Shown here one piece after another: positions 1-64,000 of a DNA stretch of 64,000 nucleotides. The notes below the pieces were generated by a model. That model made no database searches. It saw only the letters and a program-made list of their open reading frames with translations, and was not told where the DNA came from. The stretch's first letter is position 1; each line of letters starts with the position of its first letter. The DNA is from Adineta vaga (taxonomy: Eukaryota; Animalia; Rotifera), in assembly GCA_021613535.1 (NCBI GenBank), contig CP075492.1:18724001-18788000 (forward strand), written 5' to 3'. The position numbers were made by a program, and so were the translations under genes.

Positions 1-1004
1 GTTTTTCTACAAAATATATAAATAAACTTGTCATTCACCCATCTTGTGAACCCTTTTCGCGCATGGAAACATCTCATAAAGCGTCTTCTAATCCTGATTT
101 ACTTAGATTAACATTTCATAAGCTCTTCCTAAACTTCTGAATTTTTTTTTTCGTACACAGTAACATTCAACTTGTTTTCTATATAAATGCATACCTTTGA
201 TTTTTAGCTGTAACTTGATTGGATTCAGATACGGTCTAAAAATTTTAATTATATCGATGATAATGACAAGAGTTTTTTATTTATTTACTTCGGACGACAA
301 TTGTTGTGCTGATTTTGAACTGGATCGACCAGAAGCGATTACTAATGGACCATCTACCGACAATGGTTTATGATCATCGTTCGCTGTTGTTCTTGGATAA
401 ACTGTACTCTTTGATGAATTCATCTAGTGCAAATCTCAATACTTGAAAGTATATTGTTTTTTTTTCTGAAAAAATATGCCTTGTTTTTCATAAAATATAT
501 AAATGAACTTATCATTAACCTTCATGTAAACCTTTTTCACACATCGAAATATCTCATAAAGCATCTCCTAAGCTCGCTTCATTCATGGAAACATCATATG
601 AACTATCTTGCACTTATTTCACTTACGCCGAATTCTCATGAATTACGTGATAAAACCTGTTTTATCATCTAGAATAACTACCGAAAGTAATTATGGACGA
701 GTTTTTCTGGTGATGTCTGGTAACTGCAGTAGTGCAGTGTGCCCAGTAGCACCAAACAGAGGAATACAGTATTTTCAGTATTATTGTTCTATCAAAAAAT
801 AGTTAGTATATGCAACATGTAGCTGAAGTATATGAAATTTAACGAGAATAGGTAGTCCTTTCTCAATATATTCTCAAATTTTTACAGTGTGTAAAAGCAG
901 TACCCAAGGGTATAGATATCACTGAATCTTTTAAATCGAAAAAGATTTTATATAACATTTGAAATGCGTAAAAGTGTAAGTCGAGTTGTTTTTATATAAA
1001 GGAC

Positions 1005-1065
1005 AAGTAACATTCGTCCTTGCGACTCATTTGACCCTCGGCTGTGTAAGGCGCGGATATTTTTT
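1005..1065 (+). repeat. ~60 bp direct repeat, copy 1 (copy 2 at ~1720-1780)
   Basis: aagtaacattcgtccttgcgactcatttgaccctcggctgtgtaaggcg vs aagtaacgttcgtccttgcggctcatttgaccctcggctgtttaaggcg. Confidence 0.85.
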
Positions 1066-1316
1066 CTCTGCGGACCACACCCACACCCACAAGTTACACT
1101 CGTTCCAGCCCCACTCCTGCCTACACTGAAAAACGTTTGGCACCTGATGTACTAAACTTTTTTAAGTTTAGTAAGCTCTAAGAGGTTCGGCGATTATCAA
1201 GAAAAATCATCGTAAGATTTCCTAAATGATATCCGAAACCTTGACAGTTCTGTAGCATGCTCACGGAGCCATCATTGGTTTCGTAATTAAACAAAAGGTT
1301 TAGTCGATTGTCTACT

Positions 1317-1384
1317 ATCTTGAGAGTGGATGCGGGTGAGTGTGGGTTAGAAGTAATTCCCCACACCGACACCTACACCCTCAG
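1317..1384. repeat. Telomere-like palindromic junction element J1
   Basis: atcttgagagtgg...tgtgggt-tagaagtaattc-cccacacc...acaccctcag. Confidence 0.85.
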
Positions 1385-1833
1385 CACTTTAAGAACCTTT
1401 TTTTACTGAAACTTACCTTGAAAATAAAGATTTCACTTTTAAGATGAATATTGCTTTAGAATGACGCTGATATTTCGATTGTTTCTTAATCTTTTTTCTT
1501 TTCTATTTCTTATCAATGTCAAGCAACCTTGGCTCACAATGAAAAACTCTATATACGACCATAGTATATAGACGCGTATGATGGTTGTATATCTTAATAA
1601 CTATATACAAGGACAAGCCGTGTATATCTGAAGTCTGTTACTTTCTTTTTTTTCCTCATATAAAGGATAAAGATGAAGATAATCTTTACATTCACAAGAT
1701 AAATATAAGAAAATGAAACAAGTAACGTTCGTCCTTGCGGCTCATTTGACCCTCGGCTGTTTAAGGCGAGGATACTTTTTGTCTGCACAATCTCTCGAAA
1801 TTTTGAAAAGATGATCAAGGACATGATGCGCAC

Positions 1834-1923
1834 GAGAGTAGTGATGGGTGTGGCTACGGGTGTGGGTTTGAAGTAATTCCCCACATCGACACCCACACTC
1901 ACACCCACCCATACCCTCAAGAT
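1834..1923. repeat. Junction element J2 (same spacer as J1)
   Basis: gggtgtgg...tgtgggt-ttgaagtaattc-cccaca...cccataccctcaagat. Confidence 0.9.
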
Positions 1924-2340
1924 TTATCTAATAATAAAATTTTCGAAAGAAATAATACATCAGACAGAATACAAATTACATTCTTGCTCTTATTTTACTT
2001 CGAAATACTTTAGAAATTGTCGAACACAAAAAAGTACCTAAAGTGTCTTTCAGAATTTCTGAAGTACTTTTGGAGTACGTCGTTCTTGCATCCAACAAAA
2101 GAAATGTCTTTGAAATTTTGACAGATTATATTACATACTCAGTGCCAGGTCTATAGGTTTTTCCATAGTTAATAACAAGTAGCAAAACTAAAATGCACTA
2201 TTTTTCAAATTTTTCGATTCCATTTCGGTGTATTTAATATTTCATTGGTGTATCGACTTACAAGAGAATATCATGAGTCACTAAATATATAATTGTTGTA
2301 ATAAACCAACATATTTTTGCCTGTATAAACCGAACGATAA

Positions 2341-4077
2341 ATGCACGTTAATTCACAAATGTCGCAAACGAAATTCGAATTCTCGCCAAATGAAATCTTA
2401 CTTGAATGTTTTCAATATCTCAATATTATTCATATTTTTGAATCATTTGATCAGTTAAACCATCGTTTAAATTCTCTTATTCGAACTATTCCATTTAGTT
2501 TAAATTTTCAAAATATTCCAAACAAATTTCAATGTGATCAATTCTGTATGAAATTATCAACTGATAAAACAATCAAAAATCAACTCTATTCATTACATTT
2601 ATCAAATAAAAATACAAGTTATCCGGCACATTTATTTCTTTTAAAATTTTCACTATCAGAATTTTCACATCTACGTTCAATAACTTTAGATAGATTCACG
2701 GAAAACAATTGGAAATTGATTGCCCCAACTTTATTATTATCTGAATTGACTTCTTTTCAAATAATCGATTGTTTTGAACTATCAGACTACATAATGCCTT
2801 ACTTACCAATATCACAATTACATACATTAATGATTCCATTACTACCATTTCCAGAATCAATTTCAGATAATCAATTTTCATCCATTATTCATCTATCAAT
2901 TTATAATTGTAATTTAGATGATTTATTTATTGTATTGAATAATGCATCGAAACTAAATTACTTAAAAATTGTAAATATTTATTACCTTTACATAAATCAA
3001 AGAACAAATCATGGCAGATGCATTAAGAGTCCTCTGAATAATCTAAAAACATTCTATATTGATGACTATTATGGTGCATTGCCTTGTCTTTTCACATTTT
3101 TAGAACAAACACCAAATTTGAAGAATTTAATAATTACACGTTATAATGATCCTATCATCATAAATGCTTCTAAATGGCAAAACCTCATAACTTCTTCATT
3201 ACCTCATTTAAAAAATTTCAAATTCACATTTCATATCTATAATTTTCCACGAGCCAATATTAATGAACAAAGTTTAAAAGAATTTCAAAATGATTTTTGG
3301 CGCAAAGAACATCATTGGCACATAGAATATGCAATATCAACATCTTCAGCATTGATTTATACTGTACCATATCCATTTGATGAATTTAAACTTTTATCTC
3401 CTGATAAACGATATTATAATGGATTAATTAATCATATAAACATATTTGATAATGTCAAAGATTTAACACTTCATCCTCGTGCATTAACGGAAAAAAGTCA
3501 ATATTATTTTTCTAATATTGATTCGTTATCACTTGGATATCCACATCTGTTACATGATGAAGACGTTGGAATGGATCAATCGCATATGCCATATCTTCAA
3601 ACAATGGTTGATTTGTCAAATATCAAATATTTGCGTCTGTTTAGTACCTTACGATTTGAAACAAACGATGTATTGAAAGAAATCTTGAAACTAGCAACAA
3701 AAATCACTTCGTTAGAAGGTACATTAGCTGATTTAATACGTTGGTTTAACGATGATGAATTATGCAAATATTTCAATCAATCGATTCAGAAATTGAATAT
3801 ATTATATGATTCATTTGAAAATTCAGATCAATTAGAACAATTCTGTAAAATATTCGAGAATCTTTGTCATCTTCAATTTTCTTCAAATGAATCAGATACG
3901 TTATTTTTAATCAAACATCTACCGAAATTAACATACATAGAAATACATCGATGTTCAGAGAATTATGCAGTATCTTGGCTTAAACAGAAAGTGGAAAAAC
4001 TTCATTTAAATATAACTGTTGATTTCTATGATGATGCTTTCCCTCACCGTTTATTTATTTGGATCAATCGAAATTAA
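2341..4077 (+). CDS. F-box-like / leucine-rich repeat protein (578 aa)
   Basis: N-terminal FEFSPNEILLECFQYL F-box-like motif, LRR-like repeats, FW...HW...YTVPY motif; intact ORF. Confidence 0.75.
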   Translation: MHVNSQMSQTKFEFSPNEILLECFQYLNIIHIFESFDQLNHRLNSLIRTIPFSLNFQNIPNKFQCDQFCMKLSTDKTIKNQLYSLHLSNKNTSYPAHLFLLKFSLSEFSHLRSITLDRFTENNWKLIAPTLLLSELTSFQIIDCFELSDYIMPYLPISQLHTLMIPLLPFPESISDNQFSSIIHLSIYNCNLDDLFIVLNNASKLNYLKIVNIYYLYINQRTNHGRCIKSPLNNLKTFYIDDYYGALPCLFTFLEQTPNLKNLIITRYNDPIIINASKWQNLITSSLPHLKNFKFTFHIYNFPRANINEQSLKEFQNDFWRKEHHWHIEYAISTSSALIYTVPYPFDEFKLLSPDKRYYNGLINHINIFDNVKDLTLHPRALTEKSQYYFSNIDSLSLGYPHLLHDEDVGMDQSHMPYLQTMVDLSNIKYLRLFSTLRFETNDVLKEILKLATKITSLEGTLADLIRWFNDDELCKYFNQSIQKLNILYDSFENSDQLEQFCKIFENLCHLQFSSNESDTLFLIKHLPKLTYIEIHRCSENYAVSWLKQKVEKLHLNITVDFYDDAFPHRLFIWINRN

Positions 4078-4137
4078 ATAGAAATTTCGCACAACTTGTC
4101 GAGATTTAGAGAAAATTTTCTGTGTGTCATCATTTTA

Positions 4138-4203
4138 CTTGAGGGTGTAGGTCTCTTGTATTCACAATCTACCACACACCTCACCTACCTACACCCTCAA
4201 GAT
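4138..4203. repeat. Junction element J3
   Basis: perfect 15-bp inverted arms cttgagggtgtaggt / acctacaccctcaag, followed by at. Confidence 0.95.
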
Positions 4204-4424
4204 GGCGCCATCTATGAAATATTTACATAGTTTATGTAGATTTGGGATCATTTTTATTTTGTCTAAAGATCTACGATGTTTTCGGCATCATTTTCTGTTT
4301 GTCTGAATTTTATGAGTCAAGTTTTAAAATAATTAACTGAGATACATAACCAATCTGATAGTTATTCGATACTGTTATAGTTTTCGGTTCGAGATCTCGT
4401 CAGTTTTACTAGTTCTTATCTGGT

Positions 4425-6920
4425 ATGGAGAAAGATAAAAACATTCGCCATATTGATACAAAGGTCGTATCATCATTAAATCTCAAAATATCTGATAATT
4501 TCGATGAATATATTATAATAATCGTTGGTTTAAATCACGACGAAATTTTATATGATGGTCTTACAAACATGGTTAAAGCTGATCGTATAGAATCATTCGA
4601 TGACGTTGAAAAAAGTCTTCCATTTATTCAATCTAAATCAAGTATAGATATTTTCTTGATTATTTCAGGCACATTAGGTAAACAGTATATTAATCGAATT
4701 ATTCGTGAAACACAAATTATTGCTGCTTATATCTATTGTATGGATGAAAATCAACATGAAAAATGGACAAAAGAAATTCAAAAGGTTCGATATACAACAT
4801 CCGATCCAACAAAATTAATTTATCAACTTCATCAAGATATCAAAAATTTTTCCAACCGATGGCCTTTTGAAGAAAAGTCATTTGAAAAAGCTTCGATATT
4901 CTCATCTCAATGGTATCATTTATTTCTATATGTGATTTGTAATCGATCTGAATCAATAACATTATCTTATTACAATATGCTTCAGGAATGTCGTAAATAT
5001 TATGAAAATAATTCATCGATGATTGCAAAGATCGATCGATTCGCACAACAATATAAACCATCGAAAGCAATTCAAGAATATACACGAAATAGCTTTGTTT
5101 ATCGTATTGTTAATCATGCTCTTCGTACACAAAATATGAGACTTATCAGAATATTTAGTCCGTTCATTCGAGATTTACATTATGAAATATCGAAATATCA
5201 ATTGAAATATTATCAGAATATAAAAAACGAAGAATTAATTCGTAGTGTTTATCGAGGACAATATCTAAGTATTGAACAATTGAATCATCTTCGTTCAGTA
5301 TGGAAATCCAATAATCCTATTGTCACATTAACCACATTTGGTTCCACTTCACTTGATCCTGATGTTGCAATCAATTTTGCATCTGAGTCTGATGGTTTGA
5401 TATCTTGCTTATTTGAAATTATCATAAGTGATAATTATAACTATATGGAACATGTCTTTCTTCGTCATGAACAGGTGTTTGCAAATATTTCTTCGTTGTC
5501 AGACATGCCAGAAGAACGAGAAGTTCTCTTTTCTCTTGTTACACATTTTCATATAATAAGTATCGAACATCAGCATAATCATTTGAGCAATTCTTGGGTT
5601 TTAATTACATTGAAACTGGTCGTGGAAGAATATATTCCAAGTTCTTTTAGTGCTTATGATATTATTGAAGAATTGGAAAAATTAAAAGATGTACACATTT
5701 ATCATGATATTTTGGATATGTTAGAAAAAACCATAAATGAGAAGACAAAATTCGATAATACGAACTGGAAAATATGGTGGAATAATCTGAAGGATCAATG
5801 GCATCAAGGTCTTAGATATAAAACACCATTAAATGGGATATTTTACGGCTGTTTTACTAACTCGATATCTTGGTCAAAAGAAGCCATTGAAATGCACAAA
5901 CGTCTCCTACACACAATTCCTGCAATTCAAAATAACCAATCTTCGTTTGATGATTTATATACATTTTCTAACTCCGAGAAGGCAATACCAACAAGATGGA
6001 TAGCTTTATTTGAAGAATTTTTAGAAAATATTTGCAAACCAGATACTAAAAAAGGCCTCATTATTTTCAAAACCGCTGCAGATATGTATTCAAAAATTGG
6101 AGACATAGATAATGCATTAAAATGTTGTAGAACAGTATTAAACTTCGATCCAAATAATCGTGAAATACAAAGAAAACTGAAAAACTTCGAAAAAACTCAA
6201 AAACCTTATCAATCAGGAAATAACGAACACAGAGAAATATCAAATAATGATTGCGAAGAAGTTTCAGAAGTGTATAAAATGCAGAAAGTATTAGAATCAT
6301 TGTATCAAATTTACAAAGAAAAATCTAATGACATTTCTTCTATAGAACCATATATTGGACAAATCGTTCGTTTGGTTAAAAGCATGCAGAAATGGTATGA
6401 TGCAACTGATTGTAAAATTATTCTTCATTTACGGTTCGAGAAAGAAGAAGATCTATCGGTGAATGACTATCGATTTAATTTTCTTTCAGCTGTAAGAAGA
6501 CATATTTCAACAATAACTTATGATGGAAGTGGCAATCGTTTGCTTTCATTATATCGTTATGAAAAATATATGCATGAATGGATATTACTTGGACAATTAA
6601 AATATTATTTACTACCATTTCACAATAAATTTACAAGTATGACTACTATGTTTCTTCCTCAAATCAATCGATTGATGAAAAAACTCGCTGTATTAATTAG
6701 TATATGTACGATTTATATATGCATTGAGTCAGGCAATAATGAAGTTAACGTGAACAATATTCGCTTTATCGATATGAGTAAAATACAAACGAAACAATAT
6801 ATTTTATTCGATGATCTGAGAGCACTATCAAGAAATAATTTTATTCCTAATGAAACATATTACGATATACCAAATGACAAAAGATTCATTGCAAAAGACT
6901 TTTTTGATTTTTTCACTTAA
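4425..6920 (+). CDS. R-S-E type ADP-ribosyltransferase domain protein with TPR-like segment (831 aa)
   Basis: YTRNSFVYRIVNHALR, VYRGQ, TFGSTS, EEREVLF motifs. Confidence 0.8.
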   Translation: MEKDKNIRHIDTKVVSSLNLKISDNFDEYIIIIVGLNHDEILYDGLTNMVKADRIESFDDVEKSLPFIQSKSSIDIFLIISGTLGKQYINRIIRETQIIAAYIYCMDENQHEKWTKEIQKVRYTTSDPTKLIYQLHQDIKNFSNRWPFEEKSFEKASIFSSQWYHLFLYVICNRSESITLSYYNMLQECRKYYENNSSMIAKIDRFAQQYKPSKAIQEYTRNSFVYRIVNHALRTQNMRLIRIFSPFIRDLHYEISKYQLKYYQNIKNEELIRSVYRGQYLSIEQLNHLRSVWKSNNPIVTLTTFGSTSLDPDVAINFASESDGLISCLFEIIISDNYNYMEHVFLRHEQVFANISSLSDMPEEREVLFSLVTHFHIISIEHQHNHLSNSWVLITLKLVVEEYIPSSFSAYDIIEELEKLKDVHIYHDILDMLEKTINEKTKFDNTNWKIWWNNLKDQWHQGLRYKTPLNGIFYGCFTNSISWSKEAIEMHKRLLHTIPAIQNNQSSFDDLYTFSNSEKAIPTRWIALFEEFLENICKPDTKKGLIIFKTAADMYSKIGDIDNALKCCRTVLNFDPNNREIQRKLKNFEKTQKPYQSGNNEHREISNNDCEEVSEVYKMQKVLESLYQIYKEKSNDISSIEPYIGQIVRLVKSMQKWYDATDCKIILHLRFEKEEDLSVNDYRFNFLSAVRRHISTITYDGSGNRLLSLYRYEKYMHEWILLGQLKYYLLPFHNKFTSMTTMFLPQINRLMKKLAVLISICTIYICIESGNNEVNVNNIRFIDMSKIQTKQYILFDDLRALSRNNFIPNETYYDIPNDKRFIAKDFFDFFT

Positions 6921-6985
6921 AAATTCTACAATTTAATATTTGATTTATCCAGAGTGACTCGCTCAATCCTCGACTGAATTAATGA

Positions 6986-7053
6986 ATCTTGAGGGTGGGT
7001 GGAGATGTTCAGTCTTCATCCACATCCACACCCACACCCACCTTTATTCTCAA
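6986..7053. repeat. Junction element J4
   Basis: atcttgagggtgggtgg-agatgttcagtcttcat-ccacatccacacccacacccacc...ctcaa. Confidence 0.9.
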
Positions 7054-7363
7054 AATATTACAAGTAAACTTTTCTCTAACTCAAGTAAGTTTTGCAAAAG
7101 AATTCGTTCTCATCGAAAAATATCAAGAAAAACAGTATCTTCATAGGAAGTTGTACTACTTAAAACATTTAATTTCACATTGATTTTCCCGATAAATATT
7201 TTAAAGTTATCAAATATATATAAATTCAAAAGGCACATTCATATCCTCAAACATTTGAAGAATCTTTTATTGAAAAGTAAAATAATATTATTACAAATTA
7301 CAAATTACAAAATAAGAAGAAATAGATCGATTACGGTCAAATGTCTATCTTTCAGATCTGTTC

Positions 7364-7830
7364 TTAGAATATTTTTTTACATATAAAAGCAATCAATGCT
7401 ACTAATATACAACATCCGCAAATACTTCCAATAATGACACCAATCAGTCCACCGAGTGTCAAAGCTCCCCATCGACGAATACTAGGTCTACAACTTCGAG
7501 TAGAATCAACACATGAATCAGTCCCTAGTATAGAAAAACAAAATTATTGTTTACTATTCTTTATTTTTTCAACTGCACTTACACGCACAACACCATGGAG
7601 CAAAAGCTGTGCCACAACATCGACCTTAATTAATAAATAAAGAATGAAAACTAGTTTTGAAAAATAACACGAATTTTTCGTTTTTACATACCATTTTTTC
7701 CATTATATGCTGTACTACAACTTCCTTGTTGATTGCAACAACTTATACATTGAGGAGTTTGTGCCAATGTTAGACTGAAAATCGCAATTAATACGAATAG
7801 TATACAAAAAACATAGGTTAAAGAGGACAT
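7364..7830 (-). CDS. 3-exon small Cys-rich single-pass membrane protein (not in ORF track)
   Basis: Manual splice: MSSLTYVFCILFVLIAIFSLTLAQTPQCISCCNQQGSCSTAYNGKN/GRCCGTAFAPWCCA/WTDSCVDSTRSCRPSIRRWGALTLGGLIGVIIGSICGCCILVALIAFICKKIF*; two phase-consistent GT-AG introns. Confidence 0.75.
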
Positions 7831-8057
7831 TTTATGAAGAATCTTTCGTAACAACCGTTAGAAAGAAAAACGAAACGAAGTATATTTCAGATTTGATCAA
7901 ATCTTTTATATACGTTTTATTATGAAGAGAACGCAAAAGAAAAAAAGAATGATTTATATGATTTCACTAATATCAGTTATTTTTTATTTCTCTTTTTATC
8001 AGTAAATCCAATATTTACCATTCAACTATTTTAGGAAGTAAATCTTAACTATTCAAA

Positions 8058-8100
8058 ATCTCGAGGATAAGAGAAGACAAAAAATCCACACCCTCAAAAT
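8058..8100. repeat. Junction element J5 (degenerate left arm)
   Basis: atctcgagga...ccacaccctcaaaat. Confidence 0.65.
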
Positions 8101-8531
8101 GCAAATGATCGTTGGAGAAATTTTATGAAAAGGACATTATAGGAGATGATTTTGCAGTGTATTGCGTGGATCTATCCATGTACATTTGATGTTGGATTCA
8201 GGACAGGAAATTGTTGTTCGTGTTGATTAATATCACCACGTTATATATTTTTTTGACCACATCGTTTGCAGCGCATGCATAGTCGATCTAACTCATTAAG
8301 TACGATACGTGTCGAGAATTGGTAAATTTCTAATGTGGATACTACACTACGACAACTTGAACACGTTCACTGATTATTGATCCATGACTCGATACATTGT
8401 TTACAAAATGTATGACCATTTCTCGCACTCGTTGGTATTTCAAATGGTTGCGTAGAAATTGAACATTTTAATTCGCCATCAATATACTCATACACATCAG
8501 ATGATTTAGATAATGTGTATTGAGCAGTCAT
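8100..8531 (-). pseudogene. RING-finger / TRAF-like pseudogene, 3' end abutting J5
   Basis: MTAQY...ELKCSISTQPF...GHTFCKQCIESWINNQ*TCSSCR...LDRLCMRCKRCGQKNI*RG; in-frame stops. Confidence 0.7.
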
Positions 8532-8619
8532 TAATGTACGAAAGACCTGTATTGATTTCTAGAGTAAGAATAGAGTTTTATTATGTAATAATCAGAATAT
8601 AGAATCTTGTGCAATGAGA

Positions 8620-9262
8620 AAAAAACATCTCGAGAGTAGATAAACTTTAAAATCATATATGTGGATATTTACACTAACATAAAAACAAGTACTGTTGATT
8701 TTCATACTCTTCTCATAAATATAGGAGAAAAATTTATTCTTCCACTGCAAACAAATGCTGAAATGAAAAATGAATAATGCAAACCAAAGATAAGATAAAT
8801 AGGTAGGTTTTTTCTCTTGTGCTATAAAAATCGATATAGTAAAAAAGTTAAGAACCTACACTATATCACTGATGAGTTTCCAGATAATTGTGAGTATTCA
8901 CTACTGCACCAGACAACGACAAAAAGAATAAATAAAAAATTGAAGTCGTAAAATAATAAACTATGTCATTAGCACCGCCGATATCTATAACTAATCTTAA
9001 TAATCAATTCAGTCAAATAGCATCTAAATGAGATTGAATATTACAACATTCTTTTCATTCATTATTGTGGTCACAAAATATTGTTTCTAACCAGCAACAG
9101 AAAATTCCACCATTAACTTTCATTACAGAATAAAATGCCGATATTTTCACTATTTACATGACGTAAAGTATTCTTGTATTCTTTCCAATTTTTAATGCAT
9201 TTGACAATGTAAAGAAATTCTTTCTTGAGGACGGGTGTGACTGTATCCCTTCTTCTTTCACA
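8620..9262 (+). repeat. ~600 bp segmental duplication, copy 1 (copy 2 at ~22598-23268)
   Basis: Colinear similarity from aaaaacatct...gagagtagataaactttaaaatc to gacaatgtaaagaaattctttcttg and the spacer tgtatcccttcttctttca. Confidence 0.9.
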
Positions 9263-9282
9263 CCCACCCACGCCCTCAAGAT
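9224..9282. repeat. Junction element J6
   Basis: cttgaggacgggtgtga-ctgtatcccttcttctt-tcacacccacccacgccctcaagat. Confidence 0.9.
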
Positions 9283-9465
9283 AAGTTTAAAACTATCGAG
9301 AATTGAAGAAAGCCTTCGCACAATATAAACTTAAAGCATGTTTTTCGAAATAAAAGTCACTCGCTTCTGTCACTTGCAATATTTATTCTTAAATAGCCTC
9401 ATCGAGAGCAATAATAATATCGTGAACATAAGTTTATATACGATAATATTTTGTTTTTCAGAGGT

Positions 9466-11481
9466 CTAGTCACGTTTTCTTTTTCTTCTAGTTTCATGAA
9501 GAGAAGCAGATGAAAAATCGTTTGTGTCGTTATTTACATTGGCAACGATTAGACTATTTGCACCCAGAATCGTATCAGCTTTTTCCAATAGTTCTTTCGT
9601 TTGTTGCAGTTCTTTTCTTTTTGCTCGTACAGAAGCATCAGTAGTAAGATATAAATCAATAAGATAATCTTGTTCAATAGGAATACGTCTTAATTGATCT
9701 CGCATACCAGAACATACACTAAAGACACATTCAGCACGTACAGATAATGCTATATAATCTATGAATCGTTTTGTTAGAACTTTCCAATATAAATAAATAC
9801 TAAATAACATTTCTTGTACGGACGATTCTTCATTTAAAGCGGATTTCAATAATAATTCGTCATCATTATCATCAATATGTGTTTTGTCAGAAGACAAAGA
9901 ACCAAAACTGAACACTGAACCGGTCGATTTTTTACTTGTTAAAGGATTTTTTAATTTAGCCATTGTCTCCGTATAATAATTATTCATCGTATATGGATCA
10001 AACTTTTCCAATCGAATTAAATCTTGCACTTGTTTAAGAACAGCATTCTTCTGTTGATTCAAATGTAAATCAACAGCTTTATGAAAAATTGGTGTTAATT
10101 TCATTAATAATAAATTATCCTGGATTGTATCATTTTCAGTACTTAATAACACTTTGGATACTTCATGAAAACATTGTTCAATAAGATTGTTAGCCATTTC
10201 AGATAATTGATCAAGTCTTTCTCCTATCAAATATTTTAAGACAGGATTTGAAAGGAAATTTGGTAATTGTTCACCCTCACATCCTGACATCGCATTTCGT
10301 ACTTTTTCTCGATATTCTTTTTTAAATAATTCTTCAGTATATTTACGAATATCTTGTTGAAATTGTACTAATTTACGATGTAAGATATTAATCATACTTG
10401 TATGTTGACCATAATTGCGATCTTCAAGACGTGCTTTCAAAATATGTTCAATATAGTAATCAGTAAGTTCATGATATTTAGCTAAACGTGCTGATTTTGT
10501 CTCCAATTCTTGTGGTAATTTAGATAATTGTGCCCGAATATCTTTTGATTTCTGTTGAATATCACTTCTCATTTTAGGAAACGTTGCTTTCACGCGGTCG
10601 CAATATAAATCAGCTAAACAATTGATTAATGCATCAATTCCGAGACAATTCCACCCAATAGTAGTCAATGCAGGATGTTTTTGAAAAAAATCCTTCTCAC
10701 GCTGACGTGCTTCGTTTAATGAGAGATGTTCTGTTGCTTCGCGGTTACGAACAGCTATAAAACCTAATTTTAATTGTTGAATATTGTTTCTACTCATTGA
10801 TAGTTCTTGAACCAAATCGTTTGGATTAGGTGCTAGATCAGATTTTGTAATAACACCTATAGTCCGAGTACCTAATTTATCATATTCTCGTGCGAGTGCG
10901 AACGATTCCACCGTTCCAATGTCAACATTAGCAGGAAAGACGCATAAAATAACACTACTTTCTTGACGAATATATTTTCGAATTAAATCAGTAGTTTGTT
11001 TATAAATATTTTTTGGTTGATCTGCAATAGGATTTCGTGCGATGCCAGGTAGATCTACAATGGTTAAATCCCGTATGTTAGGACCTTCAACTTGTAATTC
11101 AATCAGTTTATCAACTATTTTTTTATTATTCCCAGCTAACTTTCTAGTTTGACTTTCAATATAATTCCGAATATCCACTCTCGTTGTATCCAAGACCACT
11201 TTCTTTTCTCCATTTTGTATGTGATAAACTAGTCTAGTATCAGATTTACGTAATCTTAGCACAAGTGGACATCGAGTTACAATACCAGAACCTTTTGGAA
11301 GTTCGACCTCTGATAATGCTTCTAATAATGTTGATTTACCACTTGATTGATCACCCACAACGACAACGGTTGGAAAATCAATACCATGATTATCTGATGA
11401 TATTAATAATGATCGAACTTCATCAATTTTATCCATAAGAGAACCAACTTTTTCATCGTACACATGTGTAAAATGAGCCAT
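9466..11481 (-). CDS. Mx-like dynamin-family GTPase (671 aa)
   Basis: VVVGDQSSGKS (G1), GIVTRCPL, DLPG (G3), TKSD (G4), C-terminal GED-like helix; intronless. Confidence 0.9.
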   Translation of the reverse strand: MAHFTHVYDEKVGSLMDKIDEVRSLLISSDNHGIDFPTVVVVGDQSSGKSTLLEALSEVELPKGSGIVTRCPLVLRLRKSDTRLVYHIQNGEKKVVLDTTRVDIRNYIESQTRKLAGNNKKIVDKLIELQVEGPNIRDLTIVDLPGIARNPIADQPKNIYKQTTDLIRKYIRQESSVILCVFPANVDIGTVESFALAREYDKLGTRTIGVITKSDLAPNPNDLVQELSMSRNNIQQLKLGFIAVRNREATEHLSLNEARQREKDFFQKHPALTTIGWNCLGIDALINCLADLYCDRVKATFPKMRSDIQQKSKDIRAQLSKLPQELETKSARLAKYHELTDYYIEHILKARLEDRNYGQHTSMINILHRKLVQFQQDIRKYTEELFKKEYREKVRNAMSGCEGEQLPNFLSNPVLKYLIGERLDQLSEMANNLIEQCFHEVSKVLLSTENDTIQDNLLLMKLTPIFHKAVDLHLNQQKNAVLKQVQDLIRLEKFDPYTMNNYYTETMAKLKNPLTSKKSTGSVFSFGSLSSDKTHIDDNDDELLLKSALNEESSVQEMLFSIYLYWKVLTKRFIDYIALSVRAECVFSVCSGMRDQLRRIPIEQDYLIDLYLTTDASVRAKRKELQQTKELLEKADTILGANSLIVANVNNDTNDFSSASLHETRRKRKRD

Positions 11482-11650
11482 ACGTTGTTAATCGTCAATA
11501 TATTATCTTAAATAATCAAAATGTGAATTAATTAATTAAGCTAATTTATATTTAACTTCAGAATAAATAACAATCAGTATACTTTCCATCTAAAAAGGAC
11601 ACACGTATGAAAAATACGTCTACAGTGTATTATTGAATATTTAATTTTAA

Positions 11651-11923
11651 CTCTTTCAATCCCGACAGTTTCTGGCGTTCTGCAAAAACACAAAAAAAAA
11701 ATTAAAAAATCGCTCACTCTTACGTTTAATCAGCTGTATTTAAAATCTAGTGTGATTATTATGACATTAGAAAAGAAAAAGAAGTTGCTGTTATAAAAAG
11801 AACCATGTGTGATAATTCGATTGAACATCACATGACATTCGTTTTCTAAGACGACGAAAGAACGAAATAAAATCTTTTGCATTCTGTATGGCATCTACGA
11901 GATGCCATGCGGGATTGAAAGGA
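11651..11923. mobile_element. piggyBac-type MITE (degenerate)
   Basis: ttaa|ctctttcaatcccg ... cgggattgaaagga|ttaa. Confidence 0.7.
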
Positions 11924-12972
11924 TTAAAGAGATGTTAGCACTGATAAAATCAATCTCTCTTTGTTTCTTCCTACGTTTAACACATGTAAGTGCGAGTGTT
12001 CAAACACAAATGAATATATTCTTCTAGTTTTCTATCAAATAATAATTTCTGTCAGAGGTATATAAATCTTAAAAACGTTTTTGTGAAAAAACCCAGTCAC
12101 TTCTTTTGCAATAAGGAACCAATCGTCTATAATTCATGACAGATGTCACATTTTGTTCGTTCTTTTCTTTTATATATATGGTTTCCATGTAAAATAAAAC
12201 TTTCATCTGCAAACAACACTTCATTCTTTCCTGATAACGTCTTGAAAGGATATAAACCTGTCAAAATCGGATATAAATTGACATATTGAATTACAATCAC
12301 GTTCTTTTGATAAAGTTAGACGTCCCTATATCTTCATGTCAGTTATAATTAATATTCTCATGTTACACATGTTTATTCTTGATTATCAACTTTGAAAAAG
12401 AAAAAAAATATATTCCTGATCAAAGACTGTTTGAATGTGTTAATACAATCAGCCATATTCACAAATTACTTGTTGGTCACCTCACAGCAAAATCGTGGCC
12501 AAAAAGCGATGATTCATACGACTGTTTCATTCTCATGAACAACTTCTCTATTCTCTCTTATATGGCACCTTTCTCTTTGATGATGATCTACTTAATTGGA
12601 TAGCAATTGGCAAAAGGATAGGGAGAGAGAGAAAGGATCAAAAGGTAAAAGAAATTAAAAGAAAAAGTTATGTGCAATGTGACTGTGGAACAATTCGTAT
12701 GTGATCGAAGTTGAAAATGAAACGAATGAATTCTTTTTGGCCACGGCCCCCAGCTATTTCGTGGCCGAAAGGCAATTTGTGAATATGGCTCATTCATTAT
12801 ATACCTTAATAATAAAATCTTTTAAAATACATTGAAAAATCATCAGATAGTTTATAAAGATAATTGTTCATACGCTTACTAGGATAATAAGAACAGCATC
12901 TTTCAAAATACCAACAACAGAAATGATTTGCACTGTGCTCATTGCAACTGAAATTGTGACACGTAAAATATC

Positions 12973-13034
12973 ATCTTGAGGGTGTGGGTGTGAGGATATA
13001 CTAGACAAAATCATACACTCACACCCACCCTCTT
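12973..13034. repeat. Junction element J7
   Basis: atcttgagggtgtgggtgtgag-gatatactagacaaaatcataca-ctcacacccaccctctt. Confidence 0.9.
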
Positions 13035-14110
13035 AAAAATCAATTCAGCTCATTCAGCTGAAATACGATAGAGATATTCAACTTTTGGTGTCCGTTTCCC
13101 AAGCTACTGGACATCCAATAAAATTAACTTTGCTTTCGATTCCTTCAAGAATTGTAAAGGAATCGGCTGATGATGCTGGTTGTTTCGGTGAAATGTTGAC
13201 AGTATGGTTGCTTGACTTCCTCTGAGGATGGTGTGTGTATTTTATTAGGATTAACAATAGAGAAAACTCACAGAAATAAAGAGAAAAATTGTTGAAAAAA
13301 TAGTAGAAGGAGAAACTGACTACTCGATAATGTTTGGTTTTCGGTCCGGATGTGTACTTGTCCGATTTTACCTAAGAAGAAAAAATAGTGATTAAACCTT
13401 TCAAGCCCCGGTTGTTTTTGGAAAAATACAAAATTTATGAAAAATGTTCAAATATATTCTTAAAAAAAATTATACTTCGTGTCCAACAAACATTAGTATT
13501 TTATTCTTATATGACATTCTTCGAAGCAATCAGCAATAGATAGAAGTAGATTTCAGTTGGACAGGCATATCTTGTATCGAGTCGAACATTCTGGGTGATA
13601 ATAGAATGAAAAAGCACAAAATGATAATAAGTCTAGTTGAAAAATTCATATAGGAAATAAAATAATACCCGAGGAAGATACCTTTAGTAAAGTCACACAT
13701 TGTAAATATACATGAACATGCAGAGAGCAAAGAAACGGCGACATATACTGTCTTTATGTAGAACAACAACAGAGAATGTACGACAAGTATATCGACTATA
13801 GATTTCGAGCATGATACCGTGGCTCTAGTCCGTAACCTAACAAATAAAACCCTCTTCCAAATAACCAGAGAATATGCTGATGACATATTTGTCCCGTCAC
13901 TAAATTTGGACGTGCTTATAAGTAACCGATATTCTAGATCGAATACCGAGACATACACATACATCGCCGGGACTCAAACAAATAATTAAGTACCATAAAG
14001 TACTGGGAATTATAACCTCAAAGAAGAATCTACGAATGCTAGAATAAAATATCAAAACATTCTTGCGGCAAGTTTTCAAGGAAACACTATATGGACACAA
14101 CATACCTGGC

Positions 14111-14353
14111 TTAAAGACAAACACCAGGAAAGCCGGAACCTGGAATAGAACCAAGACAACGACAGCCCCAAGGACAAGAATCATCACTGACAGGATAACA
14201 ACCACCACCACTACAAAAAGAAGGTTTCTTCACTAATTGATGGAGAATGTTATTGCGCGATACATCTGGAATTTTAGTTGCTAGTGTCATGCAGCTTATT
14301 ACCATTAAGGCCAAGAGCACGATCAAATGAATCATTTGGCTGATCTTCTGCAT
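14111..14353 (-). CDS. Small secreted 6-Cys peptide precursor (80 aa)
   Basis: Signal peptide, propiece ending VKK, then PSFCSGGGCYPVSDDSCPWGCRCLGSIPGSGFPGVCL. Confidence 0.65.
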   Translation of the reverse strand: MQKISQMIHLIVLLALMVISCMTLATKIPDVSRNNILHQLVKKPSFCSGGGCYPVSDDSCPWGCRCLGSIPGSGFPGVCL

Positions 14354-14646
14354 TATTGTTTCTTGCTTCTCGACACTTGAGGAGACAGTAGTAGATACGT
14401 CAATAACATGCTCCTACAGTTATACGCTGTCGTTAAATACACGCCGATCGCCGAGCCAGGAGGAATCTATGAGAAAAGAGTATTTCTCTAGAAATTGAGA
14501 GAGACAGATGTCTTTTTTTCTCGCGAGGTGAAAGGCCGTTTGACTGTGGGTGGCACTTAATTTTAGTTTATTGAAGCAGGTGAAGTAATTCACGAGGCAA
14601 CCTTTCCAACTGGCTAATAGCTGTCGAGCAGAGGCGTCGAAAGTCG

Positions 14647-14690
14647 GAGAGGGTGTGGTTCTTCTCTTTATAATACCCACACCTTCAAAA
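14647..14690. repeat. Junction element J8
   Basis: gagggtgtggt-tcttctctttataat-acccacaccttcaaaa. Confidence 0.8.
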
Positions 14691-14820
14691 TGTCTCGATG
14701 TACTATTCAGAAGATCTGTCTAACTCTTGGTTTAGACTAGAGATTGGCATGATGGTCCCGCTCATCTCTAGTTTAAAGCTATATTTTATTTTGCAAATAC
14801 ATGAAGCGTAGAACATTAGT

Positions 14821-17800
14821 CTATCGTTGCCAAATACGTTGGATTGACTCAGTGAATTGTTCTCTGTACATCTGTGACGGTAAAACAAATACTGTAAATG
14901 TCATCATCGACGGAATAAAGGAAATAAAATAACCAATGAAATATAACCAAGATTCTCTAGCTGATTTCATACATCCTGATAATAGTGATATAATTAGACG
15001 TGGTAAACTTAATGCAACAAGAATTAATGGTGAAATGAGCAGATGTTTATGTTGTTTAATTTGTTCCATCAAATGTTCTTTAAATAACTTTTTTTTTTGA
15101 CAATTTGAACGAGTAAGAGCTGCACTTATAATAATGGTTAAAGCTGAAATACAGTTAATCGAGAATGGAACAAGAAAATGAAAGATATTTATAATCCAGT
15201 CTAATATTTGTATAGATGATGAATATTTGTTTACACACCATGTACGTTTTTCTTCTTCTTCTTCTTCTTCTTCATCGATTAAATAACGATTAAGTGGATC
15301 ATAAATATAACTAGAAATTGTTAAAAGAGTAACAATGAAAATAATCCATTTAGACATTTGTTTACTTTTTGATTTATCAAAATGAATTCCTTTTAAAATA
15401 TTAACAGCTCGTTCAATGGCAACACAGGCACTAAACCAATCACTAATACTTGAAAGACATCGAAGAAAAAAATCTATGAATACACATTGAACATATAAAA
15501 ATAAACGATTGTTAATTAAACCGATGTGTGACGCTAGGAGAAAACAAATCTTCATTATAAGTACTATAACGATGATCAAAGATAAAATTGATGAAACAAA
15601 AAGATAAATACCACAACCAACTTGACGAGTTATTTCTTCTTTAAATGTTATAATCGATAGGAAACTGTTTATAAAACCTAAAACGAACATAAATATAGTA
15701 CTTAATATTGCAACTTTGATAATAATAGATTGTTGACTAATTCCAGTTCTAGGTTGAATGTGATATCCTAAAATAATATCCAATGAAAGGGTCGCTCCTG
15801 TAGTAGAAAATTGACATCTTCGTCCGAAAGAACATTGACGACAACCACAAATCGATGGTGTTGGACATTTTGGATCATCTTGAAAACAATAACCTTTGTT
15901 TTCACAAATATTATATTCTCCACAAGTATAATTCATATTATGATCAAATTCAAAACAATTAGCTTGTCGATCACGATTACATAAACAGAAGTGTACTTTA
16001 TCATAAAAACAAACTAAATCCAAGTGTTTTTTACATGGACTATGATAAAATTTTATATTTTTTAATAAATGTTGATTAGCAAATGTCTCATTGAAGAGTT
16101 CAATAATAGATCGACACCGATGAGAAGGAATAATTTCTGTAGATATATTTGAAGAAACAATACTTTTTTCCATAAGAACAATTAAATAATATTGATCAGA
16201 CATTTCTGCAAAGGCAATATTGAACGGCTCTGTAACATAAACTACCAATGAATATTGAACAAATCCTATTTTTTTAAAAATACTTCTTCTTTTAAGTTTC
16301 TTTTGCTTACCAATGGTTACGAAATGAACTAGTAAAAGTGATGGAATAGATACTTTACGATGAAATGATATATGAATTCGAGTTCGTTTTTTTTCATATT
16401 GACAACGAGGTCCAGTATATTCTTCCTTACAAATACATATATAATCATTCGAATCGCTTGATACGTGTCGGATATCTTTTGGTATATACTGTCCACCATG
16501 AAGACAGAGCTCAGCATAGGATGAATGCTGAGAAAGATAACATCGTGAACCAAATCGACCAGGTGGACATAAACAGATGGAATCACTAATACAAACTGAA
16601 TCTGCTGAACAATTACATTCATATTCAATATCACATTGAACACCTGACCAACGTGGTTCACATCGGCAAAATGTTGACATTGGATCGTTGATATAGGCAA
16701 AGCATTGACCATGAATGCATGGTAACATGCATTTATATTGAACGTTTATATTGAACGCGGGAATTTTAAGTAAAACGGCTAAACGATGTACAGGAAGGAA
16801 TGGAAATCGAAGCGGAAAAATCCAACTGATCCGATAATTCAATGTCAATTGATTGAATGCATCTATTTGTACTGAATACGTTTTTGATAAGTTTTTTGAG
16901 CTTGTTGAATAGAGTAAATAAATATTATATTTATTTCGACATTCTCTAATAGGTAGATATTCAATATGATCATGTGATTGAATATTTCTTTCATTATCAA
17001 TTAGAGTAATTAAAAAAATGAATATACTTTGCCAATCTTCCGATATTTGTATCTGAACTGTAAGACTAACACGTTGATTTTGATATTGACATTTATCTCC
17101 AGAATAACTTGGTGGACATAGACAATATGATTTCTTAGTATCATCATCCATTCGAATTCGAATAGTTATCCCTCGATTACATAACCATTCATAATCAGAA
17201 TTAAATTCTATTGGATCTACAAATAACGAACGATCCTGATCTTCAAAAAAAGCTGAACGGGTATCAGTGCTTAATGACAATGGATAATTTTTCATATTGT
17301 ATAATTTGAAATAAGTATTTGCTGCTCGAAAGACAGTTCTATCTTTACATACAAATGATTCGATATTTCTCACTGGAGGATGACAGTTCATGAGTCCAGA
17401 AAGTTTAAAGTTCTTACAGAATGATTCATCATCATTAAATTTACAGTCTGTTTGATTGTTGCAAATTTTATCAAGTTTAATAGACTTCGAATCATTCCAA
17501 CAATGAAAGTCATATTCGACACCATTCATACTTTCTCTCGAATAAGATTTTCGTTCATCTGTTCCACCGAGACAATTATCAATACCATCGCCAGCTTGAT
17601 GAATTGGTAAACATGACACTTTTGATGTATCATTATGAAAAATACAGCTATGATGAAGTACAGGACAAGTCGAAGATAAACAATCAACTTCATCAGCTCC
17701 ATCTTTACACAACCAATGTCGATTACATCTTGTATAAGTGTTACTACATGGCCAATCGTCACATTTCGTTTCATCCGTTTCATATTCGTCATCTATTAAT

Positions 17801-19437
17801 ATAGGTAACAAATCTGTTCTTACATCGCATATCGTTTGAAAGTATATAGAAGTTCGGATTAAGTTTTTTTCAATGTTTTCATCTACACCATTTGTACAAT
17901 CTTCTTTCTTATCTTCAATAATTAATGATGCAAAACACTTTTCTTGTCCATTCGAATAACACTTAAAACGTTGTCGAACATCATTCAGTAAACAACTTTG
18001 ATTAAATATTTCATCATCATCAAATGGACAATCTCGTATACCATCAACAAGGCGTTGTTTAGAAATACATTTCGTTGAGTTTAAACATCGATACATAGTT
18101 GAATAATTACAATGATCTATTTCATTCGTTGGTATCAAACATCCACGGAATATATTTTTAATATTTTGAACAAGAGTTTTTATAGTAAAGTCTGAATCTG
18201 TACTTTTCAACCCTAACTCGGTAAAATGTCGACAAGTGAAATTATTAAACTTATTTGTAGCCGGTAGAAAATCTGAACATAGTTTTTCATCATAACACAC
18301 AAATTCAGGTAGAGAAAATTGACCAAACTCGATTGATTCATTCGAATACATCAACCGCGCATGTCCCAAGAGGAGAGAAACATAACGAAATTCGTATAGC
18401 ATTGGACACATGTCTTTTATACAGGTTAAATCTGAGCAAAACTCTTCACACCATTCACGATCGACTAGATTGTAGAGTTTCATGGAACAACCTGTAGCAT
18501 TAGAGCAAAAATCAGCTTGCAGATGAGAAGTACGGCGATTCTCACATATGTCGATCCCATTCGTGCATTCTCCATCACCGCATGGAAAGTCATTTGGCCC
18601 TGGTCGACACACATGTTCTTCGCAGCGGAACACTGGGTACGAATAACAGCTACTGCTAAGATCTTGTGGCCCTGACTCGTCTGTTCTATCCAAACAATCT
18701 GGATGTCTTCCATCATCATTAAAAAATTCTATTGGAATGCATAAACCATTATGACAGCGAAATTCTTTATCATTACATTGATTGATTTCAAGTTGCCAAC
18801 AATTGTTTTCATCAGAATTATCTACACATTCACTTTTTCCATTGCAAATCTCTCGCCAATCCAAACATGACAGTTTTGTTTGACAATTTAGATGTTGATA
18901 ACATGTCATTTCAGTTTTCTGCTCTATTTCATCTTTTTTTCGAAAAGCGTACTTAACAATATCATCGAACGATCTACCCATTCCATAATCAAATGTAAAA
19001 CGGCATAAAGGTCCAAACCATGGTGATGTACAATTATAAAATAACATTTCTCTCCAGGATAAAAAATTTAAATCGTTATTCAAAAAAATTTCGTATCTTT
19101 CAGCTAAATCGATCGAAGCGGACCATTGAAGTAACATATTACTAGTGATATTTTCTTCTTTTAATTTAGCAAAAGTTAAATTAAAGTCAATTGAATTTGT
19201 AGAATCCAAGTCTTCCATAAAGTTATTTTCTTCTGACGCTTGAAGGCAATATAAAGTCGACTGATACACAACAAATTTAAGATCTTCATACTCGTTAATT
19301 TTATATTCAGAATTGTAATATGAAAGACAATCTTCATTTTGATGACTAATAATATTAAACCGATACTGTGTCACTGATTGAATATTCCATATGAACAAAA
19401 TCCATAGCAGAAACATACTATGGATTAAAATACGCAC
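14821..19437 (-). CDS. LDL-receptor class A / EGF-repeat 7TM GPCR (~1538 aa)
   Basis: Multiple LDLa repeats (C..GSDE/GADE-like), EGF repeats, C-terminal 7TM with ACVAIERA; start codon uncertain (GTG). Confidence 0.85.
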   Translation of the reverse strand: MRILIHSMFLLWILFIWNIQSVTQYRFNIISHQNEDCLSYYNSEYKINEYEDLKFVVYQSTLYCLQASEENNFMEDLDSTNSIDFNLTFAKLKEENITSNMLLQWSASIDLAERYEIFLNNDLNFLSWREMLFYNCTSPWFGPLCRFTFDYGMGRSFDDIVKYAFRKKDEIEQKTEMTCYQHLNCQTKLSCLDWREICNGKSECVDNSDENNCWQLEINQCNDKEFRCHNGLCIPIEFFNDDGRHPDCLDRTDESGPQDLSSSCYSYPVFRCEEHVCRPGPNDFPCGDGECTNGIDICENRRTSHLQADFCSNATGCSMKLYNLVDREWCEEFCSDLTCIKDMCPMLYEFRYVSLLLGHARLMYSNESIEFGQFSLPEFVCYDEKLCSDFLPATNKFNNFTCRHFTELGLKSTDSDFTIKTLVQNIKNIFRGCLIPTNEIDHCNYSTMYRCLNSTKCISKQRLVDGIRDCPFDDDEIFNQSCLLNDVRQRFKCYSNGQEKCFASLIIEDKKEDCTNGVDENIEKNLIRTSIYFQTICDVRTDLLPILIDDEYETDETKCDDWPCSNTYTRCNRHWLCKDGADEVDCLSSTCPVLHHSCIFHNDTSKVSCLPIHQAGDGIDNCLGGTDERKSYSRESMNGVEYDFHCWNDSKSIKLDKICNNQTDCKFNDDESFCKNFKLSGLMNCHPPVRNIESFVCKDRTVFRAANTYFKLYNMKNYPLSLSTDTRSAFFEDQDRSLFVDPIEFNSDYEWLCNRGITIRIRMDDDTKKSYCLCPPSYSGDKCQYQNQRVSLTVQIQISEDWQSIFIFLITLIDNERNIQSHDHIEYLPIRECRNKYNIYLLYSTSSKNLSKTYSVQIDAFNQLTLNYRISWIFPLRFPFLPVHRLAVLLKIPAFNINVQYKCMLPCIHGQCFAYINDPMSTFCRCEPRWSGVQCDIEYECNCSADSVCISDSICLCPPGRFGSRCYLSQHSSYAELCLHGGQYIPKDIRHVSSDSNDYICICKEEYTGPRCQYEKKRTRIHISFHRKVSIPSLLLVHFVTIGKQKKLKRRSIFKKIGFVQYSLVVYVTEPFNIAFAEMSDQYYLIVLMEKSIVSSNISTEIIPSHRCRSIIELFNETFANQHLLKNIKFYHSPCKKHLDLVCFYDKVHFCLCNRDRQANCFEFDHNMNYTCGEYNICENKGYCFQDDPKCPTPSICGCRQCSFGRRCQFSTTGATLSLDIILGYHIQPRTGISQQSIIIKVAILSTIFMFVLGFINSFLSIITFKEEITRQVGCGIYLFVSSILSLIIVIVLIMKICFLLASHIGLINNRLFLYVQCVFIDFFLRCLSSISDWFSACVAIERAVNILKGIHFDKSKSKQMSKWIIFIVTLLTISSYIYDPLNRYLIDEEEEEEEEKRTWCVNKYSSSIQILDWIINIFHFLVPFSINCISALTIIISAALTRSNCQKKKLFKEHLMEQIKQHKHLLISPLILVALSLPRLIISLLSGCMKSARESWLYFIGYFISFIPSMMTFTVFVLPSQMYREQFTESIQRIWQR

Positions 19438-19674
19438 CTTTTTCTAAAAAATGAATTATTAACTTTTTTCTTCTAATAACATAGTATTATATTTAAGAGA
19501 CTCATTTGACACGTTCAACTAAACTAATAATGTGTTAAAACATCAGTTTTTTCTCTCTTTACCATACGTGATATGAATGACTTATGGAATACATTCATTT
19601 TAATGTGATTCTCGACAACTTTTTCTTTATAGCTATTTGTATTCATGCAACTATCAGGATTAATCATAGTAATA

Positions 19675-19705
19675 GGTGTTCTCTTTATCAATACCCAACC
19701 CTCAA
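19675..19705. repeat. Junction element J9 (degenerate, spacer like J8)
   Basis: ggtg-ttctctttatcaat-acccaaccctcaa. Confidence 0.6.
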
Positions 19706-19876
19706 CATATTTGTTAGTTTTCTACATTAATTAGTACGCAGAAAGTAACCATAGTGAAACTTCCTGAGCATAAAAGTCATATTTTATTAACAAACCGTCA
19801 GGTCTGCGAATGTCAAACATAAGAAAAAAAGTTCGACTCGGGGAACATAATTGAAACCGACTTATGAAATCTAAAA

Positions 19877-20162
19877 CATAAATGTCCATCGTGGTCAAAA
19901 AATCAGCCGCGGAGGTTTCGAAAAAACTGATGCCGTGACAGTACTAACAATAAAAATATATAAAACTTTCTTTTCGTACAATACCCATTAAATGTGCTGA
20001 CCGAGAAGGAAACTGCTTTTAATCTGAATCATGATACAATTATAATCTCAAGCATTAGGAATTTTAGAGATAAAAATAAAAGAAAAATTTCCAAAAATTC
20101 AACCGCTGCCTCGCCGTACCGTGACGGTAACGAAGAGTTGGCTGCCGCCATGGACATCTCTG
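19877..20162. mobile_element. Old hAT-like MITE
   Basis: Imperfect TIRs cataaatgtccat / atggacatctctg; 6/8 matching flanks atctaaaa/atttgaaa. Confidence 0.45.
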
Positions 20163-20182
20163 ATTTGAAATTAATATAAATC

Positions 20183-20220
20183 GGGTGTGGGTGTATCTTT
20201 CTCTTATACCACACCCACCC
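20183..20220. repeat. Junction element J10
   Basis: gggtgtgggtg-tatctttctcttata-ccacacccaccc. Confidence 0.85.
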
Positions 20221-20252
20221 AAACAATTAAAAACATAATAAATATTGTTTAT

Positions 20253-21149
20253 TTATAATTGAGCAGTATGAAAAATGATTTCACAAGTATGTTCCCAAAC
20301 TTTTTTTGACATTTCTTCATTTGATACTTCCTTATTTGGGACAGTTTCGCCTTTCTCATCGATGCATCTCCAACCTTTCTCTGTCCCTAATATGCCATGT
20401 ATCATAAATTCCGCACAATCTTCAGGACTGATACCCCAGCCAAGAGCTCTCAAAGCTTTTGCAGGTACTCGAAGATAAATAGGTAAACCATTGGCTATCT
20501 TAGTTCTAACACTACCTGGAGATGCATGTATAAAACTAACATTGGCATTTTCTGGTTGAGAAACAAGATATTGAATGACAAGATCAGTAAATGCCATAGC
20601 ATGATTAGCAGCTGCCAAAAACGAATAATTGTTTTTGAGTGCCATATCATTCCAATTGATTTTCGATGGATTACCTCTTTTACTATTCAAAACAAAGAGA
20701 ACTTTGCCACCATGTGGAGATGATAGAAGTAATGGAAGAAGTTCTTTGACAAATAAAACTCGACCATAATAACTTACAGCCAATTAATCATCAATATTTT
20801 CTTTGGTTGGTGTACGACCAGTTAATGTTAATATGCCTTGAGATAAAACGAGTACATCAACTGCATTAATTTGTTTAGTAATTCTTCGAATTTCAGACAT
20901 TAATGAAACATCGGCACGTATAAAATTTCCATTCGAACCTAATTGAGATAGGATTTCATCGGCAGCAGATTGGTTACGTCCAATAATTGTCACATGAGCG
21001 TCCGGACAGTGTTTACGATATGCAAGAGCGATTCCACAACCAATACCAGATGTACCACCAACTACGACGACATGTAGAGATGGTTGTAAAGAAGACAATA
21101 TTTGTGTGTTCGAGGCAGCGACAGCATGTACATCAGACATGTTATACAA
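20253..21149 (-). pseudogene. Short-chain dehydrogenase/reductase, one in-frame TAA at 20784-20786
   Basis: VVVGGTSGIG, IIGRN, ADVS, YYGR, HASPG motifs; two abutting in-frame ORFs. Confidence 0.8.
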
Positions 21150-21744
21150 CGATTCAAAATCTAAAAATTTTGTTTTTCATAAATCATTTATAGTATGAAT
21201 GAATGCAGAGAAATCTATATTAAGTGTATGAGAAGAGAACGACAACATTATTTTTTGCATCGCCGTAGAGAACAGAGAACAGAAAAAAAATATGAAAACG
21301 AGATGGTTATATAGGATAGAAAAAGGCGAACGTCTGTACTTCTTATACTTTATCGTACTTCTTCGTACGCCTCTTATTTTAAATAAAGCTCCGCAGTAGA
21401 TAAATAATAAAAAATGTTGCATAGCAAGAAAATCAAACCGAAAGGAAATATTGGACGACAAGCTAAAAGTAGAAATGTTTTTTTCTATGAGTCATGTGAA
21501 ATATAAACTTCCAACTCCAATTAATTATACAATATCTTAAAAAACACCCATACAATAATATTCAATAACGTATATTATAGTTACATCAGATTGTTTTCCA
21601 TCGTTAGGACAAGCAATTCGAACAAATAATTTCAAAAATGGTTAAAAATATTTCTCTTGAAATTTTTGTCATAGATGTTTCCACAGTGGAAGAACATTTC
21701 ATTGAATCTAGTATACACACTGGGTCTTGTCTCATATGTAAATC

Positions 21745-22330
21745 GTTTTTAGTGTACTCAAAAAGTGAGTACACTACTATAATCGGTCTGTATGTTCGTC
21801 CGTCCGTTTACACGATAACTCTTCACAACTACATTCGATTGAACTGAAACTTTGTGCACATATTTGTCTCATTAATATCTCGGTCGAGTTCGAAGATGAG
21901 AATGATCTCTCGAGAAATGGCTGAGTTATCGAAAAAATTGTCATTTTTCACCAGACTATCCCTGAGGGGGATACAGGGTTTTTTGAAAAAAACATTTTCT
22001 CTCAAAATTATTTAAAACATGTATGAATCAACTCAGTTTTTAACGCTGATTCCGAATCTGATATTGGTTTTGAGTCAAATCGTATAGTTTACTAATGAAA
22101 AAATGCGCAAAAACTGTATTTTAACATCGAATTGCCTAAATACGTTTCATATGATGTGTAGTTTGGGAGTTTCCCAAATGCTTGGTTTTGTAGCTAGTCG
22201 GAACGACTATCAAAAGAGAAAAATCTGATCTCCAAACCTATTGATATTGATAATCTAGTATGAAAATGCTGATATGTGTATCTATCATAGATCTTTTATA
22301 GATTCATGAGGTTGCATATGACCGTTATTC
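21745..22330 (+). mobile_element. Helentron/DINE-1-like non-autonomous element; related inverted copy at ~48920-49500
   Basis: Subterminal hairpin agtgtactca-aaaag-tgagtacact followed by gtccgtccgt microsatellite; long similarity to the reverse complement of 48920-49500. Confidence 0.6.
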
Positions 22331-22597
22331 CGATAGATTCAAATAAAAAAATTCATTCACAACTCAGCATGAGAAATCTTGCTCCATCGAAACATTTCTC
22401 GTGGTAATTTTGATGCGTAGACATTCTAGAATGGTCCATCTCTCCCATACACTTTTTGCAGTACACATAACTCTCGAATAAAATCCGAAGTTTCCGCATT
22501 TTTTTAATGAACGTATATCTTAGTACTCAGAAAAACGCAGATATATTACATTGTATATTTTTTATCACTTCCCATCGATCTTTTATTCCGTATCCAT

Positions 22598-23268
22598 AAA
22601 AAACATCTCTAGAGTAGATAAACTTTAAAATCATATATGTGGATATTTACACTAACATAAAAACAAATACTGTTGGTTTTTGATACTCTTTTCATAAATA
22701 TAGGAGAAAAATTTATTCTTCTACTGCAGAAAATGCTCAACTTTGTTTTGTATGATGTATATATCAGTATAATGTCAGTGGAAGAATATTTCTGTTAATT
22801 GAAAAGGTAACAACTTCAATACTATGCATGCTGACATCAAAAAATGAGTAATGCAAAGCAAAAATAGGATAAATAGGTAGGTTTTTTTTCTTGTGCTATA
22901 AAAATCGATACAGCAAACGTTAAGAAACTATACTATATTGTTGATGAGTTTTCAGAAAAGTATGAGTATTCACTACTGCACCAGACAACGACAAAACGAA
23001 TGAATAACAAATAGATGTCGTAAAAAATAAACTATGTGATTAGCACCGCTGATATCTATAGCTAAGCTTAATAATCAATTCAGTCGAATTGTTTCTAACT
23101 AGCAACAGAAAATTCCACTATTAACTTTCATTACAGAATAAAATGCCAACATTTTCACTATTTACATGACGTAAAATATTCTTGTATTCTTTCTAATCTT
23201 TAATGCATTTGACAATGTAAAGAAATTCTTTCTTGTGGGTGGGTGTGATTGTATCCCTTCTTCTTTCA
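22598..23268 (+). repeat. Segmental duplication, copy 2 of 8620-9262
   Basis: Colinear similarity ending in the junction element spacer. Confidence 0.9.
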
Positions 23269-23292
23269 TACGCTCACCCACACCAACACCCT
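23232..23292. repeat. Junction element J11 (same spacer as J6)
   Basis: cttgtgggtgggtgtga-ttgtatcccttcttctt-tcatacgctcacccacaccaacaccct. Confidence 0.9.
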
Positions 23293-23357
23293 GTTTTTAT
23301 ATTTTATTCACTAAATCAAAATGGAAAAAATATTTTTTTGATGTGTCAGTATAGTTA

Positions 23358-24026
23358 TTATTGTTCGTTTTCTTCAAGAATCCAAGTGAAAGGATCATCG
23401 TCTTGTTGTCTAGGAACAAATTCAGCTATTTTGTGCGTCCATTTGACTAATTCTTTATCGTAACGTGACATTAAAAACGCAGCCATCATGTCCATACCAG
23501 CCGTGATGCCACTACTCGTCCAAAATTTACCATCAACTGTCCATCGTCCTTTTTCTGTCCAATGAACTTGAGAAAAATTTTGAACAGCAAATTTTTGGAC
23601 ACTCTTATTTGTTGAAGCTTTTTTACCATTGAGAACACCAGCAGCAGCAAGAACAATAGATCCAGTACAAACACTCATCACAATATCTACTTCTTGAACA
23701 CATTTTTGAATAAATTCAACTAATTCTTGTGTAAATTGGGTATCTAGAGGAACGCCAGGTAGAAAAAGAAGATTCAGAGGTGGACATGTTGCATAAGTAC
23801 ATGTTGGTAGTTGTAAGGGTCCTGAAGCAGGAGCAACTGGTTCAAGAGAATCAGAAATATAATGAAAATTCATAGGTATTGCTTTTGATACATATGATGA
23901 TGGAGCAGCTATTGCTTGGAGATATTTAGGAGTTAACATTGTTAACGAATCAATGGAACCTGCTGCATCTAAGAGTTGATACGATTTCAATAAAATAATA
24001 CCAACTTGAAGAGGTATTGCCGTCAT
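23358..24026 (-). CDS. DJ-1/PfpI family protein (222 aa)
   Basis: LFLPG, MSVCTGS nucleophile motif, RWTVDGKFWTSSGITAGMDM, DDPF tail; intronless. Confidence 0.9.
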   Translation of the reverse strand: MTAIPLQVGIILLKSYQLLDAAGSIDSLTMLTPKYLQAIAAPSSYVSKAIPMNFHYISDSLEPVAPASGPLQLPTCTYATCPPLNLLFLPGVPLDTQFTQELVEFIQKCVQEVDIVMSVCTGSIVLAAAGVLNGKKASTNKSVQKFAVQNFSQVHWTEKGRWTVDGKFWTSSGITAGMDMMAAFLMSRYDKELVKWTHKIAEFVPRQQDDDPFTWILEENEQ

Positions 24027-24340
24027 ATTCGATATTGGTTATAACAAAAAATGAAAGCAAAGTAAAAGAATCCACGTGTTTTATAAACATACCTGTATAT
24101 AAATCTATTCTATAGAAAGAGGAAAGAAAAAGAAAATACACTCTTTCTATAGAAAACTAATAACATGTGTATTGTATACAGAGCTGAGACGCATGTACGA
24201 ATTACATGTTGTTACAGGTATGATGTACATACACATGCCTTCACACACTCCTCTCCATCTATTTTTCTATTATCATTAATACATTCTTTTTTATAACGTT
24301 TTGAATGAAGACATCGCTAATAATCGTATCTAAATATAGC

Positions 24341-24358
24341 ATCCACACCCATCCTCAA
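24341..24358. repeat. Half junction element (C-rich arm only)
   Basis: atccacacccatcctcaa. Confidence 0.55.
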
Positions 24359-24742
24359 CTTTCATCGCAACTATTCGGTTGATAAACGCATTCTCAAACA
24401 CACAGATGCTCGTGCTTCTCTCGGCATATTACAAGTCACTACAATAAAGAATAAACATCATTTTCCTGGCAGACCGATAGCTCTGATATGTATTTTCGGA
24501 TTTATTATACCAATTTCTCGAATAGTTTTTATTTATTAATTATCAATAATTTGAAAGCGATTTGTAGTCGTGTTCAGCTTGTATCAGAAATTGTTATCAT
24601 CACACAGAACGTTCTAACCGATCAATTTATTCTACTTTTCACACTTTTTGTTTTTTTGTTTTATCTAGATTATCGTGTTACTTTTCTATCTTCACCTGTC
24701 CATTTCGACACCATATTGTCAAGCATAAAATAGATGAATACT

Positions 24743-24810
24743 CTTGAGGGTGGGTGTGGGTAACATATTAATATATGTGTCTCGCTCACACCCTCACCCA
24801 CACCAACCCT
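24743..24810. repeat. Junction element J12
   Basis: cttgagggtgggtgtgggt-aacatattaatatatgtgtctcg-ctcacaccctcacccacaccaaccct. Confidence 0.9.
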
Positions 24811-25036
24811 GTCTTGTGCTCACCTCTGATCACTATCATAATGTAGAAGTAGGTCTCACGATAGCAACTACTTACTATGAAGAACAACCAGAAATCAAAA
24901 CACTAAACAGTGGTAAAGAAGATAAATAATAAGACAATTATCAGAGACTGTTTAATCACGAAGCATCATTCAGAAAAAGCTATATTATCAATCCAGATAT
25001 AAATTCAATGTGACACAGAAGTCTCAGTTCAATTAG

Positions 25037-25078
25037 TGAGGGTGCATATTGAATCTCATCCACTCTCACCCTCATGAT
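25037..25078. repeat. Junction element J13
   Basis: tgagggtg-catattgaatctcatccactct-caccctcatgat. Confidence 0.75.
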
Positions 25079-25897
25079 ACTTTGTTTCACACATCAAAAC
25101 ACATCAAGCTTAAATAGAGCGACTCCTTATTTATATCATAACAGGCAGTTTACGTTTTACATGGGGTTCGTGCATGGAATTCTGTGTGGGCTGATGCTCA
25201 CAATATATTATAATATCCGTGTACAGTTTTGGAAGATCTTAAAAATTACTCAGAATCGGACTTCTCACCTTCAACCAGTACCATACGATAGCAAGGACAA
25301 GAATAACCAATCCATTAAGGATGAATGTCAAGAAATGTAAGGACCCGTGTTTTAGTTTTTCCAAGCAGTCAATTAAATGAAGTATTCAAGATTGGATTCA
25401 AGAAGCTTTAGCTCTGGTTGTTATAAATAACGGTCTTGCGGTCTCCGTCTTTGTTACACATTTCTTTTATTTTATTTTCATTTTTTAATATTTTTTATAT
25501 GCTGGTCACAGTATTTTTCAAGACTGTTTCAGAGTTTGGTATGCTACCCCTCCCTGTGCTTAATATCATGTATATAATCACCGTCTGAATAAAAATACGA
25601 ATACGTCTATGTGCATTGCGCCACACATTTCATACGTGAGTGTCAGACTCGTCTGCCATCTAGTTTTAACGTACAAATTTCTGATTGAAAGATGTACAGA
25701 AATATAAAATACATAAAAAGGAAGAAACGAAAAAAAAAACTGTTTGGTATTATTTTGTATAGAAAGGTTTTTTTTGGTTGATCATTATTATTCTAAAGAA
25801 ATTGACCTTTATTTTTTTTGCGTTCTGTCGATAGAATAATATAATATTGATTTGCGTGTGACAAGCACAACTCTGAAATAAAACATAAAAACATCGA

Positions 25898-26500
25898 ATG
25901 AGAAAAGAAAGAGATTCAGAACCGTTTTTGGTCGACCCATCCGAACAAAGATCTTTCAACAAAAATCAATCTCAATCATGGGTTCATTATTTAGTTGGTA
26001 GTGTTGTATCACCATCGCATATTGGTTTAATAATTCTTTTTATTCTTCTTTTTATTCCAATAACTGTACTTATTATTGGAATAAATTATCATGATCCACG
26101 TTATTGTTCAATTGAACCTCGTATTCCTATATTTTTAATCGTTCATGGAAGTGTTCTATTTGGATGGCTTACTCTTGTTATTATCGTTTCAATAATAATA
26201 ATACAAATGGCTAAAGAAAATTCTTTATTTACTTCACCAATTCTTGTAATTATATTCAGTATATTTATTGTTCTTTCCACGATATTTTTAATCATTTGGA
26301 CAATAGTTGGAAGTGTATGGACATTTAATGTATATCAATGGGTAACTTATTATTATGATACACAAACAAATTTTTATCCGTATAACTATTGTCAACCAGA
26401 ATTATATCGATTTGCATTTACTTATATTATTTTATCTTATATTATCGTATTTTTTCAATGTTGTTATTATTGTTTTAATAATAAGTTTATTTTACAATAA
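25898..26500 (+). CDS. 4-TM membrane protein, TMEM272-like (200 aa)
   Basis: C..EPRIPIFLIVHG, GSVWTF, YCQPELYRFAF motifs, four hydrophobic helices. Confidence 0.7.
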   Translation: MRKERDSEPFLVDPSEQRSFNKNQSQSWVHYLVGSVVSPSHIGLIILFILLFIPITVLIIGINYHDPRYCSIEPRIPIFLIVHGSVLFGWLTLVIIVSIIIIQMAKENSLFTSPILVIIFSIFIVLSTIFLIIWTIVGSVWTFNVYQWVTYYYDTQTNFYPYNYCQPELYRFAFTYIILSYIIVFFQCCYYCFNNKFILQ

Positions 26501-26665
26501 ACAATGATGTGCTATTTTTTCAGAACAATATTTTTATCATATATTTTCTGTATATATATTTGTTTGAACCGCTTCTTTTTTTCGAGTTGTAAATAAAAAA
26601 AACATTGATTTAAATCTACTATTTACAATTGAATCCTTGATTATTCAAGTTTGTTTCCTATAAGA

Positions 26666-26722
26666 TGAGGGTCACATTTATACACTAGTCTTACTTTCAT
26701 ATTTTCATTCCTCATCCTCAAG
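26666..26722. repeat. Junction element J14 (degenerate)
   Basis: tgagggt-cacatttatacactagtc...-cctcatcctcaag. Confidence 0.6.
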
Positions 26723-26818
26723 CTGAGCATTGTCAAGTACATCTGAATATTTTCGTTTACTATAACTGTACTTTAATCATGAGCTTTTATACAGCAATGA
26801 AACGTGCAAGAAGATATC

Positions 26819-26877
26819 GGGTGTGGATAATGGTATGGATATGGTTGACTTAAACTACTCGCACCCACACCCTCAAA
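26819..26877. repeat. Junction element J15
   Basis: gggtgtggataatggtatggatatgg-ttgacttaaacta-ctcgcacccacaccctcaaa. Confidence 0.85.
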
Positions 26878-26934
26878 CATTTCTTTCACCATCGACGACA
26901 TAAACTGAATACAATAACATTACAATACATTTAA

Positions 26935-27180
26935 CCCTTTCGGGACCGGCGACGCTTTAAAGCGTCATTGAAATTGTATATGATCTGGCGCAAGTGAATT
27001 CGAATTTTTCCCGAATCTTTTCGAAGTAGGTGAGATAAAGATGCGGATCATAACACAAACATGTAAAATAAAGCAACCGTAACATTTCCTTCGAAGATAC
27101 CCACGACAGATTCGAATTCACTTGCGCCAGATCATACAAAATTTTAATGACGCTTTAAAGCGTCATCGGTCCCGAAAGGG
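26935..27180. mobile_element. piggyBac-type MITE with ~70 bp TIRs
   Basis: ttaa|ccctttcgggacc...ggtcccgaaaggg|ttaa; long near-perfect inverted repeats. Confidence 0.9.
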
Positions 27181-27204
27181 TTAATAATTTCATTATGATA
27201 TTTA

Positions 27205-28167
27205 TTATGAAGGCATTACTCTTGGACGTCTTCGTCTAAACCAACGTCGAGGATCAATAAAATTTTGAATTTTTTCTTGTAATTTAGGCACAACATGAAG
27301 ACAAACGAATGGAAACAACATAATAACATGATTAGTAAAATAATTTATCAATCTATGTGCAACAGCATTTATAATCCATCCACGTTGACGAGCTGCATTA
27401 AAAAAATGTAATGGAAAATTAATTGAAAGAAATAAAAATGATATTGATAAAATTTGAATAGCCATCTTTCGATGTTTCTTCCATTGAATAGGTTGATGAA
27501 CACGAATTTTTTGAAGTATAACACGTACAAAGAGAATCACATTAAGAAATGCAATTAAACCAATTGAAAGAAAACCATGAACAACTGACTCATATGTTGG
27601 AATAATTGTATTACGACGATAACAACCAGTACCACATACACTTGATGTATAATCCCAAAAATTTTCACATGGATATAAAAAAATCATTGTTGCATAAAAA
27701 ATGCATAAATATGAAAGTACTATAATCATTGGAATGTAATGAATGAAAAGTATTTTTCGACGTGTACGAACTAATGATGAATGAAACGCTAAAATATGAC
27801 GTTCAAATGATGCCCATGCTAAAAAGACATGAATTGATCCGTATACACCAGTATCTACAAATCGCCAAATAAGACAATATATTGGATTTGCTGGCCAAAC
27901 TGTTCTATTGTGTCGATTGAAACTAACAGTTGCTGAAACACAAACTAATACATAAATAAGACCTAAGAATAATAGAATGATAATTGCATGATTATGAATT
28001 GATTGACGAAGATTACGAATAAACAATAAATGACCAAGAATAAATAAAGAACATAGAACAGAAGGAATTTCAAATGAAAATGTTAACCAAAAACTTGTAT
28101 CAGCATCAATTGGTAGAGGAACTGAAGTAGGAACAGTTGTTAATATTGAGTTATTTATTACAGACAT
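27205..28167 (-). CDS. Rhodopsin-like 7TM GPCR (320 aa)
   Basis: Seven hydrophobic helices, WASFERHIL motif; intronless. Confidence 0.85.
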   Translation of the reverse strand: MSVINNSILTTVPTSVPLPIDADTSFWLTFSFEIPSVLCSLFILGHLLFIRNLRQSIHNHAIIILLFLGLIYVLVCVSATVSFNRHNRTVWPANPIYCLIWRFVDTGVYGSIHVFLAWASFERHILAFHSSLVRTRRKILFIHYIPMIIVLSYLCIFYATMIFLYPCENFWDYTSSVCGTGCYRRNTIIPTYESVVHGFLSIGLIAFLNVILFVRVILQKIRVHQPIQWKKHRKMAIQILSISFLFLSINFPLHFFNAARQRGWIINAVAHRLINYFTNHVIMLFPFVCLHVVPKLQEKIQNFIDPRRWFRRRRPRVMPS

Positions 28168-28819
28168 ATTTAATCTTCTTTTTTTTTGTAAGTAAATGAA
28201 TATTTCAGAAGAAACTCATTAGACATGCGATCATTGTCAATTCAGCGTTTCTCTCTTTTTATTTCAATTAGTAATACGCATTTATTTTAACAATGACCTA
28301 AGAACACAATTATTTATCATAATTAATAGCGCATAATAAATAGTTTCAAATTTAGATATAAACATGTTCGACGTCATTCAGTTTTTAAAGTGCATCTTTT
28401 TTTCTTTTGTAAAACTGCCATAAATAGAACTATACTTATACTTCAAAGAATTTTCTCATCAGTTTTTGTAAAGAGATAATGTTCATTTTTACATTCACTA
28501 TGACATATTACGATCATGTTTCATATCTTCATCTGATAAAGAAATAAAAAAATCAATCTTTTTCTGAATATATTTTTTGCTTTAACTATCTACTTCGAAT
28601 AGTGAGTGCGTTTATTTAGCGTACATCAACACATTTCATGGTTGTTTGTAACGAAAAAAAACGATGAAACGTGGAGTTTTTCTCTTAAGAACAGAACGCA
28701 AAGAACAAATATATTAAATTTTGTCGCCTATGTTATTGAGAAAAGGTGGCCTTCACAATTATACGCACGATAGTAGTGGTATACAAGCGTTTGAAACATT
28801 ATTCTTTTGCGATTAAACT

Positions 28820-29383
28820 ATGGAAAAACTTTACAAATTTTTGAAACCGATGGCTAATATCTATACTATTCTATTCATGTGGTCTCTATCAATTGTTAAT
28901 TTTTATTTTCTTGTAAAACCACTGAATGATTATGCCATTTCAGCCTCCTTAGATACAATACCGATAGTTCTCGATACTATGAATTACTACACTTCTGAAG
29001 AAGGATATCAAGTTCTATCGAATCTCGGCGAAGATGGACGTAATGCGTATCGCTTAGTCAATTATGTAGATTTTATTTTCCCATTTTTGATTTGTTTATC
29101 ATTGACTTTATCAAATATTGCTTTAAAACAACGATATTATCATATAATTGCTCCATTCGTGTTTATGATCTTTGATTATTTGGAAAATATTGCAGAAAAA
29201 TATGTTTTGGAAATTTTTCCAGGACGAAATGATTTCATTATGAACTTAGCTTGCTACTTTGGATTGATGAAGATGTTGGCCATGAGTATCGCATGGATCA
29301 ATTTACTATGGAACATTTTACAATATTTTTGTAAACGGCAACAACGATCATCGGAAAAACACATAGAACAGAAAAGTCAATAG
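28820..29383 (+). CDS. Multi-pass membrane protein of unknown function (187 aa)
   Basis: LD...YY....LGEDGRNAY...DFIFP and FDYLEN motifs with hydrophobic helices. Confidence 0.7.
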   Translation: MEKLYKFLKPMANIYTILFMWSLSIVNFYFLVKPLNDYAISASLDTIPIVLDTMNYYTSEEGYQVLSNLGEDGRNAYRLVNYVDFIFPFLICLSLTLSNIALKQRYYHIIAPFVFMIFDYLENIAEKYVLEIFPGRNDFIMNLACYFGLMKMLAMSIAWINLLWNILQYFCKRQQRSSEKHIEQKSQ

Positions 29384-29446
29384 ATTTTTTCTTCCAACAT
29401 TCGTTTGTATTGCTTTTTTATAAGAAATCAGAGATTTTTCAGTATG

Positions 29447-29485
29447 ATCAGGGTGTGGGTATGCTGTATTCACCCACACCCTCAA
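29447..29485. repeat. Junction element J16
   Basis: agggtgtgggt-atgctgtattc-acccacaccct(caaa); perfect 11-bp arms. Confidence 0.9.
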
Positions 29486-30190
29486 ATAGTTACGGATATT
29501 TCAGTATCAAAATAGTATGAAAGATAAATAAATTCTAACCACGTATCTTAGTTTCTTGATATAATTTGTTAAAAATAAGAAACGATGCACAAAAGATGAA
29601 CTTCATTTCATATAACTTATTTTTGTTCGTATTTACTATGCTTCTAAGAAAACTTATTTTCATCTTTTCTACTGATGCATTGAGAAAAAAGTTATATTAA
29701 TCTGCGCCTTTTTTTTCCTGTCAACACATTGGGTTAATCCTATGGAATCTCATCGTTCTACTAGTAGATTATATAAAAAGAAAAGCCAGAATTCATTTCT
29801 GTTTTTTTATGGTAGAATTTACGACCTATGAGAAAAAAAGAAGTTTTTATCTTGCGAATGTCCGATAATTAATATACTTAAGTTGCGTTAATACGAAGAT
29901 GTAATTTTCTATCTTTTTTATTTTTACATTAAAAACTTGTCTGCTATTCGATAACTTTTGTATTATAGTTTAATTTTCGCCCTTAATGATCAATAGTGGC
30001 GTTTTCTCATTTTCTTCGTTAATATTTATATAGGCATACAAACATCCTTTAAGAAAAAATGCCATCAAATTTAAAGTGCATCAATTATTTAGATTAAAAG
30101 TACTTTAATCTGTGTCGTCTGATTAACGGCAAATTAGATAATCATCTTTTTTTCATCTCTCTATTCCAGTGTAAAATCTACAAGAACAGA

Positions 30191-31195
30191 ATGAATGCTA
30201 CAGAAGAGCCAATGCTAACCGACGAAAGTGATGCTGATTCGATAGCAGATATGCTATTTGCTAATAATATTCAATATATTATCCTTCAATCATTTCAACT
30301 TATTGCTATTCCTTGCTATTTATTTCTTTTTTATCATTTCTGGAAAACACCAACAATCCGAAGAGCTATCGATATGCATGTGTTTATATTGATTCTTATA
30401 CTAAATTTTACTACATTAATTGGTGATCTTTCCGCTTTTCTTAATTATTTACGCACTAACTCAGTTTGGCCGCGTACTCGTTCATTCTGTTTATATTGGA
30501 TGTGGATAGATAATTTCTGCTATACTTTGGGCATGTGGTTAATGACTTGGGCATCGATTGAACGTCATATTTTGATATTCCATCGAAAGTTATTAAACAC
30601 TTTCAAACAACGTCTAATAGTGCATTACACTCCTCTAACACTTTGTATTGCCTATTGTTGCGTTTATTCTTCCTATCTGGTCTTTGGATATCCATGTGAA
30701 AATGTGTTCGACTATACATCGGTTCTCTGTGGCTCTACGTGTGCATACAATGATTTTTATCTCGCACAATACGATACAATTGCCAATTCGATAGTAACAA
30801 CTATTCTCATTGTTTTATGTAGTCTTTCTCTGTTATTTCGTGTTCTGTGGAAGAAACGTCATTCTCGTCAAGGATTACAGTGGACTAAAATTCGAAAAAT
30901 GACTATACAGCTCTTGTCTATATCATGTCTCTATATGATAACCACAATTCCAATTAATTCAGAATATTTAACTGGTTATCCATCGGCGGACAGTGTTGCT
31001 TATACCTATCTTTCCAATATGATGTATTTACTCTATTGCTTGATACCATTTGTTTGTTTGACTACTTTGCCAGAACTTCGAAAAAAATTGCTCATATGCC
31101 GTTTGCATCGGCGCAATCGTGCTGTTGCACCTGTTTTTCTTTTCCAAAGAGCATCCAATACGATACGTACGAGAAATCCATTGGATAAACAATAA
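30191..31195 (+). CDS. Rhodopsin-like 7TM GPCR (334 aa), paralog of 27205-28167
   Basis: WASIERHILIFH, YPCENVFDYTSVLCG, RKMTIQLLSIS shared with the paralog. Confidence 0.85.
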   Translation: MNATEEPMLTDESDADSIADMLFANNIQYIILQSFQLIAIPCYLFLFYHFWKTPTIRRAIDMHVFILILILNFTTLIGDLSAFLNYLRTNSVWPRTRSFCLYWMWIDNFCYTLGMWLMTWASIERHILIFHRKLLNTFKQRLIVHYTPLTLCIAYCCVYSSYLVFGYPCENVFDYTSVLCGSTCAYNDFYLAQYDTIANSIVTTILIVLCSLSLLFRVLWKKRHSRQGLQWTKIRKMTIQLLSISCLYMITTIPINSEYLTGYPSADSVAYTYLSNMMYLLYCLIPFVCLTTLPELRKKLLICRLHRRNRAVAPVFLFQRASNTIRTRNPLDKQ

Positions 31196-31620
31196 CTAAC
31201 ACAGTGTAATACCAAGCTACGATTAGTATAGTCGTATCCGTTTTGTTTACTGTCATATTCATTATTCAGAGTCAAGTATTTTATTATCTACACCGTTAGA
31301 AGCATGTTCTTTGAATTCAGTCTTTAAATTCTCATGTGAGCCTATTGTTATCCAAAGTACACTGTAAAAAAAGGTTTTATACCAAATCTTTCAGGTTTCG
31401 AACTGTTCGACGGATCCATTTTAAGTTTCGCGGCAACAAAATGGTTTCGTAGTTCTCATACCAACCCTTTTCAAGTTCCAAAAACTGGCAAGAGTTTCGA
31501 AGTCTCACTACGAAACTATGTGGATGTTCTGCCCATCTTGTACCGAATTTTGTTGGTTGTGCATTTTTAGTACGGAACTATGTATAGTTCGGTAAAAATA
31601 TGCTGAACCATTAGAACGCT

Positions 31621-31672
31621 TTTGAAGGGTGTGGATGTGAGTATGTTTTATACACAGACACCCACACCCATC
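31621..31672. repeat. Junction element J17
   Basis: tttgaagggtgtggatgtgagt-atgttttatacacag-acacccacacccatc. Confidence 0.85.
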
Positions 31673-32511
31673 TCTCGTTTGCGCACTTCTGACCAACGAG
31701 GTTGAGGTGTGTATACATCACGATGAAAGATTAGAATATGTTCCATACTTCTAACGTTGCATTCCTGATCGTTGTCACATGATCGATCGCCAAGTTTCAT
31801 TGTTCGATTATTTCCAAGAAGATGATGAGGAATGTAGCGTTTGTGTTTTTTTGAAAGTGGTTCAGGATTCTTCTTTTCCAATTCGTACGACGGTAAATAA
31901 TGCCACCATATTCGATAATGAAGCATTTGAATTAGAATTGCCAAAAGTAAGAATATCCATGATGCTCCACACAATCCTGCTAAGGACTTTCCAGCAGAAC
32001 CAATTTTTGCAACTAGATAAATAATAAATGCTGTAAATCGACAAACCAAGTAAAGTAACAGAAGAATCATTCGAATAACAAAACGATGTTTTGGTCGAGT
32101 AATATAACATGAACAATTACAATTCAATTAAACGAATCGTTGCAATGAAGGGCTATGACACATGTGCCCTACGCATTCCAGTGCCTCATCTTGCTCATTT
32201 TTGTCTTTTTTAGAATCATAACAAACTGTCACACATAGAATATAAGCGCATGCTGCCGAAAGAAAGAAAAGCATCATTAATGCAATACCTGATCCAATCA
32301 TATCAATTGTATATCCAATTACCGCTACATTATTTTGTTTAGCATACTTTTGCTTGCCATGTCCATCTTCGTATGAGGAATAGAAAATAATTATTCGAAT
32401 GAATGCGAATATACTATCCAAGATAACCACTGCCATATTGTAGGAATGTAAACGTCGATAAGAACTAACATCACGATGTTTGACAGAAGATAGGATCGAT
32501 CTGAACCACAT
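31673..32511 (-). pseudogene. Multi-TM protein gene with in-frame stop (32128-32130); frame runs into J17
   Basis: Two abutting in-frame ORFs; C-terminus PQPRWSEVRKRE continues as MGVGVCV, which is the translated repeat arm. Confidence 0.7.
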
Positions 32512-33149
32512 TGTCGGACAAATTTAACGACTACTAATCTCAAAGCAAATAAAACACTGAATACCGTATTTCAGTTGCTTATATATATCACAGAGATCAA
32601 CACCCAAACCGCAGATAACGGCTTCATCTTAACTTTTTTTTCTTTCTTACAGAACTTTGTAACGATATCAACTTCATATTGGTGTACAGTGTTTTAAGAC
32701 TAAACTGACAAATTGCGTTGTCATATATCTGTGATTAAAAAGCAAGACTTTTTCACGTAATGCAATTCTTATGTATCGTAGATCGATTAGTTCAATTTAA
32801 TTTTACTATGACATTTTTGAAAAAAAAAAGACATTGTGTTCACTTTGATCTTGTACTACGTATAAAAGATAATATTATGTTGTGATAGACGGACATGCTG
32901 TTATTTGCATAAGAGAGATACATGAAATACTTTTCAGCGAAATTTAATGCAATATTTTGGTGGACAATAGTTAAGTGTTCTCTTGCCTCACCACAAAATA
33001 TTTTATGATATAGCAAAAAAAGGGTTTTTCTCTTATCATAGGGCCTCTTGGATTCTATTTCACCAAGGAGGAACATCCACATAGTAATTAATCATTGTTT
33101 TGTAGAAAAAAATCTACGGATCTTCTTTGAAACTGACAACAATCTGCCG

Positions 33150-34163
33150 ATGGGAGCAAATAACAGTCGTAAACTGGAAGAATTCTATTCAACTTGTTCT
33201 AATAATCAAATCAGTGAAGTAAAAGAATACGTAAGTCTATTATCAATAAATGAATTAAATAAACAGCACTAAAATGGGAATACGGCTTTGCACGTTGCTT
33301 GTCTTAATGACTACGACGAAATTGTTGAAATGTTACCTAGAAAGGGAGCTTCAAGTACAGTTCTCAATAACGATAGACAAACAGCTGTTGATCTTGCGAA
33401 AACATCTGAAATTAAAGCACTTTTCAAGAAATCTGTAGTAACTAGACAAGGAATGCGTTTTGGTACACTATCAGGACAAATAGAATGGAATTTTTCCAGT
33501 GATCATGCTAAATGGTATTGCCAATATAGCAAAGCGAGTTTTGCAAGCCATGAAATAACACTTGATCAAATTGTCTCTCGGCTTTTAACCGATAAAGAAG
33601 TACGAACATTTAAACAAATGGACCAAGTGATAAATATACTCAAAGAATGTCAGGCTAAGCAAGATCCCAATTATTTACTGAAAGCCTATACATGTGATTC
33701 AGGCTTTTTCAGAGAACTTAATCAAACTATGGCTAGAGAAGATGGAGTTGTTGAAAAAGAAGACGTACTCAAACGATGGGCTTTTGTATATACTGCATCA
33801 ATTTTAAATCGTCCAGATTTGAAAATATGTCAATACAAAGGCGTTACTTATCGTGGCATGTGGGTCACACAGAAAGACTTAGAATCCTATAAAGTTGGTG
33901 CAAAAATGTATAATAAAAGTTTCTTGTCGACATCAATAATTATGGAAGTCGCCGAAGATTTTCTATATAATAATATGGATTTAATTAAAATTCCTGTAAT
34001 ATGTACATATCATATCAGTACACCAAAAATTGCATTAGACATTTCGAAATGCTCTGTATTTGAAAAGGAACAAGAAGTTGTGATCTTGCCTTATACACCT
34101 TTGAGAATCAAAAAACGTAGCAAAGATGGCGACAGAGAACTAATTACTATTGAAACTCTTTGA
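33150..34163 (+). pseudogene. Ankyrin + R-S-E ADP-ribosyltransferase, in-frame TAA at 33270-33272
   Basis: MGANNS start, QH*NGNTALHVAC ankyrin, TYRG, SFLSTS, EKEQEV. Confidence 0.8.
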
Positions 34164-34235
34164 TATTTTTCTTCTGAAAAATTTTCTATATTTAAATATT
34201 TATCTTGATTCTTTTTAATAAAATGCGCCAATTAA

Positions 34236-34322
34236 TGGATGGGTGTAGGGGTGTGGATGTGGGTGAGCGTATAGCTGAAGATACAATAAGAGTCACCCCA
34301 CACACACCCACACTCTCAAGAT
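34236..34322. repeat. Junction element J18
   Basis: gggtgtaggggtgtggatgtgggtga-gcgtatagctgaagatacaataagag-tcaccccacacacacccacactctcaagat. Confidence 0.9.
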
Positions 34323-34452
34323 AGATTCTTTTTTAGAGCTTTTATTGAAAGATATTATTTTATATGCATAACAATCAATAGATATGCACAACAAGCATTA
34401 TTTTTAGCATCATTATCAAATCAAGTGTTCATTTTATTCTGGATTCATCTTC

Positions 34453-35497
34453 TCAAATAATTTTTGATTCTAAACCGTAGAAAACTGAGTCGAGTGTAGT
34501 CATCCATCCACGCAATAACTTGACAAGGATCACCGAATGTACGTTGTGAACGAATGTAGGTGATCGGAAATCTTTTCCAAGATTAGTAAAATTTGTATGA
34601 CCCGCTTGATCTACTGAAGACCACTTGCATGAGTAAGTATCCAAAATATGGCGCATGTTGCATATAATTTCTTCCAAATTAACTCGAATATAACTAAAGT
34701 TTTTGTCAACTTTGATTTTAAAAATATCATTGTACTCAAGCACCGAATTGATTGAATTGTACAGATACGACATAGCAAAGTGCATTTCGGTAAGCAAATT
34801 GATAAACATATTCTAAAAAGTAGAAAAACGTAATTGCTTTCTCTTCTTGACATATCGCCAGTTTAAGATTGGAAATATTTTCTATGTCACAGCCTAGTGA
34901 AACATGATGTCTGTTCTTCATATTCTATCTCTCAAAATCATAACTATTGATGCAGTCATATCGCGGTACGGGTATTTGAGTATTTACTATCAGATCTTGT
35001 GTTATTACTAAAGCAGTGATAAAGGATAGTAGAAATAAACTAAAATATAGTAATGAAAGGTCTGTAGATCTTTGGGATATAATTAATGACGTAAAAAACC
35101 GTTGTGAACCTTATCGATATTGTTGAGATGAAAAAATTGTGAACTTTGCTGATGCGTTGGAGCACTCTCTTCGACTTGAGCCATTAAAAAATGGACATAT
35201 TGATTTAACATATCAGGAGTACGTTCATGACTAAACTATAAGCATAAAAATAAAAAATATATTTTCTAGACGGAACAGTCTGAAACTCACAATCTCTTTT
35301 TCAATATCCAACGCTGTTCGAATAATCTGTTTCGATCGAAGCTGTATTTTATCCAGCACATCTTTGACACAGAGCACGGTACTAAAGCGTCTACACAGAT
35401 GATCGTTGACAGTTGTTACTTTTGCTGAATCAGTCAGGTTTTTAGCATTGCCATCACCGATCAATAGAAAATGTACGAAGAGAAATAAGATGAGCAT
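34453..35497 (-). CDS. Probable multi-exon secreted protein of unknown function, possibly disrupted
   Basis: Signal peptide MLILFLFVHFLLIG, gtgagt donor after EKEI, downstream ORF pieces. Confidence 0.4.
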
Positions 35498-35783
35498 GTT
35501 TGTTTGTTGAAGATTATAAAATTCGTTTCTTTATAGAATCCTTCCTATTCAAATTTTATCAACGGATCGAATTTCTCAATAAATTACTTTGCGATAATCA
35601 TTGATGCGCTTCGATAAGATTTTCGATAATGAATATTTTGAAACAGATATCTTTGACATTCTTCACAAGTATTGATAAATTTTCATTTATTTTAGTTATC
35701 AAAAATAAGAAATCACTTTGTTTATTCAATAACGACCAACAGTATCGTTTTATTATATACTGATGGGCTCAAATACTTTTCTA

Positions 35784-35836
35784 ATCCTGAGGATGTGGGT
35801 GTTAGATAGATGTAATAATACCCACACCCACACCCA
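35784..35836. repeat. Junction element J19
   Basis: atcctgaggatgtgggt-gttagatagatgtaataat-acccacacccacaccca. Confidence 0.9.
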
Positions 35837-37130
35837 TATTGTTGATTAATTTCATTTTCTTCAATAAAATCAATATTTGATTTTAATACAATTTTGCTTT
35901 CTAAAGAAGTTAAATTCATTAAAGTATCAATGGTATATTTCTCATTCTCCCATCTAGTTGAATTATTTCCATCAGAAATCCTTTTTTATAAATAATCCAA
36001 TTCGTTGTTGAACTTCAACCATGGACATAAGATTATGTTTTACCAGATGAATAACTATAATTTCAGTAAATCTACAAATCGTTGTGAAATCATATGATAA
36101 GAAAGAAGATTTAAAACATGAAATAATTCATCAGTAATTTCTTTGATATAACGAAAATATGATGATATATCATCATCTGGCAAATATTAAACCCATGTTA
36201 ACATATGTACGAATTCGACAGTTAAAGTACCAAAATAAGTATAGAATTTAATCAATTTATTATTTTCTACAAAGTTTCTTTACGCAATAAAACTGATTAT
36301 ATAATTTGTTTAATAGATTTTATTTTTCAAAAGAAATTTTGTTTAAAATATGAAAGAATAGATTACAATTTCTTTTGAAATATAATCTGGCGTATAATCA
36401 AAGAAATTATAATTATTATGTTGTTTATAACATAAATCATTGTAAAGATCATAAATAAATTTTTCAATTAACTTTTCAGAATGTATTTCAAGATGTTTAA
36501 CAACATCATCTTTGTATTTATTATTTATACAAATAATTGTTTCTAAATAATTTCTAAGATCATTATAAATGTATGTATTTTCTTCACCTATTTTTGATTT
36601 AATTAATATAGAATTGAAATCATAACATATTGCTTTTGAGAAATAAGAATTTTCTTTATTAGATAATAATATTAGAATATGTTGATTATTTGATCCTTGA
36701 ATAAATAATTGTAAAGCAGCATATTGTGAAATCTTTCGTAAATTTTCTATTTTATTTTGAAGTTGATTATTTGTATATCGAAACTTAATTCAATCAAATA
36801 CATAACTGAAAAAAGAATAGAATTGTACAATTTTATATTACTTGAATAATGATAAAATCTTGTTGAGTTAAAATGAAGATTGTTCAAAAGATTTGCGTTT
36901 TGTTGAACAAATTCAGATAGATAATATGAAAGATCATTATTGTACAATAAGTATCGTAAGACATTAAAAACAATAATATGTTCATTTTGTATATTTTTTG
37001 TAAGTTTTCACTAATTATTATCGTTAAATGTTGAAAAGGTATTGGTAAAATTTGTTCTATTTTTGGCGAGAGAAATATAATTTGATTAATAATCTCTAAT
37101 TGAATATGATGTGTTTAGTATCATTATAAA
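35837..37130 (-). pseudogene. Very AT-rich degraded coding-like segment between J19 and J20
   Basis: Broken minus-strand ORFs rich in N/I/K/F/Y; last frame runs into J19 (ENEINQQ-YGCGCGY). Confidence 0.35.
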
Positions 37131-37172
37131 TCGAAGGTCTATTCATATGTATAATCATAATCTGCGGAAGAA

Positions 37173-37216
37173 TGTGGGTATGGGTATGTTGTATACACCC
37201 ACATCCATCCTCAAGA
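37173..37216. repeat. Junction element J20 (spacer like J16); further C-rich half arm at 37289-37337
   Basis: tgtgggtatgggt-atgttgtatac-acccacatccatcctcaaga. Confidence 0.85.
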
Positions 37217-37743
37217 CCAATACCTAGGTAATTCACATGAAAGATTAACTCTTCAGGAAGATCTGCTTTTCGATGCCTCTGCTAATCTCTCACCCACACC
37301 CCTACTATTGACATCTACCTCTTTCCACCCACATCCATATGACACATATCTCGCTGATTCATTTGAAACGCCATCTGTACATGATATTTACTAAACTGGT
37401 TTACTTGAAATTCTATAACGGTTATATAAATGCCTATTCACAATGATTATAAATCGTTAGCATTTATCTCAGTTTACTTAAGCATGCCATAAAATAAGAT
37501 GAAGCACATTTTGTTTTGTCATGACTTGCATCCTTTTAACACTGTCACAAGTTGATGAGAAACATTCATGGACAAAGATTGCACATATGTATTGTTTTTT
37601 ACGTCAATAAAATGTAAATAACAAGTCCTTAAGATAAAAAGTACTTTTCTTTCTCTAGATCTCGTATCTCTAATATAAAATACCAAATCAACAGTTGTCT
37701 TTTATTTATCTGCAAGCCTGTAGTCAGTATAGTACTGATTAAA

Positions 37744-39001
37744 ATGCTCGTATTACGTGTTTTCTTCGTTAGCGTATTGTTATACAATGCTCAGGGAGCC
37801 ATCAATCTGTTCTATCCCTCGAATGTCACGGAAGAAAATTGTTCAGGAAATCGTGGTTGGACGATGTGGTTCAATGTAGGGAAACCAAAAGATAATGCAA
37901 GTGGTGATAGCGAAGATATGAGTGTCATATTTGCACAAAATCCCAAAATATTATGTCGTATTCCATTGGCTATTCAAGCTCAATCAGTCAACTATCGAAC
38001 GGGTGGTTGGTCAGTTCAATGGTCTTGGAAATGGCCGGATGCTACACTCTATCTGCTATCATTCTATTCGTTTGCACCTGGTGGCGTCGATTTTCGAGTT
38101 CGATACTGTTGTTCGATAGGTTCATTTGTCGGAACGACAACAACAGCAGCAACGACTCCACTGCCACTTGATAGCAGCACTTGTGGTAAACAACTAACTA
38201 AACCACGATCAAGTAGTTCGAGTCGAATATTTGGTGGAGAAAATGCTATTGCAAATTCATGGCCTTGGGTTAGTATTAAAAGTTAATTATAATTGTTTTA
38301 TAGTTTTTTTTTCTTTTATGTAGATGATTTATTATCAAGAAAAGAAAACATGTGGTAATAATGTATGCTATGGTATATGCGGCGGTACCTTGATCAATAC
38401 AAATTACATTATTACAGCTGCTCATTGTATTGGCACAAAAAATGCAACAGCCATTACTTTGATTGCAGGAATGCATAATCGAATGTCAACTACAGAGACA
38501 GCTACACGACAAATGCGTACTGTTCAATCGATTTACGTTCATCCTGAATACGATACAGTAACCAATATAAACGATATTGCCGTATTGCGTGTAAGTACAC
38601 CGTTTACATTGAGTACCTATGTTCAACCGGCATGTTTACCTGGTGGAGAACCAAAACCAGACGAGCAAGTGGTGGTTGCTGGATGGGGTGCTCAGGCGTT
38701 TGCTGGAACAGTTAATGATATACTCAAACAAGCATATACAAAAATTGTTGATAAATGCGATTCTTGGTGGCCATCCGTAGACAGTTCAAAACAAATATGC
38801 GTGGCCAATTCTATCGATGGAAGTTCGGCATGTCAGGGTGACAGTGGTGGACCCATTCTAGCTCAATACAACGGGCAATATGTTGTATCTGGCGTCGCTA
38901 GCTATGTCAAGGACTGCAACACAAAGGGATCTACTAATTCACCTAATGTCTATACTCGTGTAGCAGCTTACAAAGCATGGATAAAAAGAATCATTAATTA
39001 A
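37744..39001 (+). CDS. Secreted WxxW-domain + trypsin-like serine protease, 2 exons (intron 38269-38323)
   Basis: Signal peptide; WTMWFN...DFRVRYCC; RIFGG activation site; TAAHC, NDIA, GDSGGP triad; GT-AG intron. Confidence 0.9.
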
Positions 39002-39333
39002 ACAAATAACATAAAAATGAGCATGATCGGTTTAATTATATACGTATTTAATTCTTTTTTTTTAAGTTCAAACTCGCACCCAAGTAGAAGACAAAAAAAG
39101 TTTTTCTTTGTTCCAATCTCCTTGAAAACAAATATTGCAACATATAGTTTTTCTTTTTTGCAATAACTAATAAATCATATAAGAAAGCGAAGGAAAAAAT
39201 GTAAATAAAAGCTCAAACTGCTACAGAGAATTGAGAGAACAAAATTTTGCCTTCGTCATAACGCATTGAATACTTAGTTATTTTCTTCTATAACATTAAC
39301 ATTACCATCAAACGATCACAAACCACTAAGAAT

Positions 39334-39424
39334 ATCTAAGGGTGTTGGTGTGGATATGGGTGTGAGTGTCGTCTTTATCTCACATCCACACTCTACACCC
39401 CCAAGATCGCCACACCCTCAAGAT
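39334..39424. repeat. Junction element J21 (doubled right end)
   Basis: atctaagggtgttggtgtgg...gtgag-tgtcgtctttat-ctcacatccacac...cccccaagat-cg-ccacaccctcaagat. Confidence 0.9.
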
Positions 39425-39454
39425 GAATGTTGAAAACTTGATAATTAACTAATT

Positions 39455-39512
39455 TGGGTGTGTGTGAGGATGTGGGTTGTTGTGAGATAGATATAGTGCC
39501 CACACCCAACCT
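39455..39512. repeat. Junction element J22 (related to J19)
   Basis: tgaggatgtgggt...gagatagatatagtg-cccacacccaacct. Confidence 0.8.
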
Positions 39513-41008
39513 TATTTACAAACATTGATTTTACGGTATTTTTATAGGGCTTGATTACTGTGTATGATTGACAATAATAAGCTAAAAGATAAGGTCAGTG
39601 TGAATGCTTGATTTTCTTTAAATATTTTCACTCATATGTTCAATTTTTCAGATTATCTTACCTTTTTCAGGTTCAAATAAAACAAAATGTAATTATAAAT
39701 TGTTTCTTTTTCAAAATAAAATGAATTTAAACACATCATTTCATACAAAACAGAATCAATTGACCATATAAAAGTTGAATAACATAATATAACTCAAATG
39801 TTTTTATCTTTTCTCAAGGAAAAGAATTTATTTTATTTTTTTCTTCTAAATTAATTACTATTGTTGAATAATGACTATAAAAGTTTGCTGAAATAACAAT
39901 ATAGCAGTTTAATTTCCTCAAGAAAAAGAATATGTTTATTTGAAACAACAGAGCTGGTAAGAACTTTCTTTTTCCAAAGAACAAGCAACGCATAAACTTA
40001 AGTTAGTCATGATATAAATTAATATATCGAACCAGTGTCGGTCATCGAAAATCCAGATAGATCCCCTCTTTGGTCTCAGACAAATCGCATGTTGTATACT
40101 CATATAATCTAGGGTTTTCAATTCATGCCGGAAATGAATTACAAAATAACTCAACATTTCTATACAGTATATAAGAAGGATTTAATTCTGGGATCTATAA
40201 AAGTCTAATAAGGCTTCATCGACGTCTACCAGGATCAATATTTCAACCTTCACTCAGAATGAGATGATATGCCCTTTAGGCGTCTAACAGTTTCCACTCA
40301 CACCCATTCTATGCGTTTTCTTAAATATTTAAAGAAACATCTATAAACTGGCACGTGCAAAAATAAAATAAATAATTAAATGGGATATAGAGAAGAACTA
40401 TGTTCTCTCATTCTTTTCTGAAGACTCTTTCATACAACTTTAATAAATGACTTTTTCAAATAGAGAGAAAAAAGAATCATTTTTTTTTAAATATATGAAC
40501 GGTAATACACTCGATGCCGTCTGATAGATTTCAGATGAAATATCCATCCAGAATAATGTATAGTTTTCTTTTATAAAAATCAATAGAGGATACAAAAACT
40601 ATATAGGAACATTTGCAAACACCTAATATTGCACAGTAAATATTCGATTATCGACCTAAAATATACAAACTCTAGCTCGAGTAGAATAGATGAGCACTAG
40701 TCGCAACATTTTCTATCATGATTATTTTTTGTGTATTCTTGCTGACAAAATGCTGTAATTTAAATAAGAAAAAAGAAGAACGCATTTGCTCAATTGAAAA
40801 GAAGTTGTATTTTCTCAAATTACATTTTTCTTCGCATAATGCGTTCGGTTTTAGGCCGCTAGTCATATTAGCATTCGTCAGTTATTAGGTTTTCTTTTTC
40901 AAGAATATTTATACATTGTTTCATTTTACTAGAAAAAATATACTTTCTTTTCTTCGTCATTAAGGATATCATTTGAACTTCAAGTTTATTTCTTCAAGTG
41001 CGTTTTAT

Positions 41009-44000
41009 ATGGCACTCACTTTGACAAACCGTTTGCGGCAATCATTGGTTCGACTAAATCTTTTCAAAAATTCTTCGAGCGACGAACAGAGTCTTTTGAA
41101 AGAACATATTACCACTTGGACATATATATGTTCATTATTTGTATGTATACTTGCAATTATAACTCTTACTGCATTTATGATTCGAACCGTCGAGAAAACT
41201 GAATACGCACCTTCTCCTGCAAAATTTTTACAATTATCGCATAACTATCCAAATACGCTGCGTTGTCCATGCTTCAAAGCTGGTATTATGTATGACACAT
41301 TCGTCAGTACTCAAGTCAGTTTTCATCACGTTTGTTCAAGTCAGTTTATCCAACAAAAATGGATTGATATGATATTCACAAATGAAAATATTTCGTTTAA
41401 GTCAACAGATGATTTTCGTGTTACTCTTAGTTTCTTTTGGCAAATCGTTGCAGGCTTATGTGTCGCCAGCGAAAGTAGTTGGAACAATGCTGTAGCAAGT
41501 TTTCGTGCATCACACATACTCACTCCAACAGCCATGGTCGAAGACTTTATTCGAACTCAAGTGCAGACAGCGCTTAACAATCAGATTGTACTATCTCAAG
41601 CAACATTGGCTCGTAATTTACTGGCGATTCGACGTATGACAAGTGGAAATCAAATTGCGTCAGGTTTACAGACAAATTTTTATTTGCGTTATCCACCAGA
41701 AGGTTTAGGCTCGCAGCTTTCTACTATAATGACACCTCGAATGTTCAACGATTGTTCCTGTTTGAAGATCGAAGGTTGTCCGCGCCCTGCCACTTTCAAA
41801 GATAGTCACTGGGTATTTAGTCACTGTGCAAGGAATGCTAATCGATTGTTTAATGGTTGATGCTACACTCGCTTCGACATTCGAATGCTATTACAATCAG
41901 ACGTGTTTTTCTCTCTTGCATGAAGCATTACCTGTAGATATAAAGACATTGTCGAACAGTTCACTCATACATTTTTCTACACAATCAACTGTACAAATGC
42001 TTTTGGATGAATTGATGATTGATGAAAAGATAATTAATACCAGCTTCGACGTGTACTATACTCAATGCAATCCTGCTTATTGTTCTTATTCATACACACA
42101 TCGCTTTGATATTCTTTTTATTGTTACTACAATTATTGGCATCTTCGGTGGGGTTTCGTTCGTCTTACGACTCCTTGCACCTTTGATTGCCACAGTTATA
42201 CTACGTTGGAAAAATCGAGTCTTGTTAGTTGAAAATATGGCATATATAGAAGCACCACGACAACATCGACGTAAGTTAGAATTTACTTTCCCTGATTTTT
42301 TTCAAGTAAATGTAAAAGAATAAAATATCTACTGCATAGTAAGGACACTAGAGTCCTGCAGTTTCGACAGCAATAGAATGGAAACCGAGGCCGATCGCCG
42401 GTGAATTAATCCCATGTATGATATATAAATCTCTGCACAATAATAGAGCATGGATGTTTCTGTATTTCAGAACCTACCCATAACTTTGGGAATATAGTTA
42501 GATTGAAATTACCTCTCGTTCTAATTTAAAGAAAAGTACATGTCCTTACATTTTAAATTTATTTATGCCCATCTAAACAGCATGAAAGTTTTTTTTTGTC
42601 AGATATATAATCTTCTTGGTGGACTTCTGTTCTGTGGAGAAAGGGGCATTTCATAAGTTTATTAGTTGAATGCAAGTATTCGGATAGGATATTGGTTTTC
42701 TTCGAAAAAACATTGTTTTATGTAGATAGAATAAGTTTTCGATTCTATTTCTAGTCCATATTGTAAGGGGTCGCGTTCAATATTTACAAAACTACGTTCA
42801 ACAAACAATTGTGTCTCTAAATCTTTTTGAAAAGCCAACACCGCGTATACCTATTAACATTTATCGTGAGCAACTTTTAACACGGGTCTTCATTCTTCTC
42901 ATCACTACTTTTTCTATCACTGTTGGCTTTTATATATTTTTTGTTGAACGAAATCAAGTGGTGACAATTACACATCCATCCCTTGCTACCTATCAACAAT
43001 TGTATAATGATCATCCAACTACATTACAATGTCCTTGTTCACAAATATCAGTTCCATACAAAGCGTTTCTCAATGTAACATTCGTTATACATCAAATATG
43101 TTCGAGTGGTCTGGTCTCACCAGTATGGTTAAACTATCTAACACTCTTTGATCCAACTCATGACCAGCATGGACAGATAACTATCGTACTCTTGATTTTC
43201 GCACGGTGGGTGCTTCGTATTTTCAACTTTTAGCTACTTTCTGTTCGATGGTTCAGATTAACATTGCCGATGCACAGCGTATATTCACTGGCACTCAATT
43301 CATTAATGATCGCGTTCTTGCTCCACCACTCTTTGCTCAACAAACTCAAGATATCATAGATTCATTTATCAACACAACACGGAACAACTTTGTACGTACA
43401 TTCGACTGGATTAACATCGCTTTTATCACCAGTCAGTTTTTCACTGGAGGAAACATTAATTGTCAGGCTTATGAAACCGATGACGATTATCTTCATGTTG
43501 AGTATACCGTATATGTACTCTATACTGAAATAACAAGCACAGGAATGTATAGTTCGGGGCCTTGTTCGTGTGGAGAGAGATATAAGGAGTGCTTTATTAT
43601 TCCTGAATTATATACAAATGCATCATATCTTAATCAATCTGGGTCGTATTTGTTCTTTAAAATGATAAACATCGGATGTACACCTTTAGGTGGATTTCTG
43701 AGTTCAAAGGGTGAGTGGTGGTACAACATCACATATCTGGAATACATTCGAGAAACTTATTCTATTGTCATTAACTCTCAATCTCCGCCCGACATAAAAT
43801 CTCTCAATGCATCAATACCCACTCACTTTGAAAATGTAACAACGATTGATTTAATTCGTGAAATGTTGTTAGAAACATCGAAAACGAACAACACACGTTT
43901 TGATCAATTCTATAACGAATGTGCACCACTCGCTTGTACATACACAAATGTTCAACGTCGTGATATTATCGAGGCATTGTTGCTTCTTATAGCTATATGT

Positions 44001-46069
44001 GGTGGTCTGAACAAAGGTTTCCAAATACTTGTACCGCTGTTTGGTAAACTTCTTTTGTCTTGGGTTGATTGGTGTAAAACGCGGCATATTCGGCGCGGTG
44101 AGTGCTACAATGATTACTATCTTCTTTTCTCTGGAAGACCTTACATTTTCATAACAAGCTGAGTAAGATATGTTTGCATTCCATAGAAAATTTTCAATTA
44201 AAAAATATGCACATAGTATGTTTTGGGCGATTACAGTATCATATTTTGTAGGTATCCGAATATGATAATACGGTTTTTCTAAACAGAAAAACACCCCCTT
44301 CAGATCTTTCCATAATTTGAAAATACTTTTATCAGTAACAAATATTATTGATTTGATCTTATACGTTTTCATTCTAGTTCAACCTTCAATGAGCGCTCGT
44401 CTCAAGCATCTGTTAAGCATTACTCATCGATCAATCACAAATATCAATATATATGCGACTGCAACAACTGATGAGCGCTTTACATGGCAACAACAGATGA
44501 ATACTCGAGTCTATTTAGTTCTTTATATTGGCTCTCTTAGTGTTTCTACTCTTTTATACAGCTATTGTTGAACGTACTATCAGCAAAACTTATTTAATAT
44601 CGTCGATTACGGATTATGAACAACTTGTGAATCTCCATTCAGATGATCAGCTGTCCCTTACACACATATCGATTCCTTACAGTGACTTTATCACCGAACT
44701 ACGAGTCAATACATACCATGAACTATGTACAACGACTAAGATTGCAGATATTTTGACGCTCGGTAATATAATGATTAATACTCTGAAAGAATACTTTGGA
44801 TTACTAATATAACCTATACGTAGATGAGATCAGAAACTCACTGAAACACATTGGAAACAGATCGATGTACAACAAAATATTCGATTCTTTGTAATACTAG
44901 GTTTATAAGAAAACGTTTCTCAGCATATTTGATCTAAACAAAGTTGTCTTCTGAATTAAACCATTCTATTAAAATAGTAAAAGATGTGACATTTATTGAG
45001 TAAAGGAAATATGAAAAAATAGTTAAAATATGATTTCGATAGAAAAAATCATTTGACATCGGGATATTTTTATTTGTTTTTGAGAAATCAAGACTCGATT
45101 AGAATAGACGACAAATATGCTATGAAAATGTTTAAACTTTTGACGTATCTATTATATATCTTTGTAGACGTTGTGTTCATGCCTGGTTCAAATTTTGAGA
45201 GCACAAGTAGTTTCTTATCGTGGAAGTTTTTTTTTATCGACTCTCTCGGTCTACTTTGTTCATTGGCACAAGAAAGTGTTGACAATAGTATTGACGTATT
45301 TCATGCGTCGACTTTGCTCACCAATAATCTCAAGTCTTCTGTTCAATTCATGCACGACATAAATGAGACTTTATTGCAGTTTCAAAAAAGAACACCAGCT
45401 GCATTTGCTCAAACGTTAGATCTTGTTCGTACAACTGCACAAGGAAATGCTCTCCTAGCTATGTTTTCATCAAATTGGGATTTACTCGTTGCTGAAAAAG
45501 GCCAAGGAAGAAATGCTGTGTTTCTTACTGCACCTGTCATTCATAACAATATAGAACAAAATACAAGTTGTTCATGTGCTACTTTACGAACGTGCACGAT
45601 CCCACTAGAAATCGTTGGTCTTTTTAGCACGGCTATTGCTGATGGCATGGTATTTGGTTGTTATTTGCTGGAGACAATACTCCTTTCATCAGTGGCTTGT
45701 TTCTATTCTGAAACATGCATCACCAACTTTCGAAATGCACTAGATGCGATCCCATTTTCTTCAGAAAATTTTATCAAACTCAACGATACATCGTCACGAT
45801 TCGGTATCAATGACACAATCGAGAAAATGGCTTACGAACTGTTTATAGAATCATGGACGAGTAATGTATCTTATGAAAGATTTTTCGATAGATGTTCTCC
45901 AAGTTACTGTATTTATACGTATTCTTATCGATTTGATGCACTTGAATTGTTAACTACATTTCTAAGCGTGTTTGCTGGTCTCTCTCTTGGAATTCGGTTC
46001 CTGGTTCCTCATCTCATCAACACGTTAAAAAATATTAAACACCGTTTTCGAATCACACCACTCCAATAA
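41009..46069 (+). pseudogene. Large multi-exon membrane protein with three tandem Cys-containing modules; apparent frameshifts near 41820 and 43200
   Basis: Repeated TL(R/Q)CPC, H(H/Q)(V/I)CSS, CSC..C, YY..C.P..C.Y and TM helices; GT-AG junctions near 42270, 44098, 44763. Confidence 0.65.
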
Positions 46070-46224
46070 TCCTATTTATCAAAAACACATTACAGACTAT
46101 TATCTATATATATAAGCAATTCGTTTGTTCGGAAGTTCTGAGTTCTATTCAACTACCTATCGGACATTAAAGCTACACTTTTGATTTTTTGATCGCTATA
46201 TTAAATATTACATAAAATTATGAA

Positions 46225-46479
46225 TAGTGATGGCACTTTAACTTTACTTTAAAAATCAAAGTTACAGTAAAAACTTTAACTTTAATTAAAGTATAGTAAA
46301 AAACCGAAAATATTTTTAGCTCGCCCTGTTTAATTTTATATGGTTTTGGATAATAATTTTCAACTTTAAAATTCCTTTAATTAAAGTTAAAGTTTTTACT
46401 GTAACTTTAAATTTAAAGTAAAAGTAAAAGCTTTAAACTTTAAGCACTTTTTCAAAGTAAAGTTAAAGTGCCACCCCTA
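46225..46479. mobile_element. hAT-type MITE
   Basis: TIRs tagtgatggcactttaactttacttt / aaagtaaagttaaagtgccaccccta; 8-bp TSD attatgaa. Confidence 0.9.
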
Positions 46480-46673
46480 ATTATGAAACAGAATGCATGC
46501 TTAACTATTTGTTCTACTACTGTTGTTCTTGAATATGTAATGTATATTCGTATTGCTTTTGTGAACGATTGATTCTCTTTTAATTACAAATAAAAACTCG
46601 TCGGGTTTGCTTAGAAAAGGAGAACTTAAAGAAATACTGATTATATATGATCAATCAGAGGAGTAATTTAGCT

Positions 46674-46735
46674 GGAGTGTGAATGTGAGTATGGATGTGT
46701 TTATTATACTCGTTCCACATCCATACCCTCAAGAT
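46674..46735. repeat. Junction element J23
   Basis: gtatggatgtg-tttattatactcgttc-cacatccatac-cctcaagat; variant arms are exact mirrors. Confidence 0.9.
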
Positions 46736-46980
46736 GGAGAGCCCTTCTTACTCACGTTTCTAAGAAACGACCGAGCGGAATGTTTTCATCATCAAATTTT
46801 TATTTTAATCAAATCAAAATCAAAAGAGAGTATGATTATAAATATTAATTTCAATCCAAATCTTATAATGTACTCTATCGACACTTCCGTATACATCCAA
46901 GATTGTCATCTCCACCACAAATAAAATTTATCATTCACAATGTTTATCATAGAATCATCAAGAAGATTTTCTGATGTAAT

Positions 46981-47122
46981 TAAGGATGTGGTATGGGTAT
47001 GGGTGTAAACGAGAGCAAAACAACTACTCTCACTCATACCCACATCCATACCCACACCCTATACTCACCCTCAGCCTCGTGAAAAACGTTAGTTTTGTGG
47101 TAGTTTTACTCACCCCCTCAAA
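46981..47122. repeat. Junction element J24 plus trailing partial copy
   Basis: ggatgtggtatgggtatgggtgt-aaacgagagcaaaacaactact-ctcactcatacccacatccatacccacaccct...caccctcag; ctcaccccctcaaa at ~47109-47122. Confidence 0.85.
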
Positions 47123-47280
47123 TTTTTCTACAAGATTAGATATTTATTAGTATTTTTCATACATTTGGATACTACTCAGTGAAGAAAAATAAAGGTCAAA
47201 AACAAACGAAGGCATCATTTAAAAAGAACGGTTAGTAACTAGTTAAAGAAGTCTTTCGTGCTTGCATATTAATTTTTTTG

Positions 47281-47874
47281 TTACAATTTAGACAGTTCTG
47301 TAAGTAATCGTTCAGTTACTTCTTCAGGAGATTCGGAACAGCACCGAACTTTGATAAGTTTCTTTTCTTGATCCAACTGATTGATCAAAGGAACCGTATC
47401 TTGTATGAAGATTGTATATCGACGTTCAGCAGTACCAGTATTGTCATCATAACGACAACGGTGAGCTCGACGTTCGTCGAGTTGCGACTTAGATACATCA
47501 AGATAGATAGCAGCAAAAATGCGTCGAGCAGTATTGGTTAGGATCTTATCAAGAACTGCTAGATGCGAAAAATTGCGCGGAAATCCGTCTATAATCATGC
47601 CGTTTCTATAGAGCGGTTCGTTAAATTTAGCGGTAAGGAAGGTCGTGGTCAGCTCGTTGGGAATTGTTTCTCCCGAGTCCATATATGCTGCTAATTGCTG
47701 TCCTAATGCAGTACCATTGGCCACTTCAGCACGAAAAAGGTCTCCCGGTGATAAATATGGTAGCTGCAAGGCTTTTCCTAGAATTTTACTCTGTGTACTC
47801 TTTCCCGAACACGGTGCTCCTATGAGGACAATCACGTCGTGACCAATCTTCTCTTGAATCATTTTAACGAGCAT
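47281..47874 (-). CDS. adk: Adenylate kinase, short LID-less type (197 aa)
   Basis: GAPCSGKSTQ P-loop, SPGDLFR, IIDGFPR, R.R.DD; intronless. Confidence 0.85.
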   Translation of the reverse strand: MLVKMIQEKIGHDVIVLIGAPCSGKSTQSKILGKALQLPYLSPGDLFRAEVANGTALGQQLAAYMDSGETIPNELTTTFLTAKFNEPLYRNGMIIDGFPRNFSHLAVLDKILTNTARRIFAAIYLDVSKSQLDERRAHRCRYDDNTGTAERRYTIFIQDTVPLINQLDQEKKLIKVRCCSESPEEVTERLLTELSKL

Positions 47875-48643
47875 ATCGCTGTTTAACTGGCGTCTTTTAG
47901 ATAATGTATGTCACTTTGAAAGTTGTACTGCGATATTCAATTCGGTCAACAGATGGTGGAAAATCAAAATATATTAACTATTCAATACAAACAAACAAAT
48001 AGTTGCGATGCAAATAGGTATGTTGAATAAAGTGAAACAAACACCGTTAAAACAGATGTATAAAAAAATGTTGATCACTTTTGTTGTTTTCACCAACGAT
48101 CCTTGAATGAAAAACAGATTAAAGTATTTTTTAATACTAATTAAAGAGAAAAACTTATGCACACAATACAGGATAATCGAATGACTTATTCTAAAACGAC
48201 GGTCGATATAGTGAACAAGTGAAAAAAAAGATGCTATACCGAATCATTTTTTTTCAAAAATCGAAACCTTTTTCGGTTTTATACCATGCTCTAAATCTTC
48301 ATTGATTTCATATGGCACTTTTTTTTTCAGTGTAAGCTGATGGTTGTTGAAGAGAGAATACAAAAGACTACGTGGATACGTCCAAAAGAGCGTCTCTTTA
48401 TGGCCTTCTAGTCTCGTGTGCTGTTGCAAAAATGTGACGATGATTTTTTTGTTTATGAATTCAGTTTGAAATAGTAAAAAAGACCACCGATTTTTTTTCA
48501 CTAGGAAACTGATTATTTTACTAAAAATATGTCAAAATAAATTTGGAAACCTCGGATTTAAATCTGAGGGTTATATGTACTTCAAAAAGTAATAAAAAAA
48601 CTGGAGAATCAAGTTAGTAGGTACCACACTGTAGGCGTTCTAT

Positions 48644-48776
48644 CAAGGGGGAAAAGCGAGACTTCTACTTCGAAATACTTCACGTACTTCAGTGGTACTT
48701 CCACGTACTTCAGCCTTACTTCACTCATACTTCAAATACTTCAAAAAGTATTTGAAGTATCGCTTTTTCCACCTTG
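48644..48776. mobile_element. hAT-type MITE with internal TACTTC repeats
   Basis: caagggggaaaagcga...tcgctttttccaccttg; exact 8-bp TSD cgttctat. Confidence 0.85.
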
Positions 48777-48919
48777 CGTTCTATCTAGTGATCATTGACT
48801 CCACTCCCAGAGTGATATAATTACTTTAGGAATCACAGAAACTGAGTTCTGATTCGTGTTCAGCTTGTAAAACTGGGTAGGAAGAGTTATTTCAGGATGT
48901 ATTTGTACTTGTATCTAGA

Positions 48920-49500
48920 GGGATTACGGTCATAAGTAGCTTCATGGATCTATGATAGACAGAGATATCAATATTTTCATTATAACTCTTCAGTATTAAT
49001 AGCTATCGACGAGTTCGGATGTTTTTCCATTTGATAACTCTTTTTAGTAGCTACAAAGTCGTGCATCTAAAAAGTCCCCAAATCACCAGTCATCTGAAAA
49101 ATATTTAGGCACATTGATCTCGGGAACACAGTTTTTGTGTATTTGAGATCTTTTTAGACAACTTTTAGTTACAAACCTACGATTTGATTCAACGCAAATA
49201 CCATATTCTGAATCAACCTTAAAAACTAAGTCGATTCATATATGTCTTAAATAATTCTGAGAAGAATATTTTTTTTGAAAAAAATCCCTGTACCTCCCTC
49301 ACGGATGGTCGAGTCAAGAATGACAATTTTTTCGATAACTCAGCCATTTGTTGCGGATCATTCTCATATTCAAACCCGACTGAGATATTGCCGAGACAAT
49401 TCTGTGTACAAAATTTCAGCATAATCGGATGTGGTTGTGAAGAGTTATCGTGTAAACGGTCGGACACACTGATCGATTTTAGAGTGTACTCACTTTTTGT
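48920..49500 (-). mobile_element. Helentron/DINE-1-like element, inverted relative of 21745-22330
   Basis: agagttatcgtgtaaacgg...agtgtactcacttttt; ttttcgataactcagccattt shared in reverse complement. Confidence 0.6.
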
Positions 49501-50778
49501 TTAAAAATCACGCTTCCAGTGAAAAACTCAATTTGTTAGTAAAAAACTCGCTTTCCTAGTGAAAAAATAGACCTCTTGAATAAAAATAAGTTTTTGGGAA
49601 CAAACATTGAAACGTTTGGAATAGGTTCCTAGAAGAATGTGGTACTAACTTCACTTATACTACACCACGTGTGTTTTTTCATACTGAATGAGAAATTCTG
49701 TAACTTAAAAACAAAACGCTTTTACAATCTGAAATTTCTGGCTACTTTCAGTGGGAAAAACAGAAAATTATTCCTAACCTTTGAAGAAAGAACGACGGAC
49801 CGAAATCTATTCAGTCTTTTTACCAACTCGATGTCCTCTATCGATTGGCATATGAATGAAGGAACTCAGAGCGTATCAGCTAAGGCGGTTTCCTCGTTAC
49901 TATTACTATCGGTACCGAATACGATGTACTTAAGCAGAAGATCAATGCACAGTTGTGAAATAAAAAATATTTGTACTTCGAACTGTATTTAGTGCACGTC
50001 TGAACACAATTTATAACAAATCGGATTAGAACAAGCCTGTTTTGTGATTGTCGTTTACATGGAAGATAAGTTTGGATTTTATAAAACTTTCTAGAGAATC
50101 GTTTAATATCTAATAGCTTGTGAAATGTTACGTACTTATCAATAATTTGTGTGCATGGTAAGGGTAATGATTCGCGAAATATTTTGTATCGATGTGCGGA
50201 TGAATACATTTTACTCTTCCCTGGTATCATTATTTTTTCTTTTCTATCGTTCTTTTGCTTTTTCTTTCTATGATGTCATGTTTTCTTTCTTTGCTTTCTT
50301 TTCTCTTGCTTTATGACACGGTGCGTTGGATATGTTATGATGAGACACGAGGAGTGTATAACTGAGTCAAGTTCGACTGAAGGGAACGTTACAAAATTGT
50401 TTTATTAATCATAAGATACAACAGAAAGAAATTCTAAGGCGCAATTACAATTCGAACTGAAACGACACTTGCGCGTAATTGTCTGATTCAGATTGAAATT
50501 TGAATGAAATTTTGAAACCTTCTGAGGACGGCATCAGAATAAGAAAATTGGTAAAAGTTTTATCTTAATTGTAGTTCATAGTTGAGATGATAGTGTTCTA
50601 ACAAAATGACATCAAATCAAATGATAAGATATTTTCAGAAGTTCGAATTACAAACGGTGAAAGCATTCGAATGCAATAGATATGTTTATTTTCTTCTTTA
50701 TTTTAATACAGAAATTTTCGACCTTTTTCGTTGGAAAAGACGGTCATTATCAGCCAGACTAATCCACTACAGAAAAAA

Positions 50779-50850
50779 TAAATGCGGAAACTTCGGATTT
50801 TATCCGAGAGTTATGTGTACTGCAAAAAGTGTATGGAAGAGATGGACTAT
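50779..50850 (-). repeat. Dispersed ~70 bp repeat, inverted copy of ~22432-22502
   Basis: aaatgcggaaacttcggattttat.cgagagttatgtgtactgcaaaaagtgtatgg. Confidence 0.8.
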
Positions 50851-51178
50851 CAATGAAAAACAAATTGTGAGAAAAAATTGTATAAAAAAGGAATGGTTAC
50901 ACTCCTATCGAATTGGAAAGTCTAGCTGTTGACAAAAAAAATGATCGAGACAAGCTTGAAATAATATAGGTTCTGAAGCCGGAACTGCTTTGCAGTTCCC
51001 TAGTATGAATATACTTTTTTTTCATGCCAATTCCCAAAGGAAGTTTATTCAGTAGTTTCCATTATTTTCAGACTGATACATTATCTTTACACTTTTTGCT
51101 TCTTAACTGTTTCAAGTCAGATCGATGATTTTTCTATATTTTAATTTCTCGATAAGTAAATTTTTGTTACTTTTATGT

Positions 51179-51239
51179 CAGAGCTAGGACAAACACAAGT
51201 ACGACAACTAAGAGTAAAAATGCTTTCGTCCTAGCTCTG
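51179..51239. mobile_element. 61-bp mini-MITE
   Basis: 12-bp TIR cagagctaggac / gtcctagctctg; 6/8 flank match. Confidence 0.55.
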
Positions 51240-51657
51240 TTTTCTATTCTTTGTTCAGATTCAACAATAAATTATTTTAATTTATGTTACTGGATTTTTA
51301 TTGTCGTTTCTGTAATAAGATAAATCAACAGTGAATTAATAAATAAAAAAGTCCAAAATACTGCATATTCCTATCGAAATTTTGGCGTCACCTTTGAGTA
51401 AAAGTTACCCATACTTTGCTCACTGAACACTTTTTCGCTGAAAAGCTTCTGGTATATTTTTTTCCTCTTGCGCCTTTCGCTCAATGATAAGAATGCTGTC
51501 AACAAAATACTTATTGAAGGAGTTGATTTATTTTATTTGTTAAGAAATTGTTTAACTAACTAATGTTATCAATAATGTGCGTGATTTGATGGTTACAGAA
51601 ACATGCATAAAATACCCGAAAGAGATAAAATGTTAGTTCTTTCTCGAAAAAAAACGA

Positions 51658-52374
51658 TTATGCTGGAACAATTGGATTAAGATCAAGCAGGACACATTGA
51701 GGTAACTCATCCAATCGTCGATTTTTTGTTAAATATTCGTTGTCTGTTACTACTCCATCATGTTGCACTGTTCGTCCATCTCCTTTAAATAATTCATTAA
51801 GACCAATTTGATGATGTAAAAAGGCTCGAACTTGACTTAATGTTGGTTTTTCTTTCAATGCGAAAAAACGTTCATCACTCAAGAAATGTTCAGAATCCTT
51901 TCCTAAATAATAATTCTTAAGGTTATTTCCGGTGGGATCGATTTGTTCGTATGTTAAACTTTTGAGCTCATCTTTATTGGTTTTCCAAATTGTTGAATCA
52001 ATTTCTGGATAAGCACGCACCATCAACTCCAAAATATTGTCCCATGTAGCTAATTTCACTTCTTCATTAGTTTTTTCTGCTGAGCCAAATGAAAAAACGA
52101 CTAATTTAAATTTTTTGCCACTATTAAGTTGATGATGAACCCATTCCATTGAATGTCCGGAACTAATCAATAATTCCAAATGAGACTTACCAAGAAAACT
52201 ACGAAGAGTATCGTGATCCACGATCCAGGAAAGACGTTTATTTGGATCTTCCGACAAACGAACAAAATCCGTCTCTTTTTTACCTCGAGTAATACGACCA
52301 CAGATGCCTGTTAAATCGCAAGATTCTGGCAATGATTTAGAACCAGATCGAAATGCTTTAACATATTCGTCCAT
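51658..52374 (-). CDS. Uncharacterised protein (238 aa), homolog of 59540-60825
   Basis: Intact ORF; shared motifs GR, GxxFxLxVF, WD, RxFL...LNxLFxGxG.T, EYL..NR. Confidence 0.75.
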   Translation of the reverse strand: MDEYVKAFRSGSKSLPESCDLTGICGRITRGKKETDFVRLSEDPNKRLSWIVDHDTLRSFLGKSHLELLISSGHSMEWVHHQLNSGKKFKLVVFSFGSAEKTNEEVKLATWDNILELMVRAYPEIDSTIWKTNKDELKSLTYEQIDPTGNNLKNYYLGKDSEHFLSDERFFALKEKPTLSQVRAFLHHQIGLNELFKGDGRTVQHDGVVTDNEYLTKNRRLDELPQCVLLDLNPIVPA

Positions 52375-53055
52375 AGTTATTATTTGATACTTTGTATTTA
52401 CGAATAATTTTTGAAAATACGTATGACATTTACTCTTCTCTTTATCTTATTTAGTTTTGCATCAGTGCTTCTGTATACTCTCTATCGATTTTTTCGTTGC
52501 TTCGAGTTTCATTTCTTTTTGTTCGTCTTGCAGAGCGGTGTCTTTTTTACTTTTTCTTTAGTTATTTTGTGCGTTCTGTCATATTAAGAATTCGTATTAT
52601 TCATCGATGAGTCTCAAGGACAATAATATTATTTCATGTATCACTCTACAGTGTTGTATACCTCAAGCATCATGCTTCTTCCCACTCTTAAAACACGAAC
52701 GGAAAAACTTAAAATCGAAGCAACGAGAAGAACGAGCATTTCGATGTGGTGGTAAATCATTACCAGAATTTTGCGATATAATAAATCAATCTAAAATTTC
52801 TCTTTTAGTTTATTCGTTAACTAGCGAAGGTACTCGCTGCAAAGAAAACGCAGTTCACCTTTCCATTTGCAGCAGTCCTTTTCTAGCCGTGCAAGAAATC
52901 TCTCCAACAGGATTTACCCGCCGCGCATTACACAACCCTCGCAGGTCGTTTCTCGTTGTGCATCAGGTAGCTTCAAGACTTGCCGCTGCGCATAAAACCT
53001 CTTCTACAGAAGTGCTTCGGTCGCGCATCAGACACCCCTGTCAGACTTTTCCGCC

Positions 53056-53120
53056 GTGGGTCAGCTAACATCCTTACTCTCACACTTAGGTGACATTTCA
53101 CTCAACCTCATCCCTCACTC
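53056..53120. repeat. Highly degenerate junction element candidate
   Basis: gtgggt...ctcacac...cactcaacctcatccctcactc. Confidence 0.35.
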
Positions 53121-53691
53121 TTGTTAGCAATGCTAACATTTCTTCATGTACCCCATCACCAAAAGGAGTGTTATGCAAAGTTTAGTGACGATAGCTATCG
53201 AAGTGCTCGTGTGCATCGACGAAAACTGCAGCCTTTCTCGGTCTAGGTGAAATGCATCCGCATGCTGGACTGTTAATCTCGTATCGACGTTTCGTGCGGA
53301 CAAGCGTCGGCAGGAGATCATCAGTATCGACCTTTCGAAGGTTTCTGTCGTTTTATGAAGAATTGGTGTGAACTGTGGTGTCTGATGACTAGGATGAAAT
53401 TTCACCCAGCCCCCCTCCCTACCCAGGATGAGGATAACGATCACTGTCGACCTTCCTTGGGACACAGGGAAGTCGTATGGGAAGTTTGATGACCGTAGGT
53501 ATTGCAGGGACTGAACGCACAGCGAACAGACAAACAAACTCTCTTCTTTATATATATAGATAGATAGAGTTTTATTGAGTTAGTACTAGCATAATAGAAA
53601 TTGAAAAAATCTTATTAATCGTTATTTCTTATATGATGAACATATATATATATATATATATTGTTTGTGAAGAACTATTGAAACGATCAGT

Positions 53692-54882
53692 TTATAATAC
53701 TTGTGTCTTCGACTCGTTCTTTGCTGCACTTTTCAGAATGGATAATGCTGGTTGAAACACTTCCAAATGCACCTGGGATTCTGGATGATTACATTCTAAT
53801 AGATATGTTCTAACTTTGTCGAGAAATGTGGGTGAACCACACATGTACACATGAGTATCTGGAGTAATTTTGCTTTTAAGAAGATCTTTTGTAACAGGAT
53901 TTTCCTTATCAAGTACAATGTAATGATCTTTGTCGAGAAGAGATTCCATTTCTTCAAGGAAAGCACCAACACCTTTTTTCGAAACCTGATAAATAAGAGT
54001 TACTGAATCTAGTCTGCCTTGATTTTTGAGGTCCTTAATCATCGCAGCAAGTGCGGTAATACCAATACCTCCGGCAATAAATAGATGACTCTTAGCACCA
54101 TTGACTAAAACAAATTCACCAGCTGGTAATGAAGCTAAGATTGTATCATGCTCCCGAAAATGATCAGCTATCTCGTTAGAAACGATACCGAATGGTTGGT
54201 CGTCATCTTTCTCTTGTTTACATGCCACGCTATAGGTTTTTCCATTGAATGGTTCTGTCAGACTGTAATGTCGATTGTGCAATTGTCCATCTTTTTGAAC
54301 ACGAAGAGTTAAATATTGTCCAGCAAGAAAAGGACACATTTTTTCTCCATCACATCGTTCCATTGTTAAAGCAGTAACTGATCCATTGCTGATCACTTCT
54401 TTTTTAACAATTGTCAATGGAATAAAATCTTTTTGTGCATCACTACCGAGATCGGCATACAACTGCTTTTCAACTTTTATAAATACTGAAGCAATAATAC
54501 CGTACGCAGTTGACCACGCTTCTAAAACTTCAGCTGTTGCTTTGTCGCCCAAAACTTCAGTAATAGCACTGAGTAAGAAATGACCGACAGTTTTGTAATG
54601 ATGTGGTTGAACCATGAGAGCGCGATGTTTATGACCGACGATTCGTATCCATGGCATAAGTGCATCTAAATTATCGATATTTTCTGCAGCTAAATATATT
54701 GTATTTGCCAATGCTAATGGTTGAGTACCGATTTTTAAATTTGTTTGATTAAACATATTTAATAAGTGTGGATGAGCTTTGAACATATCTCGATAAAATA
54801 TTGATGTAATCTCTTTTCCATTTTCTCGTAAAAGTGGTGCAGTAGATTTTATTATTTCTTTTTGTTTATCACTCAGAGGCAT
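53692..54882 (-). CDS. Flavohemoglobin (nitric oxide dioxygenase, Hmp/Yhb1 family; 396 aa)
   Basis: Globin (FY..MF..HP, Q..ALA, HKH..L.V...HY..VG) + FAD domain (GQY, RHYSL) + NAD domain (AGGIGIT, YMCG, EVF). Confidence 0.92.
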   Translation of the reverse strand: MPLSDKQKEIIKSTAPLLRENGKEITSIFYRDMFKAHPHLLNMFNQTNLKIGTQPLALANTIYLAAENIDNLDALMPWIRIVGHKHRALMVQPHHYKTVGHFLLSAITEVLGDKATAEVLEAWSTAYGIIASVFIKVEKQLYADLGSDAQKDFIPLTIVKKEVISNGSVTALTMERCDGEKMCPFLAGQYLTLRVQKDGQLHNRHYSLTEPFNGKTYSVACKQEKDDDQPFGIVSNEIADHFREHDTILASLPAGEFVLVNGAKSHLFIAGGIGITALAAMIKDLKNQGRLDSVTLIYQVSKKGVGAFLEEMESLLDKDHYIVLDKENPVTKDLLKSKITPDTHVYMCGSPTFLDKVRTYLLECNHPESQVHLEVFQPALSILKSAAKNESKTQVL

Positions 54883-56398
54883 TCTTCACAATCTATAATG
54901 ATACAAAAATATTTATATACACTTCTCTTACAAGTATCTGCTAACTTATAATATCAACGAAGATAGTATTACTTCGTTCTACGTTTCTTTTTTTTTATTT
55001 ACTTCTCTTTCTTCAATAGATACTTTTCTTCAAAGTAAAAAACAAGATTACCAGAAATATGCAATCAATCAAATCAAAGATTTACATTACGAAAATCTCT
55101 TTCGTGCTTTTTTTTCTCACCATTTCTTAGGAGTGTATCAGTCCTTCTAGGAGTAGAGACAACTGACTCTCCAAATGTTTTAAGTACATACCACTGACTT
55201 GTCTGTGACGATTTTTGATGGAAGAGATGTATGCACTGATGGAACTACGCGTTTATTTATTTCTTCCTCTAAAATCGCATCGTTCTGATACAAAACACGC
55301 GTTTATATACTCGTCCCTACAGAAGAGAACGCAAGAAAATATTCTATCAAAGTACATCAGAATGTACAGAAATAAGGATAATCCATTAGATGAGAAAAAC
55401 CGTATCACGCGTACAGCGCATGTCAGAGAGATTGTCACATTGTCCTATAAATACAAATACGAAAAACGACTAAACAACAATAATCAGATCTAGATCGCTC
55501 GTTAACTTAAAATTGTATCACACGATATTTTAAAAACTGAAGATCGATTGTTAATCATCAAGGTTATTTATTTGACGAGTAACAAATTTATATACATACT
55601 ATACTCACAAAAGATGCGATCACGTGTCTTTGCGTTTGTTAATGATAGTGAATACTATTTGATATTTGATAATGTACGATACAAATGAAGATGATTTATC
55701 AAACATTCGACATCATGGTCTCGATTTTCGTAGAAATAAAACTAAAATAAAAATGTAATATATATGAAATATTCATATGGTCGTGACTATAGGACGATGT
55801 AAACAACATTTTCATGATAATTGTCATTTTCAGGGTTACTTTTTTCATTTAAACAAACGTTTTATCAATAGTCAAAATTGTGAATTACTCAATCGATTTT
55901 TCACACAAGGTTATTTCGTGTATTTTGATGAAGAAAACAAAAAAACATGTTTTCATGTATGACGCTTGCTCTCAAAGTGCGTTTATGCAACGGATGAATG
56001 AATAATAATGATTCTTTTTCGCTTTCTACTGTATACCACACCAATATATTTGATACTTTCCAAACTGTATCAATGCGATGACTCATTATGCTGTTTATGT
56101 GCAGTAAATGAAGAAAAATGTTTTTATTCATTTAAACGATGATGCAAAAGTTTGTAAGAAACTTTCATAGCTTATACATGTATATGTATATAAAACGCAC
56201 AAACCCCATAGAAATATCATCTACTAAACTAATTTAATGAAGAACATTAGATCTACCAACATTCATCTAGTTCAATTCAATTAACGAAACGTTTTCCAAA
56301 TCATCAAGTAGATTTCTGTTAACCTCAGTTTCATAGTGTCTATAAGTTGGATTCAAATATTTTGTGGAACTCACATATTAAAATGTGAGTAGAAGCTT

Positions 56399-56426
56399 AT
56401 CTTGAGGCTTTTTGGGTCTTCCCACC
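56399..56426. repeat. Collapsed junction element J25
   Basis: atcttgaggctttttgggtcttcccacc. Confidence 0.5.
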
Positions 56427-56480
56427 TTCGTAGAAACAGTTGCTATGTTTCATTGATTATTACTAGTAGTTTAGGCACAA

Positions 56481-56536
56481 ATCTTGAGGGTGTGGGTCAT
56501 GCTATACTCTTAACCCAGACCGAGACCCACACCCTT
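56481..56536. repeat. Junction element J26
   Basis: atcttgagggtgtgggt-catgctatactctta-acccagaccgagacccacaccctt. Confidence 0.9.
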
Positions 56537-56881
56537 GTAAATGTATTTTTGGTTACATGGAAGAACACGTCAACGTCAATGCAAAAGTCTGAACCAGATA
56601 ATTATACGTTAAATTATTTGATGAAATGACGTAGGTAAAAGAAATATAAATTTTCGTACATTAATATTTATCATGCCTATACAACAAATGAAAAATTTTT
56701 AATTTTTCTGACATCATCTTAGAAGCAAAATGCCAATTTTCGTTTCGTTCTTTCTCTTATAGATAAGATAATGAAAACATATGACATGTAAGGGTGGAAA
56801 AAACCTGAAACAATATTTATAATAAGCGATTTTTCATCATTTACAAGGATATTTCGGTTAAATTATCAGTATTTTTTGTGA

Positions 56882-56947
56882 TGTGGGGTCGGGTGGGTGT
56901 CGATGGGGCTATACTCTTATTTCACACTCACACCCTCACCACGCCCT
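56882..56947. repeat. Junction element J27 (spacer shared with J26)
   Basis: tgtggggtcgggtgggtgtcgatggg-gctatactcttattt-cacactcacaccctcaccacgccct. Confidence 0.85.
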
Positions 56948-56948
56948 A

Positions 56949-59323
56949 TTACACTGTTGAACAACACTTCAAATTGGTTCTCACAAAGTCAGTTAAAAAT
57001 CTCAAATAACAGGGATTTTTCTGTTTCCGTATTTTCCATCGTTTTCTTTTTCCTATGTTGTGTGTCTCTTTTTGCAATATTTTCTTAAATTTTCGAATTT
57101 GATTTCTCACACTAATTCGTTCTGGATCTTTGTTGAATGGTGTTTTCTTGAGTATTTTCATGGCTCGAATCATATAGTACATAGATCGATTGTAGCATCC
57201 CATATTTAAATATATTGTTGCTAATATTCTTAATGATCCAACCATATTTCTATGCGTTGAACCTTGTGTATATTTTCTTAAACGATATGCCTTTAATGAG
57301 TATCTTAATCCTAGTAAATGTCTATTTAAATTACTGCAATTCTGAGCTAGATTATCATATATAGCAGCAAAATCTGGATGAGTGTATGGTAAACACTTCT
57401 TTTTCATTGCTAATGCGTGATGGAAATATTTGATGGCATGTTGATCAGCGCCAACGATAGACAATGCTATGCTAATATCGACTAATACCGAACTTTTTTC
57501 ATTTAACTCTGTTTCCGGTAATGTCTTACAGTACATATTGAATGCACGTATTGAATATTGAATTGATTCAATCGGATCGTTCATATCACCTAGAATTTGT
57601 CCTATTAACGATAAATAGTCAGCAATTTCGGGATGGTATTCAGGCAATGTTCGAGTACATAAATCTAATGCTTTTTGGAACTGATTTATTGCATCACTAT
57701 ATTTGTATTGTAAACGATAAGTATTACCAAGTGCAATAAATACTTGATGCTGCACGATATGATTTGAACTTCCACATTGTTCCTGTATTTTTTATGCTTG
57801 AGTATAAAATTCTATGGCTCGATTATAATCACCTTTTTGTTCTTAACATGTTCCAGTGCAGAGTAAAGCTCGACCTATTTCAACATGTGTATCGCCATAC
57901 ACTTGTTTAAATAAATAGAATGCACGTGTTATATATTCGAGAGCTCGATCATTATTATTTCTATCTGAACAAAAAATACCCATATGAATGAGAACACGAG
58001 CTTCATCGTCCAAACATCTTGATTCTCTTTCAGTTAGGACTTTATAAGCATTTTTATAATGTTTCCACTCATTGATCTTATCACCCTTCAATTCAAATGC
58101 TCTAGCCATATGTACATGAATCAACGCTATGTTTTCATCTTCAGGATTCGACATGAGCTTATTAAAATATGAAAGTGATGATTCATATTTTCCAATACTA
58201 TGTAACAAAATACTATACATCATCTTTGCACTCATATTTTCACTAAATTCCAAATGATCATCGATATATTTATGTACAAGTAATCGACCTTCGTCAGTCG
58301 CGATCATTTTCGAATACCATACACCATTATCATTTTGTTTTGGTACTGTCGCTAACTGAAATGTTACACCTATATCGAAAAGAACTTCATTTTCATCTTG
58401 AAAATTACTTTCTGATGCAATATCAGCAAAAATAACACGATCACCTAATTTCGTTACATCGCATTCGATTTCAAGTAAAACTGATAATTTATCCGATGTT
58501 GATGCTGGTTCTCCTGCATACATTTCAGCTACTTCACGAGTAAAACTCGTCGATAGATAACCATTCATTGATATTAACTGTTGTTTATTTTTCGTTAATT
58601 CATTAAATTCATTTTGAGTTAATCGAAGACCACGATAGACTGTTACTGGTTCATCAAATTCTTTGAAAATCTTATGTCTAATAGCAAGTGATGAATATAA
58701 ATCTTGAATAAAATATCGATATGTATACATTTGTTCGACATCTTCTGTTCGTAATGCCTTATTAATTAGACGATAGACAAATATATTTTTCGTATACCAT
58801 TTAATTGAATCTTTCGGTTCGTAAGTTCGTTCAAATTCATTAATACGTTCTAATTCTTGTCTATTATTTCGATAGTAATGTCGTGATGCATTAAGCATTT
58901 CTTGTTTAGTTTGTTCATCATGTGGTAATCGAATAAGAACATCTTTGAAAACATGAAACCAAAGAAAATCTGCAGATTTATCTGTTAAATTACGTAAATA
59001 ACGTTAATAATGACGATAGAAACTAAAGATTTGAAGTTGATCTTGAATGATTTTCATATATTTTTGTATAGCATTGATCATATCATTTTCATTAGAAAAA
59101 TGTCAGAGATTTTCTCTTTAAATTGATCATATCTGTTAATTCTACGCGAAAAGACAAAAACACCCTCAATCTGTCGAATATTTTCGATACGAGACAAAAT
59201 ATTATTCACATTCTTTCCAGTAGTAACGCATATAATTTTCTCTTTTTTAATTGTTTGTACACGAGTAATGCATTCATCAAGATTCGTATACATTAGTATA
59301 TAATCATTGATTTTTCGAAGCAT
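56949..59323 (-). pseudogene. ADP-ribosyltransferase + TPR protein, fragmented by stops/frameshifts
   Basis: WYTKNIFVYRLINKALR, VYRG, GYLSTS, ENEVLF, then kinesin-light-chain-like TPRs (HPEIA, HPDFA); three ORF pieces. Confidence 0.8.
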
Positions 59324-59356
59324 CTTAATTCATTTTATCGTCTTTTTGTTTAATTT

Positions 59357-59427
59357 TAGGGTGTGGGTGTGGGTGTGAGTGAAGAAGGTGTACCCACACC
59401 CACAGCCACACCCACACCCACACCCTA
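59357..59427. repeat. Junction element J28
   Basis: perfect 21-bp arms tagggtgtgggtgtgggtgtg / cacacccacacccacacccta. Confidence 0.95.
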
Positions 59428-59539
59428 GTTCACAAATGTAACTCTTGGAACTTGATCTCTGTTCAAAACTGAACTCTTGACTGAAACTAAATCATGCTTA
59501 TAAAATTAGCAAAAGAAACAATTGATCTTTCAATGTGTG

Positions 59540-60825
59540 TTAATCATCCGGTTTAACCCTTTCCAGCCGGATGTTGCCATTTGGCAACATTTTACCAATG
59601 TCAATATAAGTTTTATCTTAAAATGATGAGATATAGTTTTCTAAGTCGTTTGATAAATAACTATACGTATTTTAGTATCAATATATGCCTTTGAAAGAAA
59701 GGAACAGTCTACTGTTGGCGAGTGGGATGAATTCTCTGTAAACGTCCAAAAGAGCTCACGAATGGAAATGATCCCCTTATCATTTGGCCAAGCATTTCAT
59801 CCGAGAAGTGACTGGTGCTTAGTTTTCCTCTGTAACTCCATTATCTGTTAGATTTATAACATGAATTAATTAGCATGCTCGAATAACAAAATGTGAGCAT
59901 GTTGCCATTTGGCAACATATTGATATACGGCTCTGTTTCAGTTCTTTGAACTTGTGGATGGAATATGGTAACATCCATACAGAAAAGACAAAGAATATGC
60001 AGTATTAAGATTTCTTTCTTGTTCTCTTCTGGTAGCCGGCCGGAAAGGGTTAAGGTCATTCATATCGATAGGTAAGTCCAAGTATCGAAATCCGGAAAGA
60101 TCGCAAACGGGTCGATTGAATTGTAAATATTCTCTGACGTGTAATCGTCCATTTGAATCTTGTGTAAATCCACTACCATCAAATAAACCGTTCAGAGCTA
60201 ATCGATTATAAAGAAAACCACGACATTCTTCGAGTGTTCCTTCACAGTCCAGAAATCTTTCTTCTGTCATGTAGCGAGAATCAGTAACAATACCTTTGAC
60301 ACACATTTGGCTGACATCAAAGTAAGATTTGCCTCGAAGATACGATAACCGAGCTCGATCTTCAATCTCCTTGAAAGTAATTGATTTCAACGCATCTGCA
60401 TGTTGACAAACTTTAGTTGAAATAGACTTTGGACAGAACTTTTCTATCAGGGAGAAAATTCCATCCCATGCCGCGGGAAAAAATTGATCTGATCTATAAA
60501 AGACACCTAAACGAAAATGTCTGCCACCTTCTAATTTCTTTCGAATCCGTTCGTCTTCACTACCCAGTGAACGTAGTGCTTGAATATTCGATTTTTTGAG
60601 AAACAAATTCAAACCATCTCCTCCAATTACTCACGCAAACTTCTTATTGTTCTGCAAATACTTGGAAAATTCTTCACTGGAAACCTGCGATGCTCGTCCA
60701 GCTAACATATTCAATTCTTCTTCACTGATCGGATTCTCACCACTGTCCGACTGGTCTTTCGACTGCAAAGATGTTGAAAATCTTTCAATAATATCTTCAT
60801 CGTATAATGCATCTTGATTTGCCAT
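59540..60825 (-). pseudogene. Homolog of 51658-52374 with in-frame TGA (60631-60633) and a piggyBac insertion in its last codons
   Basis: KKFA*VIGGDGLNLF in frame; removing 59557-60049 plus one TTAA restores ...MNDLKPDD*. Confidence 0.8.
59557..60049. mobile_element. piggyBac-type non-autonomous element
   Basis: ttaa|ccctttccagccgg ... ccggccggaaaggg|ttaa; internal palindrome atgttgccatttggcaacat present twice. Confidence 0.9.
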
Positions 60826-61246
60826 TAGCTATTTCGCAATTTTTGAATAGCACACGCGCGCACCACTACTAAAACTTTTCTTTCTAGAATAAAAAATAAA
60901 TAAAACATCGAAGAGAACACCAAGAGAAACATCTGATGCACGTGTGTGACAACATAGTAGCTTATCTTCGAAGAATCGAAAGTGACATCTTCTAGGATTT
61001 ACAGTGGAGTGGTATGGTGCATGCACGTCAATCACAATGTTGAGCATCTGAAATGAACAAATGTATCATATTGAGTGATGTAATCTTTAACAGCGGAATG
61101 TTTCAGTACTCTGTTCAGCTAATCTAAACACGGACTTTGTCATACATTAACAACTTCATTAAGCGATGCATTTTTCGAAAGTATTTTGTAAAAGTTGACT
61201 TTCGTTGCTTTGTTAATCATCGAACTAGGTATTCTGGCAATTCATT

Positions 61247-61411
61247 AAGGTCAGTTCAGAGAGTGGTTAGATCAATCGGGAAGTCATCCTATTCCGTAAT
61301 GTTCAACATTCCGGAATCAGTTCCACACGAGGAATCAATTCCACCGATTCCATCTTCACCCAATTCGCGGAATTCCATGATGGAATTCAGTCGACCATTC
61401 CAACTGACCTG
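61247..61411. mobile_element. Possible degenerate MITE
   Basis: aggtcagtt ... aactgacct inverted ends; internal ggaat/attcc repeats. Confidence 0.4.
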
Positions 61412-61418
61412 ATCATCT

Positions 61419-61446
61419 ATCAGGGTGTGGGTGTGGGTGAGGGTGT
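61419..61446. repeat. Half junction element (G-rich arm only)
   Basis: atcagggtgtgggtgtgggtgagggtgt. Confidence 0.8.
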
Positions 61447-61974
61447 AAGTTAAAGATTAAATTATGAAGGAGATTCAATAAGAGTAATTATTTCATCTGT
61501 TCACGAATACAGAAGATACTTTAGTAGATATTTAATCCACAGTGACATGCTCAAGTAAGTGCGAAAGACTTATTTGAAAAGATCATAAAATCAAAGTAGG
61601 AATCGAACCTACATCTTCCGATAACCGGCCGTGCATGATGTTTGGTAAGATATCTGTATGATGTGACCGTTTCGTATCAGCTGTGAGGATGTTTATTTAT
61701 GTTTATTATGTGTTTCTAAATGCTTTCATATTTGTTTTTAAGTCTTTGTTGAATGCTTTTATCCGGTTAATTTATGTCGCCCTCGTGTGATGTGGGTTGA
61801 AATTGCAGTGCTCTTATTTGTGTGGAAGTGATGGAATGAAGTTATGCTTGTGTATGGAAAGGTACTCATAACAGTTGGTACTTGACGTGGTCCGAGCAGA
61901 GAGTAACAAGCGACAGAAGAAGCTGGGCCAGCCTGAACAGCAATGCAATATCGTTCGACACCCGCATCACGATG

Positions 61975-62110
61975 GTGTGCATCATCATTATCATCATCAC
62001 CATTACAAAAGAGTTATGAACTTCCTGATGGTCAGAGAATTACTATGAAAAATGAATGTTTTCGTTGTCCTGAAACTTTGTTTCAGCCAAGTCTTCTTAG
62101 AATGGAGAGT
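61975..62110 (+). pseudogene. Actin gene fragment ending in J29
   Basis: [41 protein letters not shown] matches the actin segment [39 protein letters not shown]. Confidence 0.85.
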
Positions 62111-62194
62111 GTGGGTGTGAGGGTGTGTTTATAACGGCGACTGGGTTCACTCACCCACACTCACACCAAGTCTTCACACCCAAACCGTCAAGAT
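62106..62194. repeat. Junction element J29
   Basis: gagtgtgggtgtgagggtgtg-tttataacggcgactgggtt-cactcacccacactcacacc...gtcaagat. Confidence 0.9.
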
Positions 62195-62634
62195 TAGTTA
62201 TTCATTCAAATATTCAATTGAATGAAAATTTAATTAAAGAACCGGCGATTTTTCTTACGGATTGTTTAATTGCTGCAACAATGAAATATTGTGATCAATC
62301 GGAAAAAGTTTGTTTATTTTCTTTTCTTTAGAAAGGAGATGCAATATTTTACGAAATATCACGTCATATCAATTCAACAACCGAAAATTTAAATGTTATT
62401 TTAGAAATTCATAAAGCAAAAAATATTCATCATTCTCGTTTATGTTCCCTTACCAATGGTTATCTTCCACCATTACATCGACAATTAATTTGTATTATGG
62501 AGTCAATATATGAACAAGGTGAATCAGCACAAACTCGATATACACGTACACAAGGTCCTACTGGAGAATATGACAAATCAATGCCGTTTGTTGATATTCA
62601 AAATAATGATTTGCACTCACCTCGATTGAAATAA
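62195..62634 (+). pseudogene. Probable 3' fragment of an unrelated gene starting directly after J29
   Basis: Open frame LVIHSNIQ...CDQSEK, short GT..AG gap, KGDAIFYEISRH...HSPRLK*. Confidence 0.45.
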
Positions 62635-62821
62635 AGAAATTTTAATTTTTTTAAAGTAGTAAACAAGATTTTTATAATCATATTTTGTATGAAACACTTG
62701 ACGCAAAGATGACTCTATAGTGATTAATCGAAGTTTTTCTTTCGCATCTTAATCAAGTACGATCGGTGTTTATCATTGTTTACGTCTGAAGACGGTTTTG
62801 TACATATCATTATTGTACAAA

Positions 62822-63220
62822 ATGTCCGACGAAGAGGCATACAGTCTTGCAGATGCGAATAACAAAGTTCTTCAAGATATGATAAAATGTGCTGAACAAC
62901 AGAGACGCAGTGGTGCATCTAGTGAAGCTATGGCATGGGCGATCGAGATTTTAAGAAAATGGCAAATGCGATTTATAATCAATGGTAATTTGCCAAATGA
63001 AAAGTTAAAACAATGAGCACATTTCGGTTGTGAAGTTCATTGGAATACAGAAAGAATTCTTTCTACGGACAAATGGCTTTCAGATGGTCTCTTAAAAACT
63101 GGAAGACCAACTGATCGAGGTGGCAAACTTGAAAAATTTCAAACAGGCCATGAAGGAAAAGATTTTGATAATAAAAGTTATGCTCCATGGAAATCGATAT
63201 CAAAAAAATATACATATTAA
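62822..63220 (+). pseudogene. Small uncharacterised gene with in-frame TGA at 63014-63016
   Basis: MSDEEAY...KLKQ*AHFGCEVHW...APWKSISKKYTY*; frame stays open 67 codons past the stop. Confidence 0.5.
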
Positions 63221-63541
63221 TTTCACTATTTTTTTTGTTATTCTATACTTCTTACACAAGAAAATAATCCTCTTGGAGACTGAAACTCAATCGAGTGATT
63301 TTTGTGGTCAGTTTAGTTTTTACGACACTTATCTTCATTGTTAAGCGGTAAACAACGCGATACAGAAAGAATGACCTCTTCTTTTTCATTTCGTTACCGA
63401 TCGTCAACAGAGATAATGAAACAAATAAACTCATTGTCTTCATCGATGATATCGGTCAAACAGAAGATGATATGAATATATCAACATTTCTGTATTCGAA
63501 TTCATAAGTAAAGAATTGTCTAGATAAATCATCCAATAAAA

Positions 63542-64000
63542 ATGAACCAATCAATTGTTCAATTGGACGATTTACCTGATGAAATTCTTATAATCATTTT
63601 GAAAAAATTATGGAATCTAAGAGTACTCTATTCTTTAATAGGTATTAATAAAAAATTGGACAGACTTGCATGTGATCCAGGTTTTACGAAGTATTTATCA
63701 TTGGTCAATGGATCATCGGATGATTCAGTCTGTCCATTACCGGATATAGTTCTAAATCGATTTTGTTCACAAATTCTACCTAAAATTCATCATCATATTC
63801 AACAACTTGACCTGGAATCATCAACTATGGAACGTATACTTTCTACGACAAGCTATCCTAATTTGCATAGCCTTCGTTTATTCAAACTTCATTCAAAAAC
63901 AGCTGCATCACTTTTCACAAGTAAGACATAGCAGGATAATTAATGGATTTGATAAATATATTCTTTTTAGATCATCAATCTGCTTTATCTCATATGGATC
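63542..64000 (+). CDS. F-box/LRR protein, first exon; continues beyond the window
   Basis: LDDLPDEILIIILKKL F-box motif; gtaaga donor near 63921 and acceptor near 63970. Confidence 0.75.

Follow-up and report, generated by a model that had tools for sequence, protein, structure and literature searches.

Here we report that a 64,000-nucleotide stretch (hereafter the window) of the 20.35-Mb chromosome 3 of Adineta vaga, at 18.72-18.79 Mb, carries about 29 short palindromes with arms of telomere-type repeats, and that these are probably the scars of broken DNA ends that were first extended by short telomere-type repeats and subsequently joined again. This reading draws on the anatomy of the palindromes, the order of their arms, one presence/absence difference with replaced sequence, the breakpoints of duplicated blocks, a motif shared with Athena elements, and the recurrence of a few core families. 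All of this support comes from the comparison of copies, with no de novo event among the observations.

Results

The palindromes have the anatomy (AT)CTTGAGGG-(TGTGGG-like)n, a core of 11-30 nt and (CCCACA-like)n-CCCTCAAG(AT), and the structure is present at every site where the initial annotation had placed one, with those at 8058, 19675, 26666 and 56399 degenerate or doubtful. Its claim that the G-rich arm lies on the left and the C-rich arm on the right also stands: the G-first pattern GTGGG-N8-38-CCCAC occurs 17 times in the window against 0.10 expected, and a search of the window for the C-first order, CCCAC-N-GTGGG, gave 0 matches. In the A. vaga genome, GTGTGGGT-N4-34-ACCCACAC was found in the G-first order 936 times per strand and in the C-first order 4 times, and palindromes are also carried by the assemblies of Adineta steineri and Rotaria sordida. 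Since a palindrome is identical on either strand, the informative part of these counts is the near absence of C-first pairs. The outer motif ATCTTGAGGG (≤1 mismatch) has 18 matches in the window against 2.5 expected, and the 16-mer CCCACACCCTCAAGAT occurs 474 times in the genome, its reversed control 0 times; by extrapolation the genome would hold 4,000-7,000 copies, most of them in distal chromosome regions. The structures in other species' assemblies, together with contigs of an independent 2013 run that cross elements 8058 and 9224, show that the elements are not the assembly artefact that had been considered at the outset.

Preservation varies among the elements. The best preserved palindrome, 59357..59427, has 21-nt arms that are 100% complementary; the left end of 12973..13040 (ATCTTGAGGG) and the right end of 1834..1923 (CCCTCAAGAT) are intact, and the right end motif of 39334..39424 is doubled. 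The palindrome at 25037..25078 is short and that at 46981..47075 long. Element 8058..8100, which adjoins the 5' side of the spliced minus-strand gene 7249-8036, is degenerate; in the weak element 19675..19708 the right arm alone is clear; 56399..56430 (ATCTTGAGGC...) is a doubtful half element; and at the doubtful degenerate element 26666..26745 a second, 99% identical copy of the region is without 47 bp between ATATTTTC direct repeats. Half sites make up about one-third of the 16-mer sites sampled, and the window contains a G tract without a C arm (61423..61443, + strand) and a C tract without a G arm (1075..1088, + strand).

Each arm behaves as a tract of its own: arm lengths within an element show no correlation (r = -0.12), and arm self-complementarity is 0.696 against 0.670 for arms taken from different elements (p = 0.056). 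The TATGG/GGATG variants, which are abundant in both arms of 46674..46735, are correlated between left and right arm (r = 0.40, p = 0.03), which could mean that the arms are not fully independent and is also explained by shared age with C-to-T decay. Conservation of the leader drops going outward (T 94%, T 69%, C 38%, T 56%, A 44%), and a tract of at least 80 bp (L024) terminates in the same outer motif as the palindromes.

The core had been described as a variable spacer; it does vary, but it is not free-form, since the cores sort into a few distinct sequence families that are found again across the genome. Both arm junctions are conserved in about 38 of 47 copies of the family A core (56481..56536 in the window, GCTATACTCTTAA), in 32 of 33 copies of family D (35784..35838, TTAGATAGATGTAATA; 39455..39510 has a similar core) and in 21 of 27 copies of family B, which the core of 20183..20220 resembles. 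The core TTAGAAGTAATTCC of 1317..1385 is common to element 1834, a local copy. Because the core families are few and their boundaries with the two arms are conserved, we infer that the cores are copied from a template, as units. In 18 Athena ends that bear a hammerhead, the 12-16 nt segments beside the C run do not match the cores.

Conserved core junctions fit whole-unit insertion or copying as well as they fit two independent additions. They would suit a tiny non-autonomous mobile unit (hairpin DNA, or cDNA of a small hairpin RNA) with the ends ATCTTGA...TCAAGAT, inserted whole and mostly via break capture, in which the arms would be terminal inverted repeats and the core families subfamilies. 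The defined outer ends with their frequent 16-mer, the copy relationship of neighbours 1317 and 1834, and the variant repeats common to both arms of an element speak for such a unit. We nevertheless consider it unlikely, given the uncorrelated arm lengths, the finding that arms of the same element are not clearly more complementary than arms of different elements, the abundance of half sites, the tract of at least 80 bp in L024 that still ends in the same motif, and the fact that no transposase was found in the window.

Comparison of the window with its 99% identical second copy and with an 89% paralogue (L012) bears further on this choice. A 22.7-kb block (4143..26818) is 99% identical to C3:17171626 onward, and both of its ends coincide with elements: the left end lies inside the G arm of 4138..4203, and the right end falls exactly at the outer edge of 26819..26878, where the window reads AAGATATC|GGGTGTGG and the copy continues into unrelated DNA without the element. 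Homology to the 89% paralogue likewise ends exactly at the outer edge of element 4138 (TTTTACTT|GAGGG), and an intra-window duplicate (8620-9274) terminates inside the C arm of 9224..9282, to which element 23232..23291 is paralogous, including about 650 bp of left flank. Element 24743..24810 plus about 35 bp (94 bp in total) stands where the 99% copy has an unrelated 62 bp. No target-site duplication was found at this single filled/empty site, and an ordinary MITE was rejected on that ground. The lack of a duplication and the replacement of 62 bp also weigh against insertion of a whole mobile unit, although the one clean filled/empty pair is also compatible with capture of such a fragment by end joining.

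The junctions themselves are informative. At two of three, AATACTCT|TGAGGG (element 24743) and TTTTACTT|GAGGG, 3 nt are in register with ATCTTGAGGG, so that the first bases of the supposed unit's end are supplied by the flank; the third, at element 26819, has no leader and no register match. At 62106..62194 the left arm takes over directly from a truncated actin fragment (61943..62134, + strand; Pfam Actin profile positions 251-293 of 410), which the G arm cuts at about 62110. The elements decay fast: 28 of the 201 differences between the window and the 99% copy are concentrated in 477 bp of elements, and the copy has a 12-bp repeat-unit insertion in element 6986 and a 6-bp CCACAC deletion in element 20183.

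A link to former DNA ends comes from Athena/Terminon elements, whose 3' ends have (ACACCC)n or (TCACCC)n behind a hammerhead ribozyme and become joined to G-rich ends, and whose copies are re-capped by telomeric repeats, with host genes between units (PMC6431247, PMC3846280). Hammerhead-bearing 3' ends in A. vaga have a short C run plus CCCTCAAGAT, followed by unique DNA (L054, C6:3846765 and perhaps C5:1386927). Together with the L024 tract, which has the same motif, these ends indicate that the leader marks the start of a telomere tract on former DNA ends; the presence of this motif on the chromosome side of Athena-telomere junctions is a further point against a mobile unit.

The statement that most intervals between elements hold one gene is roughly right: about 13-14 of 28 do, while 8 hold none, 2 a divergent pair and 2 many. 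Elements lie within 200 bp past the stop of 11 of 25 ORFs and within 200 bp ahead of the start of none (0/25), with 3.7 expected in each case. Distances are 64 bp past the stop of ORF 2341-4077 for element 4138, 184 bp past the stop of a dynamin/Mx-like gene for 9224, 134 bp past the end of a 1538-aa LDLa-domain ORF for 14647..14690, 36 bp past an ORF end for 20183, 70 bp past a DJ-1/PfpI ORF for 23232, 67 bp past an ORF end for 29447..29487 and 209 bp past an adenylate kinase ORF for 46981; 7 bp separate 56882..56945 from the end of TPR ORF 56952-57755. Convergent gene pairs have one element in common, as at 6986..7055 and 34236..34322, and two divergent pairs have none between them; 37173..37215 is flanked by the 5' sides of two ORFs. 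AATAAA stands 17-24 nt ahead of the element edge at three gene ends (19 and 24 nt ahead of the two edges of 34236). RNA-like contigs, which are assembled contigs of runs whose RNA status is a guess, end 14 nt ahead of element 6986 (at 6972, for gene 4425-6920) and 80 nt ahead of element 9224 (at 9363, for the dynamin gene), leaving the elements uncovered.

This arrangement would be expected of selected functional signals after genes, whether two-way transcription terminators, poly(A) downstream elements or boundary elements, with telomere likeness incidental or co-opted. Known poly(A) downstream elements are GU-rich, and the gene-facing arm, also GU-rich, resembles them. We regard this explanation as improbable, because only one of the two 99% identical copies has element 24743, the orthologous A. 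steineri dynamin flank has no element, and many gene ends have no poly(A) signal close by or are 300-600 bp from an element. Some elements truncate ORFs or gene fragments: besides the actin fragment, two further ORFs end at or inside an element; the minus-strand ORF 31651-32127 extends into 31621..31672. The fast decay of the elements and the guessed RNA status of the contigs also count against a functional signal, and promoter avoidance in a gene-dense region might produce much of the 3' bias.

The palindromes had also been likened to integron sites, at which a site-specific recombinase excises or inserts single-gene cassettes. The likeness is superficial: many ORFs are followed by an imperfect palindrome in which the ends are conserved and the centre varies, and element-bounded blocks have been duplicated. 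The 26 ORFs or ORF fragments scanned in the window yielded no recombinase domain, the genes are in both orientations with their own upstream regions, breakpoints share no fixed crossover point but differ in position, lying at the arms or inside them, and the one gain came with loss of 62 bp rather than by precise insertion. With half sites present and arms that are telomere repeats of variable length, such a system is highly improbable.

Discussion

Our preferred explanation is two-sided addition of telomere-type repeats followed by rejoining, for which we infer the polymerase, its RNA template, the succession of steps and the way in which the ends are joined as follows. The starting point would be a double-strand break, or the ends of DNA pieces that are being joined. 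Each 3' end may be lengthened with a short telomere-type G strand by an RNA-templated polymerase, either telomerase or an Athena-like reverse transcriptase. On an end without pairing the tract would open with the fixed non-telomeric leader (CC)ATCTTGA-GGG, and on an end with 2-3 nt of matching sequence part-way into the leader, whose source might be the telomerase RNA template and its flanks or another RNA ending ...CCCUCAAGAU. Because two extended ends face each other, the joined top strand would always read G tract, core, C tract, and the observed G-first excess is what two outward-extended 3' ends predict. The core might be templated by an existing palindrome (DNA or its transcript) or by sequence beside the template in the RNA; copying across it would convert one of the G tails into a C-rich end that could pair with the other G tail, and would thereby offer a way to join the two. 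After their formation the tracts would be fragile and recombinogenic, so that later duplications start or end inside them; the surviving elements lie chiefly just past gene 3' ends, off promoters. The post-stop excess is not predicted by random breakage and needs selection, fragile 3' ends or function.

Head-to-head joining of telomere-capped ends, one of the possibilities first put forward, is largely supported by elements at the edges of duplicate and paralogue blocks and at the truncated actin end, and by an outer motif that resembles a templated tract start. The further idea that the joined pieces were specifically gene-sized capped molecules does not hold: the 22.7-kb element-bounded block has about eight internal elements and several genes, divergent pairs lack an element, and the filled/empty pair is a break rejoined at the same locus.

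The closest known systems share parts of this picture. In vertebrates, telomerase puts short interstitial telomeric repeats (ITS) into break-repair sites, sometimes with read-through into telomerase RNA (PMC2246262, PMC8537989), and 3 of 41 TERC-ITS loci have two head-to-head tracts, which were attributed to a second enzyme at work on the opposite end (Nergadze et al. 2007, PMC2246262; Sola et al. 2021, PMC8537989). As in A. vaga, the tracts are short, arise abruptly where a homologous site is empty, are accompanied by the deletions and extra bases that end joining typically leaves, and sometimes, in A. vaga putatively, take in sequence copied from beside the RNA template. In A. vaga, however, head-to-head order is the rule, copies number thousands in a 100-Mb genome, a conserved leader of non-telomeric sequence (ATCTTGA) opens the tracts, the centres fall into a few families that are copied as units and whose origin in telomerase RNA is conjectural, and elements are concentrated in distal chromosome regions, bordering duplicated blocks. 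A search for the A. vaga telomerase RNA with a vertebrate-type model gave no match, and a template of the form 5'-...CCCACACCC-UCAAGAU-3' is therefore a conjecture. Fusion ITS (human 2q13; cancer genomes) show the same head-to-head signature, G-strand repeats followed directly by C-strand repeats, but are long arrays from rare joins of whole chromosome ends, whereas the A. vaga tracts of 10-40 nt plus spacer occur at thousands of sites, at least one of them inside an otherwise collinear locus. De novo telomere addition at programmed or accidental breaks in ciliates, nematodes, yeast and human neotelomeres likewise places repeats on non-telomeric 3' ends via few-base template pairing; in A. vaga the healed ends would have been rejoined and become internal, with a fixed leader ahead of the repeats. 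Bacterial attC sites and REP/MITE palindromes are also imperfect palindromes behind ORFs that recur between unrelated genes, and differ in that the A. vaga elements have no integrase found, no co-orientation, no fixed crossover, no target-site duplication and variable-length telomere-repeat arms.

Within A. vaga, Athena/Terminon elements occupy the same genome regions, but their chains are co-oriented repeats whereas the elements described here are palindromes; the window yielded neither a hammerhead nor a reverse transcriptase, and the cores are unlike the sampled Athena tails. Telomeric repeats and Athena fragments have been reported at deletion breakpoints in A. vaga lines, with neotelomere signatures (PMC13564844). 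If the palindromes are indeed scars of ends that were extended and rejoined, they record the construction of this rotifer's gene-shuffled chromosome ends.

Structure, abundance and distribution of the palindromes

The palindromes that the initial annotation placed in the window are present with the described structure at every position, although four entries (8058, 19675, 26666 and 56399) are weak. Each element, named here by its start position, extends from (AT)CTTGAGGG through G-rich TGTGGG-like units (the G arm), a core of 11-30 nt and a C-rich stretch (the C arm) to CCCTCAAG(AT); the sequence at both ends is what we call the outer motif or leader. TGTGGG is the telomere repeat of A. vaga (PMC8494291; PMC7943196), and interstitial (TGTGGG)n is already known from bdelloid subtelomeres (PMC8494291; PMC7943196; PMC2861651). 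Within the window, which has a GC content of 27-39% and is placed 1.6 Mb from the right end of the 20.35-Mb chromosome 3, ATCTTGAGGG occurs 18 times at up to one mismatch (2.5 expected), and the spaced pair GTGGG-N8-38-CCCAC occurs 17 times (0.10 expected) and never in the reverse order. Across the A. vaga assembly (six contigs, 100.8 Mb in total), the strict pair GTGTGGGT-N4-34-ACCCACAC is found 936 times per strand and its C-first counterpart four times, so that the species' own telomere repeat lies in the orientation of a 3'-end extension, as in interstitial telomeric sequences (ITS) left by break repair. The 16-mer CCCACACCCTCAAGAT has 474 copies genome-wide, against none for its reversed control. 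The strict pair recovers 5 of the 29 window elements and the 16-mer just two window arms, and by rough extrapolation the genome would hold some 4,000-7,000 elements. On chromosome 1 the 16-mer sites occupy 0-2.5 Mb and 10.9-17.8 Mb, and four lie between these two intervals. Of 30 such sites sampled, about one third lack a G arm and are half sites.

An assembly artefact, which the initial annotation had allowed for, is ruled out, since contigs of an independent 2013 run cross elements 8058 and 9224, and the assemblies of two other bdelloids, A. steineri and Rotaria sordida, carry G-first palindromes as well. The CTTGAGGG end is seen in A. steineri and is missing from the three R. sordida examples. 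No element was found at an orthologous position: the 3' flank of the A. steineri dynamin gene has none there, and four other bdelloid loci have none at all, the annotated elements being too few for a cross-species gene-end statistic.

Other repeats occur in the same sequence. Over positions 1-1923 there is local repetition on a scale of about 700 bp (1005-1075 resembles 1720-1790, and 1-91 resembles 483-571), and this stretch holds a C-only half site at 1075 and the sister palindromes 1317 and 1834. Two AT-rich foldbacks, at 26913-27202 (arms of 114 nt, 82% complementary, gap of 62 nt) and 46236-46430 (arms of 79 nt, 77% complementary), are unrelated to the telomere palindromes and may represent small inverted-repeat elements of another kind. 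At the end of the chromosome 1 assembly, the final 10 kb (C1:18136848-18146847) form a tandem array of ~535-bp units, each with a GGGTGAGGGTGTGGG stretch, and no pure telomere tract terminates this array.

Duplicated copies break off or differ at the elements

A second copy of window positions 4143 to about 26818 (22.7 kb, 99% identical) is located 1.55 Mb away on the same chromosome (C3:17171626-17194300) and could reflect segmental duplication in the very recent past or a haplotype left uncollapsed in the haploid assembly. Its left breakpoint falls inside the G arm of element 4138: the copies agree from the inner part of that arm through the core and C arm into the right flank, and are unrelated to the left. 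Its right breakpoint is the exact outer edge of element 26819, where the window reads AAGATATC|GGGTGTGG and the copy continues into unrelated DNA with no element. Between flanks that are 99% identical, the window carries element 24743 and the copy lacks it, an element-bearing stretch of 94 bp standing in place of an unrelated 62 bp; the junction reads AATACTCT|TGAGGG, and comparison of this filled site with the empty one reveals no target-site duplication. A similar picture emerges from an 89% paralogue of the window gene at 2341-4077, in which homology runs to TTTTACTT and is lost where the window has GAGGGTGTAGG of element 4138. Thus, at 24743 and 26819 (against the 99% copy) and at 4138 (against the paralogue), an element is present opposite a homologous empty site with changes of the end-joining type, as is characteristic of break-repair ITS. 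Within the window itself, the duplicate 8620-9274/22598-23284 ends inside a C arm, and the left arm of element 62106 begins at the truncation point of an actin fragment (Pfam positions 251-293 of 410, E = 1e-9), the other flank of this element being unrelated. Element sequence accounts for 28 of the 201 differences within the 99% block in 477 bp, including repeat-unit indels of 12 bp and 6 bp. At window positions 26700-26750, 47 bp have been lost from the copy between a pair of ATATTTTC direct repeats, as is typical of microhomology-mediated deletion.

This comparison of copies provides the decisive evidence against the transposon and integron readings. A MITE or another transposon with terminal inverted repeats leaves a target-site duplication and an otherwise unchanged empty site, and neither is seen at 24743. 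An integron-like system, one of the two readings offered in the initial annotation, would consist of co-oriented, mostly promoterless cassettes that each end in one attC site and recombine at a fixed crossover position, beside a tyrosine-recombinase integrase gene with attI and a promoter. Instead, ORFs lie on both strands, convergent pairs have one common element and divergent pairs none, the breakpoints fall in the G arm, at outer edges and in the C arm, and 62 bp were lost at 24743. Moreover, Pfam detects no recombinase or transposase domain in 26 window ORFs or ORF fragments, a set that covers part of the small ORFs. We therefore reject the integron-like reading as extremely improbable.

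Elements lie beyond the 3' ends of unrelated genes

According to Pfam scans, the long ORFs of the window (all gene models being ORF-based) code for unrelated proteins, namely three ADP-ribosyltransferase-domain proteins, a dynamin/Mx-like GTPase, an LDLa-domain protein, a 7TM receptor, a flavohaemoglobin-like protein, a DJ-1/PfpI protein, a trypsin, an adenylate kinase and a TPR protein. The flavohaemoglobin-like gene (53692-54882, minus strand) is intronless and combines an N-terminal globin domain with a C-terminal NAD/FAD-binding reductase domain, an architecture typical of bacteria and fungi, which makes it a candidate for horizontal acquisition. The ORFs at 4425-6920, 33288-34163 and 57843-58898 look unrelated to each other and carry NAD:arginine ADP-ribosyltransferase or exoenzyme-type domains, in one case fused to TPR repeats; ORFs of this type have many paralogues in the genome and so appear to belong to an expanded subtelomeric family. 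RNA-like contigs also reveal a small spliced gene at 7249-8036 (minus strand) that is absent from the ORF listing; its two introns, at 7523-7582 and 7622-7690, are short and read GT..AG on that strand.

The elements are placed non-randomly with respect to these genes. Among the 25 ORFs of 150 aa or longer, 11 are followed by an element no more than 200 bp past the stop codon, typically at 36-190 bp (P < 0.0002), and no element lies in the 200 bp upstream of any start (P = 0.016); random placement in non-ORF space predicts 3.7 for each class. Convergent gene pairs hold a single common element (6986, 31621 and 34236), and the two divergent pairs have none between them. RNA-like contigs from two runs cover the gene at 4425-6920 as far as 6972, with element 6986 beginning just beyond, and cover the dynamin gene down to 9363, with element 9224 ending at 9282; the two elements themselves have no such cover. 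These data are assembled contigs from runs whose RNA status is a guess, and the transcript ends are therefore approximate. An AATAAA lies 17-24 nt ahead of the element edge at three gene ends and is at least 70-100 nt off or missing elsewhere. The ORF at 31651-32127 runs into element 31621, and the TPR ORF ends 7 bp short of element 56882.

We considered whether the elements are primarily terminators or poly(A) elements. Their position fits this role at several genes, as judged from assembled contigs only, and we regard it as very unlikely to be their primary one; G-rich arms past gene ends may in addition have been co-opted for transcript 3'-end formation. Two further candidates were discarded. 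A right arm that serves as promoter or start codon, CAAGATGG resembling a Kozak or YY1 site, disagrees with the fact that genes mostly end at elements and that the RNA contig of the gene at 4425-6920 starts at 4423. Retrocopies of mRNA reverse transcribed from a G overhang would have the C arm by the 3' end of the gene, where the G arm is found instead, and the paralogue homology takes in 300 bp upstream of the ATG.

Cores belong to families and appear to be copied with their inner arms

The cores of 44 elements are not free-form and group into families that occur in either orientation, with both core-arm junctions of each family conserved genome-wide. Family A (GGG / TTAAGAGTATAGCCTGA / CCCACACC) is represented by 47 exact 13-mers, all of them in element context, and the corresponding figures are 32 of 33 for family D (GGGTG / TTAGATAGATGTAATACTAA / CACCCA) and 21 of 27 for family B (GGGTG / AAGAGAAGAGTAT(T/C)A / CCCACACCC). 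In addition, the neighbouring elements 1317 and 1834 have a private core and rare arm variants in common, which points to local copying. Together, the conserved junctions and this local copy suggest that a core is copied as a unit with an inner arm on each side. The template could be an existing palindrome, as DNA or transcript; alternatively, the core could be a run-off copy of RNA beside the template, with the adjoining tract terminating at a normal repeat boundary. Run-off copying of the 3' fragment of hammerhead-cleaved RNA from Athena, the telomere-attached Penelope-like retroelements of bdelloids, was rejected for the families analyzed, as the loops of 44 elements scored 6.66 against the 12-16 nt tails from 18 hammerhead ends, no improvement on the 6.59 of shuffled sequences.

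Copying as a unit would also be expected if the whole palindrome were a mobile hairpin captured at breaks, and the two arms of an element bear on this possibility. TATGG/GGATG variants correlate between the arms of one element (r = 0.40, p = 0.03), which fits synthesis in one event and equally fits a common age with C-to-T decay. Arm lengths are uncorrelated (r = -0.12), and arm similarity is 0.696 within an element against 0.670 between elements (p = 0.056), a comparison of little power since all arms consist of the same repeats. On balance, we think capture of whole hairpins unlikely.

The leader probably marks the start of a telomere tract

At two of the three junctions that have an empty comparator, the last three bases of the flank (TCT, CTT) are in register with ATCTTGAGGG. 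Conservation of the leader falls outward, with T in 69% at position -1 and 94% at -2, followed by C in 38%, T in 56% and A in 44% of 16 outer GAGGG starts that were not selected for the motif. In 20 of the 30 sites sampled, CAAGAT is followed by G.

Sequences like the outer motif also occur where Athena elements meet telomeric DNA. A genome-wide Rfam search for hammerhead ribozymes gave two near-threshold matches. At C3:19514622-19517669, the ribozyme with its 15-nt tail leads into CACCCACACCCACACCCTCAAGAT, beyond which the DNA is unique. A pattern of hammerhead plus C run identified about 20 sites, with none in the control, and the motif directly follows a short C run in at least one further family (C6:3846765) and perhaps at C5:1386927. 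The C3 locus (at about 1500-1760) and locus L053, another stretch of this genome, contain two tandem hammerhead copies about 190 bp apart, in an arrangement like the pLTR of Penelope-like elements; in the C3 locus the CUGAUGA box of the second copy is mutated, yet it is this copy that is joined to the telomere tract.

At Terminon/Athena 3' ends, (ACACCC)n or (TCACCC)n repeats come after the hammerhead and pair with G-rich chromosome ends (PMC6431247), and this places TCAAGAT on the chromosome side. On that account TCAAGAT would mark the start of the telomere tract on a former DNA end, and at a further locus (L024) a C tract of at least 80 bp terminates in the TCAAGAT motif. We also considered the motif as the 3' end of Athena RNA, which is less likely than a tract leader because it lies chromosome-side of the Athena-telomere junction and is close to the hammerhead end in just 2-3 of about 20 sites. 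No Rfam family was matched in the window, and hence no hammerhead upstream of its elements, so that what would connect these elements to Athena is the outer motif alone, as it occurs at true Athena ends elsewhere in the genome. We infer a template of the form 5'-...CCCACACCC-UCAAGAU(GG)-3', which might reside in the telomerase RNA or in another RNA, possibly one ending in ...CCCACACCCUCAAGAU; a genome scan with the vertebrate telomerase RNA model (RF00024) gave no match.

Two-sided telomere addition as a probable route to the palindromes

Our data are best accommodated, and we consider this rather probable, by de novo telomere addition to DNA ends on both sides and their subsequent rejoining, with cores propagated by template and with later breakage or recombination at the tracts. 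By copying across a core, a G-tailed end would acquire a C-rich 3' terminus that could anneal to the other G tail, and this inferred step would account for the joining of two like ends. The proposal of head-to-head joined telomere-capped ends in the initial annotation is thereby retained in a modified form, in which addition takes place on both sides at DNA ends, the ends are rejoined and the cores are templated.

Several components of this scheme have precedents. [quoted passage not shown] Athena elements are able to prime at breaks (PMC3846280), and deletion breakpoints in A. vaga lines are reported to contain telomeric and Athena sequences, with transient neotelomeres 'leaving only scars' (PMC13564844). 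We found no prior description of the head-to-head rule, the ATCTTGA leader, the core families or the coincidence with duplication borders; an earlier account in the bdelloid papers of 2007, 2010 and 2017 (Gladyshev and Arkhipova; Arkhipova et al.) is possible, and priority is accordingly uncertain. The advance is one of architecture, scale and mechanism and not a new category.

A more far-reaching version, which we put forward tentatively and regard as rather unlikely, is that bdelloids routinely cap both sides of a break with a short telomere tract that opens with a dedicated templated leader and rejoin them by copying through the palindrome core, which would act as a self-propagating splint that turns a G tail into a C tail. 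The thousands of joints would then be the seams of subtelomeric gene capture (including that of foreign genes), duplication and shuffling, and the leader would reveal the RNA template used in healing. Bdelloid rotifers survive massive DNA breakage and, to our knowledge, exceed all other animals in their number of foreign genes, which cluster near chromosome ends. If the palindromes are two-sided healing scars, they would provide thousands of dated, base-resolution records of breaks and joins, each with a leader that points to the template RNA. It would then become testable, from long reads that exist for irradiated lines, where breaks get fixed in evolution, whether the borders of captured and duplicated DNA are such seams, and what role telomerase and the Athena reverse transcriptase play in repair.
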